Position numbers and translations under genes: made by a program
Notes under the pieces: model-generated
Told to the model about the DNA's origin: nothing
The model's input: only the letters and a program-made list of their open reading frames with translations
Databases searched by the model: none
Shown here: in pieces, positions 1 through 64,000 of the stretch
Position numbering within the stretch: position 1 is the stretch's first letter
Layout of the letters: every line of letters begins with the position of its first letter
Assembly: GCA_965230945.1 (NCBI GenBank)
Contig: OZ246397.1
Location: 88,029 to 152,028, forward strand
Direction: 5' to 3'
Source: an uncultured Gammaproteobacteria bacterium
GTDB taxonomy: Bacteria; Patescibacteriota; Microgenomatia; PFEM01; JAPLYW01
DNA length: 64,000 nt

Positions 1-1073
1 CTGGCGGTAATAATTATACTTTTAAAACCTCTTAAGGCCTTTAGGTAAAGCCAAAGATAAGCAAAAAGCCCTAAAATCCCAGTGGTAGCCAGTACAAAAA
101 GTATGCTTGAATCAGTTCCGGCTGCTGAATGGCTAAGCTGCCATTTTTCTTCGTCAACCAAACCGTAATCCCTTTGGGCATAACGATAGGTATTAAAACC
201 AACACCTAAAAGAGGATTTTTCTGAAAAACACCAAAAGCCTGTTTATAATTTTCAGTTCTTGCCTCAATCGAATAAGTTCTCTCTAACTTACCTCCTTCT
301 CCTGAAGGACGAGGCACTAAAAACCAACCCATAGTTAGAAAAAGCATAATTAAAACTAAAAACCTAAAAGATTTCTTAAAAAGAGCTACTGCTCCTGCAC
401 CAACTAAAAAAGACAGCCAAGAGGCTCTAGAATAGGTCAAAACAAGCATAGCAAAAACAAATAAACCCATTAGTATCCATCCTTTTTTATTCTTCTTATC
501 CCAACCTAATTTAATTATTAAAATCAATGTTAAAACTAAAATCAAACCAGTAAACCCGGGATCAAGAAAAGTGCCTGCTACTCTATAAAAATGGGGGTCC
601 CACTGTAAAACCTCTAAAAATTTTAAGTTAGGATAAAGAAGATATTGAATCAATCCAAAGACGGCTACGAAAAAGCCTATTACTATCAAGTAATTAAAAA
701 TGTTTTTCTTAAATTCATTCTTAAGATCGGCCAAAACAAAATAAATGCCGGCATAGACAAGCCAACGAAAGAGATACAAAGAGCTTATTAAAACCTCTAA
801 TCCTGAAAAACGAAAACTAGCAACAAGCAGAGAAGATAAAGAGATGCCTGAAAAAACAAGAATTGGCTTAGTTAAAAAAGGCGCCTTATACTTTCTTTTA
901 ATAATTAAGAAGCGCCAAATCAACCAGAAAAACAAAAAGAAAAACAAAACAACATCGGTTAAATAAAGATGAACCTCAGGAAAACCAAAAGAAAAAAGCG
1001 GTAAGCGAATTAACTGCCCGAAAGGAAACAAAACTAAATAAACAAAAAAAAGGCTGGTGATTACTTTCTTCAT
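1..1073 (-). CDS. O-antigen ligase / Wzy_C-like polytopic membrane protein (partial; runs off the window start)
   Basis: Manual minus-strand translation from ATG at 1073..1071 (MKKVITSLFFVYLVLFPFGQ...) stays open to position 1. It is multi-TM and contains a TYSRASWLSF motif typical of the Wzy_C/O-antigen ligase family. The ATGA overlap with the upstream GT2 gene supports co-transcription. It is absent from the ORF track, probably because it is partial. Confidence 0.55.
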   Translation of the reverse strand, partial: MKKVITSLFFVYLVLFPFGQLIRLPLFSFGFPEVHLYLTDVVLFFFLFFWLIWRFLIIKRKYKAPFLTKPILVFSGISLSSLLVASFRFSGLEVLISSLYLFRWLVYAGIYFVLADLKNEFKKNIFNYLIVIGFFVAVFGLIQYLLYPNLKFLEVLQWDPHFYRVAGTFLDPGFTGLILVLTLILIIKLGWDKKNKKGWILMGLFVFAMLVLTYSRASWLSFLVGAGAVALFKKSFRFLVLIMLFLTMGWFLVPRPSGEGGKLERTYSIEARTENYKQAFGVFQKNPLLGVGFNTYRYAQRDYGLVDEEKWQLSHSAAGTDSSILFVLATTGILGLFAYLWLYLKALRGFKSIIITA

Positions 1074-1804
1074 AATCGATAAAGCTTTCCTCTTGATAAA
1101 AAAGAATGAAAACTCATCATTAAGGCTGTAATTAAACCTTGTATACCGTCCAAAAAGCCCAATCTAAGGATATAGTTTTGTAGAAACTTCCCCAAGGGAT
1201 TAAAGACAAGGCTAAACAAACTTGCCTTAACTCCTTCTTTTTTTAAAGACTGGGCATGCAAAGTAGAATAGAGATTAACTGTTTTTAAAAAATCACTGAT
1301 GGTAGTATGTGGGTAATGCAAGAGAGGATTTTTAAGCTCAGCTGTTCTACCTTTAATCATCCAAACTTCATGGACTCCCCTTTCCCATTGACCGGTATCC
1401 CTTTTGGCTAACCTTAATAATCTAACCCGGGCGGTTTCTCCATGTTTTAACCATCGATTACCAAAAAAATCATTCCTTCTAAAATAGAAACCCTTTATAT
1501 TTGATCCAGAGTCAATAATCTTTAAAATTTCTTTTTTAAGTTCTTCGGAAATTCTTTCATCGGCGTCTAGAAACAAAACCCACTTACCCCAAGCTTTTTT
1601 CAGACCAAAGTTACGTTGTTGGGCAAAACTATTATTTAAGGAACGAATAAAAACTCTAGCACCATATTTTTTGGCTATTTCGATTGTTTTGTCAGTGGAA
1701 TTATCATCGATAACTAAAATTTCGTCACACCATTTGATCGACTCTAAACAGTCTTGAAGATTTTTCTCTTCGTTCTTGGTTAAAACAACTACGGAAATCA
1801 TCAT
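1070..1804 (-). CDS. Family 2 glycosyltransferase (GT2; WaaE/KdtX-like)
   Basis: VVLTKNEEKNL...ILVIDDNSTDKT...FLDADE matches the GT-A DXD fold. Ends with TGA overlapping the next ATG. Confidence 0.8.
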   Translation of the reverse strand: MMISVVVLTKNEEKNLQDCLESIKWCDEILVIDDNSTDKTIEIAKKYGARVFIRSLNNSFAQQRNFGLKKAWGKWVLFLDADERISEELKKEILKIIDSGSNIKGFYFRRNDFFGNRWLKHGETARVRLLRLAKRDTGQWERGVHEVWMIKGRTAELKNPLLHYPHTTISDFLKTVNLYSTLHAQSLKKEGVKASLFSLVFNPLGKFLQNYILRLGFLDGIQGLITALMMSFHSFLSRGKLYRL

Positions 1805-1818
1805 TTGATTTTATCATA

Positions 1819-2292
1819 TTAAATTCGGTTAAGGAGCATTTTCGGAGCTAAGACAAGCAGATAAAGATAAGCCAGGGGACGACGATAGACAGGAATCCAG
1901 TTATTAATGAAAATAAAATTACTTAACAAAAGATGACACATATATCGTAATGACTTAGCCTTACCTTCGGAAAGTTTATGAAGAATTACTGATTGGGGTT
2001 CTAAAGCAATTTTATCCTTTTCTAAATCTAGAAGCTTAAAGCTTACAGGTAAATAAAAATGATTATTTGATTTAGCCCATTTAATCGTCTTTTTATCTAT
2101 ATCTATTCCTTCTACAGTTTTTGCCACACTTAACAAAAGAGTCATTCCATAACCAGTACCACATGCTACATCAAGAATTTTTTTATTAACAGAGAAATTG
2201 AGCGAGAAAACGTATCTTTGAATATGAAGCATCCAATTTACTACATCTTTATACATTTTATCCGGAACCACTTTTTCACCAGTATATTCCAT
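1819..2292 (-). CDS. Class I SAM-dependent methyltransferase-like protein (short; atypical C-terminus)
   Basis: DVACGTGYG motif I and GIDIDKKTIKWAK post-I region. After about residue 95 the sequence stops looking like a methyltransferase, which suggests a truncated or degenerate gene. The other two frames are closed. Confidence 0.45.
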   Translation of the reverse strand: MEYTGEKVVPDKMYKDVVNWMLHIQRYVFSLNFSVNKKILDVACGTGYGMTLLLSVAKTVEGIDIDKKTIKWAKSNNHFYLPVSFKLLDLEKDKIALEPQSVILHKLSEGKAKSLRYMCHLLLSNFIFINNWIPVYRRPLAYLYLLVLAPKMLLNRI

Positions 2293-2351
2293 GTTTTTTA
2301 CTTATACTTAAAAGAGTTTATCAAATTTATAAAAAATTAACAATTTACCCC

Positions 2352-2380
2352 TTGACAAAGTATTGATAAATTAGTTTAAT
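2352..2380 (+). promoter_or_regulatory. Putative sigma70-like promoter for the lipase gene (TTGACA-N17-TTTAAT)
   Basis: TTGACA at 2352-2357 and TTTAAT at 2375-2380 in the divergent intergenic region 2293..2403. Confidence 0.3.
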
Positions 2381-2403
2381 TTAGACAAACAAGTCGGAAA
2401 GGC

Positions 2404-4962
2404 TTGTTTTTTATTATGCGAAAATTCATTATACCAAAGCTTTTCTTCTTCATCTTTTGTTTTATTTCACTTCTTTTTATCTTTCCAACTATAATACAAG
2501 CAACTGAAAATATCTTATTTGAAGATAATTTTGAGAATGATAAAAAATCTGATTGGGAAGAATATATGGGTCTAAATGGAAATTGGACTATAGAAAATGG
2601 TGAATATGTAGGAACTGTAACTAAAAATTGTAGTGGAGATTTCCCGAGTTACTCTTTGGTAGGGGATATTAATTGGACTAATTACAGTTTTGAGGTACGA
2701 ATGAAAGGAACAAAAGGAGTTGATAAAAAGATTTTATTCCGATACAACTCCAATATGGAAAAAACTTATGACCTAAATTTAATAAGCAATAATATACTAG
2801 GAGTAGGTAAACAACATCCCTCTGGGAGTTGGGTTAAGACAATATCATTTAACAACTCCTCTGATACATGGTACAAAATCAAAGTAGTCCTAAAAAATGA
2901 AAATATAAAAATTTATATAGACGATATCCTTCAGTTCGATTTTAACGATACCGACAATCCAATACTAAATGGAAAAGTTGGTCTCCAGGTATGGCCAGGA
3001 TATTATGCCGGGTGTGGGGGAAGAACTACTGTTCATTACGATGATGTAATAATAAAAGGTGATGTTTCTTCTACACCAACATCTACTCCAACCCCAACCA
3101 TAATTCCTACACCCACTCCAACTACTACCCCACCTCCTCTTCAATCCCTTATACTTCTCCCTGGCCTTGGTGGTTCTTGGAATCATGAAAATATGATTCT
3201 GGGTATAGAAAAACCTCAATCTGAATGGTATATGACACCTGGAATTAAGGTTTACGATGGATTGATCGAAACACTTAAGAATGCTGGGTACAAAACTGAA
3301 AGTGAAGATAAGAATCTTTTTGTTTTTAATTACAACTGGACTAAACCCGTTAATTCAATTACCGAAGATCTCAAAACATATATTGAAAACGTCGTTAAGC
3401 CTTCATCTGAAGAAGAAATTGATCTCATAGGACATAGCTTGGGGGGATTAGTCGGCAGAACCTATGTCCAAAACAATCAAGAAAATCATGTTGATCAATT
3501 AATCACTTTAGGCTCGCCACTTAAAGGTATCCCTTTTGTTTATTATCTCTGGGAAGGTGGCGATTTAAATAGATTTCTCCCTGACTGGCAAAGAATCGGC
3601 GCTGGACTTCTACTCCATTTAAGAAAACCAGGGTTTTCAACCGATATGGAGGCCTTGAGAACTGTTACCCCTATTTTAAATGACCTCCTTCCAACTTTTA
3701 GTTATCTTAAACAAAACGGAAATGAAAAAGAATTAAACCAAATGTCAGAAAAAAATAACTGGTTAATCGACCTTAATAATTCCCTGCCAGATTATTTGCT
3801 TTCTGTAACCAATAATTTTCTCGGTATTTTTTCTGATAGCACCACTAGATGGATAAATGTTACTGATCGTGACTGGCTTGATCGTCTGCTTGGTTTTTGG
3901 CCGGATGGTAAACCTATTAGTGAAGAATTCGGCGAGGGTGACAAAACAGTTTTGTCTGAGAGTGCTTCTTTAAATGGAACAACTATCACTCGCCTAGAAA
4001 ATATTGGTCATCAAGAATTAGTAACTTCACTTAATTCTCAACAAAAAATTATGGAAGCTCTTAATTTAAACCCAAGTTCTATTTCTACCATCTCTACCAA
4101 TCTTAATTACGATTCTTCTTTGGTTTTTCAAATTGCTTCTCCTGCCACCATAACCATTACTGATCCTAATGGAGATTCAGCCGGCGAGGGTGATGGCAAG
4201 TTAATAATAATTAACAGCCCTTTGCCGGGCGAATATCAAGTAAATTTAATCGAGACAGCTACTGGTCCCTACGATCTATATATCGGTCAAATTCTTAGTA
4301 ATCAAGATTTTTGGACAACTACTTCTGGCTCAATTGATAAAGGAGATGAGATTAGTTATAAAATTACTTTTAGTCCTTCTACTCCTTTGGAAAATCCAGT
4401 CATCGACCAAACAGGCAAAACTTATATTGAAACGGCTCAAAAACAAATTTCAAATTTAAAAGAAGAAATTAAACAGCAAAATTTTCATCCTTTTATGAAA
4501 AGATTAATTCTTATCCAATTAAATCGTATTGAATCCTTGTTGAATAAATATAAACTTAAAAAAACGATCATTTCTCTTTATCGATTCAGGCTCACCATCA
4601 GTTTTTGGCAAAATATGAGTAAATTAGATGAAAACAAAAGTCTTTATTTCAAAAATAAGGCCCAAGAAATTATCGATAATTTAGAAGAGGTTTATGTTAT
4701 CTCTGAGACCAATAAAGGCAAAATCTATAATCAGCGTCGTTTAAAAAGAGAAATAGCTTTAGCTCAAAAAATCTTTGAGAAAATGGAAAACAAACTTCAA
4801 AAACTTTCTAAAAGAGGTATGGTAAATCCAGACTATGGCGCTTTGTATCTCTTAGCTCAAGCAAAATTAAGTAAAGCGAAAGCTTCTACTTCCTATAAAG
4901 CTCATATCAACACCCTCGGCACCAAACTTCTTTCCCGAGAAGGATTCTTTCTTTTTAAATAA
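2404..4962 (+). CDS. Secreted multidomain protein: N-terminal signal/TM, LamG/DUF1080-like jelly-roll (lectin or glycoside-hydrolase-like) domain, Thr/Pro-rich linker, alpha/beta-hydrolase lipase/esterase domain (GHSLGG), C-terminal coiled-coil region
   Basis: Hydrophobic N-terminus. The region FEDNFEND...NGEYVG...VRMKG...IYIDD resembles the DUF1080/3-keto-disaccharide-hydrolase-like fold. STPTSTPTPTIIPTPTPTTTPPP linker. LLPGLGGS...IDLIGHSLGGLVGRTY...ITLGSP matches a lipase-type Ser hydrolase. Confidence 0.7.
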   Translation: MFFIMRKFIIPKLFFFIFCFISLLFIFPTIIQATENILFEDNFENDKKSDWEEYMGLNGNWTIENGEYVGTVTKNCSGDFPSYSLVGDINWTNYSFEVRMKGTKGVDKKILFRYNSNMEKTYDLNLISNNILGVGKQHPSGSWVKTISFNNSSDTWYKIKVVLKNENIKIYIDDILQFDFNDTDNPILNGKVGLQVWPGYYAGCGGRTTVHYDDVIIKGDVSSTPTSTPTPTIIPTPTPTTTPPPLQSLILLPGLGGSWNHENMILGIEKPQSEWYMTPGIKVYDGLIETLKNAGYKTESEDKNLFVFNYNWTKPVNSITEDLKTYIENVVKPSSEEEIDLIGHSLGGLVGRTYVQNNQENHVDQLITLGSPLKGIPFVYYLWEGGDLNRFLPDWQRIGAGLLLHLRKPGFSTDMEALRTVTPILNDLLPTFSYLKQNGNEKELNQMSEKNNWLIDLNNSLPDYLLSVTNNFLGIFSDSTTRWINVTDRDWLDRLLGFWPDGKPISEEFGEGDKTVLSESASLNGTTITRLENIGHQELVTSLNSQQKIMEALNLNPSSISTISTNLNYDSSLVFQIASPATITITDPNGDSAGEGDGKLIIINSPLPGEYQVNLIETATGPYDLYIGQILSNQDFWTTTSGSIDKGDEISYKITFSPSTPLENPVIDQTGKTYIETAQKQISNLKEEIKQQNFHPFMKRLILIQLNRIESLLNKYKLKKTIISLYRFRLTISFWQNMSKLDENKSLYFKNKAQEIIDNLEEVYVISETNKGKIYNQRRLKREIALAQKIFEKMENKLQKLSKRGMVNPDYGALYLLAQAKLSKAKASTSYKAHINTLGTKLLSREGFFLFK

Positions 4963-5027
4963 AACATATAATATTTACCTACTTTGGCCATTTTTTATTT
5001 ATCAAAAATTTACTATACTAAAGACAT

Positions 5028-5654
5028 ATGTTATTTAGGGAATCAAAATTTGAGAAACCACCCGAGATAAAGATAGAAAAGGAGGGATCAAAAGAAATAG
5101 AAAAATTAGAAAATTCTTCAGAAAAATTAAGAAGAGTATTAAAATTTATAGATAAAAATATATTCCCAGAAAATCCTTTGCCTGTAAAAATAGTGAAAGA
5201 AATAAAAAGCAAATACGAAAAGAAAATCCCAGCGGCGCAACATTATTTTGACGAAGGCAAAAAAGGAGAAATGCTAAATGAGCATTATCAAGTAAATGAA
5301 AGAATTAATGAAAAGGAGAAAAATTTTGATGATATTATTGAAGTGGCGATTCATGAAGTAAGACATAGAGTTCAACACACTTTCCCAATAGAATTATTTA
5401 CGAGGGATAATTGGAAAAAATTTGAAGAAAAATATCCATCACTAAAGTTATTAAAAGAAAGGTTGCCGGAAAATCTTAGTCCAAATGATTTTGATGCCTG
5501 TATACTTGAAAATTTGTCATCTTTTTTGAGAAAAAATGGGGTTTCATTATCAGAGATTTCGAAAAGTATCATTCCTAAAAATGCGAGAGAGATATTTGAA
5601 AATATAGAAATTTTAGCAAAAGAGAAAAAATTTATCATTCCTAAAGCTGATTAG
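5028..5654 (+). CDS. Hypothetical Lys/Glu-rich protein with HEXXH motif (possible small metallopeptidase-like protein)
   Basis: Longest ORF in the region, containing AIHEVRHRVQH (HEVRH). No recognisable family. The antisense ORFs 5018..5212 and 5372..5638 are low-complexity mirrors. Confidence 0.45.
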   Translation: MLFRESKFEKPPEIKIEKEGSKEIEKLENSSEKLRRVLKFIDKNIFPENPLPVKIVKEIKSKYEKKIPAAQHYFDEGKKGEMLNEHYQVNERINEKEKNFDDIIEVAIHEVRHRVQHTFPIELFTRDNWKKFEEKYPSLKLLKERLPENLSPNDFDACILENLSSFLRKNGVSLSEISKSIIPKNAREIFENIEILAKEKKFIIPKAD

Positions 5655-5725
5655 AAAAGAACTTTTTACAAAATCCTACTTCGTAAAGTTTAACTTTTCA
5701 ACTAAAGAGTGGAATAATTATCAGT

Positions 5726-5802
5726 GGGTGGTCGCTAGAGGATTCGAACCTCTGACCTCTTCGATGTGAACGAAGCGCTCTAACCAACTGAGCTAAACGA
5801 CC
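5726..5802 (-). tRNA. tRNA-Val (anticodon CAC)
   Basis: Reverse complement reads GGTCGTTTAGCTCAGTTGGTTAGAGCGCTTCGTTCACATCGAAGAGGTCAGAGGTTCGAATCCTCTAGCGACCA. The cloverleaf is clean: acceptor GGTCGTT/AGCGACC, D-arm GCTC/GAGC, anticodon stem CTTCG/CGAAG with loop TTCACAT, and T-arm AGAGG-TTCGAAT-CCTCT. Confidence 0.9.
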
Positions 5803-5830
5803 AGATGACTAATTCTACCAAATTTCCTAC

Positions 5831-5859
5831 TTGCAAGCCAATACTTACTAAAGCATAAT
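5831..5859 (+). promoter_or_regulatory. Sigma70-like promoter TTGCAA-N17-CATAAT placed about 6 nt before the lepB ATG (leaderless or near-leaderless)
   Basis: TTGCAA at 5831-5836, CATAAT at 5854-5859, ATG at 5866. No Shine-Dalgarno sequence precedes the ATG. On the opposite strand, TTGGCT-N18-TAGAAT overlaps the same palindromic CTTGCAAG and could drive tRNA-Val. Confidence 0.4.
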
Positions 5860-5865
5860 AATACC

Positions 5866-6420
5866 ATGAGCTTTTTCAAAAGAGCTGGCTCTATTTTTTT
5901 AGATATTGTTGAGACAATTGTCATTGCTTTAGCAATATTTGTTATTGTTTACCTCTTCCTCTTTCAACCCCACCAAGTCCGTGGTAATTCCATGTACCCT
6001 AATTTCCATGACGGTGATTATCTTCTAACTGACAAAATTTCCTATCACCTAAGCCAACCAAAAAGAGACGATGTGATAATCTTTACTGCCCCTAGAAATG
6101 AAGGTTATGATTATATCAAAAGAATTGTTGCCTTACCTAGAGAAAAAGTAAAGTTAGTTGAAGATGGTCTTTTAATAAATAGCGAAATAGCAGAAGAACC
6201 TTATTTTGTAGACGACCAAAAAACTTTTGGGGGTAATTTCTTAAAGATGGATGAAGAGGTTACTGTTCCCGAAGATAATTACTTTGTTTTAGGGGACAAT
6301 CGCAACCATAGTTCTGATTCAAGAGACTGGGGTTTTGTACCTCGAAAAAATATTATCGGGAGAGCCTGGTTTAGGTATTGGCCAGTAAAAGAAATGGGTC
6401 TTATAACTAAAATTCCTTAA
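5866..6420 (+). CDS. lepB: Signal peptidase I
   Basis: N-terminal TM, VRGNSMYP (catalytic Ser box), and GDNRNHSSDSRDWGFV (S26 box E). Confidence 0.9.
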   Translation: MSFFKRAGSIFLDIVETIVIALAIFVIVYLFLFQPHQVRGNSMYPNFHDGDYLLTDKISYHLSQPKRDDVIIFTAPRNEGYDYIKRIVALPREKVKLVEDGLLINSEIAEEPYFVDDQKTFGGNFLKMDEEVTVPEDNYFVLGDNRNHSSDSRDWGFVPRKNIIGRAWFRYWPVKEMGLITKIP

Positions 6421-7241
6421 CCTTTTATTCCTCCGTGAACTTTCCAAAGTTTCTTTTCCGTTTCCTCTAAGCTTCCTTTAAAAATAATCAGGATTCTTGT
6501 TTCTACCCTTGAACGTGTTATCCTAACACGAGTCTTATTGTCTCCACCTAAAGATTGATGAATTTCATCCCTAATTCGGTCTGTTTCATCAGAAATAATA
6601 TGAGGAGTACTTGTCTTTCCTCTAATGGCCTGGCCTGCTTTCTTCTTTACCCTTCGAGAAATATCCTCAGCTCGGCGCACCGAGCCTGACTCTCTGAGAA
6701 TCATTTTATAAGCTTCAACCATTAACTTTGGGTCATCAATACCAGCTAAAGCCCGAGCATGACCCTCAGTAATTAAATTAGAAAGCAAACCATCTTTTAA
6801 AGCATCTGGTAAATTTAGTAACCTAATCGAATTGGAAACAAATGAAGGGCTTTTACTAATTCTTTCAGCAATCTCTTTATTGCTTAATTTAAACTCTTCC
6901 ATTAAACGGGTCAAAGCTTGAGCCCTTTCAATAGGGTTTAAATCTTCTCTTTGTACATTCTCAACCAAAGCCATTTCTAGCATCCCCTGAGGAGTAGTCT
7001 CTTTAATAATTACCGGTACTGTCTTTAAACCAGCTAATCTACCAGCACGCCAACGTCTCTCACCCGCAATTAACTGATAACCAGCGGGGGTTTTGGCCAC
7101 TACCAAAGGCTCTAATACCCCGTGTTCTTTAATCGACTTAGCCAACTCTGCTAAGGATTCATTACTAATCAAGCTCCTTGGTTGAAGCGGATTTGACTGG
7201 AGTAAATCAATATCTAATTCGATGACCTGTTTTGGTGCCAT
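6417..7241 (-). CDS. parB: Chromosome partitioning protein ParB/Spo0J
   Basis: IELDIDLLQSNPLQPR...GERRWRAGRLAG arginine-finger box, plus a helix-turn-helix region. Overlaps lepB convergently by 4 nt. Confidence 0.85.
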   Translation of the reverse strand: MAPKQVIELDIDLLQSNPLQPRSLISNESLAELAKSIKEHGVLEPLVVAKTPAGYQLIAGERRWRAGRLAGLKTVPVIIKETTPQGMLEMALVENVQREDLNPIERAQALTRLMEEFKLSNKEIAERISKSPSFVSNSIRLLNLPDALKDGLLSNLITEGHARALAGIDDPKLMVEAYKMILRESGSVRRAEDISRRVKKKAGQAIRGKTSTPHIISDETDRIRDEIHQSLGGDNKTRVRITRSRVETRILIIFKGSLEETEKKLWKVHGGIKG

Positions 7242-7243
7242 AT

Positions 7244-7489
7244 TTAAACAACAAATACTAAATTTTTACCTTGTTTTTTTCTAAACTCAACTCTGCCATC
7301 CTTTAAAGCAAATAAAGTATGATCTCTCCCTAAACCAACACCTTCTCCGGGATGAAACTTAGTACCTCTTTGTCGAAGAATAATATTACCCACCTTAATA
7401 TTCTGTCCACCAAAAATTTTAACACCTAAACGTTTGCCTGGACGAGGAGGTTGTTGTCTTGTTCTACCTGCAGCTTTTGTTTTTGACAT
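7244..7489 (-). CDS. rpmA: 50S ribosomal protein L27
   Basis: [11 protein letters not shown]...[21 protein letters not shown]. Confidence 0.95.
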
Positions 7490-7536
7490 AAAAGTTATCT
7501 AGTTTTCATACATACTAATCAATGTTTTCACAAATG

Positions 7537-7857
7537 TCAAGCAGAAACAATCTTTTCTATCCTGATTTTAGTTAGAAGTGATCTTGAACCTTTTACCTTA
7601 CGAAAGCGAGATTTGGCTTTATAGGTAGCCACCTTTATTTTCTTTCCTTTAAACTGATCAATAATCCTTGCTTTTACTTTAACTCCTTTAACCAAAGGCT
7701 GGCCAATCCTTATCTTTTTATCATCCACTAAAAGTAAAACTTCTTCAAAAGTTAATAAAGAGTCCTTTTTACCCTCTATCTTATTAACCTCAATTTCATC
7801 TGCTTCGGAAACTTTACATTGAGAACCGGCAATTTTAATAACAGCATATTTTTTCAT
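7537..7857 (-). CDS. rplU: 50S ribosomal protein L21
   Basis: MKKYAVIKIAGSQCKV...; the L21-L27 gene order is conserved. Confidence 0.9.
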   Translation of the reverse strand: MKKYAVIKIAGSQCKVSEADEIEVNKIEGKKDSLLTFEEVLLLVDDKKIRIGQPLVKGVKVKARIIDQFKGKKIKVATYKAKSRFRKVKGSRSLLTKIRIEKIVSA

Positions 7858-7880
7858 AGGTTTCCATTATAATATTTTCC

Positions 7881-8969
7881 TTACCTTATCTCAACCGTCT
7901 TTTCTCTATTTTTAACCTTAGCAATATTATTAACTATACCCAAAGCCATCATCGTGGAAAGTAAAGAGCTCCCCCCATAGGAAAGTAGAGGTAAAGTAAG
8001 ACCAGTAATTGGCAATAAACCTAGGTTCATACCTATATTTACAAAAACCTGGATAAAAAGAAGACTAAAAACACCAAGGCAAACCAAAGAAGCAAACCGA
8101 TCTTCAATATTTACAGCCAACAATAAAATCCTTAAAAGGAGAAAGAAAAATAATAAAATTAAAATTACAGCACCAATAAAACCAAGTTCTTCAGCTAAAG
8201 AAGCAAAAATGAAATCAGTCTGTCTTTCAGGTAAAAACTGTAAATGAGACTGAGTCCCCCTGCCCAATCCCCGACCAAAAAGCTGGCCTGAACCAATGGC
8301 AATCTTAGACTGAATTAGATTAAAACCAGAACCCAAAGGATCAGCTGAGGGATTTAAGAAAGTAAAAATACGCTCTTTTTGATAATCTCTTAAAAAGTGC
8401 CAAATTAAGGGAAGAAATAAGGATAAAATAGCCACTCCAAACAACAACCATCTGCCTTTGACAGCCTTTGCTAAAAGCATTCCTAGCCAAACAAAAACTA
8501 TCACCAAACTGCTTCCTAAATCGGGCTGAAAAAAAACAAGTAAAGCTACCAAAGCCATTAAAAAACCAGACTTGATGAGCTTTTTAAGGCCAATTTTGTC
8601 ATCAGAAAACAAAAAAGCAAAAAACAAAATTAAAAAAGGCTTGACTAATTCTGACGATTGAATACTGAAACCTCCGACCTGTAACCACCTAACAGAGCCA
8701 CGAGTAATGGCTCCAAATAAAACGGTAACTAACAAAAAGAAAATGGAAGCAAAATAAAAAAGCCAAGAAAAGCGTTCATAATGTCTGTAGTCAATATGAG
8801 TAAAGATAAAAAAGACAATCAGACCTAAAATAACCCATATTACCTGCTGAATAAACAAAGAGGGGAAAATACTTTTTAAGATAAATAGGCTTAGAAATAG
8901 AAGAATCAGAACTAGACCTAAAATAACCCAGTCAAAACTAAAAAAACGCTTAAACATATTAATCAACAA
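7881..8969 (-). CDS. SEDS-family peptidoglycan glycosyltransferase (FtsW/RodA/SpoVE), second copy outside the dcw cluster (RodA-like by exclusion)
   Basis: About 10 TM segments and PERQTDFIFASLAEELGFIG; paralogue of the gene at 19234. Confidence 0.8.
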   Translation of the reverse strand: MLINMFKRFFSFDWVILGLVLILLFLSLFILKSIFPSLFIQQVIWVILGLIVFFIFTHIDYRHYERFSWLFYFASIFFLLVTVLFGAITRGSVRWLQVGGFSIQSSELVKPFLILFFAFLFSDDKIGLKKLIKSGFLMALVALLVFFQPDLGSSLVIVFVWLGMLLAKAVKGRWLLFGVAILSLFLPLIWHFLRDYQKERIFTFLNPSADPLGSGFNLIQSKIAIGSGQLFGRGLGRGTQSHLQFLPERQTDFIFASLAEELGFIGAVILILLFFFLLLRILLLAVNIEDRFASLVCLGVFSLLFIQVFVNIGMNLGLLPITGLTLPLLSYGGSSLLSTMMALGIVNNIAKVKNREKTVEIR

Positions 8970-11820
8970 TCTTTAACTTATCACCTGAAAGCAAGTTTAT
9001 AGCTAAAGTCTCTTTTTTAATATATTCTTGAAGCTTTTTATCTTTTGGCCAGTCTGGGGCAGTTACTTTAATCTTTTGATCTATTCGACAACCAGTTTCT
9101 TTTCTTAATTGCTGTATTTGTCTTATCAGCTCCCGTGTTTCTCCCTCAACTTTCAACTCAGGAGTAATCTTACTATCAAGGATTACTTTTAATTCTCCCC
9201 TTCCTTCTAAAAACCTAACTTCTTTGATATTTAGCTCCTCTTTAATTAATCGGACTAAGTCAGGAGAAAGCTTTTCAACTTTCCCTTTAACAATCAAACT
9301 ATTTAGGGGTTGGCGTACTTTAATTTTTTCTTTCCTTCTTAAAGCATGTCCCACCTCACAAAGCTTACGCACTAATTCCATTTGTCTTTCTAGCTTCTCA
9401 TTAATAAGTTTCTCATCAATCTTTGGCCAATCAACCAAATGGACTGATTGTCCATTAGTTAAATTGTTATAAATCTCCTCTGACAAAAAAGGCAAAAATG
9501 GAGAAATAATTTTAGAAAAATCTATTAAGACTTGATAAAAAGTATCATAACAAGCCTCTTTATCTTTCTCATCTTGGGCTTTAAAACCAACCCTGCTTCT
9601 CGAACGACGCAGATACCACAAAGAAAGATTATCAAGGAAAGCTTCAATCTTATTTGCAGCCGTAAAAGCCTCAAAATTATCCAATGACCCCACTACCTCT
9701 TTGTTTAATCTATTAATTTTGGACAAAATCCATAAATCTAAAACATTTTTACTTAATTTTTGATCTTTTTTAGGCTGCCATTTATCCAAATTAGCGTAAT
9801 TAACAAAGAAATTGTAAACATTCCATAAAAGCAAATGAAATTGACGACGAACCTCATCAGCGGCACTAAAGCCAAAATTTAAGTTAGTTTCTGGATTCTG
9901 TCTGCAGTACATCCAACGCATAACATCAACACCAATCTTATCTGCTGCTTCATTAAAAGCAACGGCATTACCTTTACTTTTATGCATTTCTTCTCCCTTT
10001 TCGTCTCTTACCGAAGCATGACCTAGTAAATTCTTAAAAGGAGCTTTATCTTCTAAAACGGTAGACATAGCTAAAAGAGAATAAAACCAATTTCTGAACT
10101 GCCCTGGATAGCACTCGGTTATAAAGTCAGCCGGGAACCACTCCTGCCAAAACTTCTTATCAGTCTGATAATTCAAAGTGGAAAAAGGAACTATGCCGGC
10201 ATCTAACCAAGGATTACCTACATCTTTAATCCTTGAAATTAACTCACCGCACTGAGAACATTTAATCTTAACTTTATCAATCCAAGGCCTATGAGGTGAA
10301 TGACCCTCAAATTCTTTCCAGCCCTTTGCTGCCTTTTCCTTCAGTTCTTCCTTGCCACCAATAACTTCAAAACTACCACACTTCTGACACTCCCAAACAG
10401 GCAAAGCTAATCCCCAATAACGTTTTTTAGAAACTAGCCAATCGCCCATATTGTTTAACCAATCTAGTTCCATTTTTAATCCCCACTTAGGAATCCAATT
10501 AATACGTTTAGCTATCTTTTTAATTCTTTCTCTGAAAGGATCCATGGCAATATACCATTCATCAACCACCCGCCAAACCAATTCTTCTTTACAGCGCCAA
10601 CAAGTTGGATAGCGATGAGTATAAGAAGAAAACTTGAATAAAAACTTTTTGTTGTTTTTAAGATAACTTAAAATTAAATTAGGATCATCTTTGGCATTTT
10701 TACCAGTTAAATAATCATAACCATTAATATAATTAGCTTCTTCATTAATGGCTGGAAGCACTAACTGCGGCCACTTATATTCTCTTACCACCAACTGGAA
10801 GTCTTCAGTGCCGCAACCAGGAGCAATGTGAACCAAACCGCTTCCCTCTTTTTCATTAACAAGGTCTTTAGATAAAACTATTGTATGAAAATGGGGCTTT
10901 TTAGTTAACTTCTTAACAATAACTAAATCATCAAAAGGGCCAAGATAGGCAAAGCCTTCCAATTCCTTACCTAAGGCTTTTTTTTCTATCTTAAAACCAT
11001 TTTTAAAAATTGGTTTAACCAAAGAAGAAGCCAGCCAATACTTATTACCCTTAAAAGAAACCAAGGCATATTTTAGCTTGGGATTAGCAGCTACCAATAC
11101 GTTAGCTGGAATTGTCCAAGGAGTAGTCGTCCAAACCAACAAATATTCTTTCTTCTTACCCTTTAAAGGTAATCTTAAATAAACAGAATCATGAGTTAAT
11201 TCCCTATACTCCTCAGTTAAAATCTCATGCTGAGAAATGGCTGTTCCACAGCGGGGACACCAAGGGACAGCATCCCTTCCTTTGTAAAATCCTTTCTTAC
11301 TTTCATAATCTGTCTGCCAGCACTTTTTCAAAAAGCTCCAAATCATGTAGTTATTCTCATCGCTTAAGGTATAATAGCTATCTTCCCAATCCATAAAGTA
11401 ACCCAACCTCTTTGATTGCTCTGTCTGAATTTTGGCAAAATGAAGAGTTCTTTCCTTGCATTTGTTGACAAACTTCTCAATACCATAGTTTTCAATATCC
11501 TTCTTGTTTTTAAAACCTAGTTCTTTTTCTACTTCTACCTCGACCCACAAACCTTGATTATCAAAACCGTTTTGAAAACGCTGTTTGAAGCCTCTCATAT
11601 TAAAAAACCGCTGCCATAAATCTTTGTAGGTTCTTCCCCAGGCATGATGCACCCCCATAGGATTGTTAGCCGTAATCGGTCCATCAAGGAAAGAAAAACG
11701 CTTTTTAGCTTTTTCATTCTTTTGAAGATATTTTTTGACTATTCCAGATTTATACCAGCGATCTAGAATCTTCTTCTCAAGCTCTACAAAATCAACTTTA
11801 GGAGAAACTGACCTAAACAT
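8959..11820 (-). CDS. ileS: Isoleucyl-tRNA synthetase, type 2 (eukaryote/archaeal-like form)
   Basis: DGPITANNPMGVHHAWGRTYKDLWQRF...RFQNGFDNQGLWVEVEVEKELG aligns with the type-2 IleRS N-terminus (PPTANGLPHVGH...RRAGWDTHGLPVE). WCPRCGTAIS zinc knuckle. HKSKGN at the KMSKS position. Length 953 aa. Confidence 0.8.
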   Translation of the reverse strand: MFRSVSPKVDFVELEKKILDRWYKSGIVKKYLQKNEKAKKRFSFLDGPITANNPMGVHHAWGRTYKDLWQRFFNMRGFKQRFQNGFDNQGLWVEVEVEKELGFKNKKDIENYGIEKFVNKCKERTLHFAKIQTEQSKRLGYFMDWEDSYYTLSDENNYMIWSFLKKCWQTDYESKKGFYKGRDAVPWCPRCGTAISQHEILTEEYRELTHDSVYLRLPLKGKKKEYLLVWTTTPWTIPANVLVAANPKLKYALVSFKGNKYWLASSLVKPIFKNGFKIEKKALGKELEGFAYLGPFDDLVIVKKLTKKPHFHTIVLSKDLVNEKEGSGLVHIAPGCGTEDFQLVVREYKWPQLVLPAINEEANYINGYDYLTGKNAKDDPNLILSYLKNNKKFLFKFSSYTHRYPTCWRCKEELVWRVVDEWYIAMDPFRERIKKIAKRINWIPKWGLKMELDWLNNMGDWLVSKKRYWGLALPVWECQKCGSFEVIGGKEELKEKAAKGWKEFEGHSPHRPWIDKVKIKCSQCGELISRIKDVGNPWLDAGIVPFSTLNYQTDKKFWQEWFPADFITECYPGQFRNWFYSLLAMSTVLEDKAPFKNLLGHASVRDEKGEEMHKSKGNAVAFNEAADKIGVDVMRWMYCRQNPETNLNFGFSAADEVRRQFHLLLWNVYNFFVNYANLDKWQPKKDQKLSKNVLDLWILSKINRLNKEVVGSLDNFEAFTAANKIEAFLDNLSLWYLRRSRSRVGFKAQDEKDKEACYDTFYQVLIDFSKIISPFLPFLSEEIYNNLTNGQSVHLVDWPKIDEKLINEKLERQMELVRKLCEVGHALRRKEKIKVRQPLNSLIVKGKVEKLSPDLVRLIKEELNIKEVRFLEGRGELKVILDSKITPELKVEGETRELIRQIQQLRKETGCRIDQKIKVTAPDWPKDKKLQEYIKKETLAINLLSGDKLKIVD

Positions 11821-11832
11821 AAGCCCTATTTT

Positions 11833-11867
11833 ACAAAAAATCGCCCTTCTTTAAAAGGACGAAAGGC
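11833..11867 (-). terminator. Putative Rho-independent terminator after the two hypothetical genes, before ileS
   Basis: Minus-strand hairpin GCCTTTC-loop-GAAGGGC (one mismatch) followed by a T-run (GATTTTTTGT). Confidence 0.35.
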
Positions 11868-11884
11868 AAAATCTTTCTATCTTT

Positions 11885-12310
11885 CTATCTTATCATTCTT
11901 TTAGATTCTAAAATATTTTTAAATATGTCAAAAATTAAACGGCATTCTCTAACTTTTTTAATATCCAAGGGGCTGATCTTATCTATCTCTGCCAAATGTC
12001 TATAAACTACTCTTCCTTCACCTTTATCATTTAAAATAAAGCTCTCTTTTTCAAATATATGATTTTCATTATCTTCTCTATAACCTTTTCCTGAAGAAAG
12101 CCTTACTTGATTTTCCCTAATCCCATTACCAATAGAAAACTTGAAAAATGTAGTCACTCCATTTTGTATAGATATTTCCTTATATGTTTCTATATCCTTA
12201 GAATGATTATTCTCTAGTAAACCAGAAATCTCTTGGTATAATTGTTCCCCCAACTCTTTCCTTTTTTGTTCTAGTTTAGGGGAAATTTTCCCTTGTTCTA
12301 CCTTATTCAT
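11885..12310 (-). CDS. Hypothetical protein (141 aa), downstream partner of an overlapping gene pair between ftsZ and ileS
   Basis: Overlaps the upstream gene by 8 nt; no recognisable motif. Confidence 0.5.
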   Translation of the reverse strand: MNKVEQGKISPKLEQKRKELGEQLYQEISGLLENNHSKDIETYKEISIQNGVTTFFKFSIGNGIRENQVRLSSGKGYREDNENHIFEKESFILNDKGEGRVVYRHLAEIDKISPLDIKKVRECRLIFDIFKNILESKRMIR

Positions 12311-12869
12311 TTTTTTGCCTTTCTAATTCAAGTTTAATAAATTCTTCATTTAAAATTTTAAGTAACTTATTAAAAATTAGCATTTCTTTTTTATCTATAG
12401 GTCTACTATATTTGGATTTTTGAAGAGAGCATTCACCCCAACTCTTTAAAGTTAATTCCGAAAATCTAAAAGGGCCACCAGCATCACAAATAGCAATATG
12501 GATATCTTCATCTTCTGGTAAAGCTGTCCACCATGCGTCATGATCATCATAACCCTTTGTTGATAAACAAAATTCGAGTTCTCTCATTGCAAATCCTGAA
12601 GGTTCTATTTCCACAGAAGAAGTTTGAAATTTCCAAGTTGCTTCGGTTTCTTGTCCGCTAGCATCAGTAGTACAAGAAATTTTTTCCCACTCACCATACT
12701 CCTCCAGAAGCTTATAAGCATTTGCGTAAAGCACACGCCCTAAGTTAAGGTTCCTACATTCAGGTTTTGTTTCTTCTAAAGTCCCTCGCAAAAATTTATA
12801 TTCATCTAAAGTTAATCCCTTTGTCGTTTCCAAATCATCAATATATGATAATTCTTCCGCCTTAGACAC
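12303..12869 (-). CDS. Hypothetical acidic protein (188 aa), first gene after ftsZ
   Basis: GTG start at 12869..12867 preceded by a strong Shine-Dalgarno sequence (AAAGGAGAG-N5). No recognisable motif. Confidence 0.5.
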   Translation of the reverse strand: MSKAEELSYIDDLETTKGLTLDEYKFLRGTLEETKPECRNLNLGRVLYANAYKLLEEYGEWEKISCTTDASGQETEATWKFQTSSVEIEPSGFAMRELEFCLSTKGYDDHDAWWTALPEDEDIHIAICDAGGPFRFSELTLKSWGECSLQKSKYSRPIDKKEMLIFNKLLKILNEEFIKLELERQKNE

Positions 12870-13002
12870 TTAACTCTCCTTTGGGAATAATTAAGATAAA
12901 GTTTCTATGGCTTGCCTTTTTAGCTTTTCCGTACTCATCCATACTTGACCTTTCTATCTTCGGGATACTATTATCTATGGTTTTTTCTTTTTTTAATCAT
13001 AA

Positions 13003-14169
13003 CTATTTTTCTTTTCTTAAAAAGGTTGGTATATCAAATTCTTCTCCAAATTCATCTTCTTCAATTTCTTGCTCTTCTGGTTCTTTTTCTTCTTTTTGTT
13101 CTGGCTGTTCTTTTTTCTCTTTCTTTTCGTCTTCTTCTTTGGGTAATTCACTAACAATACCCTCTGGTTCAGGCGGTTTTCCTTTACCCATCATTCTGGC
13201 TAACTTAATTCTTGACTCATCAAAACCAGTAGCAATAACAATAATTTTTACCTGATCAGTCATGTTTTCATCAATAGTGGCTCCAAAAATAATATTAGCA
13301 TCAGCATCGGCTGACTGAGAGATAAGTTTGGCTGCTTCTTCCACTTCATTCATGGTCAAATCAGGACCACCAGTAATATTAAAAAGGATCCCCTTGGCTC
13401 CTTCAACAGAGATATCAAGCAGAGGCGAAGAAATAGCCGCCTTGGCAGCCACCTGAGCTCTGTTTTCACCAACACCAGTACCAATTCCCAACAAAGAAGA
13501 ACCGGCGTTTTTCATAATCGCCTTAACATCGGCAAAGTCAACATTAATCAAGCCTGGGATGGTAATAATCTCTGAAATACCCTGAACTCCTTGAGATAAA
13601 ACCCCATCAACCACTTTAAAAGCCTCAACTAAAGTCATCTTCCGATCAACCACATCCATGATTCTCTGATTAGGGACAACAATTAAAGTATCAACTTTAT
13701 CTTTTAATTTTTCCAATCCCTCTTCGGCAATAACCATTCTTTTGGTTCCTTCAAATGCAAAGGGCTTGGTTGTCACGGCAATAGTTAAGGCTCCCATCTC
13801 CCGAGCAACTTCGGCTAGAATAGGAGCTCCCCCGCTAGCAGTTCCCCCACCTTGACCACCGGCAATAAAAATCATATCGGTATCAACTAAATATTCCTTA
13901 AGCAACTCTCTTGATTCTGTAGCAGCCTCTCTACCAATTTCTGGATTACCGCCAGAACCCAAACCACGAGTAAGGTCTTTACCAATTTGAATTTTTGTGG
14001 AAGCTTTATTAGCTAAAAGGGCTTGAGTATCAGTGTTAACGGCAATAAATTCGACCCCTTTAATCTGATCACCCTCAATCATTGTGTTGATGGCATTACC
14101 ACCACCACCACCAAGACCTAAGACTTTTATTTTCGCGAAGCTTGCAGAATCGGGCTTAATTAATGCCAT
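13003..14169 (-). CDS. ftsZ: Cell division GTPase FtsZ
   Basis: GLGGGGGNAINTM, NTDTQAL, GGQGGGTASGGAPILAE tubulin signature, and an E/K-rich C-terminal tail. Confidence 0.95.
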   Translation of the reverse strand: MALIKPDSASFAKIKVLGLGGGGGNAINTMIEGDQIKGVEFIAVNTDTQALLANKASTKIQIGKDLTRGLGSGGNPEIGREAATESRELLKEYLVDTDMIFIAGGQGGGTASGGAPILAEVAREMGALTIAVTTKPFAFEGTKRMVIAEEGLEKLKDKVDTLIVVPNQRIMDVVDRKMTLVEAFKVVDGVLSQGVQGISEIITIPGLINVDFADVKAIMKNAGSSLLGIGTGVGENRAQVAAKAAISSPLLDISVEGAKGILFNITGGPDLTMNEVEEAAKLISQSADADANIIFGATIDENMTDQVKIIVIATGFDESRIKLARMMGKGKPPEPEGIVSELPKEEDEKKEKKEQPEQKEEKEPEEQEIEEDEFGEEFDIPTFLRKEK

Positions 14170-14216
14170 TCAAAAAAAAATTCTTTCCGGGCAGGAGAAA
14201 CTAGTAAGTAAGTATA

Positions 14217-15536
14217 CTATGGCAGAAAAGACTTTATCAAGTCTACAAATTTACCGGCTATTCCCTTGCCTCCTATCTTAGATAAACCTTTACCTAATCT
14301 ACCTAAGGGAAAAACAGGGGCTCTTTCCGACTCTTCTTTAGTTCTATAAAGTATTAGCCCTGCAGCCACGGCATAGTCTGGTGATTGGATATCATCTACC
14401 AAACCACTTAAACCTTCAGGTTTACCAATTCTAACTGGCATGGCCAAAGTTCTTTTTGCTGCCTCTATCACTCCTACTGTTTTAGCTCCACCACCACAAA
14501 CAACTATTCCTGATGGAGTAAGGCCGATGGTCTCGCTCTTTTTAATTTCCATACCAACCATAGTAAAAATTTCATTTAATCTTGGCTTAATAATGCCTTC
14601 GGTTAAAGTCTTCTTAGAAATGGTTTTTTCTTCTTCAGTGATACCTAAATCAGAAAGTTTAATCTTGTCTTCTTTTTCTTTATCTTCTTCTTTGCTTTCT
14701 GCTTTCCCTTTGTTGTCTTCGGCCTCAACTTTCTTTAACTTCTTTTTAGATAGGGCCAACTTTATCTTCTCGGCTGATTCTAAAGAAAGTCTTAAACCAA
14801 TAGCTAAATCATTGGTAACATTCTTAGCTCCTACAGGTAAAACGGCCGTGTAAAAAGGAGACCCCTCAACATAAATGGCAATATCGGTAACTCCCCCGCC
14901 GATATCAACTAAAACAACCCCTAATTCCTTTTCTGTTTCTGACAAAACACTTTCTGAAGCGGCTAAACTGGAAACAACTAAATTTTGAGTGTCAATGCCA
15001 ATTTCAGAAACAGATTTGGTTAGGTTTTTAATGGCCGTACTAGAACCGGTAACAATATGCGTTTCTACTTCTAAACGAACACCGCTCATTCCAATAGGGT
15101 CTTTAACTCCATCCTGGCCATCGACAGTAAAATAACGAGGAATAACATGAATGACATCTCTTGAAGAAGGCAAGGACAAAGCTTGAGCCGCCTCTATAAC
15201 CCTTTTAATATCATCCTTAGTAATCTCATTCTCCGGCTCAGCTACGGCCACCACTCCTTTGGAATTAGAAGAAGTGATATTGGCTCCGCTGATAGATACC
15301 AAAGCTCTATTAATATTATAACCGGCCATTCTTTCAGCCGCTTCGACACAATTAAGCAAACTTTCCGTAGTTTCTTCTATATTGACAATTTGACCCTTAC
15401 GAATTCCCTTAGAAGGAAAATTAGCCACCCCTAGAATACGAACACCTTCTTCGTCTTCTAAGTTTATGGAAGCAATAACGGTAACAATTTTTGAAGAACC
15501 AATATCGATACCAGCAATAATTTGTGGTCTAGGCAT
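14217..15536 (-). CDS. ftsA: Cell division protein FtsA (actin-like ATPase)
   Basis: IAGIDIGSSKIVTVIA...DIGGGVTDIAIY actin-fold motifs; position upstream of ftsZ. Confidence 0.9.
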   Translation of the reverse strand: MPRPQIIAGIDIGSSKIVTVIASINLEDEEGVRILGVANFPSKGIRKGQIVNIEETTESLLNCVEAAERMAGYNINRALVSISGANITSSNSKGVVAVAEPENEITKDDIKRVIEAAQALSLPSSRDVIHVIPRYFTVDGQDGVKDPIGMSGVRLEVETHIVTGSSTAIKNLTKSVSEIGIDTQNLVVSSLAASESVLSETEKELGVVLVDIGGGVTDIAIYVEGSPFYTAVLPVGAKNVTNDLAIGLRLSLESAEKIKLALSKKKLKKVEAEDNKGKAESKEEDKEKEDKIKLSDLGITEEEKTISKKTLTEGIIKPRLNEIFTMVGMEIKKSETIGLTPSGIVVCGGGAKTVGVIEAAKRTLAMPVRIGKPEGLSGLVDDIQSPDYAVAAGLILYRTKEESERAPVFPLGRLGKGLSKIGGKGIAGKFVDLIKSFLP

Positions 15537-15542
15537 AAAAAA

Positions 15543-16337
15543 TCAATAAGCAATAACAGGTTTATTAAACCTGAGGTCTATTTTTTTTATTTGCTTTCCC
15601 TCTATTTTAGCCCTAGAAGAAATTAATTGTAAAGAGTCAAGTTGCTCATCTATTCCCTTTTCTAATTCTAAATTAAACAAAACAAGCAAATTATTATCCA
15701 GCCAAACTTCAATTTTTTTAAAAGAAGTAACTCTCGCTATTCGCGGCTCAATGAGACGCAGCTTCAAGCCTAATAGGATCTCTATCGTCTTAATTATCTT
15801 ATCTTCTTTTATTTGATCACCAAAATTAAGGCCAGGGTCATAATTAATCAAAATCAAGGGTAAGCCTTTAGCTTCATTAGCCTTTTCTAAAACAACACCC
15901 TGCTCATCAACTAAATAAAAAACGCCCGAGAGGTTAGTTTCTGACTCTTTTTCTTTAGCAGACTCCGTACTTTCTGAATCTGTATCTAGGAATAACTCTA
16001 CAGCTAAAGCCGCCACCACTTTCCTGGAACTTAGATTAAAAACCAATGCTTGGGGAAGCTTTCTTTTAATCTCTACAAAATAAATTTGAGGGTATTCTCT
16101 TTTAAGTGCTCCTTTTATCTTTGACTTAGGAAGGAAAAGAATATTTTTCCTTAAAGATAAGCTGTTTGCTTTATTTAAGATCTCAATGGGACAACCATCA
16201 CCATCAAATTGACACTCAACCTTCTTAATGAGCCAAAAGTCACTTTTTAACCACCAAAAAAGAACCAAGAGCAAAAGCAGAAAGCCTAAAAGTTTAAACC
16301 ATTTTTTCCAGTTCGTCGGCAATTTTTTCAGTCGCAT
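15543..16337 (-). CDS. ftsQ: Cell division protein FtsQ/DivIB (bitopic, POTRA)
   Basis: Single N-terminal TM followed by an extracytoplasmic domain; sits between murG and ftsA. Confidence 0.7.
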   Translation of the reverse strand: MRLKKLPTNWKKWFKLLGFLLLLLVLFWWLKSDFWLIKKVECQFDGDGCPIEILNKANSLSLRKNILFLPKSKIKGALKREYPQIYFVEIKRKLPQALVFNLSSRKVVAALAVELFLDTDSESTESAKEKESETNLSGVFYLVDEQGVVLEKANEAKGLPLILINYDPGLNFGDQIKEDKIIKTIEILLGLKLRLIEPRIARVTSFKKIEVWLDNNLLVLFNLELEKGIDEQLDSLQLISSRAKIEGKQIKKIDLRFNKPVIAY

Positions 16338-17411
16338 TGAGAATTAAAATTTCTTTTTTCTTTTTATTACTTAAAGAATAAGTATTAAGATTTAAAATCA
16401 TCTTTTCAATCATTTTATAAAGATTATCAGGATTTAAGTCATCTTGAGGAAGGATTTCAGCTAAACCGATTTCTTTAAACATTTTGGCATTTTTAACTTG
16501 TTCATTATTAAAAAGCCAAGGGATAGGAATAATAAGAAGTTTTTTCTCTAAAGCTAGCATTTCCGTTAAGGTGTTAATGCCCGCTCGACAGACAACTAGA
16601 TCTGCCTTGTTTAGGATTGTTCCCCATTCATCTCCACTAATATATTCTTTAATCTGATAACGACTCTTTAACTTATCAGGCAGTTTTTCCTTTTCTCCTT
16701 TTAATTTATTATAGTCATTAAAATTACTAAGGCCACCTGTTTGATGAAAGAGATTATATTTCCCTAAAATCTTTTTTAAAGATCCTTTTACCGCCATGTT
16801 GACAAAATGAGAGCCTTGGTTGCCGCCGGTAACCAAAATTAATGGTAAATCTTTCTCAAGGCCTAATGACTGCCATATTTTTTCATCAACCTTAAAAATA
16901 TCTTGACGTAACGGATTACCTGTTAAAACTACTTTTTCTTTAGGAAAATCAGATAAAGATTTTTTCCAAGAAACAGCAATCTTTTTAGCAAAACATGAGT
17001 TAATTTTATCAGCTTTACCCATAACCACGGTCTGCTGATGCATCATTATAGGAACCCGCAATAAATAAGCCATCATTACCACCGGTACACTTACATAACT
17101 ACCAAAGGAAAGAACAACCTTAGGCCTGATTTTAAGTAGATAATAAAAAGATTGTAAAAATCCTAGAGGAATTCTTAAAAAAGCCTGAATTGTATAACGA
17201 GTAAATTTTTGCTGTAATCTACCAGCGAACAAAGGCAGAAAAGTAGCCCCTGCCTTAGAAATCATTTGTGATTCCAAAGAGGGTGTTTTATCACCCTCCG
17301 TCGTATATTTGCGGCCTAAATAAAAAATTTGCCAATTACCTCTCTTCTCTAATTCCTTAATAACCAGCAAAGAAGGAGTTAAATGACCGCCGGTGATGAC
17401 AATTCTGTTCA
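16294..17411 (-). CDS. murG: Undecaprenyldiphospho-muramoylpentapeptide beta-N-acetylglucosaminyltransferase MurG
   Basis: MNRIVITGGHLTPSLLVIKELEKRG...LVTGGNQGSH. The start was chosen at the internal ATG 17411..17409; the track's longer start adds 32 non-conserved residues. Confidence 0.85.
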
Positions 17412-17430
17412 TTTTGTTTATTATAGCATT

Positions 17431-17745
17431 ATGAAGCCAAATTACATGGGAGTAATTTTTACCAAACATGCCATCAACAAGCTTTACAATAGAAATATAA
17501 CTCAAAACAAAGCTTGGGAAGCCTTTACCAACTTTGACGGAAAAAAACCTGGCAAAATACCAGGTTCAACAAAATTTTATAAAAACTACGGTAAACAAAG
17601 AATAGAAGTCGTCGCTAAAAAGAACAAAGAAGGACAATGGGTAGTCTTATCCTGCTGGGCAAGATATAAAGAAAAACCACAAGTAAAAGAACCACTTCTA
17701 GAAAGACTAATCAGAAAACTAGTGGAGAAAATATTTAGAAAATAG
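17431..17745 (+). CDS. Hypothetical small basic protein (about 105 aa) with a faint BrnT/DUF497-like toxin pattern (tentative)
   Basis: MKPNYMGVIFTKHAI...GKQRIEVVAKKNKEGQWVVLSCWARY. Start chosen at 17431 so that it does not overlap murG. Convergent with the minus-strand small operon. Confidence 0.4.
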   Translation: MKPNYMGVIFTKHAINKLYNRNITQNKAWEAFTNFDGKKPGKIPGSTKFYKNYGKQRIEVVAKKNKEGQWVVLSCWARYKEKPQVKEPLLERLIRKLVEKIFRK

Positions 17746-17752
17746 ACATTAT

Positions 17753-17807
17753 AAAAGGCATTTGTCTTTAAGTTATTGTGAACTTATCACAACAGACAAA
17801 TGCCTTT
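17753..17807. terminator. Bidirectional Rho-independent terminator between convergent genes
   Basis: Perfect 14-bp stem AAAGGCATTTGTCT/AGACAAATGCCTTT. The loop carries an inner palindrome TTGTGA..TCACAA. A-run upstream and T-run downstream. Confidence 0.7.
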
Positions 17808-17850
17808 ATCTATTCAATTCAGTTTTTGATCTTGGTTATAATCATTCCCT

Positions 17851-18150
17851 TTAGGGTGGATGAACAATAACCCCAACAGGCGAAGAATCATCCTTTATCT
17901 CTTCTAAAAGCCTGGAGGTAACTACTAAAAATCTGTCTGCATTTTCAAACTCTTTAAAGATAATGATATCCTCCCTTTGAATTTCGCTTCTTTTTTTACA
18001 GGGGACTTCTCCAAAATAGCCTTTAGAGGTTAAATTTGGGTTCTCCTTCAACCAATCATCAGGAGCAATAGCAAAAGCGTTATCTTTTACGTATTGCTCT
18101 GTTAACCAAGGAAACTTTTCTTTTAGCTTTTTGGGAACAGTAAATCTCAT
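17851..18150 (-). CDS. Hypothetical protein (99 aa), second gene of a zinc-ribbon two-gene operon
   Basis: Start taken at ATG 18150..18148 (MRFTVPKK...), 1 nt after the zinc-ribbon gene stop. The track's longer N-terminus overlaps that gene. Confidence 0.5.
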   Translation of the reverse strand: MRFTVPKKLKEKFPWLTEQYVKDNAFAIAPDDWLKENPNLTSKGYFGEVPCKKRSEIQREDIIIFKEFENADRFLVVTSRLLEEIKDDSSPVGVIVHPP

Positions 18151-18151
18151 C

Positions 18152-18301
18152 TTAATCACCTTCCTCATCATCCAACCGGCAATAAGGGCACTCTTCAACA
18201 GACCCATCTTGTTTATTTACAATTTGCCTAGTCCTACCACAATGCCTGCAATTAGGTTCATTACCATAATCTTCATAATCTTCTTCTCTAAGTAATGTCA
18301 T
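18152..18301 (-). CDS. Small zinc-ribbon protein (49 aa, CxxC...CxxC)
   Basis: MTLLREEDYEDYGNEPNCRHCGRTRQIVNKQDGSVEECPYCRLDDEEGD. GGAAGGA Shine-Dalgarno 5 nt upstream of the ATG. Not in the ORF track because it is under 60 aa. Confidence 0.55.
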   Translation of the reverse strand: MTLLREEDYEDYGNEPNCRHCGRTRQIVNKQDGSVEECPYCRLDDEEGD

Positions 18302-18471
18302 CCTTCCCTCCCTAAATAAAATTATTAATATTTTAACGTGCCAAAGCGTGCCAAAAACTGAATTTATATAAAAAGTAAACTCTTAAGATTAATTAAGCTA
18401 CTTTAAGAAACTTAGAATTTACCAGTAGGGGCAATATAATACAAAAAGAAGAAAAAGTCAATATTATAGGA

Positions 18472-19224
18472 TTAAATTTCTATGCCTATTGGACAATGAT
18501 CAGATCCTCTTACTTTAGATAATATAAAAGCGTCTCTAATTTTTGTATTCACCTTTTTAGAAACAAACGTATAATCTATTCTCCAACCTAAATTACGTTC
18601 TCTAGCATTAGCAAAATAGGGCCACCAAGTATATTTCCCTTCTTCTTTATGAAATCTCCTAAAGCTGTCTACAAAACCTAAATCAATGACCTCATCGATC
18701 TTTTCTCTTTCCTCTCGAGTAAACATAACATTGTTTTTGTTATTTTTAGGCCTGGCTAAATCAATTTCTTCATGGGCAATATTAAAATCTCCTATTAAAA
18801 TTAAATTCTTATCTTTCATTTTCTTTAATTTATTTAAAAGAAGATCATAAACCTCAAGTTTATAAGGTAGATTCTTTTTTGTTCGATCCCCATGAGGCAA
18901 ATAAACATTAAGTAAGCTAAAATCTTTATATTCTAGTAATAAGGATCTTCCCTCTTTATCAAATCTCTTCATTCCTAGTTTTGTTTTAACAGACAATGGC
19001 TTTTTCTTTGAGTAAACTAAAAGACCACTATAACCACTTTTTTCAGCTGGATTAAAGAAAGAAAAATAACCATCCATCTTAACCAAAGAAGGATCTAGCT
19101 GTTCCTTAAAGGCTTTGATTTCCTGCAGACAAACAATATCCGCATCAATATCCGAGAACCAATCTAAAAAACCTTTCTTGTAAACAGCCCGCAAACCATT
19201 AACATTCCAGGAAATAATTTTCAT
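18472..19224 (-). CDS. xth: Exodeoxyribonuclease III (AP endonuclease)
   Basis: MKIISWNVNGLRA...GDFN...SDHCPIGIEI. Confidence 0.9.
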   Translation of the reverse strand: MKIISWNVNGLRAVYKKGFLDWFSDIDADIVCLQEIKAFKEQLDPSLVKMDGYFSFFNPAEKSGYSGLLVYSKKKPLSVKTKLGMKRFDKEGRSLLLEYKDFSLLNVYLPHGDRTKKNLPYKLEVYDLLLNKLKKMKDKNLILIGDFNIAHEEIDLARPKNNKNNVMFTREEREKIDEVIDLGFVDSFRRFHKEEGKYTWWPYFANARERNLGWRIDYTFVSKKVNTKIRDAFILSKVRGSDHCPIGIEI

Positions 19225-19233
19225 TGATAAAAA

Positions 19234-20346
19234 TTACTTTTTAACCACTCTCTGTTTGGAAATATTAACAAGGATTCCCATACCAGCCAGTGAAAGTATC
19301 AATGACGAACCTCCGTAAGAAATGAAGGGAAGAGGAATACCAGTTAAAGGCACTAAAGCTACCATAGAACAAAGATTAATTAGGGCTTGGAAGCCTATCC
19401 AGGCGGTAATACCTACAGCCAGTAGTTTCCCAAACTCATCTGGAGCTTCTTTGGCAATTTTAAGACCCCGCCAAATTAAAAACAAAAAGGCTGCTAGAAG
19501 AATAAATCCTCCTATAAAGCCGAGCTCTTCAGCAATAACGGCAAAAATAGAATCGGTGGTTACCTCGGGCAGATATTCATATTTCTGCCTAGATTGGCCC
19601 AAGCCAACGCCAAAAAGCCCGCCAGAGCCAATGGCAATTAAAACCTGGCGGATATGATAAGAGGTCCCTAAAGGGTCCCTTGAGGGATCAAAAAAGGTAA
19701 GCAGTCTTTCCTTTCTGTAAGAAGATAAAAAGATTAAACCAGCTCCTGATAAAATCCCAAAAACGCCAATAAGGCCAATGGTAAGAAGTGGAGCCCCAGA
19801 GGCAAAATAAAGAGATAAGCCTGTGGCAGCTAAAACTACTGTCGTTCCTAAATCAGGCTCAAGCATAATTAAACCTACTAAAACACCCAAAACAGCCAAA
19901 AAGGGCCAGATATTTTTCTTTTTGGCAAAAAAGGAAGATAAATAAACAATAAAGGCTAATTTGGCTAATTCAGCTGGCTGAAAACTAAAAGAGCCAAAAC
20001 TTAACCACCTTCTTGCTCCTAGAACTTTAGTTCCTAACCCAGGAATTAAAACTAGAATTAAAGCAATTAAAGAAAAGATTATTAAGGGAACAGCTGCTTT
20101 TTTCAAAAACCGATAATTAAGGAAAGAAGTAATTATAAAGGCAACTATCCCAAACAAGGCCCAATAAATCTGTAAACGAAAATAATAAAATTTATCTGAG
20201 AAGTCCTGATAAGCTTTAACCACAGAGGCATTACCAACCATGACAATACCAAAAACAGTTAAACCCAAAACCAATCCTATTAAAAGCCAATCTGGTTTGT
20301 TTAAAGCATTTTTTAAAACAACTTTGGATCTAGAGCGTTTGAACAT
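19234..20346 (-). CDS. ftsW: Cell division SEDS protein FtsW (lipid II flippase/peptidoglycan glycosyltransferase)
   Basis: SEDS motifs. The track start at 20463 overlaps murD by 134 nt; the internal ATG at 20346 (MFKRSRSKVV...) is more plausible. Confidence 0.85.
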   Translation of the reverse strand: MFKRSRSKVVLKNALNKPDWLLIGLVLGLTVFGIVMVGNASVVKAYQDFSDKFYYFRLQIYWALFGIVAFIITSFLNYRFLKKAAVPLIIFSLIALILVLIPGLGTKVLGARRWLSFGSFSFQPAELAKLAFIVYLSSFFAKKKNIWPFLAVLGVLVGLIMLEPDLGTTVVLAATGLSLYFASGAPLLTIGLIGVFGILSGAGLIFLSSYRKERLLTFFDPSRDPLGTSYHIRQVLIAIGSGGLFGVGLGQSRQKYEYLPEVTTDSIFAVIAEELGFIGGFILLAAFLFLIWRGLKIAKEAPDEFGKLLAVGITAWIGFQALINLCSMVALVPLTGIPLPFISYGGSSLILSLAGMGILVNISKQRVVKK

Positions 20347-21676
20347 ATTTCTTGAATTGATTACCCCGATCTTTGTAATTTTTAAAGAGGCCAAAAGAAG
20401 CACAGCCAGGAGAAAGTAAAACAATCTCACCCTTTTTAGCTTCCTTAAAAGATAAATCAACAATCTCTTTCATCTTGTTAGATCCTTTAATAAATTTACC
20501 CTTGAAGCCTGCCTTTAAAGAAACCTCTTTGATCTTATTGGCTGTCTGACCAATTAAAATTAATGTTTTAACCGAAGATTTACTAATCTCTTTTCCTAAC
20601 TGAGTGTAGTCTGAATCCTTTTCAGAACCACCAGCAATTAAAGTAATGGGTTTTTGAAAAGATAAAATCGCCGCTGTCGTTGCCTCAGGTATGGTTGAAA
20701 AAGAATCATTATAAAAAGAAATTCCCTTAAAAACCCCTACTTTTTCTAAGCGATGCTCAAGACCCGTAAAAGAAAAAACTGCTTTTTTAATTGAAGGTAA
20801 CTTAGCTCCTGCCAAAAAAGCGGCCATGCTAGCAGCACAGACGTTTTCCCAATTATGGCGACCAATTAACTTTAAGTCTTTAACCTCACCTAGTAGTTTA
20901 TCTAAAAGAAAAATTTTGCCTTTTTTAACATAGGCTCCTTTAGTTTCTTTAAATTTACTAAAGTAAAATTTTTGCGCCAAGGTTAGATCAACAAAAGACA
21001 AAGAATTTTTGTCATCGGCATTAAAAACGGCAAGATCCTTTTTCCCTTGGTAAGAAACAATACTCGTTTTAGCCTGAAGATAGTTTTTGAAACTTTGATG
21101 GTAATCTAAATGTTCAGGGGTAATAAACAAAACAACGGAAAGATGAGGACTTTTTTCTAAATCTTCCAGTTGAAAACTGGAAAGTTCTAAAACTACCCAA
21201 GAAGTCAGCCTTAGCCCAGAGAGTAAAGAAAGCATCGGCGTACCAATATTACCTCCCAAATAAACATCTTGCCCATCCTCTTTTAGGATTTTATAAATCA
21301 AGGTGGCTGTTGTTCCCTTGCCCTTACTGCCGGTAACACCAATGATCTTACCCGGGCAAAGATCAAAGAAAAGCTTGGTTGATGAAGAAACAACAGCCCC
21401 TCTTTTTTCAGCTTCTTTTATTGATGATAAATCTAATCTAAAACCAGGCGAACGAAAAATAAAATCAAACTCTTTTAAACCCTCTTTTAGATAATCTTTA
21501 CCTAAAACAAAATCAATTCCCTTGTTCTTAAAACCCTTAATAGATTTCAATTCTCCTTCTTCCTTTTGATCAAAAACAGCTATTTTTGCTTGTTTTTGTA
21601 AAAGAAAATCAGCAAGATTCTGACCTTCAATTCCAAAACCTAAGATAGCTATTTTTTTATTGGAAAAATCAATCAT
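20330..21676 (-). CDS. murD: UDP-N-acetylmuramoylalanine--D-glutamate ligase MurD
   Basis: KIAILGFGIEG...IGVTGSKGKGTTATL Mur ligase P-loop. Confidence 0.9.
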   Translation of the reverse strand: MIDFSNKKIAILGFGIEGQNLADFLLQKQAKIAVFDQKEEGELKSIKGFKNKGIDFVLGKDYLKEGLKEFDFIFRSPGFRLDLSSIKEAEKRGAVVSSSTKLFFDLCPGKIIGVTGSKGKGTTATLIYKILKEDGQDVYLGGNIGTPMLSLLSGLRLTSWVVLELSSFQLEDLEKSPHLSVVLFITPEHLDYHQSFKNYLQAKTSIVSYQGKKDLAVFNADDKNSLSFVDLTLAQKFYFSKFKETKGAYVKKGKIFLLDKLLGEVKDLKLIGRHNWENVCAASMAAFLAGAKLPSIKKAVFSFTGLEHRLEKVGVFKGISFYNDSFSTIPEATTAAILSFQKPITLIAGGSEKDSDYTQLGKEISKSSVKTLILIGQTANKIKEVSLKAGFKGKFIKGSNKMKEIVDLSFKEAKKGEIVLLSPGCASFGLFKNYKDRGNQFKKYVQTL

Positions 21677-21689
21677 AAATTAAAAAGGA

Positions 21690-22721
21690 TCAAATGACTG
21701 CTAACCATAAACCGAAGATTGCCAAGACGATTCCCGCTAACCAAGCACGAAAGACTATTTTCGGTTCTTCCCAACCACGATTTTGCAACCAAAGATGAAA
21801 AGGAGAAACAACAAAAAGCTTCCTTTTGAAAAACTTTTTCCAAAGAATCTGAATTAAGCTTGAAGAAATTTCTAAGATAAAAAGCCCGCCAATAACCACC
21901 ACGGCAATGGTCTTACCAAGCAAAAGACCAATGACTGCTAAAATAGCGCCAAAAGACAAAGCGCCTACATCACCCAGCCAAATACGAGCCGGGTAAACAT
22001 TGAAATAAAGAAAAGCCAAAAGGGAGCCGATAAACAAAGAGATAAATAAAGAAAGTGGTGTATCTAAAGCCTGGCTTGATAAAATCCAAAAGGCAAAAAG
22101 ACAAATAATTAAAAGTCCACAAGCCAAACCATCAAGGCCATCAGTAATATTAAAAGCATTGGCAAAGGCAACAATTACAAAGGCGGCAAAGGGAACATAC
22201 CAAATACCCAATTCAACTGTTCCCCAAAAAGGGATGTGTAAAAAGTTAATGCCCAAGTTATGATATAAAAGAACGCCAATGGTAATTGCCAAAAGCCATT
22301 GAATTAAAAACTTATGCCGCAAGCGTAAGCCAAAAAAACCTATCTTTTTAAAGCCAAAAAATTTCATCAAGTCATCATAAAGACCCAAAAAGCCAAAGGA
22401 AATAAAAGTAAAAAACAACACATTTAACTCATCTCTAATTGGATAAGCATGAGTCATAAAGACTCCCCCAAAAGAAACGATAGGGAAAATCAAGACATAT
22501 AAAAAAGTAACCACAGCAATAATCAAAAAGCCACCCCCAACAGGAGTACCTGCTTTATGCTTATGGAAACGGTCAAAAATCTTGGTCCTGATTCCTTGAA
22601 AATCACGTGTTATCTGTTGCCGGCGGAGGAGTTTAAACTTATACAAAAGATTAATGAAAGGGATCACTAAAATACCAGTAATCAAAAAGGAGAAAATTAG
22701 TAGACCAAGGTATAAAGCCAT
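21690..22721 (-). CDS. mraY: Phospho-N-acetylmuramoyl-pentapeptide transferase MraY
   Basis: Polytopic; NAFNITDGLDGLA and VGDVGALSFG motifs. Confidence 0.9.
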   Translation of the reverse strand: MALYLGLLIFSFLITGILVIPFINLLYKFKLLRRQQITRDFQGIRTKIFDRFHKHKAGTPVGGGFLIIAVVTFLYVLIFPIVSFGGVFMTHAYPIRDELNVLFFTFISFGFLGLYDDLMKFFGFKKIGFFGLRLRHKFLIQWLLAITIGVLLYHNLGINFLHIPFWGTVELGIWYVPFAAFVIVAFANAFNITDGLDGLACGLLIICLFAFWILSSQALDTPLSLFISLFIGSLLAFLYFNVYPARIWLGDVGALSFGAILAVIGLLLGKTIAVVVIGGLFILEISSSLIQILWKKFFKRKLFVVSPFHLWLQNRGWEEPKIVFRAWLAGIVLAIFGLWLAVI

Positions 22722-22734
22722 AACTTAATTTTTA

Positions 22735-23985
22735 TTATAGCCTTACCTTTAGTTTATGTAAATAAAGACAGTTTTTGCAAGGATGATAAAAATGACAAGA
22801 ATTTACCTTACAATTAACTTTTTTGTTTTCCAGTATTAGCAAAGTCCTTTCCATATGCTTTAGCAAAGAGCCCTTTAAATAAAAAAGATCGTCTTTTTTA
22901 AGAATCTTTTTGAGAAGATTGGCAGCCTGAGAGGTATCCTTCGCCCAAAAGACGTGATCTTTATCCATTCCTGATTTTATGGCTTGCTGAGCCGTTAGTT
23001 TCTGTAGTGATCCTACGGAAACAAGATAGTCAATATTTAATTTAGCCACCTCATCGCCAATCTTCTGATGTTCCTTTTCAGCCAGGCTGCCTAGCTCCCC
23101 CATTTCTCCTAAAACGGCAATCCTCTTCCCCTTGCTGGGCAAATCAGCCAGGGTTTCAAGACCAGCCAAGGTAGAAGATGGGTTAGCCCGCAATGAATCG
23201 TTAAGTAAAATCGAACCTTTAGGTCCTTTTTCTATACTTAATCTCCCTGCTAGTGGTCTTAATTTACCTAAACCACGCTTAATCTCTTTTAGAGTCAATC
23301 CTTGGTAAAGACCAACGGCTATAGCCGGCAAACAGCTTTGAATAAAATGACGGCCTACCAAGCCAGTTTTAATGGAAACTCCTTTTTTATTTCCCCCTTC
23401 CTTTTGCAAAAGCTTAAACGAAGTCCCCGAAAAACTAATCTTAATGTCTTTCACATAGAAATCGGCCTCATTGTCCTTTAAGCTAAAGTAACAAACTTTA
23501 GCTTTGCTAAACTTAGCCATTTTACGTACCTTTTCATCATCCCCATTTAAAACCGCTAAGCCATCCTTTGGCAGTACCCTAAGAAGCTTACTCTTTTCTT
23601 CAATAACACCTTTCAAAGAGCCCAATAAACCTGGCCCTGAATGAGTGGGATTAATGCCTGTTAAGACAGCTATATGCGGTTTAACTAAATTTAGATGAAA
23701 ATCCATTTCTCCCTTATGATCAACCCCATATTCTAAAATCAGCTTTTGATGATAAGGTCTTGTTTTAAGAATGGTGATGGGTAAGTTATAAATGGTATCT
23801 AAATTTAAATCTGTCCGAAGGGTCTTGTATTTTTGAGAAAGAACAGCAGTAATCGCTTGAGCGGTATTAGTTTTGCCATAACTACCAACCACTCCAATGA
23901 CAGTCAGTTGTAAATTCATTCTCAGCCAAAGTTTAGCTAATAAACGTCTTGCTTTATGAAAAATCTTTTTTAAAATCTTAACCAT
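22735..23985 (-). CDS. murF: UDP-MurNAc-tripeptide--D-alanyl-D-alanine ligase MurF
   Basis: VIGVVGSYGKTNTAQ; the Mur ligase fold sits between murA and mraY. Confidence 0.8.
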   Translation of the reverse strand: MVKILKKIFHKARRLLAKLWLRMNLQLTVIGVVGSYGKTNTAQAITAVLSQKYKTLRTDLNLDTIYNLPITILKTRPYHQKLILEYGVDHKGEMDFHLNLVKPHIAVLTGINPTHSGPGLLGSLKGVIEEKSKLLRVLPKDGLAVLNGDDEKVRKMAKFSKAKVCYFSLKDNEADFYVKDIKISFSGTSFKLLQKEGGNKKGVSIKTGLVGRHFIQSCLPAIAVGLYQGLTLKEIKRGLGKLRPLAGRLSIEKGPKGSILLNDSLRANPSSTLAGLETLADLPSKGKRIAVLGEMGELGSLAEKEHQKIGDEVAKLNIDYLVSVGSLQKLTAQQAIKSGMDKDHVFWAKDTSQAANLLKKILKKDDLFYLKGSLLKHMERTLLILENKKVNCKVNSCHFYHPCKNCLYLHKLKVRL

Positions 23986-25303
23986 TGTCTATCCTTTTAA
24001 TATCTGCGCCTAACCTTCTTAAACGAAGATATAAATCCTCATAACCCCTGTCAATATGGCCAGGGTCAATCAAGGTGCTTTCTCCCTGAGCAATTAAAGC
24101 TGCTAAAACTAAGGTCGCCCCGGCCCTAATATCAGGTACTTTTAGATCCATCCCTTTGAGGGGCCTTTTCCCATAAACCCTTACTCCATGAAAGTTTTGC
24201 GGCTTATCATCGGCAAGATTGAAATTATAAAAAGAATAAGGATTTTTTATCTTGGGATTAAAAAACTCTATTTTTGCCCCCATCTTGATTAAATCTTGAA
24301 TATACTTAAAGCGATATTCATAAATCGTTTCCACAATCTCACTCTCACCCTCAGCCTGAGTCATTAAAGTCGTCCATAATGCCTGCCAGTCAGTCATGAA
24401 ACCTGGATGAGGTCTGGTGATAACCTTGGTAGCCTTAAGAGGCTTTTCATACCAAAATCTAATTCCATAAGGCCCAATCTCATATCTTCCATTTGCTTGC
24501 TTAATCTTTTTAAGAAAAGTTTTTAGATGTTTTTCATCAGCATTTTCAATAATAATATCGCCCTTGGTAGCTAAAGCGGCACAAGCATAAGAAACGGCTT
24601 CATTTCGATCAGGTATGGCTTTATGAACCACGCCTTTTAATTTTCTGACCCCTTTAATAATAATCTTCCTTTGCGGCAATCTTTTTATCTTCGCCCCCAT
24701 TTTATTTAAAAACTCAATTAAGTCATCAACTTCTACTTCCAAGGCCGTATTTTCCAAAACCGTCGTTCCTCTAGCTTTGACAGCGGCCATAATCAAAGTC
24801 TCTGTTCCCGTATGGGTATTTTTAGGAAAACGGTAATGGCCTGCTGTCAAACGAGAGCAGCTTAAGTCAATAAAACGGTCCTTAATTTTTACCTTTATTC
24901 CTAAAACTTTCAGAGCTTCAAGATGTCTCTCAATAGGACGCTTGCCAATCTTGCAGCCGCCAGGAAAAGGAATTAAAGCTCTGCCAAAATGTGATAAAAG
25001 CGGACCGGCAAACATAATAGAGCCCCTTGATTTATAAGCAAGATGAGGAGGAATAGAATAACTCTTTAAAGAATTGGCTTTTATAAAAACTGTCCCTTCT
25101 CCCAGACTTTCCAATTGACCACCGATCTTTTTAATAACCTCTTTAGTGACTTCAACATCACCAATTTTAGAGATATCTAATAAGCGCGACTCGCCATCGG
25201 CCAATAAAGAAGCAATCATCAGCTTAAAACTGGAATTTTTAGCTCCGCCAATCCTTACAGCTCCCTTCAATGGCTTGCCACCTCTGATGATATATTTAGC
25301 CAT
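23978..25303 (-). CDS. murA: UDP-N-acetylglucosamine 1-carboxyvinyltransferase MurA
   Basis: IRGGKPLKGAVRIGGAKNS...; EPSP-synthase fold. Confidence 0.9.
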   Translation of the reverse strand: MAKYIIRGGKPLKGAVRIGGAKNSSFKLMIASLLADGESRLLDISKIGDVEVTKEVIKKIGGQLESLGEGTVFIKANSLKSYSIPPHLAYKSRGSIMFAGPLLSHFGRALIPFPGGCKIGKRPIERHLEALKVLGIKVKIKDRFIDLSCSRLTAGHYRFPKNTHTGTETLIMAAVKARGTTVLENTALEVEVDDLIEFLNKMGAKIKRLPQRKIIIKGVRKLKGVVHKAIPDRNEAVSYACAALATKGDIIIENADEKHLKTFLKKIKQANGRYEIGPYGIRFWYEKPLKATKVITRPHPGFMTDWQALWTTLMTQAEGESEIVETIYEYRFKYIQDLIKMGAKIEFFNPKIKNPYSFYNFNLADDKPQNFHGVRVYGKRPLKGMDLKVPDIRAGATLVLAALIAQGESTLIDPGHIDRGYEDLYLRLRRLGADIKRIDNG

Positions 25304-26186
25304 GACTTTTAACTAAAACAACTTCTAAATTAAGATCTATATTAAATTTCTCTTTTACCCTCTGTTTTAAAAGAGTAATTAATTTTAGCACATCTCCATC
25401 TTTTGCCTTCCCTAGGTTAACAATATAGTTGGCATGTTTTTGAGAAACTTGGGCCTCTCCTATTTTTTTCCCTTTTAAGCCACATGCTTCGATCAGCTGA
25501 CCGGCATATTTTGGTAAAGGATTTTTAAATATAGAGCCGGCGCTCTTTTCCTTAGGCCGATTAGCCCTTAAAGACAAAACCCTATCCATCTCCCTTTTGA
25601 TTTTTTCTTTTTTATCTTTTTTAAATCTCAAAACTATTTCTAAAACTATCTGTTTATCTTTTTTAAAACGACTTGAGCGATAGTCAAAACCGCAATCAGA
25701 AACTTTAAGTTCTTTAATCCTGCCATTTTTATCTAAAACCTTTACCTCTTCTATAATCTGGCCAATACTCTTACCAGCAGCACCGCTGTTGCCTATTACC
25801 GCTCCGCCAACACTCCCCGGAATACCTGTGGCAAATTCCAATCCAGACAAAGAATTCTCATAAGCCAGCTTAACCAGATCACCTAAGGGAACTCCTGCTT
25901 GAGCGATAATCCTTTGCCCGTTAATTTCATAACTTCTGGTGTCTATCTTGATAACCAAACCTCTAAAGCCATCATCAGAGAACAAAACATTACTGCCACT
26001 ACCAAGAATAAAGTAGGGAATCTTTTGCTCTAAACAAAGTTTAATTATTTCAACCAATTTTTCGGTGTTCTTTAATTGATAAAACCAATCAGTTTTACCG
26101 CCGATGGCAAAGGTCGTCCAAGATGACAACAAAACATCTCTTTTAACCCCAGGTAAAACCTTGTTTAAATTTTGCTTCATCTTCAA
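25296..26186 (-). CDS. murB: UDP-N-acetylenolpyruvoylglucosamine reductase MurB
   Basis: SSWTTFAIGGKTDWF...LGSGSNVLF FAD-binding region. Confidence 0.9.
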   Translation of the reverse strand: MKMKQNLNKVLPGVKRDVLLSSWTTFAIGGKTDWFYQLKNTEKLVEIIKLCLEQKIPYFILGSGSNVLFSDDGFRGLVIKIDTRSYEINGQRIIAQAGVPLGDLVKLAYENSLSGLEFATGIPGSVGGAVIGNSGAAGKSIGQIIEEVKVLDKNGRIKELKVSDCGFDYRSSRFKKDKQIVLEIVLRFKKDKKEKIKREMDRVLSLRANRPKEKSAGSIFKNPLPKYAGQLIEACGLKGKKIGEAQVSQKHANYIVNLGKAKDGDVLKLITLLKQRVKEKFNIDLNLEVVLVKSHG

Positions 26187-26191
26187 AACTA

Positions 26192-27580
26192 TTAATTTAA
26201 ATCCTTTAAAATTATCCTTGATAATAAATAAGATTTACCGGCCCCAAAAACAATTATCAAATCTCCTTCTTTGGTTTGATGTTTTATTCTTTCGGCAATT
26301 TTTTTAAAGTCTTCAATATATTCTGAGTTTTTACTAATTTCTTTTACCAAATCTTGCGCCTTCACCAAACCTTCATCTTTTTCCCTGCCTGGGAAAATAG
26401 CCGTCACTATTACCTCATCAGCTAAGCTTAAAACTTTAGCAAAATCTTTTAAAAAGATTTTTAACCTTGAAAATTGATGAGGTTCAAACACCGCCCATAT
26501 CCTTTGCTTCGGATACCTTTGCCTAGCTGCTTCTATGGTAGAGGCCACTGCCGTAGGATGAACAGCGTAATCGTCAAAAACCTTTATTCCCTTTTTTTCA
26601 CCAATTAACTCAAAGCGCCTGTTGAGACCTTTAAAACTGGTAAAGGCTTTGTTTAAATCATCTGCCTTAACTTTCAAGTCAAAAGCGCAACCTAAAGCTC
26701 CTAAAGCATTAGCTAAATTATTAATACCTACGAGTTTTAAGCTAAATTTATCTGCATTAACCTGAAAAGAAGTTAAATCAGTTTTCCTTTCTAAAATTTT
26801 TGCTTGATATTCAATGTCAAAAGGGAACTTAAATTTCTTTTTAATAAAAAAGCCAATCACTTTTATTTTTTCTTTTTTAAGATAACCTTTCGTTTCTACC
26901 AGTAACTCCTGAATACCCTGGCTTTCTTCATTAACAATAAGCACCTTTGGTTTTCTAATTTGTTTGATAAATTTTTTAAAGGCTTCTTTAAACTGCAAGT
27001 AATTCTTAAAAAATTCAGGATGATCCATCTCAATATTATTAATAATGATTATTGAAGGGTAGTAATTTAAAAAATTGTAATTAAACTCATCGGCTTCACA
27101 AACAAAATATTTCGACCTTCCTATTTTTACGGTCGAACGCCATTGAGGAACAATGGCCCCCACTTCCACAGTAGGATCAAGACCGCCTGCTTGTAAGGCA
27201 AGGCCAACTAAAGCCGTTGTTGTCGATTTGCCATGAGTTCCGGCTATGGCAATGACAAACTTATCCTTTTGTAAATATTTACCTAAAAATTCCTGCCAGG
27301 TCATTAAAATACCTCTTTTTTTAGCCTCAACAATCTCCGGATGGTTTTTATTAGAAATCAACACAGCTGGAGAAACAGCTAAAATATCAACTCCCTTAAG
27401 ATGCTCTTTATTATGCCCTAACAACGGTTTTATCCCCTTCTCCAGCAGGGGAGTAAAATAGGCTGTTTCTTTAGCTGAATCACAACCAGAAGCTTTAAAT
27501 CCCTGATTTTGAGCTAAAATGGCCACGCCAGCTACGGCGCTACCGCCAATCCCCATAAAATGAACATGTTTTCGTTTCAT
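26192..27580 (-). CDS. murC: UDP-N-acetylmuramate--L-alanine ligase MurC
   Basis: HVHFMGIGGSAVAG...IAGTHGKSTTT. Confidence 0.85.
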   Translation of the reverse strand: MKRKHVHFMGIGGSAVAGVAILAQNQGFKASGCDSAKETAYFTPLLEKGIKPLLGHNKEHLKGVDILAVSPAVLISNKNHPEIVEAKKRGILMTWQEFLGKYLQKDKFVIAIAGTHGKSTTTALVGLALQAGGLDPTVEVGAIVPQWRSTVKIGRSKYFVCEADEFNYNFLNYYPSIIIINNIEMDHPEFFKNYLQFKEAFKKFIKQIRKPKVLIVNEESQGIQELLVETKGYLKKEKIKVIGFFIKKKFKFPFDIEYQAKILERKTDLTSFQVNADKFSLKLVGINNLANALGALGCAFDLKVKADDLNKAFTSFKGLNRRFELIGEKKGIKVFDDYAVHPTAVASTIEAARQRYPKQRIWAVFEPHQFSRLKIFLKDFAKVLSLADEVIVTAIFPGREKDEGLVKAQDLVKEISKNSEYIEDFKKIAERIKHQTKEGDLIIVFGAGKSYLLSRIILKDLN

Positions 27581-27587
27581 TATGAAT

Positions 27588-28898
27588 TTATTTAGATTTT
27601 AAAGCCTGCATAACGGCTTTATGGTCACTCCAAGGATATTCAATCTTACCAAAACACATTGATTTTTCGTGTCCCTTACCACAAATAACAATAATATCGC
27701 CTTTTTGAGCTAGCTTTTTAATAGCAAATTCAATGGCCTCTTTTCTATCAGGGACCCTAAAAAAACAAGGAGTTTTACCTTTTAAAGCAAAACTCTCTTT
27801 TTTTAATTCTTTAGCTCCGTTCTTAAAACAACCCTGGGCTATCTTTTCAATAATTTGATTAAGATCTTCTGTACGGGGATCTTCAGCCGTAATGACCGCT
27901 ATATCTGCATATTCAGCGGCCATCTCTCCCATTAACGAACGTTTTTGTTTATCTCTTAAACCAGCTGAACCAAAAACAGCAATTAAATTTGAACCTGGAG
28001 CTTTCTCTTCCTTGAGAAAACTCAAAACATTCTTTAAAGAATTAGGTGTATGAGCAAAGTCGATAATTACCTTAAAATCCTGGCCTTTCCCTACTTCCTC
28101 CAGGCGGCCTCTAACATTCTTGAAGGTGGAGATTGTCTTTCTTATCTTTGTATTAGGGATACCTAAAGCAGAAGCTGCCGCAATGGCCGCCAGGCAATTA
28201 TATTGATTATATTGGCCAGGTAAGGTAGTTTTAAATTTGAAGTTTTGAGGAGTAAAATCTGCTTTCTGTTTCAGACTATAAGTAAAGCATTTCTTTTTTA
28301 GACAAAACTGCCGTAAATAAGAATAAGACTCATCATCACAGTTTAAGATGGCTATTTTAGCTGTCTTAAAAAGACGCGCTTTGGCCTGAAGATACTTTTG
28401 GTAAGTCTTATGATAATCAAGATGTTCATGAGTAACATTAGTAATCACTCCCACCTTAAAATTACAACCAAAAAGGCGATTTTGGGCTAAACCATGAGAA
28501 GTAACTTCAATAACGATATAATTAAATTTTTTATTGACAATCTCCCGTAAGAGCCTTTGCAGTCCCCATGGGTGAGGAGAGGTAACATGAAAGCCTGTCT
28601 CTATTACTTTTTGGCCAACTTTGGCAGAAATGCTGGAAATTAAGGCCGCTTTTTTACCAGCCTTTATGAGAATTCCATAAATCAACTCGGCGGTAGTTGT
28701 CTTTCCATCAGTCCCAGTGACACCAATAACAGTTAATCTTCTTGCCGGATACCTATAAAAAATAGTCGCTAAAATCGCTAAACTAAGATGCTCAAGAATA
28801 TTAACCATTGGGTCAGGGAAGAACGAGCGTATCTTCTCGCCGGCAGAGCTTTGGCGGAATTTAGTCCATAATCTACTTATCATTTTTAAGTTAGACAA
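27588..28898 (-). CDS. murE: UDP-MurNAc-L-Ala-D-Glu--diamino acid ligase MurE
   Basis: TVIGVTGTDGKTTT...IEVTSHGLAQNRL...NVTHEHLDYH. Confidence 0.8.
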   Translation of the reverse strand: MSNLKMISRLWTKFRQSSAGEKIRSFFPDPMVNILEHLSLAILATIFYRYPARRLTVIGVTGTDGKTTTAELIYGILIKAGKKAALISSISAKVGQKVIETGFHVTSPHPWGLQRLLREIVNKKFNYIVIEVTSHGLAQNRLFGCNFKVGVITNVTHEHLDYHKTYQKYLQAKARLFKTAKIAILNCDDESYSYLRQFCLKKKCFTYSLKQKADFTPQNFKFKTTLPGQYNQYNCLAAIAAASALGIPNTKIRKTISTFKNVRGRLEEVGKGQDFKVIIDFAHTPNSLKNVLSFLKEEKAPGSNLIAVFGSAGLRDKQKRSLMGEMAAEYADIAVITAEDPRTEDLNQIIEKIAQGCFKNGAKELKKESFALKGKTPCFFRVPDRKEAIEFAIKKLAQKGDIIVICGKGHEKSMCFGKIEYPWSDHKAVMQALKSK

Positions 28899-28916
28899 TA
28901 GGCATTATAACCTCTA

Positions 28917-30614
28917 TTAAGGCTGAATTCCATAATAGGTGAATAATTCCTTAGATATTTCGAACCATAAGGGAGCTGCTGTTTCCGCACCCCAAGGGGA
29001 AGAAGTCGGTTCTCTTAAGGTAACCAACATAATAAACTTTGGTTCATCTGCGGGGGCAAAACCCACAAAAGAAGCAATCGTTTTTTCTTCATCATAATGC
29101 CCAGCCACTGGAATCTGAGCTGTTCCGGTTTTACCAGCAATACGATATCCTAAAGGCTTAGCCCATTTAGCTTCTCCTTTATCAACAGCATTGACCATCA
29201 TCTCTGTCAAAACCAAGGCTGTAGCTGGCTTAAGTACCTCTTTACCTAAACTGGGAGTAATTTCAACCTCCTCATTTTCACTTAAGACCTTGGCAACCAA
29301 ATAGGGCTTAACCAACCGACCTTTATTGGCAATAGTATTAACAGCTCTGATCATTTGCATTGGAGTAAGGGCTATTCCCTGGCCAAAAGAGGCAGTGGCT
29401 AAATCAATCAAGCCCCACTCCTTCTTTGGTCTTAATTCAGGTGTTGTTTCATCTTCAAGATCAATACCTGTCTGCTGTCCTAAACTGTAATCGCTTAAAT
29501 AAGCAACCATTTTTTCAATACCTAATTTTTCGGCGGTAAAAATCATGCCGACATTATCAGAGTGCTGAATAACCTCGACCATGGTAGAGTTAGGAAAATA
29601 CTCGTCATTCCAGGTCTTAATGGTGTAATCAGCAATCATCCGAGGACCACTACATTTAGTACAAGATGTTTGAGGTTCCACTACGCCTTCGTTAATGGCG
29701 GCCGCCATTACTAACACCTTAAATGCTGACCCAGGCTCGTAAGATGAGACCACTACTGGATTAGGAAAAAATTTCTTGTCAAAAGCAAAAAATCTACCGG
29801 GATCATAAGTAGGTAGAGAAACCATACCTAAAATAGCCCCTGTCTGAGGCTCCATAATCACCACCGAACCACTAATGGCTCCATACCTTTCAAGTCCTTG
29901 TTTAAGTTTTTCTGAAATAATAAACTGAACTGTTCTGTCAATAGTCGTCACCAAGGTTCTGCCATCTTTTTGTTCTTCTTTTTTGACCCCAGCCACCAAA
30001 ATAGGTTTGCCGGAAACATCCTTTTCTCTTCTTAAAAGACCTGATCTCCCCTTAAGTTCAAGATCATAATAACCCTCTAGGCCAAAATAGCCTTTATCTT
30101 TGCCATTGATATCAGAGCCGACAAAACCAAGCAAGTGAGCGCTGGCCGAACCTTCAGGATAAGTTCTTTCCTGTTCTTCTTCAAAACCAAGACCAGTAAT
30201 TTTTAAAGTTTCTATTTCTTCCTTTTCCTGACGAGAAATCTTATGTTTTAATGGCACCCAAACCAAATCTTCACGAATTAACCTTTCTTTTATCAATCCT
30301 GCTAAAGTAGCTGGACTATCAGGTTCAAGAATTAAAGAGAGATTGTTGGCAATTTCATCGACATCACCTTCGATTTGAGGTAAAGAAGCAAAAAGTAAAA
30401 AAGCCTCCTTATTAGAAGCCAAAGGGGAACCATCACTAGCCAGGATTTCCCCTCTTTTAGCAGGTACCTCAAAAGAAATCCAGTGTTGACTGGCTGCCAT
30501 AGCCGACAAATCTTCAGAAGAAAGAATCTGCCAATAAAACAATCGGCCGACTATCAAAAAGGCCAGCAAAACAAAAAAAGCTAAAAGAAAATTAATTCGC
30601 CAATTGGTAAACAT
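28917..30614 (-). CDS. ftsI: Peptidoglycan D,D-transpeptidase FtsI (class B penicillin-binding protein)
   Basis: N-terminal TM, SAFK (SxxK), SDN and KTGT boxes. Confidence 0.9.
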   Translation of the reverse strand: MFTNWRINFLLAFFVLLAFLIVGRLFYWQILSSEDLSAMAASQHWISFEVPAKRGEILASDGSPLASNKEAFLLFASLPQIEGDVDEIANNLSLILEPDSPATLAGLIKERLIREDLVWVPLKHKISRQEKEEIETLKITGLGFEEEQERTYPEGSASAHLLGFVGSDINGKDKGYFGLEGYYDLELKGRSGLLRREKDVSGKPILVAGVKKEEQKDGRTLVTTIDRTVQFIISEKLKQGLERYGAISGSVVIMEPQTGAILGMVSLPTYDPGRFFAFDKKFFPNPVVVSSYEPGSAFKVLVMAAAINEGVVEPQTSCTKCSGPRMIADYTIKTWNDEYFPNSTMVEVIQHSDNVGMIFTAEKLGIEKMVAYLSDYSLGQQTGIDLEDETTPELRPKKEWGLIDLATASFGQGIALTPMQMIRAVNTIANKGRLVKPYLVAKVLSENEEVEITPSLGKEVLKPATALVLTEMMVNAVDKGEAKWAKPLGYRIAGKTGTAQIPVAGHYDEEKTIASFVGFAPADEPKFIMLVTLREPTSSPWGAETAAPLWFEISKELFTYYGIQP

Positions 30615-30929
30615 TTACCTTTTAAAATCTGCTTTTACGGTTTCCAAAGCTACTGGGATTTGAGGAGTCAGATGCAAAACACTTTTTGCCTTCACCAAGC
30701 CTAACTCTTGAGCTGTCTTAGAAATCAAAGACAAAGAGCCCATTTGATTTATCTCTTCAGATAATCTTTTATTATCCTTTTCAATACGGCTTATCTTTTC
30801 TTCCAATTGACGCATCCTTCCTCCAGCCGTCGCCAAGCGGTGAGAAATCACCAGTTGAGCCGCAGAAAGCCCTATGATAATAAAAATAATTAAAACGATC
30901 AATTTTGGTTTTTTAATTTCTTTTTTCAT
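30615..30929 (-). CDS. ftsL: Cell division protein FtsL-like (small bitopic coiled-coil)
   Basis: 104 aa with a TM followed by a coiled coil; position between rsmH and ftsI. Confidence 0.7.
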   Translation of the reverse strand: MKKEIKKPKLIVLIIFIIIGLSAAQLVISHRLATAGGRMRQLEEKISRIEKDNKRLSEEINQMGSLSLISKTAQELGLVKAKSVLHLTPQIPVALETVKADFKR

Positions 30930-30956
30930 TTTTGGTTTTTTAATTTCTTTTTTCAG
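30903..30956. repeat. Tandem duplication of a 27-bp unit spanning the rsmH stop / ftsL start junction
   Basis: TTTTGGTTTTTTAATTTCTTTTTTCA occurs twice in tandem. One copy ends rsmH (AAEKRN*) and the other supplies the ftsL ATG-KKEIKKPK. Confidence 0.8.
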
Positions 30957-31851
30957 CTGCCCTTAACTTAGCACTTCTACTTCTTCTGTTTTTCTCAACC
31001 TCCTCATTGGTTGGTCTTATCGGCTTTTTAGTTAAAAGCAAAAGTTTTTTTTGCCTATTTTTTTCTTTTAAAAACTGTTTAACCTCTCTATCTTCCAGCG
31101 AGTGAAAGCTAATGACTACCAATCTGCCGCCTGGTTTAAGAATTTCTAATGCCTGTGGCAGGGCCTGACGCAGGTTAAAAATCTCATCATTAACGGCCAT
31201 CCTTAAAGCCTGGAAAACCTTGGTGGCCGGATGGATCTTACCACCTGGCTTTACCTTACTTATAATCTCAGCTAACTGATAACCTGTCTTAATCGGTTCT
31301 TCACGACGCGCCTCAATAATAATTCTTGCCAGGGTCCTGTAATTCCTTTCCTGGCCAAACTTCAAAAAAAGTTTCTCTAACTCTTTTTTAGTCAAACCAT
31401 TAACCAAATCAGCGGCGCTTACTTTTAAATTAGGATCCATCCGCATATCTAAAGGTGCTTTTGATTGAAAAGAAAAACCTCTCTCTAATGCTTCTAGTTG
31501 ATGGCTGGAAACACCTAAGTCAAGCAAAACCCCATCAACTTTCTGAAAACCATATTCCTCAGCAATTTTTTTTAAATCTTTAAAATTCCCCTTAGCTAAG
31601 CGCCAGAAAGAATTTAATCCCAGTTTAACCTTGCGGTCATCTGGAACAGGGCAGGCAGTAGATAAATACTCCCTGGCGCTTTTAATTGCCTCAGGGTCAC
31701 AATCAATACCTAGAATTTTTCCACCTAAAGATAAAATTGAAAGGGCATGACCTCCGCCACCTACGGTGGCATCAAGGTATTTCCCTCCTTTTTTAACGTT
31801 CAAATAATTAATAGTTTCTTTTAAAAGAACTGGCGTATGAAATCGGTTCAT
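30940..31851 (-). CDS. rsmH: 16S rRNA (cytosine1402-N4)-methyltransferase RsmH/MraW
   Basis: HTPVLLKE... plus a SAM-binding fold. Confidence 0.9.
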   Translation of the reverse strand: MNRFHTPVLLKETINYLNVKKGGKYLDATVGGGGHALSILSLGGKILGIDCDPEAIKSAREYLSTACPVPDDRKVKLGLNSFWRLAKGNFKDLKKIAEEYGFQKVDGVLLDLGVSSHQLEALERGFSFQSKAPLDMRMDPNLKVSAADLVNGLTKKELEKLFLKFGQERNYRTLARIIIEARREEPIKTGYQLAEIISKVKPGGKIHPATKVFQALRMAVNDEIFNLRQALPQALEILKPGGRLVVISFHSLEDREVKQFLKEKNRQKKLLLLTKKPIRPTNEEVEKNRRSRSAKLRAAEKRN

Positions 31852-32288
31852 ACCTTTTTTTCACCCGCTTTATCTAACTGTTCAGCGATTTTTTCAGCAT
31901 TTTGATCAAGATATTTCTGATGTTTCTGCCAATTCTCTTTACTCCAAATTTCTAAACGATTTAAAAGACCAACAAAAACAATCTCTTCATTAAGTTCGGC
32001 ATACTTTGCTAAGGTTTGCGGAATAACAAAACGCCCTTGATTATCAAGCTCTATCTCAAAGGCGCTTCCTAATAAAAATCTGTCTGTTTCTCGTACAGGA
32101 GAGCTGATAAAAGACCTTTCCTTAATCTGAGCTAACAAACCCAACCACTGTTTTTCCGAAACAATCACTAAACAATTCTCATACCATTGGGCAACAACAA
32201 CCTTTTTACCTAATTGCTGACGATACTTAGCAGGAACAGCCGTTCTATTTTTAAGACTAAGTTTAGTTTGATAGCGTCCAACTAACAT
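31848..32288 (-). CDS. mraZ: Transcriptional regulator MraZ
   Basis: Tandem MraZ domains; first gene of the dcw operon. Confidence 0.85.
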   Translation of the reverse strand: MLVGRYQTKLSLKNRTAVPAKYRQQLGKKVVVAQWYENCLVIVSEKQWLGLLAQIKERSFISSPVRETDRFLLGSAFEIELDNQGRFVIPQTLAKYAELNEEIVFVGLLNRLEIWSKENWQKHQKYLDQNAEKIAEQLDKAGEKKV

Positions 32289-32313
32289 ACCTACCCTTTC
32301 TTGGCTAGTGGCT

Positions 32314-32331
32314 TACACCACTTTACACCAC
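32314..32331 (-). promoter_or_regulatory. Putative MraZ operator: direct GTGGTGTA repeats at 10-bp spacing upstream of mraZ
   Basis: The plus strand shows TACACCAC-TT-TACACCAC (minus-strand GTGGTGTAAAGTGGTGTA) 26-43 nt upstream of the mraZ ATG. MraZ proteins are known to bind GTGG-type direct repeats in their own promoter. Confidence 0.5.
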
Positions 32332-32434
32332 TTTTTTCCATTTTGTCCTACTTTTATACCCCTGTCAACCCAAAAAATACCCAAAACCAAAAAAAAGGCT
32401 AAAAAGAAAAAAATTTATTTAAAAGTGGAACTAA

Positions 32435-33217
32435 TTAAGGAGTCGTGATAATAAAAGTACCTAAATTAGCAATCGAAGCAGAGACTTCCTTGCCATCAAC
32501 AATATTATCTTCTTCAGACCAGCCTTTAGTGCCCCATGAATAAAGCTTAACCTCATCCTTTTCTTCCTCTAGATTAAAAGCCACTTCAGCGCTACTAATG
32601 GTTGTTCTTCCTGAGGTAAAAATCCCATAAGGACCGACAATAATATCCTTCTCTATTGCTTTTGGCAAACCGACTGTAAGCATGGTGATATAAAAAGCTG
32701 ACTTATTAATCTTGCCCGTCAGGCTAAAATTACCATCTAAAGAAGTTAGTTTATCATCTCCTTGCTGGAGGTGAAAATCGGTGACAAATTTTCTTGTGCC
32801 CTCAGAGCTTCGAAAACGGAGAGTTAAAGTCCCCTCTTCAATACCTTCATCATATTTACAAACATCCTTTGAACAAGTTCCTAATAATAGCTTCCTTGAG
32901 ATTTCAGATTCCCCGTCAAGATCAATAGAGCCGATGACTCCTCGAGATAAGCCTTGGCTTAAATAGATCAGTTCATACTCAATTATTTGAGCGTTATCTA
33001 TTCGAGAAATATCCAATGTAAACTCCTTACCGTCAGTTCTGGGTGTTAAAGTCACGTAGGGTCGTTGCTCTAAGGAAGTTTCTATTAAACTACCCCTCTC
33101 TTCTTCTATCTCTGGAATAACACCAGGAGTAGTTCTCCCTTTTAATAAAAATGCCGTTATAATTCCTAAAATTAAAACAGCGCTAACAACAGTGATAATT
33201 AAAATGTTCTTTTTCAT
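32435..33217 (-). CDS. Hypothetical membrane-anchored extracytoplasmic protein (260 aa)
   Basis: N-terminal TM; no identifiable motif. Overlaps the glyQS stop. Confidence 0.5.
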   Translation of the reverse strand: MKKNILIITVVSAVLILGIITAFLLKGRTTPGVIPEIEEERGSLIETSLEQRPYVTLTPRTDGKEFTLDISRIDNAQIIEYELIYLSQGLSRGVIGSIDLDGESEISRKLLLGTCSKDVCKYDEGIEEGTLTLRFRSSEGTRKFVTDFHLQQGDDKLTSLDGNFSLTGKINKSAFYITMLTVGLPKAIEKDIIVGPYGIFTSGRTTISSAEVAFNLEEEKDEVKLYSWGTKGWSEEDNIVDGKEVSASIANLGTFIITTP

Positions 33218-34590
33218 TTACTTAATCTAGTTTGGAAAAAATCTTTTAGTTTGTCAATAGATACTCTCTCCTGCTTCATACTATCTCTATCTCTTACGGT
33301 AACCGTTTTATCTTCCAGTGTCTGGAAGTCCGCAGTTATTGCCCATGGGGTTCCAATCTCATCTTGGCGGCGATATCTCTTGCCAATATTACCGATATCA
33401 TCCCAACTGACGGCAAAGCATGTCCTTAAGTCTTGGTAAATTTCTTGAGCTTTTTTCACCAACTTATCTTTATTAGCCAAAAGAGGAAAAACGGCTATTG
33501 CATAAGGAGCCACTCTGGGATCAAGCGATAAAACAACTCTTGTTCCCTGTTTGTCTTTCTCTTCTCGATAAGCATCAAGGAGCAAAAACAAAAAGGTTCG
33601 ATCTACCCCTCCGGAAGTTTCTACTATCCAAGGAATAAATTTTTCTTTACTAAGAGGATCTCTGTAAGTAAAGTCTTTTTTGGCATATTTGCCGTGTCGG
33701 GATAAGTCCCAGTCTCCTCGCCAGTGAATTCCCTCCCATTCTTTCCAGCCAAAAGGTGTTTTGTATTCAATATCGTAGGCCACCTTAGCATAATGAGCTA
33801 ATTCATCCTTTGTATGCTTCCTTAATCTTAAATTGTCCTTTTTATTAACCAAACTTTGGTACCACTTCATTCTTTCCTCCCGCCAATACTCATACCATTT
33901 TTCCATTTCTTTGGGATTAACAAACCACTGCAAATCCCATTGTTCAAATTCTCTTTGACGAAAAAGGAATTGCCTAGGAGTAATTTCATTTCTAAAGGCT
34001 TTACCAATTTGAACAATGCCAAAAGGAATTTTCAAATGCAGCGAATCTAAAACATTTTCATAATTAAGATAAATATTTTGGCAGGCTTCTCCTCGCAGGT
34101 AAGACTTCGTCTTTTCTCCTTCGACAACCCCTAGATCAACCCCCATCAAGAGATTAAATCTCCTTGGCTTAGTCAGTTCTCCACCGCATTCAGGGCAGTT
34201 TTTACCTTTCAAAGCTTTTGTTAAAGAAGCAATTAAATCTTCATCCGCAGCTCCTGACTCTTCAATAATAGTTTCTTTAAGCAAATGATCGGCTCGAAAT
34301 CTCTTTTTACATTTTTTACAGTCAACCAAAGGATCGGTAAAATTTTTAACATGACCGGAGGCTTCCCAAGTTCGAGGGTGAGTAATAATGGCCCCATCAA
34401 TGCCAACAATATTCTCATGATTATTAGTCATTTCCTGCCACCACAACTTCTTAATGTTGTTTTTCATCTCCACCCCTAAAGGACCATAGTCATAAAAACC
34501 TTGGATACCGCCGTAAATCTCTGAGTTTCGATAAACAAAACCGCGGCGTTTACAAAGACTGGTAATTTTTTCCATCAATTTATTAGACAT
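33214..34590 (-). CDS. glyQS: Glycyl-tRNA synthetase (alpha2 dimeric form)
   Basis: RRGFVYRNSEIYGGIQGFYDYGPLG class II motif 1 region. Confidence 0.9.
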   Translation of the reverse strand: MSNKLMEKITSLCKRRGFVYRNSEIYGGIQGFYDYGPLGVEMKNNIKKLWWQEMTNNHENIVGIDGAIITHPRTWEASGHVKNFTDPLVDCKKCKKRFRADHLLKETIIEESGAADEDLIASLTKALKGKNCPECGGELTKPRRFNLLMGVDLGVVEGEKTKSYLRGEACQNIYLNYENVLDSLHLKIPFGIVQIGKAFRNEITPRQFLFRQREFEQWDLQWFVNPKEMEKWYEYWREERMKWYQSLVNKKDNLRLRKHTKDELAHYAKVAYDIEYKTPFGWKEWEGIHWRGDWDLSRHGKYAKKDFTYRDPLSKEKFIPWIVETSGGVDRTFLFLLLDAYREEKDKQGTRVVLSLDPRVAPYAIAVFPLLANKDKLVKKAQEIYQDLRTCFAVSWDDIGNIGKRYRRQDEIGTPWAITADFQTLEDKTVTVRDRDSMKQERVSIDKLKDFFQTRLSK

Positions 34591-35128
34591 TGATCTTTTT
34601 TAAAATTTCTGAACTATTAATCTTTTTTTCAATAATTGTTTCAATATAAGGCTTCAGACTGCCCGTATTTTTTCTAATTTCTTCAGGTACGCCAAAACCT
34701 AATTCCTGCAAAAGACTCTCTTCAAATGACCTTACCAATTCTGATAATTGACTTTTATCAATTTTAGATAAAGAATTTTTTAAAAGTTCAAAGACGGCTT
34801 GGTTAGGCTGTTCATCAGGTGTCAGCTTATCTATCAGCTCGCAAAAATAATAAGCAACTCCCACTCGAACAAGGTTTTTTCGCCAGGATTTAAATAAGTT
34901 AACCAGCTGAGCTTCAGAAACAATATCTAAGTTCTTTCCTTTAACTAAAAACAAAATCGTATCATTAAAAACTTCTAAGCTGCCGGCTTTCCTGCTTGTT
35001 AACTTTCTCACTCCCTTAGCGATGGCCCTGATCTTGCCGTAATGCTTGCTGTAAATTGTTAAAATGCGATCCGCTTCACCGTAGTTTATTCTCTTAAGAA
35101 TAATCCCCTCAGTTTTGTAAGTTCTCAT
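34583..35128 (-). CDS. recO: DNA repair protein RecO (short form lacking the C-terminal Zn domain)
   Basis: N-terminal OB fold: EGIILKRINYGEADRILTIYSKHYGKIRAIAKGVRK. Confidence 0.7.
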   Translation of the reverse strand: MRTYKTEGIILKRINYGEADRILTIYSKHYGKIRAIAKGVRKLTSRKAGSLEVFNDTILFLVKGKNLDIVSEAQLVNLFKSWRKNLVRVGVAYYFCELIDKLTPDEQPNQAVFELLKNSLSKIDKSQLSELVRSFEESLLQELGFGVPEEIRKNTGSLKPYIETIIEKKINSSEILKKINV

Positions 35129-37098
35129 TAAAATTTAAATTCTTTATCCGTCTTCAGTTCAAATTCCTCTGTTTTTTTACCAAATTTAATCGTGTTCTCA
35201 TAACCATAGGTACCTGGCTGTTTCTGAATAAGAAGTTTATAAGGCTGACCTTCCTCTATTTTAAAAGGTAATTTATATTTAAAGGTTAACTGGGCTCTTC
35301 CTAGGGGCCTTAATGGCGATTTATCACCAAAGAAAGCCTCAAAAACGGTCTTGTCTAGGTCTTCATAAGTTTTAACTTCAATTTCTGAACCACTAGCCTC
35401 TATAAGTTCACTGCCCTTGGGTACATAAACTCTCACCCAGTCACGATAAAGGCCGTTTAAACAAAGCTCCCCCGCCTCCAGGTTGCAATTAGAGGCTTCA
35501 GCTGGGTTCTTGTAATCAATGGTTAAGGTTTTAATTACTGTTCCGTCTGAAGCGACTTCAATCTCTTGCAAGAAAGATTCTTTAATAAACATATTTGATT
35601 TAGCTCCAGCAAAATTACAATCATTAACATGAAGATAGTCGCCCTCATAATCTTTAATTCGACCGGAAGCATTTAAAACCTCCATTGTTTGCTGGATATC
35701 CTCATCAAAGAAATAAAAGAGAAGGTGTTTTTCAGCAATGTTGGCAAAGGCAATATTCATAAACGAAGGCCATTCTTTGCGGGGCGATCCCATGATATTA
35801 AGCAAGATAGAATGCATTAAGGGCCCGATTATTCCCTTTCTGGCTTCTCTAAGACCGGCAACAGGTCGGCTAATATAGCTTTCTAAAGCATAAAACACCT
35901 GAGGACAGTCACATCTTTTGTCATTTTCCGCTGAGAAATTACCAAAACCAGACACTCCAATGGGGCCTAAAACTTCTAAGATATCCACCAAAAACTGCGT
36001 GTCTAAAGCAATAATACCGTCAATTTTATCTTTACCTTCAACCCTTTCATAATTTTCCAAAAAGGTGTCCATGGAAACCTTAAAGTCAGGTGATAAATTC
36101 ATATCCCTTAAATGCCAATAAAAGACATTTTTATGATAGTTTAAGATTGGTTCTGGGGCCTTAAGACGGTTACCGAAACGGCTATCGAGGGTATAAATAT
36201 CATAAGAACTACTGGTTTCAAATTTACCGTCTTTGACGGATAAAACAGCATAGGCGGTTAAAAAACCACCAGTAGGACGCAACTCGGCATCGTTTTGGAA
36301 AAGCAAAAGATATCTTTTCTCATCAGGAATTCCTAAAATGGGACGTAAATGGCCAATAATCGGCTTAACCTCCCTTAATGTCTGGGCCATACCGTCAATG
36401 GTCGAAACTAACAACACCACTTTCTCCCTTACCTTTTTGCCAAAAAATTCCTCTGGATAACGATGAGGATTAATCTTGTCAATCTCTATTTGGGCTAAAT
36501 CCAGCTTTTCACTAATTTCATCTAAATTGGGCTGAATTTTATCCAGGGTTTCCAAAACCATAATTAGACGTTCCTCTGCTGTCATCGGCCCCCTGTCATC
36601 TTTTTTATCTTCCTCGCCCTCTTCTTCATCAAGGCCAAAAATATCGGCATAATCTTGTAGGGATTCAACAACAATATCGGCAATATCTAAAATTGATCTA
36701 CCTCCATTTATAAGATAAGAACCATCAAGATAATAGCCTCTGGCTAAAGGCACCACCTTAAGCCAAACCATTTTCCGATAATTGGAATTTAACTTTTCAA
36801 ATTCCACTTTGGTAGAATCTATTTTTTCAATAGCTTGATTTAAGTTTTGATCCTGAATTCCTTGATAAATACCTTGAGCTTCACCAGCTAATAGAGAAAC
36901 TTGCTTTCTAATTGATAATAGAGGTAAAACTAAAAAGAATAACAAAAGAATAGACAGGAAAACTAAACTACAAGCTACAATTAACCAAATTTTTAACTTT
37001 TTACTAAGACCTTTTTTACCCTCTTCATCCACTCTTAGCTCAGGATCGCCTAGATTTTTCATATTATCTATTTTATTGAAATTGAACAACTTTTTCAT
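35128..37098 (-). CDS. Large N-terminally membrane-anchored extracytoplasmic protein; tentatively DUF4012-like, a family often found next to polysaccharide loci
   Basis: 656 aa with a single TM near the N-terminus, then a coiled-coil and acidic stretch, then a LRPTGGF-containing domain. The family assignment comes from memory, not from a search. Confidence 0.5.
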   Translation of the reverse strand: MKKLFNFNKIDNMKNLGDPELRVDEEGKKGLSKKLKIWLIVACSLVFLSILLLFFLVLPLLSIRKQVSLLAGEAQGIYQGIQDQNLNQAIEKIDSTKVEFEKLNSNYRKMVWLKVVPLARGYYLDGSYLINGGRSILDIADIVVESLQDYADIFGLDEEEGEEDKKDDRGPMTAEERLIMVLETLDKIQPNLDEISEKLDLAQIEIDKINPHRYPEEFFGKKVREKVVLLVSTIDGMAQTLREVKPIIGHLRPILGIPDEKRYLLLFQNDAELRPTGGFLTAYAVLSVKDGKFETSSSYDIYTLDSRFGNRLKAPEPILNYHKNVFYWHLRDMNLSPDFKVSMDTFLENYERVEGKDKIDGIIALDTQFLVDILEVLGPIGVSGFGNFSAENDKRCDCPQVFYALESYISRPVAGLREARKGIIGPLMHSILLNIMGSPRKEWPSFMNIAFANIAEKHLLFYFFDEDIQQTMEVLNASGRIKDYEGDYLHVNDCNFAGAKSNMFIKESFLQEIEVASDGTVIKTLTIDYKNPAEASNCNLEAGELCLNGLYRDWVRVYVPKGSELIEASGSEIEVKTYEDLDKTVFEAFFGDKSPLRPLGRAQLTFKYKLPFKIEEGQPYKLLIQKQPGTYGYENTIKFGKKTEEFELKTDKEFKF

Positions 37099-37106
37099 TT
37101 TATTAT

Positions 37107-37745
37107 TTATAAGGCTCCTTTACCAGAAATCATGGCCCAGGGGGTTTTAAAAATAATAGCTATATCATTAAGAACTGAACGTGTTTTTACATAATCAGCG
37201 TCCATCTTTACCCTTTTGTCAAAATTAACATCACTTCTGCCGCTTACCTGCCAATAGCCGGTAATCCCCGGCTTAGCCTCCATAATCTGGTTCACATATT
37301 CTCTTGTTTCTGGATATATCTTTTGTTGATGCTCCAGCTCATCCGGATAATAAGCCCGCGGACCAACAATACTCATCTGACCTTTTAAAACATTAATAAC
37401 CTGAGGCAGCTCATCTAAGGAAAAGCGGCGTAAAAATCTACCTACCCTAGTAATTCTGGGGTCAGACCTTAGCTTATAGCTATTCTTTTTATACTTCTCA
37501 TAAATCTTTCTAAATTTAGGATCGGTTTGTAACAATTTATGGGCATTAAAAATCATGGAACGAAACTTATACATTCTAAAAAGTCTTTTATTTTGACCAA
37601 CCCGTTTGGGGGTATCAGCAAAAACAGACCCTTTGGAATCAAGCCTAATTAAAAGAGGGACAAGCAAAAAGATGGGCGAAAAAACAACTAAGAGGATTAA
37701 AGAGATAACAATATCAATGGTACGTTTGGCAAAGTCGTAAAACAT
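37107..37745 (-). CDS. Polyisoprenyl-phosphate sugar-1-phosphate transferase (small monotopic phosphoglycosyltransferase, WbaP/PglC-like)
   Basis: DELPQVINVLKGQMSIVGPRA and PGITGYWQVSGRS (Bac_transf domain). Confidence 0.85.
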   Translation of the reverse strand: MFYDFAKRTIDIVISLILLVVFSPIFLLVPLLIRLDSKGSVFADTPKRVGQNKRLFRMYKFRSMIFNAHKLLQTDPKFRKIYEKYKKNSYKLRSDPRITRVGRFLRRFSLDELPQVINVLKGQMSIVGPRAYYPDELEHQQKIYPETREYVNQIMEAKPGITGYWQVSGRSDVNFDKRVKMDADYVKTRSVLNDIAIIFKTPWAMISGKGAL

Positions 37746-37746
37746 T

Positions 37747-38862
37747 TTAAAGATATTCTTCCTTCTTTTTTTCTTTTAATAATTGAACTGCCTTTTTAAC
37801 ATTTTGTGCCTTATCTTTCCTGCAAATCAACAAGACATCTGGAGTATCAACAACAATCATTCCCTCAACATCTATCAAAGCCACTAAACGATCCGAAAAC
37901 CTAACCAGGTTATTGTTGCTATCAATATTATAAAACTCTCCCTTTTTACCAGTCTTAACGACCATATTATTTTCTTTATCCTTTTTACCTACTTTAAAGA
38001 CAACCTGCCAATCACCAATATCACTCCATTCAAAAGAGGCTGGTACTAAAACTAAATTATCAGCCTTTTCTGATACCGCATAATCTATGGAAATACTCTC
38101 TGCCTTAGCGTAAACTTCCTCAATAACTTCGTTCTCATCTTCTTCATTCCAAGCCTCTTGAATTTTTTTAGCCCCTTCAAAAATCTTAGGAGCGTGTTTT
38201 TGACAAGCCTTCAAAAAATTATTAGCTTTCCAAGTATAAAGATTGGCATTCCAATAATATTTATCACTCTTAACAAACATTTTGGCCTGGTTAAGTTTTG
38301 GTTTCTCTTTAAACTGTCTAACCTTAAAAACCTTTGTTCTTTCAATTGCTTTAATAACTTTATCAACTTGAATATAGCCAAAACCGGTATGGGGAAACGT
38401 AGGCTTGATGCCTACCGTAACTAACCAATCGCCTTCAAAGGCCATCTTGACTGCCACCATCATATTTTCAACAAATTCATCAAGAGGAGACATCAAATGA
38501 TCAGAGGCCAGATTAACAACGACTGCTTGAGAGTCAATTTTGGCGATAACGGCCGCACCAACCGCCATAGCTAAAGCCGTATTTCTGCCCTGAGGCTCGG
38601 CGATGACATTCTTTAAAGAAAGCCCCCCCTGAGCTAAAACCTCATCAACATAGTCTAAATTGGTAACCACAAAAATTCTTTCTTCAGGAACCAAGCGCTT
38701 AGCGCGCTTGATAGTTTGGGAAAAGATCGTTTCTTCTCCTAAAAGGTTAATAAACTGCTTAGGCGTCTTTTTACGGGAAGAAGGCCATAAGCGAGTGCCG
38801 CCGCCGCCGCAGAGAATTAAAACGAATAAATGATCTTTTAAATCTTGCTTATCTTCTGCCAT
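37747..38862 (-). CDS. manC: Mannose-1-phosphate guanylyltransferase (sugar nucleotidyltransferase)
   Basis: LILCGGGGTRLWPSSR NTP-transferase motif. Confidence 0.75.
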   Translation of the reverse strand: MAEDKQDLKDHLFVLILCGGGGTRLWPSSRKKTPKQFINLLGEETIFSQTIKRAKRLVPEERIFVVTNLDYVDEVLAQGGLSLKNVIAEPQGRNTALAMAVGAAVIAKIDSQAVVVNLASDHLMSPLDEFVENMMVAVKMAFEGDWLVTVGIKPTFPHTGFGYIQVDKVIKAIERTKVFKVRQFKEKPKLNQAKMFVKSDKYYWNANLYTWKANNFLKACQKHAPKIFEGAKKIQEAWNEEDENEVIEEVYAKAESISIDYAVSEKADNLVLVPASFEWSDIGDWQVVFKVGKKDKENNMVVKTGKKGEFYNIDSNNNLVRFSDRLVALIDVEGMIVVDTPDVLLICRKDKAQNVKKAVQLLKEKKKEEYL

Positions 38863-39946
38863 TTTTATATTCTGTGTATTCTCTTTCTATTGCCTTTTTA
38901 AAATTATCCTTAAAACTTTGCTTACTAAACTTCTTTGCGTTTTTTCGACAAACTCCTGGATTAAAATCCTTTGCCTTAAATACCTTTAATGTTTTTATTA
39001 AAGCTTGGCTTGTTTGTGGATAAAAGAAGGTGCCTGTCCTGCCTTCGACTACCGTTTCTAAAGCGCCACCGGCTTTAAAAGCGATGACCGGCTTTCCACA
39101 AGCTTGTGCTTCTAAAGGAACTAAACCAAAATCTTCTTCTTGCGGAAAGACAACCGCGCGACAATTTTGATAATAGCTTAATAGTTCATTATCTGTCAAT
39201 TGGCCTAAAAATTCAATATTTCTTTTGGCCATGATTTTTAACCTAGACATTTGGCTACCAATACCCACTATCTTTAAAGGCCAACCTAATTGATTAAAAG
39301 CCTTAATAGCCAAGTCAACCTTTTTATAGGCTACCAAACGAGAAACCATCAAAAAATAATCAGAGCTTCTTTTCTCTTTTATTATAAAAAACTTATTTAT
39401 ATCAAGCGGCGGATAAACTACTTTTGAAGATCGGTGGTAATATTTTTTTATTCTCTTTTGTACATTTTCGGAAATAGCCAGATAGAAATCCGGCCTTTGA
39501 CAAGCCACTTTATCCCAATTCCTAAGATATTTTAAAAGCGGTTTGCTTAAAAAACGCAATGGTTTATTTTTAAAATATTGATGATAACCGCTCCAAAGAT
39601 AACGAGTAGGGGTTAAACAGTAACAAAAATGTAAAGTTGAGGGGCGAGTGATAATTCCCTTGGCATAGGCACTGGTCACAGAAATAACGACATCAAAATC
39701 AGAAAAATCAAAGCCTTCAAAAGCCAAAGGTGTTAACCAAGGATAAAATTCATGATGTTTTGAAGCTAAAGGAAATTTATTTAAAAAGGAAGGAATCACT
39801 TGAAATTTTTTGGCCCACGGAGCGGTAGTAGAATTATAAACGGCAGTATAAAGCGGCGCTTCCGGCCAAATCTCATGAAGGGCCTCAAGCACTCTTTCCG
39901 CTCCACCAATTTTACTAACCCAATCATAAACTAAAGCAACTTTCAT
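38849..39946 (-). CDS. Family 4 glycosyltransferase (GT4)
   Basis: GT-B fold with a C-terminal E..G motif region. Confidence 0.7.
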   Translation of the reverse strand: MKVALVYDWVSKIGGAERVLEALHEIWPEAPLYTAVYNSTTAPWAKKFQVIPSFLNKFPLASKHHEFYPWLTPLAFEGFDFSDFDVVISVTSAYAKGIITRPSTLHFCYCLTPTRYLWSGYHQYFKNKPLRFLSKPLLKYLRNWDKVACQRPDFYLAISENVQKRIKKYYHRSSKVVYPPLDINKFFIIKEKRSSDYFLMVSRLVAYKKVDLAIKAFNQLGWPLKIVGIGSQMSRLKIMAKRNIEFLGQLTDNELLSYYQNCRAVVFPQEEDFGLVPLEAQACGKPVIAFKAGGALETVVEGRTGTFFYPQTSQALIKTLKVFKAKDFNPGVCRKNAKKFSKQSFKDNFKKAIEREYTEYKNGRR

Positions 39947-40124
39947 TATTCCTCTATTTTAACAGATTTTGGGAGGAGATTATTTTTTCTTTTTAGAAAC
40001 AAAGGGAACTAAATCTTCTTTACGTAGAAGCCGTGTTTCAGTAGCATTAAAAAACCCCGCACACAGCTTGCGCTCGCACAGGGGAGTTTAGTAGGGTAAT
40101 TTTACTATTATTGTAAAGTACTTG

Positions 40125-40172
40125 TCAAACCCAAATCTTATTCACTCGATCATAAACTAAGGCAATTTTCAT
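40125..40172 (-). pseudogene. Relic duplicate of the 5' end of the adjacent GT4 gene (15 codons then stop)
   Basis: ATGAAAATTGCCTTAGTTTATGATCG... (MKIALVYDRVNKIWV*) is near-identical to the start of the 38849..39946 gene (MKVALVYDWVSKIGG). It sits 1 nt after the stop of the upstream GT4 gene. Confidence 0.55.
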
Positions 40173-40173
40173 C

Positions 40174-41316
40174 TTAATTTATACTCTGGTAGACAGTTAT
40201 CGTTTCTTTAGCCATTTTCTGCCAAGAATATTGTCTAACTTTCTTAAAACCCTCCTTAATTAAATCCTCTTGTAATTCTTTATCGCTAACTGCTTTTTTA
40301 ATTTTTTCTGTCATATCTTGAACATCCAAAGGATTAAAATAAAAAGCGGCCTCACCATAGACTTCTGGCAAGCAAGAAGCATTTGAAGAAACCACTGGCA
40401 AGCCTATCGCCATCGCCTCTAATCCAGTCAAGCCAAAACCTTCTAAAAGAGATGGAAATACAAAGGCTTCGGCTTCTTGATAAAGAACATTTAGATCTTT
40501 ATCGGGGAGAAAACCAATTAAATTAACTAAATTTTCTGCCTTCATTTTTTTAACTTCTTTTTCAAAACGCTTAGCAAAAACACTTCTGGCACAAACAACT
40601 ATTAAAGATAGAGGGATTGATTTGTTAATTTCAACAATCGCCTGAGCTAAACGAGTGATGTTTTTATGAGGATAAAGGCTGCCGGTATAAACGACAAACG
40701 GCTTTTTAATCTTATATTTTTTAAGAAGCAATAAATTATCTTTGCTTATTCTTTTCTTAAGAAAAAACTTATCATCGACTCCTTCATAGGTAACAACCAG
40801 CTTTGAAGGTGACAGTTTATAAAACTTTATCAGTCTTTCTTTCCACCAATTGCTGGGCGTTATTACTTTGAAAGCTTTTTTAATGGCTGCATAAACTATA
40901 AAAAGATAAAAAAAATGTTTTAGCCAATAAAGAAAAACAGCGTGGGTAGTTGTTTTTATCCCCCTTGATTGATGCTTAATTAAATCATGAATAGTGACCA
41001 CATATTTTCCCCACCACAAAACTGGAACGTTAAAATGAGGAAAATGAGCTAAGTCCGGTTTTAGTTTAAATAATTGGAGTGGTAAAACAATTTGCTCTTT
41101 TAAGGAGTAATGAGGGTAATCAGCTAAAACTTTAATAAAATTCTTGCTTTTAAAATTTAAGGAATTAAAATATTTCTTTCTCAGGAGAAGATAATATCTA
41201 TCTTTATCTTTCTTTTGCAAAGATATTTTTTCGATCTGATTAATCAAATTGATAACGTAACGGCCAATTCCTGTGTGTTCTAGGCCATACATTCTGGCAT
41301 CAATAACAATTTTCAT
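40174..41316 (-). CDS. Family 4 glycosyltransferase (GT4)
   Basis: FPSLLEGFGLTGLEAMAIGLPVVSS. Confidence 0.8.
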   Translation of the reverse strand: MKIVIDARMYGLEHTGIGRYVINLINQIEKISLQKKDKDRYYLLLRKKYFNSLNFKSKNFIKVLADYPHYSLKEQIVLPLQLFKLKPDLAHFPHFNVPVLWWGKYVVTIHDLIKHQSRGIKTTTHAVFLYWLKHFFYLFIVYAAIKKAFKVITPSNWWKERLIKFYKLSPSKLVVTYEGVDDKFFLKKRISKDNLLLLKKYKIKKPFVVYTGSLYPHKNITRLAQAIVEINKSIPLSLIVVCARSVFAKRFEKEVKKMKAENLVNLIGFLPDKDLNVLYQEAEAFVFPSLLEGFGLTGLEAMAIGLPVVSSNASCLPEVYGEAAFYFNPLDVQDMTEKIKKAVSDKELQEDLIKEGFKKVRQYSWQKMAKETITVYQSIN

Positions 41317-41326
41317 TGGATTTTGA

Positions 41327-42268
41327 CTAACGTAATTTTAACAAACGAATCTTTTCTAACAAACAAATACCCAATAGTGTCAGTTTATAGATAAATCTGG
41401 GGTACTTATCTTGGTAGTGTTTTTTAAAGAAAATCCGCATAACTTCTATTGAAGCTTTGATGGCTTTTTCTTTTGTCTTTTTATCAGCACTACTAATTTC
41501 TTGACTATGTTTTTTAATTCCTGAAGCGGCCCCTTTGTAATGAATAATCTTCACCATTGGCACAAACATTATCTGCCAACCATCCTCTTTTAGACGATAA
41601 CAGAAATCTAGATCTTCTCCATACCAAAAATAATCCTCATCAAGCCAGTTAACCTCATTACCAGCCTTTTTTCTAACTATCAAAAAGGCGCCGCAACCAG
41701 AATCAATCTCATGGGTTCTACTTTTAGGCAAATAGCTTAAAGAATACCCTGAGAAGAGTTTTATCTTAGGAAAGAGTCTTTCTAAGCCAATAAAATAGCT
41801 AAAACTGTTCCAAACAGTAGGAAAACCCCGATGACAAGCTTGGTCAAGCGAACCATCGGCAAGTTCTATTTTGCAGGTAGCTGCGCCTACTCGCTGATTC
41901 TTGTCCATAAAATCTATCATTACCTCTAAGGTATTGTTTTGCATAATAGTATCTGGATTCAAAAGCAAGATATAACGACCATTGGCTTTTTTAATGCCGA
42001 TATTGTTAGCTTTGGCAAAACCCAAGTTCTTTTTATTTTTAATTAATAAAACTTCAGGAAATTCTTTTTCAACCATCTCTGTCGAAGTGTCTTGAGAAGC
42101 ATTATCAACAACAATAATTTCAAAACTATATTTTGTTTCACTTTTCTTAACTGAATTTAAGGACTGTTTTAAAAGCTTCTCTGTATTAAAACTGACAATA
42201 ATAATACTCAGGTCTATCTTTTTATTCATTAATTGTTTTTTTATAAATTTGACTAAGGGTTTTGGCAA
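41327..42268 (-). CDS. Family 2 glycosyltransferase (GT2)
   Basis: LSIIIVSFNTEKLL...IIVVDNASQD. Confidence 0.8.
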   Translation of the reverse strand: MPKPLVKFIKKQLMNKKIDLSIIIVSFNTEKLLKQSLNSVKKSETKYSFEIIVVDNASQDTSTEMVEKEFPEVLLIKNKKNLGFAKANNIGIKKANGRYILLLNPDTIMQNNTLEVMIDFMDKNQRVGAATCKIELADGSLDQACHRGFPTVWNSFSYFIGLERLFPKIKLFSGYSLSYLPKSRTHEIDSGCGAFLIVRKKAGNEVNWLDEDYFWYGEDLDFCYRLKEDGWQIMFVPMVKIIHYKGAASGIKKHSQEISSADKKTKEKAIKASIEVMRIFFKKHYQDKYPRFIYKLTLLGICLLEKIRLLKLR

Positions 42269-43424
42269 TTGCTTGATAGCTATATTTTCTTTCTACCAAT
42301 TGCCTGGCTGATTCAGCCATCTTTTGATAAAGTTTTTTATCTTTAAGTAAGCCAATAACCGCCTCTGCCAAATCCTGGTTTTTCTCTTTTACTATAACAT
42401 CAACTCCATTTTTGGCATCGATCCCCTCTATGCCTACTGGAGTAGTCACCACCGGCACCCCGGCCGCCATAGCTCCTAAGATTTTCAGCCTTGTCCCACC
42501 TGGCCCTTCAATAGGAGCCAAAAACAATTTTGCTTGTCGGTAAGCTTTCTTAACACCTTCAATATCATCATTTCCCAAATCGATTACTTCAACATCCTCT
42601 CCTTTAATACCCTTTAATTTCTCATCAGCCTTTTGTCCCACAATCCTACAAACTGCTTTAGGAAAAACTTTTTTAATTAAAGGAAAAACTTCTTTCGTTA
42701 ACCTTAAAGCGGCTTCAATATTTTGCAACCATAAAAAGTTAGCTTGAAAAAGAATATTAATCTCTTGGCTTTCTTCTTTATTCTCCCAAATAGAAAGAAG
42801 GTCTTCGCCGGCCCCATTAGGAACTACTTCTACCTTAAGTCCAGGAACTAAAGAAATCATTTTTTGCTTATCTGACTGAGAAACAGCAATAACCTTATTG
42901 GCTCTTTTCCAAAACCTTGCTTCCCAAAATTTTAGTTTTAAAACATCAAGGTATAAAAAGGGCTTTAGCGGCCAAAACCAAAAATTATTAACAAAATGCT
43001 GATAAACTTGGTACTCTATCGTCTGATCAGTTAAAACCACAGGAATTTTTGTTTTCGGTAAATGGGGCATAACATAAAAGGTTTCTGCATGGATTAAATC
43101 ATAGTCCGTTTCTTTTAATTTTCTTTCTATGGCCATTTTTTCTTCAGGAGAAAGATTTCTTACCACCAAAAAAGGGTAAAAACCAAAAACTGTTCGTAGA
43201 ATATTCCTCAATGTCCAGGGTTTTTCCGGCCTTCTAAAAACATTAATCTCTTGACAAAACCCCTTCAAATTATTGATGTATTTTTTCTCTTCATCGTATT
43301 TGATTAAAGAAAAAAGGGTAATCTTATGATACTTAGCCAAATTTTTAATGAGATTATAAGATCTTACCTGTCCACCTGAGGAAGGCGGGTAAGGCAAATA
43401 TGGAGTCAACATTAAAATCTTCAT
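42222..43424 (-). CDS. Family 4 glycosyltransferase (GT4)
   Basis: MKILMLTPYLPYPPSSGGQVRSYNL. Confidence 0.8.
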   Translation of the reverse strand: MKILMLTPYLPYPPSSGGQVRSYNLIKNLAKYHKITLFSLIKYDEEKKYINNLKGFCQEINVFRRPEKPWTLRNILRTVFGFYPFLVVRNLSPEEKMAIERKLKETDYDLIHAETFYVMPHLPKTKIPVVLTDQTIEYQVYQHFVNNFWFWPLKPFLYLDVLKLKFWEARFWKRANKVIAVSQSDKQKMISLVPGLKVEVVPNGAGEDLLSIWENKEESQEINILFQANFLWLQNIEAALRLTKEVFPLIKKVFPKAVCRIVGQKADEKLKGIKGEDVEVIDLGNDDIEGVKKAYRQAKLFLAPIEGPGGTRLKILGAMAAGVPVVTTPVGIEGIDAKNGVDVIVKEKNQDLAEAVIGLLKDKKLYQKMAESARQLVERKYSYQAIAKTLSQIYKKTINE

Positions 43425-44869
43425 AAAGTAAAGATTATATATTGATCAGTCCTTTTAAGGACAGAGTAATTTTGGAGCATATATTGGCCAAATTCTGAAC
43501 TTTCATCAAACTTGGTCGTCACGTAAATACTACCCCCCATCTCTTTTACTCTTTGGATAGTCTCTTTACTATTGGGAAAATAAGAAGCATAGCCGCCGGT
43601 CCAACCATAGCGATTGGTATTATAAAGCAGGGTTGCATCATTGGAATCACCAGTTAAGACCAAGGCATTTTTGTCAGTCAGCTCATCAACAGCCCTGCTA
43701 GCTAGATCTACACCCCCTTGGATGAGATAAAAACCTTTCACCTCAAACAAAGAAAAACCAAGCATAAAAACAACACAAACTAGCAATAACAAATAACTAA
43801 AGAAACGCGAAAAATACTGTCTGGGTGCAGTTAAAAGCCACCAACTCCCCTTAGCTAAAAAGATGGCCGCCAGGGGTATGAAAGGAATTTGATAATAATC
43901 ATGAGTGACGTTACCAGCGGCAAAAACACAGACATAAATCAAAAAAGATAAAAACCAAAAATGGAAAAACCAATTCTCTTTTTTGAAAGGCTTTAAAATC
44001 AAACCCAAAACAAACAAAGGCAAACCCCAATAACCTAAGATTAATTTACCTATTCTTTCTGCAAAAATCCAGCGGAAAAAAGCCGGACGGAAACGAATCC
44101 CTCCTTCGTTAAAAAGCCAGAGATTGGTCGGAATCCCTTCTGGGAAACGGGAAATCCAAAACCGCCAAGCCAGCAACGGCAAAAGGGATAAAAGAAGCAG
44201 CCAAAGTTTCTTCTCCCTGTAAAAACGCCAGCCATACCTTTGCCAAATCAAATAAGACATTGGCAGAATTAAAAACAAAGGGAAAGTTTTCATCAACAAC
44301 GCCCAGGCGATGAAAACCATGGCCCAGAAATAAATACCGTTCTTCTGCCTTTCAAGCCAAAGCCAAAAAAACCAAAGCATGCCTAGGGCAGCAAACAACA
44401 TCATCGGCTCCGGCATGATCACTCGCGAGTAAAAAACACTATAAGGCAGAACCGCCATAAACAAGGCCGACAATAATCCCACCCAGCGATTAACCAAACG
44501 ACTTGTCAGCAAAAACAGAAAAACCAAAGCGCCTAAGGAAAAAAGGATGGAAACCAAACGAGCCAGACTTTCTTTAACCCCGAACAAACGATAAAAACCC
44601 GCTACTACCGCTTGGTAAAAAGGCGGTTCGACAAAAAAGTAACGCTGTTCATTAAGGGTTCCTGGTCTTAAAGGAGCCATATTATCAATTCTAGGATGAA
44701 AAAAATCAAAACCCTCTTTGACAAAATTACGAGCTACGGCGGCCGTGTCTGCCTGACGCCAAGAATGATGATCAGCCAAAGGAATATTGATTTTATAAAG
44801 ACGCAAGCCAAAAGATAAAAGAATAATAATTGTTAATAATAAAGGAATGAGAATTTTTTTCTTAAACAT
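43421..44869 (-). CDS. GT-C fold membrane glycosyltransferase (ArnT / PMT_2 / GT39-83-like; uses a polyprenyl-phosphate-sugar donor)
   Basis: Polytopic; the N-terminal loop HSWRQADTAAVARNF is typical of ArnT-like GT-C enzymes. Confidence 0.7.
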   Translation of the reverse strand: MFKKKILIPLLLTIIILLSFGLRLYKINIPLADHHSWRQADTAAVARNFVKEGFDFFHPRIDNMAPLRPGTLNEQRYFFVEPPFYQAVVAGFYRLFGVKESLARLVSILFSLGALVFLFLLTSRLVNRWVGLLSALFMAVLPYSVFYSRVIMPEPMMLFAALGMLWFFWLWLERQKNGIYFWAMVFIAWALLMKTFPLFLILPMSYLIWQRYGWRFYREKKLWLLLLSLLPLLAWRFWISRFPEGIPTNLWLFNEGGIRFRPAFFRWIFAERIGKLILGYWGLPLFVLGLILKPFKKENWFFHFWFLSFLIYVCVFAAGNVTHDYYQIPFIPLAAIFLAKGSWWLLTAPRQYFSRFFSYLLLLVCVVFMLGFSLFEVKGFYLIQGGVDLASRAVDELTDKNALVLTGDSNDATLLYNTNRYGWTGGYASYFPNSKETIQRVKEMGGSIYVTTKFDESSEFGQYMLQNYSVLKRTDQYIIFTL

Positions 44870-46325
44870 TTTTTCTGTTTTTTGCAGGTATACTAACCTT
44901 CATTATACCAACCAAAATACCCATTAATATCCAAAAGATAAAAGCTATTTTTGAGGATTCAAAAACATCAATAAACACAGCATTGGCAAAGAAGCCTAAA
45001 GCCGCCCCGGAAATCCCTATTACCAAAACTTTAGCCAGGCCTTTTTTGACTACTTGACAAAAATAAACCGCCCTTCTGAAAATCTCCAAAAAGATTAAAA
45101 AGAAAGCAATAAATCCCAATAAGCCCACTTCTGCCAGTAAACGCAGGTAGTCATTATCAGTAGCTAAAGTTACTGAAGAATAGCCTGTCCCTAATAATGG
45201 ATTTTTAGTAAAAGCCCTTAAAGCTCTAGGCCATTCCACGTCAAACCTAATACCACTTGAATACTCCACTGCTAGTTCCGTTGTTGGCTGCCACTCCTCA
45301 ACCTCTGCTGCGGCCGTAGCCACTAAAGCAGGTGTTAGTGTCGGCGCAGTTGTCGACGTAGTTGTCGGCTTTACCACCTCAACTTCTTCAACTGGTGTAG
45401 GAACAAAAACTAGTTCAGGCATCTCTTTTTGTTTGGATATTTTTGACGAGAAGGGCATACTAATTTTTTCTAAATCCAGATTAAAGGTTAAAGCGTATCT
45501 TTTAGCAATATCATCGGAAAGAAACATGCCGACAAAACTTAAGATCAAAACGGGAATTAACCACCAATATTTCCTTAAAGCTAAAAAGACAAAAATAATG
45601 GCAATTAAGTAGGCAACAAAAGAGACCCTGGAGGCTGTTAGAATCAAGATATAAAAAGAGGTGATAGCCAATATTAGAATGGTTATTTTGGCCAATTTGT
45701 TTTTTAAGCCAAAAACAAAAGCTGCGGCCAGAGATAAAATTAAAACCATAAAGGCCGCCAAATCATAATGCCCGGCAAAGGTAGAACTAATTCTTGTCCA
45801 TTCAGTTAAGCGTAAAAGCATGCCCTTGGAAAACTCCTCATTCATAGTGGAAATAACCGGCCAGCTATAAAATTTTTGACCAATGCCATAAACAATTACT
45901 CCCAATGTCGATAGAAACAAAACCCAAGCATAGGTTTTGACATTCTCTAGACTTCTTATTGAAGCCAAAGCTATAAAAAACAAAGACATATATTCCACTC
46001 TTCTTATAAAATGAAGGAAGGCAATATGAGGAACGACATTCTTGGTAATCAAGAGAGCACTTAATAAAGACAGAAAACCAACAAACCAATAAAAAATAAT
46101 TAATTTGCCAACTTTATCTTTAAGGGTCGGGAAACCGCAGCGGATTTGATGGATAAGCCAAAAAAACAAAAAGAAAACCACCAAAAGATCCTCTATCCTA
46201 ATAGCCACATAGGTCCCTGGGATATTAAGTAAGGGAAATTTAGGATACAAAGGAATAAAAAGCAATAAGGTAATTATTCCTAAAGATAAAATATTAACCT
46301 CTGGTAATTTTAAGCGCCTGAGCAT
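44862..46325 (-). CDS. O-antigen ligase / Wzy_C-family polytopic protein with Thr/Pro/Ala-rich extracytoplasmic insert (candidate polymerase, ligase or PglL-like O-oligosaccharyltransferase)
   Basis: Multi-TM, TASRVSFVAYL (Wzy_C SR motif), and a T/P/A-rich stretch VVKPTTTSTTAPTLTPALVATAAAEVEE. Confidence 0.65.
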   Translation of the reverse strand: MLRRLKLPEVNILSLGIITLLLFIPLYPKFPLLNIPGTYVAIRIEDLLVVFFLFFWLIHQIRCGFPTLKDKVGKLIIFYWFVGFLSLLSALLITKNVVPHIAFLHFIRRVEYMSLFFIALASIRSLENVKTYAWVLFLSTLGVIVYGIGQKFYSWPVISTMNEEFSKGMLLRLTEWTRISSTFAGHYDLAAFMVLILSLAAAFVFGLKNKLAKITILILAITSFYILILTASRVSFVAYLIAIIFVFLALRKYWWLIPVLILSFVGMFLSDDIAKRYALTFNLDLEKISMPFSSKISKQKEMPELVFVPTPVEEVEVVKPTTTSTTAPTLTPALVATAAAEVEEWQPTTELAVEYSSGIRFDVEWPRALRAFTKNPLLGTGYSSVTLATDNDYLRLLAEVGLLGFIAFFLIFLEIFRRAVYFCQVVKKGLAKVLVIGISGAALGFFANAVFIDVFESSKIAFIFWILMGILVGIMKVSIPAKNRKNV

Positions 46326-47163
46326 AAGTCTCTTTAAGATAACTGTTGTCTAAAAGCAAGCCTAAAAGGTAAGCCCCGCCTGCCTTTAATTTTAACATTA
46401 ATTTTAAAATTGGCAGTTGCCAACGAGGACAATGCTTCTTATAAAAATAAATTAATCCTCTATAGATATTTAAAATCGGTTCTCTTCTGCCGCTCTTAGA
46501 ACTACCCCAACCTAAATGAATAATCTGAGCTTTGGGATAAAAAACTACTTTATAACCGGCTTTTTTAATTCTATAAGCCCATTCCACTTCATCCATATAC
46601 ATAAACAAGCCTTCATCCATAAAACCTGCCCTGCTTAAAATATCACGCTTAATCATCAAGGCCGCTCCCATAACCCAATCAACTTCTCTTGTCTTTTCAA
46701 AAGAGCTTCTCACTAAATCACCTAACCAGTGTTCGAAAAAAAGCATGATGGCGGCTATTTTTAGGCTAGGGAAAGGGCCGGCTGAAGGCTGTAAACTTCC
46801 ATCTTTATTTAAAAGTCGGCAACCTACCACCCCTACCTGAGGATGGTTTTTTAGATAATTAGCCATTAATAAAGGCGCTTTATCTTTAATAATAGTATCC
46901 GAATTTAAAAGGAGTAGATAATCTCCTTTGGCTTTTTTCATTCCCTGGTTATTGGCAGCTCCATAACCCAAGTTTTTTTTGTTTTTAATTAAAATAGTTT
47001 TGGGAAATTCCTCCTCAATCATTCTCATTGTTCCATCAGTTGAACCATTATCAACAATAATAACTTCCCAGTTAGAACCTAGACTCTTTAAACAATTCCT
47101 TAACAATCCCTTAGTATTCCAACTGGGGATAATAATAGAAATTTCTATCTTTTTGCTCGCCAT
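46294..47163 (-). CDS. Family 2 glycosyltransferase (GT2)
   Basis: ISIIIPSWNTKGLL...VIIVDNGSTDGT. Confidence 0.8.
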   Translation of the reverse strand: MASKKIEISIIIPSWNTKGLLRNCLKSLGSNWEVIIVDNGSTDGTMRMIEEEFPKTILIKNKKNLGYGAANNQGMKKAKGDYLLLLNSDTIIKDKAPLLMANYLKNHPQVGVVGCRLLNKDGSLQPSAGPFPSLKIAAIMLFFEHWLGDLVRSSFEKTREVDWVMGAALMIKRDILSRAGFMDEGLFMYMDEVEWAYRIKKAGYKVVFYPKAQIIHLGWGSSKSGRREPILNIYRGLIYFYKKHCPRWQLPILKLMLKLKAGGAYLLGLLLDNSYLKETYAQALKITRG

Positions 47164-47723
47164 GGAGAAACAATAATTGATTTAAAAATTAAACCTATTA
47201 AAACAAAGACAGCCATTATCCCTGTCCAGACTAAAAGCCTAACCCACCTAGGAGATACTACATGATAAAGAGTAATTTTAGTTGGATATTCTTTACCTTC
47301 AACCAAAAAAGAAGTAATGGGATTTTCTGAATGCCGAGCTAAATAAACCTTATCTTCTTTAGGTGTCCAGCCGCTGATAAAAAGTGATTCTTTAAGCGGA
47401 TGAACCAATTCTTCATAAAAGTTAGTCTTGAGGGTATCTTTAATTGTTTCTCGAGCATATTCTGGAGGATGATTTAAGATATAGGTAGGTAAGGGCAAAT
47501 TCAAAAACCAAGAACGAGAATAAGCCTCTTGATAAAAATCAATCGCCTCTCGCCTCGATAAATTAGTGTAATAAGCCCAAACACCAGGCATTTGGACAGT
47601 ATCCCCAGGCTCGGTTGATTTTAAAGCTCCTTTTAGATTGGGGATTACCGGTTCAGGAGTAATTAAATAAAAAACTCCTAAAAGATAAACTACAGTAATT
47701 AGGATTTTAAGCCATCTTTTCAT
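47145..47723 (-). CDS. Hypothetical small membrane protein (TM at both ends, about 150-aa extracytoplasmic loop)
   Basis: Hydrophobic N- and C-termini. Overlaps both neighbours, which supports a real gene. Confidence 0.5.
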   Translation of the reverse strand: MKRWLKILITVVYLLGVFYLITPEPVIPNLKGALKSTEPGDTVQMPGVWAYYTNLSRREAIDFYQEAYSRSWFLNLPLPTYILNHPPEYARETIKDTLKTNFYEELVHPLKESLFISGWTPKEDKVYLARHSENPITSFLVEGKEYPTKITLYHVVSPRWVRLLVWTGIMAVFVLIGLIFKSIIVSPWRAKR

Positions 47724-48322
47724 TGGAATAATCTTGCTCTACCAAGATAATACTGATAATCTTTAGTTCCCCTATCTTTAATTTCTCTAGCAGGAACACC
47801 ACCAACAATCTTGCCTGCGGCTACATCTTTACTAACAACCGCACCGGCGGCAACCACGGCACCTCTGCCAATTTTCACTCCGGGTAAGATAATGACTCTG
47901 GGGCCAATAAAAACATAATCCCCTATCTCAACCGGCTTTTCAATGGCTCTAAATTTTGGATCATGGACATCATGCTGAGAATTATAAATAAGAACTTGAG
48001 AAGCTAAGGCCGTATGATTACCAATTTTTAGATTAGCCCTGCCATCCAAAAAACAATGATCGCCGATAATCGTATCCTTGCCGATCTCAATATTTTTCGG
48101 CTGAAAGAAATTAGCCCACATATGAATTGCTGAACCTTGGCCTATCTTTATTCCTGAAAGAGAATAAATTAGGTTACGAAAAGTATGGCTAGGAATAAAG
48201 CCTGCCCAACGCAAAAGCATTAGCTTAAAATCTAAAAAACAACTAGCCGTTCTCTTAGTAATTTTACTGTAAGCTTCTTTATTGGTTAATTTTTTACCTT
48301 CTTTATCTTCAAAAAAACTCAT
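47720..48322 (-). CDS. Hexapeptide-repeat (LbH) sugar O-acyl/acetyltransferase
   Basis: Repeated [LIV]GxxxxI hexapeptides: IGDHCFLDGRANLKIGNHTALASQVLIY...IGDYVFIGPRVIILPGVKIGRGAVVAAGAVV. Confidence 0.8.
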   Translation of the reverse strand: MSFFEDKEGKKLTNKEAYSKITKRTASCFLDFKLMLLRWAGFIPSHTFRNLIYSLSGIKIGQGSAIHMWANFFQPKNIEIGKDTIIGDHCFLDGRANLKIGNHTALASQVLIYNSQHDVHDPKFRAIEKPVEIGDYVFIGPRVIILPGVKIGRGAVVAAGAVVSKDVAAGKIVGGVPAREIKDRGTKDYQYYLGRARLFQ

Positions 48323-49422
48323 TTTGCCTCCTTTTCTAAAATTTTTAATATTTTTTCGGCAGTGTCCTGCCAGTTAAACTCCTTAGCCTGCCTTAAACCT
48401 CCTTCAATTAAATCGTCTCCTTTAGCTAAAGCTTCTTTTATTCCCCGAGCAATATCTGAATGATTATTGGGATTAACAATCACCCCGGCTCTACTAACAA
48501 TTTCCGGCAGACTGCCAGCCCTGCTTACCACCACCGGTGTTCCGCAAGCCATGGCCTCAATCACCGGAATTCCAAAGCCTTCATAAAAACTTGACAAAAC
48601 AAAAACTTTGGCTCCTGCCATCAGCCCTGGTACATTAGCTTCATCAACAAAACCAGTAAAGACAACTCTTCTTTCTAGACCAAAACTCTTAACTTTGCTA
48701 AAAATCTGATCATATAACCAGCCTTTTTTACCAGCAATTACTAAGCTGATTTTCCTATTACTCTTAACAACTTTAGCAAAAGCTTTTAGCAACCCCTCAA
48801 TATTTTTGCTCGGTTTTAAAGTACTTAGGAATAGAAGATAATCGCCTTCTATTTTATACTTTTCTCTGGCCTTATCTGTTTTCTCTTTAGCTTTTAGATT
48901 AAAGCTTTGGTGATCAATACCCGGATAACTAACGGTAATCTTTTTCGGATCTATATTGTAATACTTAATTATATCATTTTGACTGCTCCTAGAGATAGTA
49001 AAAATATGTTTAGCTCTTTTTATAGAAAAAGCTGTTCCCAATCTTAACTTCCAGTAAGTCTTTTTTGTAAAATGATCAGGAAATTTTAGATAACCCAAAT
49101 CCATAATAGAGACAAGCAGAGGAGCCTGAGAAAAAAGTGGTGAATAATGGCCGGGACTAAAAACTATATCCGGCTTAGGCCTTTGTTTAAATAAAGCCAA
49201 AGGAAGCCCTAAAAGATTCCAACATTTTTTAGGACCGACTACTTTATAAGACCATCCTTTTCTTTCCTGAGGCAGATCTTCCAAGGGCAAGGAGGGTAAA
49301 TAAATAGTGTAGTCATTTACCCTGTCAATATTATATAAGGCTTTTAATAACTCAAAAGCGTACTGGTTAGACCCCACCCTATGACTGATATTAGCTTCAT
49401 AGCCAATTAAAGCAGTTCTCAT
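48319..49422 (-). CDS. Family 4 glycosyltransferase (GT4)
   Basis: VLSSFYEGFGIPVIEAMACGTPVV. Confidence 0.8.
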   Translation of the reverse strand: MRTALIGYEANISHRVGSNQYAFELLKALYNIDRVNDYTIYLPSLPLEDLPQERKGWSYKVVGPKKCWNLLGLPLALFKQRPKPDIVFSPGHYSPLFSQAPLLVSIMDLGYLKFPDHFTKKTYWKLRLGTAFSIKRAKHIFTISRSSQNDIIKYYNIDPKKITVSYPGIDHQSFNLKAKEKTDKAREKYKIEGDYLLFLSTLKPSKNIEGLLKAFAKVVKSNRKISLVIAGKKGWLYDQIFSKVKSFGLERRVVFTGFVDEANVPGLMAGAKVFVLSSFYEGFGIPVIEAMACGTPVVVSRAGSLPEIVSRAGVIVNPNNHSDIARGIKEALAKGDDLIEGGLRQAKEFNWQDTAEKILKILEKEAK

Positions 49423-49424
49423 CT

Positions 49425-49892
49425 TTATTTACCTAGTTTATAGACAACAATGTCATTTGCCAACTCCCAAGTCTTAAGGATTTTGGTAGGTTGAAATTCA
49501 TAAATCTCCATAATTTGGGTATTTATAGGGTCAGGCAAGCCTCCTTCGGCAATAACATAAAGAATTTCGGCCTTCTGGTAATCTTCAGGCTGTCAATCCA
49601 AAGCTCTTTTGCTATAATAAGCCTCTGTAAAATAGCGATAGCCAACCGCATTATGATCCCAACGGTCTGGATTACGATAATTAGACATTAAATTAAAGGT
49701 TTTTGTTTCATCAACATCATCAGCAATCATCCTGGCTACATCCTTAATATCACCAATCGTTCGTTCAGGCTCTTCAAAAACCAAAACATGCTTTAAGTTA
49801 AAAAGGAACATAAAAGCAAAAAGCAAGATTAAAGTTAAAAATAAAAGCTCTCTCTTATTAGCTTTAATAAAATTAACTAATTTCTTCTTCAT
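49425..49892 (-). pseudogene. 155-codon membrane-anchored hypothetical gene interrupted by one in-frame TGA (codon 100). It is a nonsense pseudogene, a sequencing error, or a recoded stop.
   Basis: The track ORF 49593..49892 ends at TGA (49593-49595). The same frame then continues stop-free for 55 more codons (QPEDYQKAEILYVIAEGGLPDPINTQIMEIYEFQPTKILKTWELANDIVVYKLGK) to a TAA 2 nt before the next gene's ATG. Confidence 0.55.
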
Positions 49893-51016
49893 TTACCTTT
49901 TATTGCTTGCCTGTAAATATCAAGCGTGCCTTTGGCAGTCTTTTCCCAGGAAAACTTAGCTGCCTGTTTAAATCCTTTTTTAACCAATTCCTCTTTATTT
50001 CTAATGGCTCTGGTTATTCCATGGCTAATACTTTCTACTTCTAAAGGATCAACCAAAACTGCCGCTTTTCCTGCCACTTCCGGCATACTGGAAATATCAG
50101 AAGTAACCACAGGAGAACCACAAACCATTGCTTCTAAAATCGGCAAGCCAAAACCCTCATATAAAGAAGGAAAAACAAAACAACTTGCCGATGAGTATAA
50201 AGCTGACAAATCCCTTTCCCGATTAATAAAGCCGGTAAAAATAATGTCTTTAGGTTGATAACCCATTATTCTTTTTATCTCCTCATCCCAACCAAGCTTG
50301 CCGGCTAAAACTAATTTCATCTGGGGAATAATCTTTTGAACCTCCCTAAAGGCCAAAATTACCCGTTTAAGATTTTTTCTTGGCTCTAAAGTAGCCACCG
50401 ATAAAAGGAAATCCCCTTTTATCTTATATTTTTTCTTGACTTCATCTATAATTTTTTGGTCTTTAATCTTTTTAATATCCGTCGGTGGAGCTTCATAAAC
50501 CACTTTAACTTTTTTAGGAGAAATGCCTAAAATATTAACAACATCTTTTTTAGTCGCTTCAGAAATGGCTATAATTAAATCAACTTCTTTCTTAATCCAC
50601 TTAAAACGTCCCTTCATAACGGCACTAATCTTAGGATGGGCCGTATCAGGATATTTCAAAAAGCCAAAATCATGAATGGTAGTCACCTTAGCCGAATTAG
50701 TCGGTGGCTGTGTCCAATCAGAAGAATGAAAAACATCAACTGGACCAATTAATCTATCAATAGGTAAAACATGGAGTTTATTCCATAAAAAATCTGCCAA
50801 GGTAGGTGGAATTAAAAAAGTTTTTCCTGAAACATTCTTAAATGAAGAAAGACTAGAAAGATAATCTCGTAAGGTATCTGTTTGACGCAAGCTACCGCCA
50901 AAAAGAAAAAACTCATCTTTTTTATCTATCTTTAATAAAGAGTGAATGAGATTCTTGGTGTAAACAGAAACACCTGTACCATAGACTATTTGGGAAATAT
51001 CAATACCAATCTTCAT
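49889..51016 (-). CDS. Family 4 glycosyltransferase (GT4)
   Basis: VFPSLYEGFGLPILEAMVCGSPVVTS. Confidence 0.8.
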   Translation of the reverse strand: MKIGIDISQIVYGTGVSVYTKNLIHSLLKIDKKDEFFLFGGSLRQTDTLRDYLSSLSSFKNVSGKTFLIPPTLADFLWNKLHVLPIDRLIGPVDVFHSSDWTQPPTNSAKVTTIHDFGFLKYPDTAHPKISAVMKGRFKWIKKEVDLIIAISEATKKDVVNILGISPKKVKVVYEAPPTDIKKIKDQKIIDEVKKKYKIKGDFLLSVATLEPRKNLKRVILAFREVQKIIPQMKLVLAGKLGWDEEIKRIMGYQPKDIIFTGFINRERDLSALYSSASCFVFPSLYEGFGLPILEAMVCGSPVVTSDISSMPEVAGKAAVLVDPLEVESISHGITRAIRNKEELVKKGFKQAAKFSWEKTAKGTLDIYRQAIKGK

Positions 51017-51486
51017 GATACTTTTCTGAAAACTCTATCCGAAAGAGAAGGTTGTTTAAAATCAGGTCTTTTGGCTTCTCGCAATCTTCTTTGCCTATGC
51101 CTGAGAGAGTATTTGTTAGCAAAAACCCAACTCTGTATCTCAAGTCTTTTTTTTGTTTTAATTGGGCTTCTAATTACCCAATCCTCATCGACACCAATAT
51201 TTAAAAATCTCGTTTCCCTGTTGGGAATATCATTAATTTTCAGAACCGCACAGGGGAGAAAATCACCCGGCCTAGCAAAATTGACCCTAACCTGAATCGT
51301 TGCCCCTGGAGGAATCCTTCCCTTAACTACACCTCGCTCTCCTCTCCTTCTTTTATCAGGATCCTCACGAAAGATATCTTTTCCCTCCTCAAAAATCAAA
51401 GTCGCAAAATCGGGTTTCCTTTCTTTCTTAGTTACTTCTTTTTTAATTTCTTCTTTAACCGCTAAACTGCCTTCTGTCTCACTCAT
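51013..51486 (-). CDS. Hypothetical charged protein (157 aa)
   Basis: Translationally coupled on both sides (4- and 8-nt overlaps); no motif recognised. Confidence 0.5.
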   Translation of the reverse strand: MSETEGSLAVKEEIKKEVTKKERKPDFATLIFEEGKDIFREDPDKRRRGERGVVKGRIPPGATIQVRVNFARPGDFLPCAVLKINDIPNRETRFLNIGVDEDWVIRSPIKTKKRLEIQSWVFANKYSLRHRQRRLREAKRPDFKQPSLSDRVFRKVS

Positions 51487-52942
51487 AACTATACCTCCAT
51501 TCTTGAATTTTAACCTGATTAAAACTAACTTCCTCTATTTTATCAAAATTATTAGTTTCAAGCCAATTTACAACTAATCCCTGAGGGTCAAAAAGATCGG
51601 TTAGATAGTAAATATAGTAAAAAGTCTTTATTGGCCCTGAAGATAATTTCTTAAGGTCTTTAGAATTAACAACTCTAATTCCTTCGGCTACAGTTACTAA
51701 AGGAACTTTCTTTTGGCTGTAATAAGTATAGGGCCAATGGGAAGTAGAAGAAGGCAAAAGGGCGGCACTATCTTCCTTAGCCTCTTCTTCAATATAGCTA
51801 ACTACCCCTCGCCAATCTTCACGATGAAAATAAGGATTAGTGTAGTAGAAACTTAATGATACTAAGTTAACCAATAAAACAAAGGCAATAGCTAAAAAAC
51901 GTGATATGGGCTTAGAAAAGCTAACCACCCCAAAAGACAGAATAAGATAAAAAGCAGGTAAAGAAAGTAAAAGCCTAAAAGGCTGATAGTTGGGAATTAA
52001 AAAGGAAACTACCCAGGCCAGAAAGATGGGAACTAAAAACCACAAAAGAATAATAATTAGTGACTTATACTTCTTGGCTAATCTCTTCTTCTTAAGAACC
52101 AGCCCATTGGCTATTAAAAGTCCATAAATAGCAAAAAGAGATAAGGCCACTACCGCATATAGGCTTTTATTGAAAATGGTAATCCGACCAATAGAAAACT
52201 TAATAAAGGTTAAAGGCAAGGCCTTAAAAAAGCTTACATTAACTAACTCTCCCCATCCCGGCAAGATAGCACTGGCCTCAATGCCAGTTTTTAATTGAAT
52301 TGACAATAAAAATAGGACTGGCAAAAATAAAAAGGCAATAATACTAAAGTTACGGAAAAGCTCCATGGTTCTCTTTCTTAAGAAAAGAACACCGATGACT
52401 ATCTGTAATAAGAAGATAAACAAGCCATAGTAATCAGAATAAAGCAATAAGGTTGTTGAAAGAATATAGGCAACAGTTAGTTTTCTATTATTTAAACGAT
52501 TATTGATTAATCTTAAAAAATAATAAAAAGACAAGGCGGCGAAAAAGGTAGCTAGTGAATACATCCTTGCCTCTTGAGAATAATAAATATGGAAAGGGGC
52601 TGTAGCTAAAAACAAAGCTGATATTAAAGGTAAGATCTTTTTAACCTTATTCCTGCCATTTATCAGATGTTTAGCTATTAAATAAACAAAATAAATAGTG
52701 GCTGTTCCAAAAATAACTGAGGGCAGCCTCATAATTATCTCACTGTTGCCAAACAAATGAGCCCAACACCACATTAAAAGATGATACAAAGGAGGATGAA
52801 AATCCCCTCTTAGCTCTACAAAAAGATTTAAAAATGGAGCTTGAGAAGTCAGAGCTTGAACTGACTCATCAAGCCAAAAAGACTGATTAAGATTAATCAA
52901 CCGCAAAACAAAACCCAAAATCAAAATTAAAATTATGCCCAT
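51479..52942 (-). CDS. GT-C fold membrane glycosyltransferase (ArnT/PMT-like), second copy
   Basis: Polytopic; first loop LDESVQALTSQAPFLNLF...GDFHPPLYHLLMWCWAHLFG has an ArnT/PMT-like DE motif. Confidence 0.65.
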   Translation of the reverse strand: MGIILILILGFVLRLINLNQSFWLDESVQALTSQAPFLNLFVELRGDFHPPLYHLLMWCWAHLFGNSEIIMRLPSVIFGTATIYFVYLIAKHLINGRNKVKKILPLISALFLATAPFHIYYSQEARMYSLATFFAALSFYYFLRLINNRLNNRKLTVAYILSTTLLLYSDYYGLFIFLLQIVIGVLFLRKRTMELFRNFSIIAFLFLPVLFLLSIQLKTGIEASAILPGWGELVNVSFFKALPLTFIKFSIGRITIFNKSLYAVVALSLFAIYGLLIANGLVLKKKRLAKKYKSLIIILLWFLVPIFLAWVVSFLIPNYQPFRLLLSLPAFYLILSFGVVSFSKPISRFLAIAFVLLVNLVSLSFYYTNPYFHREDWRGVVSYIEEEAKEDSAALLPSSTSHWPYTYYSQKKVPLVTVAEGIRVVNSKDLKKLSSGPIKTFYYIYYLTDLFDPQGLVVNWLETNNFDKIEEVSFNQVKIQEWRYSYE

Positions 52943-53826
52943 AATTTCTCCTGCTTAATTTCTTTGTTAAATAAAAAGTAAACAGCTAATTTAAGTTTAA
53001 ACCTTAGTAAAAAATTAACCACCAAAGCTAATCTAAAAATCTTAAGTTTTGACAAGCCATAATTCTTTTTAACAAAAAGGAGCATTGAAGAAAAATATTG
53101 TTTGTAAAAACTAAAACTTTCGCTACTTATTTTTTGTTTCCAACTTGCTCCTCCTAAGTGAATAATTTTTGCTTTTGGAACGACTACCAATTTAAAACCC
53201 ATTTTCTTTACCCGCCAACACCAATCAACGTCCTCATATAAAAACTGATAATTTTCATCAAGCAAGCCTGCCTTATCCCAGACTTCTTTTTTAGCCATCA
53301 AAGCCGCTCCTGGCAATTGATCTACCTCTATAGTATCCTTTTCAGATAAATCGCTTAAAATTAACCTTCTTAGCTTAGTTTTTAAAAACAAAGGCCTTAA
53401 AAAAGGATTATGATAAACAAAAACCTGCCATAAATTAGGAAACCTCATATAATAATCTTTCTGTATTTCTCCTGATTTGAATACTAAAAGAGGTGAAGCA
53501 ACCGCAATATTTTTATCTTTTGCAAAAGCATCTGCTAACTTTTTAATAGCATCTCCAGGAACTATTGTGTCGGAATTTAAAATCATAATTAAATCTCCTT
53601 TAGCTTTTCTAATCCCCTGATTATTACCTTTGGCAAAACCTAAGTTCTTTTTATTTTCAATTAACTTCACTTCGGGAAACTCCTTTTTGATCATTCCCGT
53701 ACTACTGTCAGAAGAATTGTTATCAACAACAATAATTTCAAAAACATCCTTTTGCTTTATTGATTTAAGACAATCTCTTAAAAGAGACTTTGTGTTCCAA
53801 GAAAGAATAACTACTGAAACTTTCAT
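52933..53826 (-). CDS. Family 2 glycosyltransferase (GT2)
   Basis: VSVVILSWNTKSLL...IIVVDNNSSDSS. Confidence 0.8.
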   Translation of the reverse strand: MKVSVVILSWNTKSLLRDCLKSIKQKDVFEIIVVDNNSSDSSTGMIKKEFPEVKLIENKKNLGFAKGNNQGIRKAKGDLIMILNSDTIVPGDAIKKLADAFAKDKNIAVASPLLVFKSGEIQKDYYMRFPNLWQVFVYHNPFLRPLFLKTKLRRLILSDLSEKDTIEVDQLPGAALMAKKEVWDKAGLLDENYQFLYEDVDWCWRVKKMGFKLVVVPKAKIIHLGGASWKQKISSESFSFYKQYFSSMLLFVKKNYGLSKLKIFRLALVVNFLLRFKLKLAVYFLFNKEIKQEKLWA

Positions 53827-55049
53827 CTTTTTAGTACTCTTAAGACAAATATATTATTAATAAACAAACCTATTAGTTCTCCTCCCAAAACAGCATAGGC
53901 TGCGCCCATAATAGAAAAACGAGGGATTAAAAGCAAACATAAAACAAGCTTGATAACAAAATTCAAACTAGCAAAAGGTAAAAATCTCTTAAAATGAGGT
54001 GAATTTTGAATAATATTCCCTGGCAAAACATTTAAGAAAAACAAAACTAAGGCAAAGCCCAAAACAACTAACGCCGGAGCGGCGGCCAAATAATCACTAC
54101 CATAAGCAAAACCAATAATGAACTTAGAAAAAAGGCCAAAAACCAAAACAAAGGGTAAAGAGATTAAAAACAAAACCCCTAAGCCTTTTTTGTAAATCCT
54201 AAATAACCTTTCTTTATCTTGTAAAAATAATCTGGAAGATAAAGGAAATAAGGCTAAGGCCAATGATTGAGGAATTAAAATAATAGCCTCTGTAAATTTA
54301 AAAGCACTCCCATAAAGACCAGTTATATAAGGGCCTTTAATTAAACCAATCATAATTAAAGATAAACGCAGATAAAAAACAGCCAAAATTAAAAGAAAAG
54401 CAAAAGCCCAAGATTGAGATAAAGCTTTCTTCCAAAAAATCTTGTCGATTATCCAGCCAAGTTTTAAACTCCAAGATGGAGATTTAAACAGGAAAAACAA
54501 AGCTACAAGACTATGAGCAATAACCGCGGCCAAAAAAACAAAAATCAAAGGAAAATTAAATAAAACAAAGGTTATCCCTAAAATAGCCGTTAAAACAGGA
54601 CCGGCAATATTAGCACCAGCCATATATTGCATTTTTTCTTTGGCGTTAAAAAAACTGGTTAAAAGATAAACAAAACTAAAAGGAAAGATAAAAAGACCAA
54701 AGACAGCTAGATAAATAATCTGATTTAAATTTTGTCCTAAAGCTAAAGCCAATAAAAGAGCTCCTATATAAGCACCTAAAGAAATTAAAAATCTTAAAGG
54801 TAGAAGCCTAGACAAATAAAAAGAAATCTTGTTTTGTCCACGAGAAATATCACGCAAAACTAATCTCTCCATGCCAAAATCAGCTACTGGTATAAAATTA
54901 TAAATGAAAGCTAAGGTGAAATTATAAACACCAAAGGTCTCAACCCCTAAGAAGCGAGCTAAAAAGATAAAATAAAAAAAGCCGATAACCCGGCCAGTTA
55001 ATTGAGAAGCAGAAAGAAAAAAAGTGTTTTTGGCAATCTTAGCTAGCAC
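53823..55049 (-). CDS. Wzx-like oligosaccharide flippase (MOP superfamily polysaccharide biosynthesis protein)
   Basis: About 12 TM segments; N-terminus KNTFFLSASQLTGRVIGFFYFIFLARFLG. Confidence 0.7.
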   Translation of the reverse strand: MLAKIAKNTFFLSASQLTGRVIGFFYFIFLARFLGVETFGVYNFTLAFIYNFIPVADFGMERLVLRDISRGQNKISFYLSRLLPLRFLISLGAYIGALLLALALGQNLNQIIYLAVFGLFIFPFSFVYLLTSFFNAKEKMQYMAGANIAGPVLTAILGITFVLFNFPLIFVFLAAVIAHSLVALFFLFKSPSWSLKLGWIIDKIFWKKALSQSWAFAFLLILAVFYLRLSLIMIGLIKGPYITGLYGSAFKFTEAIILIPQSLALALFPLSSRLFLQDKERLFRIYKKGLGVLFLISLPFVLVFGLFSKFIIGFAYGSDYLAAAPALVVLGFALVLFFLNVLPGNIIQNSPHFKRFLPFASLNFVIKLVLCLLLIPRFSIMGAAYAVLGGELIGLFINNIFVLRVLKR

Positions 55050-55090
55050 AAAGTAATTTTACTTTATTAAAAAGATAAATGCTATCTTTC

Positions 55091-55119
55091 TTGAATCAAT
55101 TTAAGACAAAGTTTATAAT
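55091..55119 (+). promoter_or_regulatory. Near-consensus sigma70 promoter TTGAAT-N17-TATAAT for the plus-strand glycosyltransferase operon
   Basis: TTGAAT at 55091-55096 and TATAAT at 55114-55119, with the ATG 23 nt downstream. Lies in the divergent gap opposite the Wzx gene. Confidence 0.55.
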
Positions 55120-55142
55120 AAGAACATTAAAAGCTTATTTTT

Positions 55143-56078
55143 ATGAGAAAAAACAAAAAATATTTTTATTCTGTTGTTATTCCTGTCTTCAATGAAGAGA
55201 AAAACATTGCCAAACTTCATCGAGAAATTGTGGCAGTGATGAAAAAACTCAAAAAGCCTTATGAGGTTATTTTTGTGGATGATGGCTCAACGGACAAGAG
55301 CTTCCAAATTTTAAAAAAGCTCAAGGTCCTGAAAATCATCAGATTCAGAAGGAATTTCGGCCAATCAGCCGCTTTAGACGCCGGTGTTAAGAATTCCCAA
55401 GGAGAAATTTTAATTACTCTTGATGGCGACGGCCAAAATGATCCTAACGATATTCCTAAACTTTTAAAAAAACTTGATGAGAGATACGATGCCGTTTGTG
55501 GTTGGCGCTATCAAAGAAATGATCCTTTGAGCAAAAAAATTGTTTCCAAAGTTGCCAATTATATTGGCAGTTTTTTAGTTAATCCTGGAATCCATGATTC
55601 AGGCTGCACTTTACGAGTTTACAAAAGAGAATGTTTTGAGGATTTGGACCTTTATGGAGAAATGCACCGCCTAATCCCGGCTTTAATCAAATGGCGTGGT
55701 TTTAAAATCACTGAGGTTAAAGTCAATCATAAAAAAAGAAAATTCGGCAAAACCAAATATACTTCTACAAGAACATTAAAGGGTTTTTTGGACATGTTTG
55801 AAGTTTGGTTTTGGCGAAAGTATGAAAACAGGCCCTTACATCTTTTTGGGGGCTTGGGAATTCTTCTTTCGTTTTTTTCTTTTGCTTTCGGAATTTACTT
55901 AGCCATCAGAAGAATCTTTTTTGGCTATTCACTATCTGATAAAATCTGGCCCTTGATTGCTATTACCGGCTTTATCACCGGCATTCAATTTTTAATTTTT
56001 GGTCTTCTAGCTGATTTAATCATCAAAAACCGCCCGAGAAAAAACTTCTATAAAATTAAAGAGATTATCGAAAAATAA
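55143..56078 (+). CDS. Polyprenyl-phosphate glycosyltransferase (GT2, DPM1/GtrB/ArnC-like, with C-terminal TM helices)
   Basis: YSVVIPVFNEEKNI...VIFVDDGSTDKS...LDGDGQN followed by two C-terminal TM segments. Confidence 0.8.
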   Translation: MRKNKKYFYSVVIPVFNEEKNIAKLHREIVAVMKKLKKPYEVIFVDDGSTDKSFQILKKLKVLKIIRFRRNFGQSAALDAGVKNSQGEILITLDGDGQNDPNDIPKLLKKLDERYDAVCGWRYQRNDPLSKKIVSKVANYIGSFLVNPGIHDSGCTLRVYKRECFEDLDLYGEMHRLIPALIKWRGFKITEVKVNHKKRKFGKTKYTSTRTLKGFLDMFEVWFWRKYENRPLHLFGGLGILLSFFSFAFGIYLAIRRIFFGYSLSDKIWPLIAITGFITGIQFLIFGLLADLIIKNRPRKNFYKIKEIIEK

Positions 56079-56081
56079 AAG

Positions 56082-57206
56082 ATGAAAATCTTAATGCTCA
56101 ATTACGAGTTCCCTCCTTTGGGCGGTGGTGCTGGAAATGCTAATTATTATCTTTTAAAAGAATTTGCCAAAGATAAAAAAATTAAGATAGACCTCGTTAC
56201 CTCATCAATTTCTGGTTTTAAAAGAGATAAATTCTCTGGGAATATAAATATTTACTACCTTAATATAGGTAAAAACAAGAATAAGGTTCACTACCAAACC
56301 AATAAAGATCTTCTTGTTTATTCTTTTAAAGCCTATTTTTTTGCCCGCAGCCTCCTTAAAAAAAATCAATACGACTTAATTCATTCTTGGTTTGGTATCC
56401 CCTGTGGTTTTCTGGCCATGTTGCTAAAAAAACCATACATAGTATCCTTAAGGGGTTCTGATGTTCCTTTTTATAACCAAAGATTTAAAAATTTGGACAA
56501 CCTTTTTTTTAAACGCCTAAGTAAAATTATTTGGGGAAAAGCCAAAGGCGTTATCGCCAACTCCGAAGGGTTGAAAGGATTAGCTCAAAAAACTGCTCCC
56601 AAACAGCAAATTGAAATTATTTATAACGGTGTTAACATTAAAGAATTCAAGCCGGTAAAAAATAAAAAAAGCAGTAAAAAATTAAGAATCATTTGTGTTG
56701 CCAGGCTTATTAAAAGAAAAGGGATTAATTATTTATTGAGAGCTTTAGGCGGTTTAAAAAATAAAGATTTTACCTTAACGCTTATTGGCGATGGTAAAGA
56801 AAAAGAAAACCTAAAAGAACTAGCAAAAAAGTTAAAAATTGAAAAAAAAGTTAAATTTTTAGGTTCAATTCCCCATCAAAAAATAGTAAAATATTATCAA
56901 GAAAATGAGCTTTTTGTATTTCCCTCTTTAAATGAAGGTATGAGTAACACTATTTTAGAAGCCATGGCTTGTGGATTGCCAATTATCACAACGAATGTCG
57001 GCGGGGCAAAAGAATTAGTCAAAAATAACGGCATTATTGTTAAACCAAGATCATCCAACCAAATTAAAAAAGCAATTTTAGAATATCTAAATAATAAAGA
57101 TTTAATTAAAATACACAGCCAAGCTTCAAGACAAATCGCCGAAAAAATGAGCTGGGAAAAGGTAGCTAAAAGTTATCAAAAGATTTATAGAAAATCATTT
57201 AATTAA
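56082..57206 (+). CDS. Family 4 glycosyltransferase (GT4)
   Basis: MKILMLNYEFPPLGGGAGNA...FPSLNEGMSNTILEAMACGLPII. Confidence 0.8.
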   Translation: MKILMLNYEFPPLGGGAGNANYYLLKEFAKDKKIKIDLVTSSISGFKRDKFSGNINIYYLNIGKNKNKVHYQTNKDLLVYSFKAYFFARSLLKKNQYDLIHSWFGIPCGFLAMLLKKPYIVSLRGSDVPFYNQRFKNLDNLFFKRLSKIIWGKAKGVIANSEGLKGLAQKTAPKQQIEIIYNGVNIKEFKPVKNKKSSKKLRIICVARLIKRKGINYLLRALGGLKNKDFTLTLIGDGKEKENLKELAKKLKIEKKVKFLGSIPHQKIVKYYQENELFVFPSLNEGMSNTILEAMACGLPIITTNVGGAKELVKNNGIIVKPRSSNQIKKAILEYLNNKDLIKIHSQASRQIAEKMSWEKVAKSYQKIYRKSFN

Positions 57207-57207
57207 A

Positions 57208-58059
57208 ATGAAGATCGATAATAAATTCATTGGCTTAATTTATAACAAGTTTGACTTCCCCATTCGGTTTTTATACTGCAGGCTTCCTCTATTAAGTAGG
57301 CTTTTATTTTGGAAACTCTATTCTTCTAATTTTGAGAAACTGGATAAGAACTTTGAGGAAATGAAAAAGATTATCGAGAAAAGTGGTTTTAGCTTTGAAA
57401 GGAAAACTTGTTTAGAGCTCGGACCGGGAAATTCCTACATAAATGCCTACAACTTATTGATGAATGGGGCAAAGAAGGTTATTCTTGTGGATAAATTTCC
57501 AAGATATATAAAAACAAAAAAACAGAAAGAATTTTTTAATAAAGAATTAAGCTATATTAAACAAAAATATAATCAGCAAGATTTATTTTTTGTTAAAAAC
57601 GGAAAAATTGATAAAAATTATATCGAATTTATTAATGGAGATTTTGCTATAATTAATTTTAAAGAAAAGATTGATTTTGCATTAACTATAAGTGTTTTTG
57701 AACATATTAAAAATGTCGAAAAGGTAATTGCTAAATTAAGCAAAGTGATTAAAAAGAATGGGTTAATATATCACTCAATTGATTTGAGGGATTATTACAA
57801 CTTCAATAATCCTTTTTTATTTTATAAATATTCGAAAGATACTTGGGAAAGATATTTAACAAAAGAAGGAACTAGCTACACAAATCGATTAAGATATAAA
57901 AATTTTAAAAATTTATTTAAAAAATATGGGTTCAAAATTATCTTTCAAGAACTCAAAAGATTTGAACTAATTACTAAAGTTAATATCTCAAAAGATTTTG
58001 ATATAAAAGATAAAGCTTTAAATGTTGGAATAATCAGCATTTTGTTAAAAAGAAAATGA
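57208..58059 (+). CDS. Class I SAM-dependent methyltransferase
   Basis: CLELGPGNS motif I and VILVDKF post-I region. Confidence 0.65.
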   Translation: MKIDNKFIGLIYNKFDFPIRFLYCRLPLLSRLLFWKLYSSNFEKLDKNFEEMKKIIEKSGFSFERKTCLELGPGNSYINAYNLLMNGAKKVILVDKFPRYIKTKKQKEFFNKELSYIKQKYNQQDLFFVKNGKIDKNYIEFINGDFAIINFKEKIDFALTISVFEHIKNVEKVIAKLSKVIKKNGLIYHSIDLRDYYNFNNPFLFYKYSKDTWERYLTKEGTSYTNRLRYKNFKNLFKKYGFKIIFQELKRFELITKVNISKDFDIKDKALNVGIISILLKRK

Positions 58060-58187
58060 TTAATTGGAGAAAACCAATCATCTATGCCTTGTTATATTTA
58101 ACTGGAAGTAAAATTTCTAGAAATTTAAGAGAAATTCAAATAATTGATAAACTTTCATTAAAAGAAAAAGAAGAATATTAACTATAT

Positions 58188-59048
58188 GTGAATATGAATA
58201 AAAATAAAACAAAAAAGAATTTAGTTAAATTTAAAGTTAGTGAAATTCAGATGGCCAAAAAAGAGCCTTTAGTTTCAGTGCTACTCTGCACCTATAATGC
58301 CGAGAGATTTATTGTTCCAACAATTAAATCTATAATATCGCAATCTTATAAAAACTTGGAAATATTAATATTAGATAATAATTCTTCAGATAATACTATA
58401 AATATTTTAAAGGAATTATCTAAATTAGATAAGAAAATCAAACTTTTTGAAAGCAAAATCAACCATGGAGCCTATGGAGGGTTAAACTATCTAATGAAAT
58501 TTGCAAAAGGAAAATATATTGCAATAATTGATCATGACGATATATGGCAAAAAAATAAAATTGCTATACAAATTAAATTTTTAGAAAAGAATAAAGAGTA
58601 TGTTGGTTGTGGGTGTTTATCAATATTATATTTTGAAAAGAATGGAGAATTTATTTTACAAAAATACAAATATCAACAAAAATTTGTACCTCACCCTAGC
58701 TTGGTATTCAGAAACGAAGGATACAGATATGATACTTCTATTCTATACAAAACAGATTCTTATTTTATGGAAAAAATACTTTGTAAAGATTCAAAAATAT
58801 TTTTATTTAAAAAATATTTTTATATTAATAGGGTGAGGGAGGATGGAGGTAATCTCTCAAAAAAATTGAGAAACCCTAAAAATATAATTTTAACTTTTAT
58901 TAAGACAAAAGACCTCTCTATGTTATTTAAGGGTCTATTTTGGATTATATTTCCAAAATTTCTTTGGAATACTTTTTATAAAATACTGTTTTCTGGTAAG
59001 AAAATTACTGATTTGGATAAATATGGTTTCAAAAAAGAGGACTTATAG
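58188..59048 (+). CDS. Family 2 glycosyltransferase (GT2)
   Basis: VSVLLCTYNAERFI...ILILDNNSSDNT...IDHDD. Confidence 0.8.
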   Translation: MNMNKNKTKKNLVKFKVSEIQMAKKEPLVSVLLCTYNAERFIVPTIKSIISQSYKNLEILILDNNSSDNTINILKELSKLDKKIKLFESKINHGAYGGLNYLMKFAKGKYIAIIDHDDIWQKNKIAIQIKFLEKNKEYVGCGCLSILYFEKNGEFILQKYKYQQKFVPHPSLVFRNEGYRYDTSILYKTDSYFMEKILCKDSKIFLFKKYFYINRVREDGGNLSKKLRNPKNIILTFIKTKDLSMLFKGLFWIIFPKFLWNTFYKILFSGKKITDLDKYGFKKEDL

Positions 59049-59266
59049 ATTTAAGATGGTTATTAACCGAAAAAATTTCTAATTTTGAAAAGATTAGAGC
59101 GAAAAATATTGATGAAATTGCAGAAGCCATAAAAAAAGTAATTGAAGATAAAAATTTAAGAGAAAATCTAATTAAAGAGGGTTATAAAAATGTAAAAAGA
59201 TTTTCTTGGAATAAGTCTGCAAGGAATTTATTAAGGGTCTATGAGAAAGTTTATAATGAAAGATAA
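59021..59266 (+). pseudogene. Relic C-terminal fragment of a GT4 glycosyltransferase (no start codon; frame opens after the TAA at 59018)
   Basis: Translation ...DLRWLLTEKISNFEKIRAKNIDEIAEAIKKVIEDKNLRENLIKEGYKNVKRFSWNKSARNLLRVYEKVYNER* is a typical GT4 C-terminal tail. It lies in the gap between two GT2 genes and overlaps the next gene's start. Confidence 0.5.
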
Positions 59267-60236
59267 AAAGTTTCCCCTAATCAGTGTAGTAATGTTAAAT
59301 TATAACGGCCTGGAATATCTAAAAAGAACCATTCCACCGATTTTAAAATTGGATTATCCAAATTATGAATTTATAATTGTGGACAATGGATCCAATGATG
59401 GCAGTCTGCAATTTATAAAAAAATTTAAAAAAATAAAGGTTATAGAAAATAAAAAAAATCTGGGCCTTTCTAGGGGTAAAAATTTAGGAATTAAAAAAGC
59501 CAATGGAGAATACATATTTTCAATTGACAATGATATTGTGGTTAATATAAATAAAAATGATTTAGAAAGATTAATAAACTTTTATAAAGAAGATGCAGGT
59601 TTTATTCAATTCCCATTAAAAAACAAAAACAGCAATCGTATATTTTATTATGGTGTTTATTTTTCTTTTTATGGGCTTAATATGCACAGGCCATCGGTTG
59701 ATATTAAAAAAATACTAAATTTATCAGGCGATTTTATTGAAATTGGTGGCCCAACCGGAGGTTGTTTTTTTTGCAGTAAAAAAAATTGGGAGAAGATTGG
59801 TGGTTTTGACGAATCTCAAACTTTTAATATAGATGATGCAGATATAGGTTCAAGGTCGATGATTTATGGGTATAAAAACTACCTGTACACAAAAGATTAT
59901 TTTATCCATCTAGGGATTGGAAAAACATTAACTATAAAAAATTATTGCAACAAGTATAAACTTCTTTTTTCAGGTCATGCGAGAAGTATAATTAAAAACT
60001 ACAGCTTGAAAAATTTAATTCTTTTATTCCCCATATTTTTTATTTTCCAATCTATAAAAACAATCAGATATTCTATAAAAAAGAGAAGCCCAACAGTATT
60101 ATTAGCTTTTTTAAAATCTCTAAGTATATTTATTAAGAATCTTCCTGATACATTTAGACAAAGAAAAATAGTTCAATCAAAAAGAATCATAAAAAAAGAT
60201 ATTTTTCTAGAAATTAAAGTACCAAGATTTAAATAG
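59241..60236 (+). CDS. Family 2 glycosyltransferase (GT2)
   Basis: ISVVMLNYNGLEYL...FIIVDNGSNDGS. The true start may be the ATG at 59256. Confidence 0.8.
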   Translation: MRKFIMKDKKFPLISVVMLNYNGLEYLKRTIPPILKLDYPNYEFIIVDNGSNDGSLQFIKKFKKIKVIENKKNLGLSRGKNLGIKKANGEYIFSIDNDIVVNINKNDLERLINFYKEDAGFIQFPLKNKNSNRIFYYGVYFSFYGLNMHRPSVDIKKILNLSGDFIEIGGPTGGCFFCSKKNWEKIGGFDESQTFNIDDADIGSRSMIYGYKNYLYTKDYFIHLGIGKTLTIKNYCNKYKLLFSGHARSIIKNYSLKNLILLFPIFFIFQSIKTIRYSIKKRSPTVLLAFLKSLSIFIKNLPDTFRQRKIVQSKRIIKKDIFLEIKVPRFK

Positions 60237-61502
60237 ATGAATAATTTTATAAAAAATAAATACCAACAGCATAAAGAAATAATTCATAATTTTATTTGGA
60301 GAGCGTTGCAAATATTTGGCAAACAAGGAATCACTTTCTTAATATTCATCTTATGTGCTAAATTACTTACTCCTTATGATTTTGGTATTTACAATTATAT
60401 TTTAGCAGTTATTTTCTTTTTGATTATCTTTGGAGATTTTGGTATCTCAACAGCCACCTCAAAATATGTGGCAGAATATAATACCACAGATAAAAAAAAG
60501 TTAAAGGCGATTTTATTTAATTCTTTAATTATTCTTACAGCCTTAGGTTTTATCGTAACTTTATTAACTGTTTTTTTTGGAAAATTTTTCTTAAGAGAAA
60601 AGTATATCTTTGTATTGTATGCCCTACCTCTTATTTTCTTAGCTCCAATAAGCTCCTTATATGATGGCATCTTCAGGGGGTTAAAAAGGTTTAAAGAATT
60701 GGCAATTATCTCTTTATTTGTAGGTTTTTTCTCTGTTATTTTTGTATATCTTCTAGTTAAAAATTTTGGTTTGATTGGAGCCTTAGTTTCTCAAAATTTA
60801 TTTTATTTCGCCCTGGTTTTAACCTTATTTTTTGTTTATAGAAATTTACATTTCCAATTTGATAAAAAATTAATGAAAACTATTTTTTCTTATTCTCTTG
60901 TCATTGGTGTTTCAAGCGTTGCTTATTTCTTATATTCAAGAGTCGATATTTTAGTTTTAGGTCATTTTGGCTATATTAAGGAAATTGGATATTACGAATT
61001 AATCAATAAATTTTTTGCAATAATGATACTGCCTTTTGTTATATCTGCACAAGTAATTGCTCCAAATATAACGGCTTATTTTGCTAAAAAGGAATATTCT
61101 AAAATCAGAAAAAAATTATATTCATTTATAAAAACTCTCATTCCTCTATCAATAATTGTTGCTATTTTCTTCTATTTTATTTTTCCTCAATTAATAAGAA
61201 TATTTTTACCAGAATATTTTGTCAGAGAAATGCTTATCTCAATAATGATTTTAAGTTTTTTAATCCCAACGAAAATTTGGGGAGTCTTTCAAATACAAGG
61301 TTTTGTAGTTGCAACAGGATATGCAAAAATAATAGCTATAACTACATTAATTGGTGGTATTTTAAATGTTATTTTTGACATAATATTTATTAAATGGGTT
61401 GGATTTACGGGAGTATTTTGGGTTACTTTAATCATTCATACAATAAGTATATTTACAGTGACTTTCTTTTATACTAAACGGTTAAGTGGTGAAATAAAAT
61501 GA
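60237..61502 (+). CDS. Wzx-like flippase / polysaccharide biosynthesis protein (MOP superfamily), second copy
   Basis: Polytopic; matches the Polysacc_synt-like N-terminus. Confidence 0.7.
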   Translation: MNNFIKNKYQQHKEIIHNFIWRALQIFGKQGITFLIFILCAKLLTPYDFGIYNYILAVIFFLIIFGDFGISTATSKYVAEYNTTDKKKLKAILFNSLIILTALGFIVTLLTVFFGKFFLREKYIFVLYALPLIFLAPISSLYDGIFRGLKRFKELAIISLFVGFFSVIFVYLLVKNFGLIGALVSQNLFYFALVLTLFFVYRNLHFQFDKKLMKTIFSYSLVIGVSSVAYFLYSRVDILVLGHFGYIKEIGYYELINKFFAIMILPFVISAQVIAPNITAYFAKKEYSKIRKKLYSFIKTLIPLSIIVAIFFYFIFPQLIRIFLPEYFVREMLISIMILSFLIPTKIWGVFQIQGFVVATGYAKIIAITTLIGGILNVIFDIIFIKWVGFTGVFWVTLIIHTISIFTVTFFYTKRLSGEIK

Positions 61503-62227
61503 TTTTAAGAATTTACAGAAAAATAAATAATAAATTAAAAAGATTATTTTTTGATTGTTATTATTATTTTTATAATTTAACGGATAGAGATTTAAGCTGT
61601 AAAATTAATAGGATTTTATCTTTCAATGAAAAATCAATTAATATGTCTGAGAATGAACAAGAAGAACAAGCTCTGCCGGGAATGTCTAAATATTTTAAAA
61701 ATGGTTGGTATAAATATATGCTTGGCCGATATTTATTTAGTTTAAAATATATAAAGAATAAGTCTGTCTTAGATACTGCTTGCGGGTTCGGTTGGGGAAG
61801 TTATTTGATTTCAAATTACGCAAAAAAGATTGCTGCGGTTGATATTAATAGTAAAGCTTTAGCTTTTGCAAAAAAAACTTGGAAAGAACAAAATCTGATA
61901 TTTAAACAATTATCCATTTTAGAACTAGAAAAACTAAAAGAAACATTTGATGTGGTCTTAGGCTATGAAATTATAGAACATTTAAATATCTCAGATGGTG
62001 AGAAATACATCTTACAAATTTCTAAAGTGTTAAAAAATAACGGGGTATTAATTATGTCTTCTTATTTTCCCGAATCAAAGAAGGATGCAAAAAAAATCGA
62101 AAAAAGAAATATTTTTCATCTACATATATACACAAAATCTGAGGTTAGATATTTTTTGAATAAACATGATTTTAATAATGTTAAATATTATGGTGATCTA
62201 ATTATTATAGCAAGTAAAGATAATTAA
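61499..62227 (+). CDS. Class I SAM-dependent methyltransferase
   Basis: VLDTACGFGWGS motif I and VDIN post-I region. Confidence 0.7.
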   Translation: MILRIYRKINNKLKRLFFDCYYYFYNLTDRDLSCKINRILSFNEKSINMSENEQEEQALPGMSKYFKNGWYKYMLGRYLFSLKYIKNKSVLDTACGFGWGSYLISNYAKKIAAVDINSKALAFAKKTWKEQNLIFKQLSILELEKLKETFDVVLGYEIIEHLNISDGEKYILQISKVLKNNGVLIMSSYFPESKKDAKKIEKRNIFHLHIYTKSEVRYFLNKHDFNNVKYYGDLIIIASKDN

Positions 62228-62229
62228 TT

Positions 62230-63582
62230 ATGAAAAAAATATGCCTAGTTTATCCTGCCCAAACAGAACTTCCCTATTTTTTTAATAAAATAACAAATAT
62301 TCCTAAAAATCCGGTTTTATTACCTCCCCTAGGCTTACTTTATATAGCTTCAAATTCAAAATACAAAATAGATATTTTAGATAATAGGGTTGAAAAATTA
62401 GATGATAGTAAACTTTTTGAAAAATTAAAAAAATATGATGTTGTCGGCTTCGGGGGTACAATTTTTGAGGCTAAACAGGCGGTAAAAGTTTCTACTTGTT
62501 TAAAAAAAATAGGCAAAATTACAATCTATGGTGGTCCAAATGCGACAGTTAATTGGGAGTTATATTTAGGAAAATTTTCCTACATTATCAGAGGGGAAGC
62601 AGAAGAGTTAATTGATAAATTATTGAATAAACTTAATTCAAAAAATAAAGAATTTATATATAAAGATGGAACTTATGTTAATAAAGATATCAACAGAATC
62701 GAACATCTAGACCGACTTAAATTCCCCAATAGAGATTTAATTGACTTATCGAAGTATAAAAGAATTGAAAGCTCATATTTACCAGGTATTTCCCCTGTAG
62801 ATACTGTGGTTAGTAGTAGAGGCTGTCCCTTTGATTGTACCTTCTGCTCTTCTTCTTATATCTGGAATAGAAGGTATACTTTCAGGCCGATGGATAATGT
62901 TATTGAAGAAATAAAAATGATGATAAAAAAGTATAAAACTAAGGGTATTTATTTTAGGGAAGACAATTTTACCATTTTAAAAAAAGGAGTCATAGAATTT
63001 TGTGAGAAAGTAAAAAATCTAAAGATAAAATGGATGTGTGAATCGAGGGTGGATACTTTAGACGAAGAGATGATAAAAAAAATGAAAAATAGTGGCTGTG
63101 ACGCGATTTGGTTTGGGATAGAGTCAACTAACAATAAAACACTTCAATTAATTAATAAGGGATTTAAAATTGAAACAGTCATAAAGACAATAAATCTTTG
63201 TAAAAATTATGGAATAAAAACCGGCGGTGGTTTTATGCTTGGTTTCCCGCATGAGAAAAAAGAAGATATTTTAAAGACAATAAAAGAATCGAAAAAAATG
63301 GGACTGGATACAGTTTTCTATAATAGAGTATGGGCAATTCCAAAGTCTGCGATGTATGAGTTTATTATTAAAAATAAATTAGATACCTATAAATTTGAAA
63401 ATATAATTATTCCCGCCACAAAATACTTATCGGCAGATGAAGTAACAGATCTTTATTATAAAAACGTTGGCAAAGACAAATGGCAAATTATAGTTTTCAA
63501 AAAAATTATAGGTGAAAAAAAATTATTAGGATTTAAGAATAAACACCCATTAATTGTTAATTTCTCTAAGAAGTTCTTTTAA
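62230..63582 (+). CDS. B12-binding radical SAM enzyme (class B rSAM, methyltransferase-like)
   Basis: N-terminal cobalamin-binding Rossmann region, then SSRGCPFDCTFCSS (CxxxCxxC) radical SAM core. Confidence 0.8.
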   Translation: MKKICLVYPAQTELPYFFNKITNIPKNPVLLPPLGLLYIASNSKYKIDILDNRVEKLDDSKLFEKLKKYDVVGFGGTIFEAKQAVKVSTCLKKIGKITIYGGPNATVNWELYLGKFSYIIRGEAEELIDKLLNKLNSKNKEFIYKDGTYVNKDINRIEHLDRLKFPNRDLIDLSKYKRIESSYLPGISPVDTVVSSRGCPFDCTFCSSSYIWNRRYTFRPMDNVIEEIKMMIKKYKTKGIYFREDNFTILKKGVIEFCEKVKNLKIKWMCESRVDTLDEEMIKKMKNSGCDAIWFGIESTNNKTLQLINKGFKIETVIKTINLCKNYGIKTGGGFMLGFPHEKKEDILKTIKESKKMGLDTVFYNRVWAIPKSAMYEFIIKNKLDTYKFENIIIPATKYLSADEVTDLYYKNVGKDKWQIIVFKKIIGEKKLLGFKNKHPLIVNFSKKFF

Positions 63583-63586
63583 TAAT

Positions 63587-64000
63587 ATGTTTACCCCCAA
63601 AATTTCAGTAGTAATGTCTGTTTATAACTCTGAAAAATTTTTGGATGCAGCAATCAAGAGCATTCTTGAGCAAAGCTTTAAAAATTTCGAGTTTATTATT
63701 ATTAATGACGGATCTACAGATAATTCATCGGAAATCATTAAAAAATATATTGAAAATGATAAAAAAATTGTCTTGATTAACAATAAAAAAAATTTGGGTA
63801 GGGCTAAAAGCAGAAATGAAGGCCTAAAAATTGCTAGGGGGAAATACGTTGCTATATTAGACTCTGACGACATTGCTTTGCCGGAGAGATTAGGGGAACA
63901 ATATAATTTCTTGGGAAAAAACAGAGAATTTTTTTTAGTTGGTTCAAGTGCATATAATATTGATGAACAAGGAGGTATTTTAACAACACACAAGTCAATA
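63587..64000 (+). CDS. Family 2 glycosyltransferase (partial; runs off the window end)
   Basis: MFTPKISVVMSVYNSEKFL...FIIINDGSTDNS...LDSDD. The antisense track ORF 63622..63993 is spurious. Confidence 0.75.
   Translation, partial: MFTPKISVVMSVYNSEKFLDAAIKSILEQSFKNFEFIIINDGSTDNSSEIIKKYIENDKKIVLINNKKNLGRAKSRNEGLKIARGKYVAILDSDDIALPERLGEQYNFLGKNREFFLVGSSAYNIDEQGGILTTHKSI

Follow-up and report, generated by a model that had tools for sequence, protein, structure and literature searches.

What does a genome of the Candidate Phyla Radiation (CPR) assemble with about 29 kb of glycan machinery, and is the product passed to proteins? The sequence-only reading proposed either protein O-glycosylation or a surface glycopolymer, with PglL-like Wzy_C proteins as candidates for the former. 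The window analysed here is the whole stretch of 64,000 nucleotides. From its PGT/GT/Wzx locus and the residue pattern of its Wzy_C proteins, the surface glycopolymer part of that proposal is upheld and PglL-type O-glycosylation is not. The locus probably encodes a flippase/polymerase (Wzx/Wzy-type) envelope polysaccharide that is conserved in Microgenomates-class CPR bacteria and accompanied by a variable decoration module.

Gene content of the island

Positions 35128–64000 are a genuine island of genes for lipid-linked glycan assembly, and the genome is Shapirobacteria-like (CPR); the homologues carry source names of Shapirobacteria, Microgenomates or Patescibacteria, as the earlier suggestion of a CPR-like origin would have it. 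Pfam scans of the island's 27 ORFs that reach 100 aa or more bore out the expected parts list almost item for item (Table 1). An initiating PGT, ManC, two Wzx flippases, an acetyltransferase, two methyltransferases, two GT-C enzymes and one Wzy_C protein were all matched, together with a DUF4012 protein and six GT4 and six GT2 enzymes where about twelve had been counted. Among the individual profiles, Wzy_C, PMT_2, Polysacc_synt and Bac_transf found matches and PglL_A did not. The supposed B12-binding radical-SAM enzyme is a radical-SAM enzyme; Pfam at E ≤ 0.001 gives the Radical_SAM domain only, and "B12-binding" corresponds to sub-threshold NCBIfam matches to B12-binding families. The minus-strand ORF at 63622–63993 was rejected as spurious because the plus strand there encodes the amino terminus of a thirteenth glycosyltransferase, and the island extends beyond base 64000. 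The dcw cell-wall cluster lies approximately 3 kb away.

Table 1. Features of the window with position, strand and supporting evidence.
Position	Strand	Feature	Evidence and occurrence
3–1073	-	Wzy_C #2, cut by window; 390 aa complete	Wzy_C 54.7 bits
1070–1804	-	GT2 (Wzy_C #2 module)	
1819–2292	-	methyltransferase (Wzy_C #2 module)	
2404–4962	+	lipase-like protein, one hydrophobic segment, presumably secreted	Pfam
7881–8969		SEDS gene	
19234–20463		SEDS gene	
35128–37098	-	DUF4012 protein, 656 aa	Pfam; last gene of cluster, conserved
37107–37745	-	PGT, small initiating polyprenyl-phosphate hexose-1-phosphate transferase	Bac_transf 207.7 bits
37747–38862	-	ManC, mannose-1-phosphate guanylyltransferase (GDP-mannose supply)	NTP_transferase and ManC beta-helix; TIGR01479 297.5 bits
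38849–39946	-	GT4a	Pfam
40174–41316	-	GT4b	Pfam
41327–42268	-	GT2a	Pfam
42222–43424	-	GT4c	Pfam
43421–44869	-	GTC1, GT-C enzyme of PMT_2/PMT families	PMT_2 65.9 bits; PMT 44.8 bits
44862–46325	-	Wzy_C #1, 487 aa	Wzy_C 34.3 bits (weak)
46294–47163	-	GT2b	Pfam; adjoins Wzy_C in 69/80 loci
47145–47723	-	p192, conserved	no match in Pfam or NCBIfam; in 65/80 loci
47720–48322	-	hexapeptide-repeat acetyltransferase, WcaF-family-like	profile matches
48319–49422	-	GT4d	Pfam
49889–51016	-	GT4e	Pfam
51013–51486	-	p157, basic, 157 aa	no family in Pfam scan
51479–52942	-	GTC2, second GT-C enzyme (PMT_2/TMEM260-like)	Pfam; in 23/80 loci
52933–53826	-	GT2c	Pfam
53823–55049	-	Wzx flippase 1	Polysacc_synt
55143–56078	+	ArnC/PgfS-like polyprenyl-phosphate sugar synthase (GT2), two hydrophobic segments	NCBIfam
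56082–57206	+	GT4f	Pfam
57208–58059	+	methyltransferase	Pfam
58188–59048	+	GT2	Pfam
59241–60236	+	GT2	Pfam
60237–61502	+	Wzx2	Polysacc_synt
61499–62227	+	methyltransferase	Pfam
62230–63582	+	radical-SAM enzyme	Pfam Radical_SAM
~63554–window end	+	GT2 amino terminus, truncated by window	

The PGT scored approximately 250 bits against the C-terminal domain of WbaP/WcaJ/EPS_sugtrans, under the NCBIfam equivalog cut-offs. The DUF4012 protein is anchored in the membrane at its N-terminus and continues through a long helical stretch into an alpha/beta domain and then a beta-sandwich, and p192 has a hydrophobic helix near either end with about 135 aa in between. The genes of GTC1 and Wzy_C #1 overlap by 8 bases, and the 467-base gap between GT4d and GT4e contains a 99-aa ORF (49593–49892). 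PgfS is the NCBIfam label for a Streptococcus glycosyltransferase that is part of a protein-glycosylation system.

A separate conserved module of a methyltransferase, a GT2 and Wzy_C #2 occupies positions 3–2292 of the minus strand.

Conservation of the locus in Microgenomates

In 80 Microgenomates species genomes the order GT4-GT4-AcT-p192-GT2-Wzy_C-(GT-C)-GT4-GT2-GT4-GT4-ManC-PGT-DUF4012-RecO is near-invariant. The cytoplasmic glycosyltransferases GT4a, GT4b, GT2a and GT4c keep their order across the 80 loci, Wzy_C #1 lies within the glycan locus in every genome (80/80), and sequence divergence among the core proteins is similar to that of GlyRS and RecO. GTC1 is an accessory member: of 71 loci, 45 have it in the interval from Wzy_C to GT4c and 26 do not. 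p157 was detected in none of the 80. A point against the Wzx/Wzy reading is that just three of the 80 related loci showed a Wzx gene within 10 kb; elsewhere the gene may be farther out than the flank covered, or its sequence too diverged for detection. The divergent plus-strand module (55143–64000) has a low GC content (25–33%), is almost missing from the related loci and is strain-variable.

Wzy polymerases are usually highly variable. The conservation of the Wzy_C #1 family, unlike that of the usual Wzy, would be explicable only if the polymer itself were conserved.

Fold and residues of the Wzy_C proteins

A second Wzy_C protein had been placed at the start of the window and is real; both proteins exceed the Wzy_C (PF04932) cut-off of 31.7 bits. 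The nearest solved structure is WaaL, with SEDS peptidoglycan polymerases as the second and third structural matches, and the GT-C_B fold, 12 TM helices and long outer loop of WaaL are present. In Wzy_C #1 the large outer loop carries a variable T/P-rich insert (aa ~300–350).

Both proteins retain the two diphosphate-type arginines of WaaL and PglL. The triads are R233, R360 and D390 in Wzy_C #1 and R216, R272 and D321 in Wzy_C #2. R233 of Wzy_C #1 aligns with EcWaaL R215 and R272 of Wzy_C #2 with EcWaaL R288; R360 was assigned by motif and profile alignment. At the position of the ligase histidine, an equivalence established through a canonical "THN" homologue, 146 of the 147 Wzy_C #1 representatives in the alignment have an aspartate (D390), as do 26 of 26 sequences of the Wzy_C #2 family (D321). 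R/K233, R360 and D390 are kept across 151 Wzy_C #1 representatives. WaaL and PglL conserve the histidine itself (EcWaaL H338, NmPglL H349), which matters for their function (PMC3643930).

An Arg-Arg-Asp/Glu pattern is associated with Wzy-type polymerases and SEDS enzymes of CAZy clan GT-C1, and Arg-Arg-His with ligases; as a rule of mechanism, this Asp/His distinction is the hypothesis of one comparative paper (PMC10920833). Wzy_C #1 has the polymerase pattern, in which one or two conserved arginines go with Asp/Glu at the histidine position, and is encoded alongside the PGT, Wzx and repeat-unit glycosyltransferases of a Wzy-type setting. It is a candidate inverting Wzy-type polymerase.

The analysis establishes which genes are present, a WaaL/SEDS-type fold, the residue pattern and synteny. 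The scheme that follows goes further and infers polymerisation itself, what the residues do, the sugars, the functions of DUF4012 and p192, and the final acceptor. The small PGT would load hexose-1-phosphate onto the lipid carrier, and up to eight cytoplasmic GT4/GT2 enzymes would extend the chain from donors that include GDP-mannose from ManC. The unit, acetylated by the WcaF-like enzyme, would be turned to the outer face by Wzx and linked to others by Wzy_C #1 through inverting transfer, with R233 and R360 holding the diphosphate and D390 activating the acceptor hydroxyl. The GT-C enzymes may attach side sugars on the outside of the membrane, with polyprenyl-phosphate sugars as donors, and the low-GC plus-strand half, which has its own Wzx, could be a second unit or a decoration module that varies between strains. 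Against polymerisation, Pfam detected no Wzz/PCP co-polymerase and no LCP-type ligase among the window ORFs, which leaves chain-length control and attachment unexplained; the conserved, membrane-anchored DUF4012 protein and p192 are candidate partners for these roles. At least eight glycosyltransferases is a large number for a repeat unit and would fit one long oligosaccharide moved en bloc as well.

Alternative acceptors and known systems

It is fairly unlikely that the GT-C enzymes (GTC1, GTC2 and a 911-aa protein beyond the window) are PMT-type protein O-mannosyltransferases, which would use polyprenyl-phosphate mannose to modify T/P-rich linkers alongside, and compatibly with, the polysaccharide pathway. 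GTC1 exceeds the Pfam thresholds for PMT_2 and PMT (PF02366, cut-off 22.7 bits), ManC is within the cluster, and an ArnC/PgfS-like polyprenyl-phosphate sugar synthase is encoded in the island. However, PMT_2 is broad and takes in lipid- and polysaccharide-decorating enzymes as well, GTC1 does not occupy its usual position in 26 of 71 related loci, the synthase is located in the variable module, and a PDB sequence search gave no match for subfamily assignment. If proteins are O-glycosylated, these PMT-like enzymes are a more plausible route than the Wzy_C proteins and a more direct candidate for the T/P linkers.

The pneumococcal ligase TacL has a Wzy_C domain. It is quite unlikely that Wzy_C #1 (or #2) acts as a WaaL- or TacL-style ligase that makes a lipoglycan by moving the glycan from its carrier onto a glycolipid of the membrane or another acceptor in the envelope. 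The closeness to WaaL (CAZy GT121; 7TPG/7TPJ) and the retained arginines agree with it, a polymerase-plus-ligase pair would fit two Wzy_C families whose contigs have the same lengths and are presumably identical, and a constant acceptor could account for the high conservation, an argument made for ligases (PMC10920833). In contrast to WaaL, the acceptor-activating histidine is replaced in both families by an invariant aspartate of the polymerase/SEDS type (PMC10920833), Wzy_C #1 carries a T/P-rich loop insert of 40–60 residues, and neither a lipid A-core pathway nor other acceptor-building genes were identified in the window.

Improbable too is the proposal that Wzy_C #1, Wzy_C #2 or both work as O-oligosaccharyltransferases, attaching a finished lipid-linked glycan en bloc to Ser/Thr residues of proteins that are secreted or displayed at the surface, with T/P-rich linkers, pilins or S-layer as targets. 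With PglL and PilO (TfpO) they share the Wzy_C domain, the two arginines and, more broadly, the WaaL-type fold. The T/P linkers noted by the sequence-only reading were both found (lipase aa 222–248, nt ~3067–3147; Wzy_C #1 aa ~305–350), and that of the lipase, a possible glycosylation target, recurs in a homologue whose N-terminal domain differs. Three genomes place Wzy_C #2 outside the main locus, between a lipase gene on one side and Big_6/Glucodextran_B and LysM surface-protein genes on the other, which resembles PglL, whose genes typically adjoin target genes outside polysaccharide loci (PMC3643930); glycosylation in the related Saccharibacteria has been described as unexplored (PMC11623550). 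However, neither protein matched Wzy_C_2 or PglL_A (PF15864), the model made to tell PglL from WaaL (PMC3643930), even at E ≤ 10. The histidine is an aspartate within an R-R-D/E pattern, Wzy_C #1 is inside a polysaccharide locus, and T/P-rich stretches occur in only two of 59 window proteins, such linkers being common in secreted multidomain proteins regardless of glycosylation. Most of the observations that the sequence-only reading had itself named as counting against PglL were therefore made.

A wall-teichoic-acid-like polyol-phosphate polymer would suit the monoderm-like envelope expected in CPR bacteria and the nearby dcw cluster, but is very improbable given Wzx export, GT4/GT2 sugar-transfer chemistry and no TagF-type glycerophosphotransferase, CDP-polyol synthesis gene or ABC exporter among the window ORFs.

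The favored Wzx/Wzy-type polysaccharide may be compared with several systems. SEDS enzymes (RodA/FtsW, GT119) share the fold class and an essential aspartate equivalent to the ligase histidine (PMC10920833); however, neither Wzy_C protein matched FTSW_RODA_SPOVE, and the true SEDS genes of this genome lie elsewhere in the window. Wzx/Wzy-dependent pathways such as M. xanthus EPS (PMC7484181) and Gram-positive capsule loci have a matching parts list, with a polyprenyl-phosphate hexose-1-P transferase, GT4/GT2 enzymes, an acetyltransferase, Wzx and one Wzy_C enzyme in a single locus. They differ in that no Wzz/PCP, tyrosine kinase, OPX or LCP was detected here; in their place the conserved components are DUF4012 and p192, the locus has GT-C enzymes among its genes, and the polymerase candidate is conserved class-wide rather than serotype-variable. 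By role, and not by whole-locus homology, it is comparable to enterobacterial common antigen (WzxE/WzyE/WzzE), a lineage-wide conserved Wzx/Wzy glycan beside variable glycan loci. WzyE belongs to the retaining clan GT-C2 with another residue pattern, whereas Wzy_C #1 has the WaaL/SEDS-like pattern of inverting GT-C1 enzymes. Low polymerase sequence diversity accompanies a constant donor and acceptor (PMC10920833).

Gene content of the glycan island and its surroundings

The window DNA belongs to a CPR genome of the Microgenomates class, and homologues of its proteins are source-named Candidatus Shapirobacteria, Microgenomates or Patescibacteria. GlyRS and RecO follow a classical dcw cluster for cell wall and division, and after them comes the island, in which nearly all ORFs up to the window end encode glycan machinery according to Pfam. 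The inventory proposed by the sequence-only reading was borne out by Pfam family matches to the ORFs. These identified a DUF4012 protein, ManC, a small Bac_transf phosphoglycosyltransferase (PGT), six enzymes each of the GT4 and GT2 families, two GT-C enzymes of the PMT_2 type (GTC1 and GTC2), one Wzy_C protein (Wzy_C #1), a hexapeptide acetyltransferase (AcT), two methyltransferases, two Wzx flippases and a radical-SAM enzyme. For the last of these, the closest NCBIfam families are radical-SAM methyltransferases of the B12-binding type. The second Wzy_C protein suspected at the window start (Wzy_C #2) is also real, with a complete length of 390 aa. Two ORFs, p192 and p157, had no family match. 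Across all genes, NCBIfam produced sub-threshold and generic matches only (IctB and RfaL for the Wzy_C proteins) and no match for DUF4012, p192 or p157. The last minus-strand ORF is spurious; the opposite strand at this point begins a thirteenth glycosyltransferase, a GT2. Overlapping metagenome contigs extend the island by this enzyme and by a PMT_2 protein of 911 aa.

Coordinates of features in the window
Feature	Position	Strand	Remark
Wzy_C #2	3-1073	-	cut at window start
GT2 adjoining Wzy_C #2	1070-1804		
Lipase-like protein	2404-4962		
tRNA-Val	5725-5803	-	
SEDS gene	7881-8969		FTSW_RODA_SPOVE
dcw cluster, GlyRS, RecO	13003-32288		
SEDS gene	19234-20463		FTSW_RODA_SPOVE
Glycan island	35128-64000		
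GTC1	43421-44869	-	PMT_2-type GT-C
Wzy_C #1	44862-46325	-	487 aa
p192	47145-47723	-	
AcT	47720-48322	-	
GT4d	48319-49422	-	
Gap	49422-49889		467 bases
Short ORF	49593-49892	-	99 aa
GT4e	49889-51016	-	
p157	51013-51486	-	157 aa
GTC2	51479-52942	-	GT-C
Divergent junction	55049/55143		
Variable module	55143-64000	+	
Spurious ORF	63622-63993	-	

An Rfam scan identified tRNA only. One of the two SEDS genes is located within the dcw cluster and the other beside IleRS. Within the island, the gap separating two GT4 genes contains a short ORF that opens with a hydrophobic helix and shares bases with the stop of the GT4 gene upstream of it. Since PMT_2 is encoded between GT4 genes in the corresponding part of one related locus (L001), the short ORF could be what is left of a GT-C gene that was lost. 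The very basic p157 overlaps the genes on both sides and was detected in 0 of 80 related loci, in which GTC2 directly adjoins GT4e. Either p157 is an insertion specific to this lineage or it does not represent a true gene.

Residue signatures of the two Wzy_C proteins

The sequence-only reading had proposed that the Wzy_C proteins resemble the O-oligosaccharyltransferase PglL. The PglL_A model (PF15864) was made specifically to tell PglL from the O-antigen ligase WaaL (PMC3643930), and neither Wzy_C protein matched it, or Wzy_C_2, even at E ≤ 10. Three important residues of E. coli WaaL, R215, R288 and H338, are conserved in PglL as R224, R298 and H349 (PMC3643930). R233 of Wzy_C #1 (LTASR) aligns with R215, while R272 of Wzy_C #2, whose counterpart in Wzy_C #1 is R360, aligns with R288. 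At the position of the H-N-x-x-L...E-x-G motif, both proteins have T-D-N/S.

When family profiles were compared with E. coli WaaL by hhalign and hmmsearch, the N-terminal half and the LTxxR arginine were aligned and the His region was not. As a result, a bridging homologue was sought for the His/Asp equivalence. A Paludibaculum "O-antigen ligase family" protein, obtained by tblastn of a plasmid collection, has the canonical DTHNMYVKALVETG, and its His aligns with D321 of Wzy_C #2 (BLASTP) and with D390 of Wzy_C #1 (profile alignment, probability 97%). A full-length alignment between the two Wzy_C families (probability 98.7%) places D390 opposite D321. All aligned homologues of the two families, 23 and 26 in number, carry the Asp. 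In an exhaustive search across 1.84 billion cluster representatives, the Wzy_C #1 family representatives recovered had the Asp in 146 of 147 aligned sequences, R360 in 149 of 149 and R/K233 in 146 of 151. Sequence and profile searches of PDB chains identified no meaningful match for either Wzy_C family or for either GT-C enzyme.

In a CAZy analysis of enzymes with sugar-diphospholipid donors, the ligases of clan GT-C1 (GT121, to which the WaaL structure 7TPG belongs) bind the diphosphate through two Arg residues and have a His proposed as the acceptor activator (PMC10920833). In SEDS polymerases, the residue opposite the ligase His is an essential Asp, and Asp or Glu occupies this position in all but one BP-Pol family of the clan (PMC10920833). 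Thus, Arg-Arg-Asp is the signature of a polymerase or SEDS protein and not of a ligase or O-oligosaccharyltransferase. By this rule, the residue pattern of both Wzy_C proteins points away from PglL and WaaL. The rule is the best available discriminator, although it is drawn from comparison and does not amount to biochemical proof. With the PglL_A match absent and His replaced by Asp in both proteins, the PglL-type reading is unlikely.

Approximately 45 of the top 151 Wzy_C #1 family representatives (P0376-P0509) are 900-1270 aa long and have a multi-pass C-terminal extension of about 500 aa. The extension had no Pfam match and is weakly similar to the window GT-C enzymes (hhalign probability 41-46%, controls < 1%). 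These long relatives may be fusions of a Wzy_C enzyme with a GT-C-like partner.

Conservation of the cluster and its variable module

Wzy_C #1 lies within a locus that has everything the Wzx/Wzy pathway needs, encoded by overlapping genes on one strand. Genetic work in M. xanthus assigned an identical set of parts to a Wzx/Wzy pathway whose polymerase is a Wzy_C-domain protein (PMC7484181). The locus is probably of the Wzx/Wzy-dependent surface polysaccharide type.

When one genome was scanned for each GTDB species, Wzy_C relatives were identified in at least 546 genome stretches. Gene order was determined for the best 80 of these loci by tblastn with the window proteins and was nearly invariant: GT4e-GT4d-AcT-p192-GT2b-Wzy_C-(GT-C)-GT4c-GT2a-GT4b-GT4a-ManC-PGT-DUF4012-RecO-GlyRS. 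About 15 of the genes, in a conserved core at 35128-55049, share their order among at least 80 genomes of the class, counted at species level. The median identities of the glycan proteins (36-57%) fall within the range of the flanking housekeeping proteins GlyRS (57%) and RecO (31%), which indicates vertical inheritance of a conserved pathway. A PMT-like GT-C follows Wzy_C in 45 of 71 loci and is therefore an accessory member of the cluster. No published description of this cluster was found in the literature searched, and glycosylation in Saccharibacteria has been termed "unexplored" (PMC11623550). Many species-representative MAGs with this clearly CPR-type cluster (loci L011-L090) bear non-CPR record titles such as "uncultured Gammaproteobacteria", "Nevskiaceae", "Bathyarchaeia archaeon", "Methanoperedens" and "Clostridia", which look like placeholder or mistaken names.

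Beyond the divergent junction, the coding strand flips and the GC content drops from about 35% to 25-28%; over the module as a whole it is 25-33%, compared to 32-40% elsewhere in the window. This plus-strand module is nearly absent from the 80 related loci and is therefore the strain-variable part. Together, the low GC content, strand flip and near-absence in relatives suggest a horizontally exchanged glycan module. It contains its own Wzx, two methyltransferases and the radical-SAM enzyme.

Proposed pathway and comparison with known loci

In the proposed pathway, PGT would start the unit on a polyprenyl-phosphate carrier, and the GT4 and GT2 enzymes would lengthen it, with GDP-mannose supplied via ManC and O-acetylation by the WcaF-like enzyme. 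Wzx would then flip the unit across the membrane and Wzy_C #1 would polymerize the units by inverting transfer. The GT-C enzymes may decorate the glycan outside the membrane with donors from an ArnC/PgfS-like polyprenyl-phosphate sugar synthase, while the conserved, membrane-anchored DUF4012 and p192 may serve as partners. The wall, a lipid or a protein would be candidates for the final acceptor. No Wzz or LCP protein was identified within the window. DUF4012 also occurs in Gram-positive bacteria, for example in the Bifidobacterium longum EPS locus (PMC5412050).

The T/P-rich stretches noted earlier in the lipase and in Wzy_C #1, the latter in the outer loop, do exist and are the only two among the 59 window proteins. 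Should such linkers be glycosylated, GT-C enzymes of the PMT family are the more direct candidates. Wzy_C #2 forms a separate conserved family (50-72% identity). Its homologues are on contigs equal in size to those of Wzy_C #1 and DUF4012 homologues, and presumably the three share contigs. Three loci keep the order lipase, MT, GT2(s), sometimes PMT_2, Wzy_C #2, a Big_6/Glucodextran_B membrane protein and a LysM protein. A lipase homologue (L009 1745-4666) has retained an S/T/P-rich linker at the same domain junction; its N-terminal domain is BNR/sortilin-like, that of the window lipase 3-keto-disaccharide-hydrolase-like. Of the contextual features, the placement of Wzy_C #2 alone resembles that of PglL genes beside their targets; nonetheless, Wzy_C #2 has Asp for His and is without PglL_A. 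One homologue (P0247) is a single 662-aa GT2-Wzy_C #2 fusion, mirroring the adjoining window genes.

A further reading, which seems rather improbable, is that the Asp-type Microgenomates Wzy_C enzymes, especially Wzy_C #2, form a new glycan-transferase class attaching the island glycan to proteins or wall, with DUF4012 an unrecognized attachment or chain-length factor that replaces LCP/PCP in CPR and some Gram-positive bacteria. A wall-teichoic-acid locus was rejected for want of a defining enzyme among the window ORFs.

To our knowledge, the surface chemistry of CPR bacteria, which combine very small genomes with a life attached to other cells, has been little described. This genome devotes about 29 kb or more to glycan assembly, and the longest contig with these genes is about 615 kb. 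Because gene order is kept in at least 80 genomes and Wzy_C relatives occur in at least 546 stretches, the envelope polysaccharide is probably conserved and important. It would make an obvious target for work with lectins and antibodies, on phage receptors and by cryo-ET. A further outcome is a clean, conserved family of Wzy_C enzymes that are candidates for the polymerase type. The roles of the two conserved partners DUF4012 and p192 could explain how such polymers are sized and anchored where the locus shows no Wzz/LCP.

Compared to textbook Wzx/Wzy loci, this cluster is conserved across a whole class, embeds GT-C genes, presents DUF4012 and p192 instead of recognizable PCP or LCP proteins, and has a T/P-rich insert in a loop of the polymerase candidate. 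Its role is most like that of a lineage-wide "common antigen" with an accompanying variable module.
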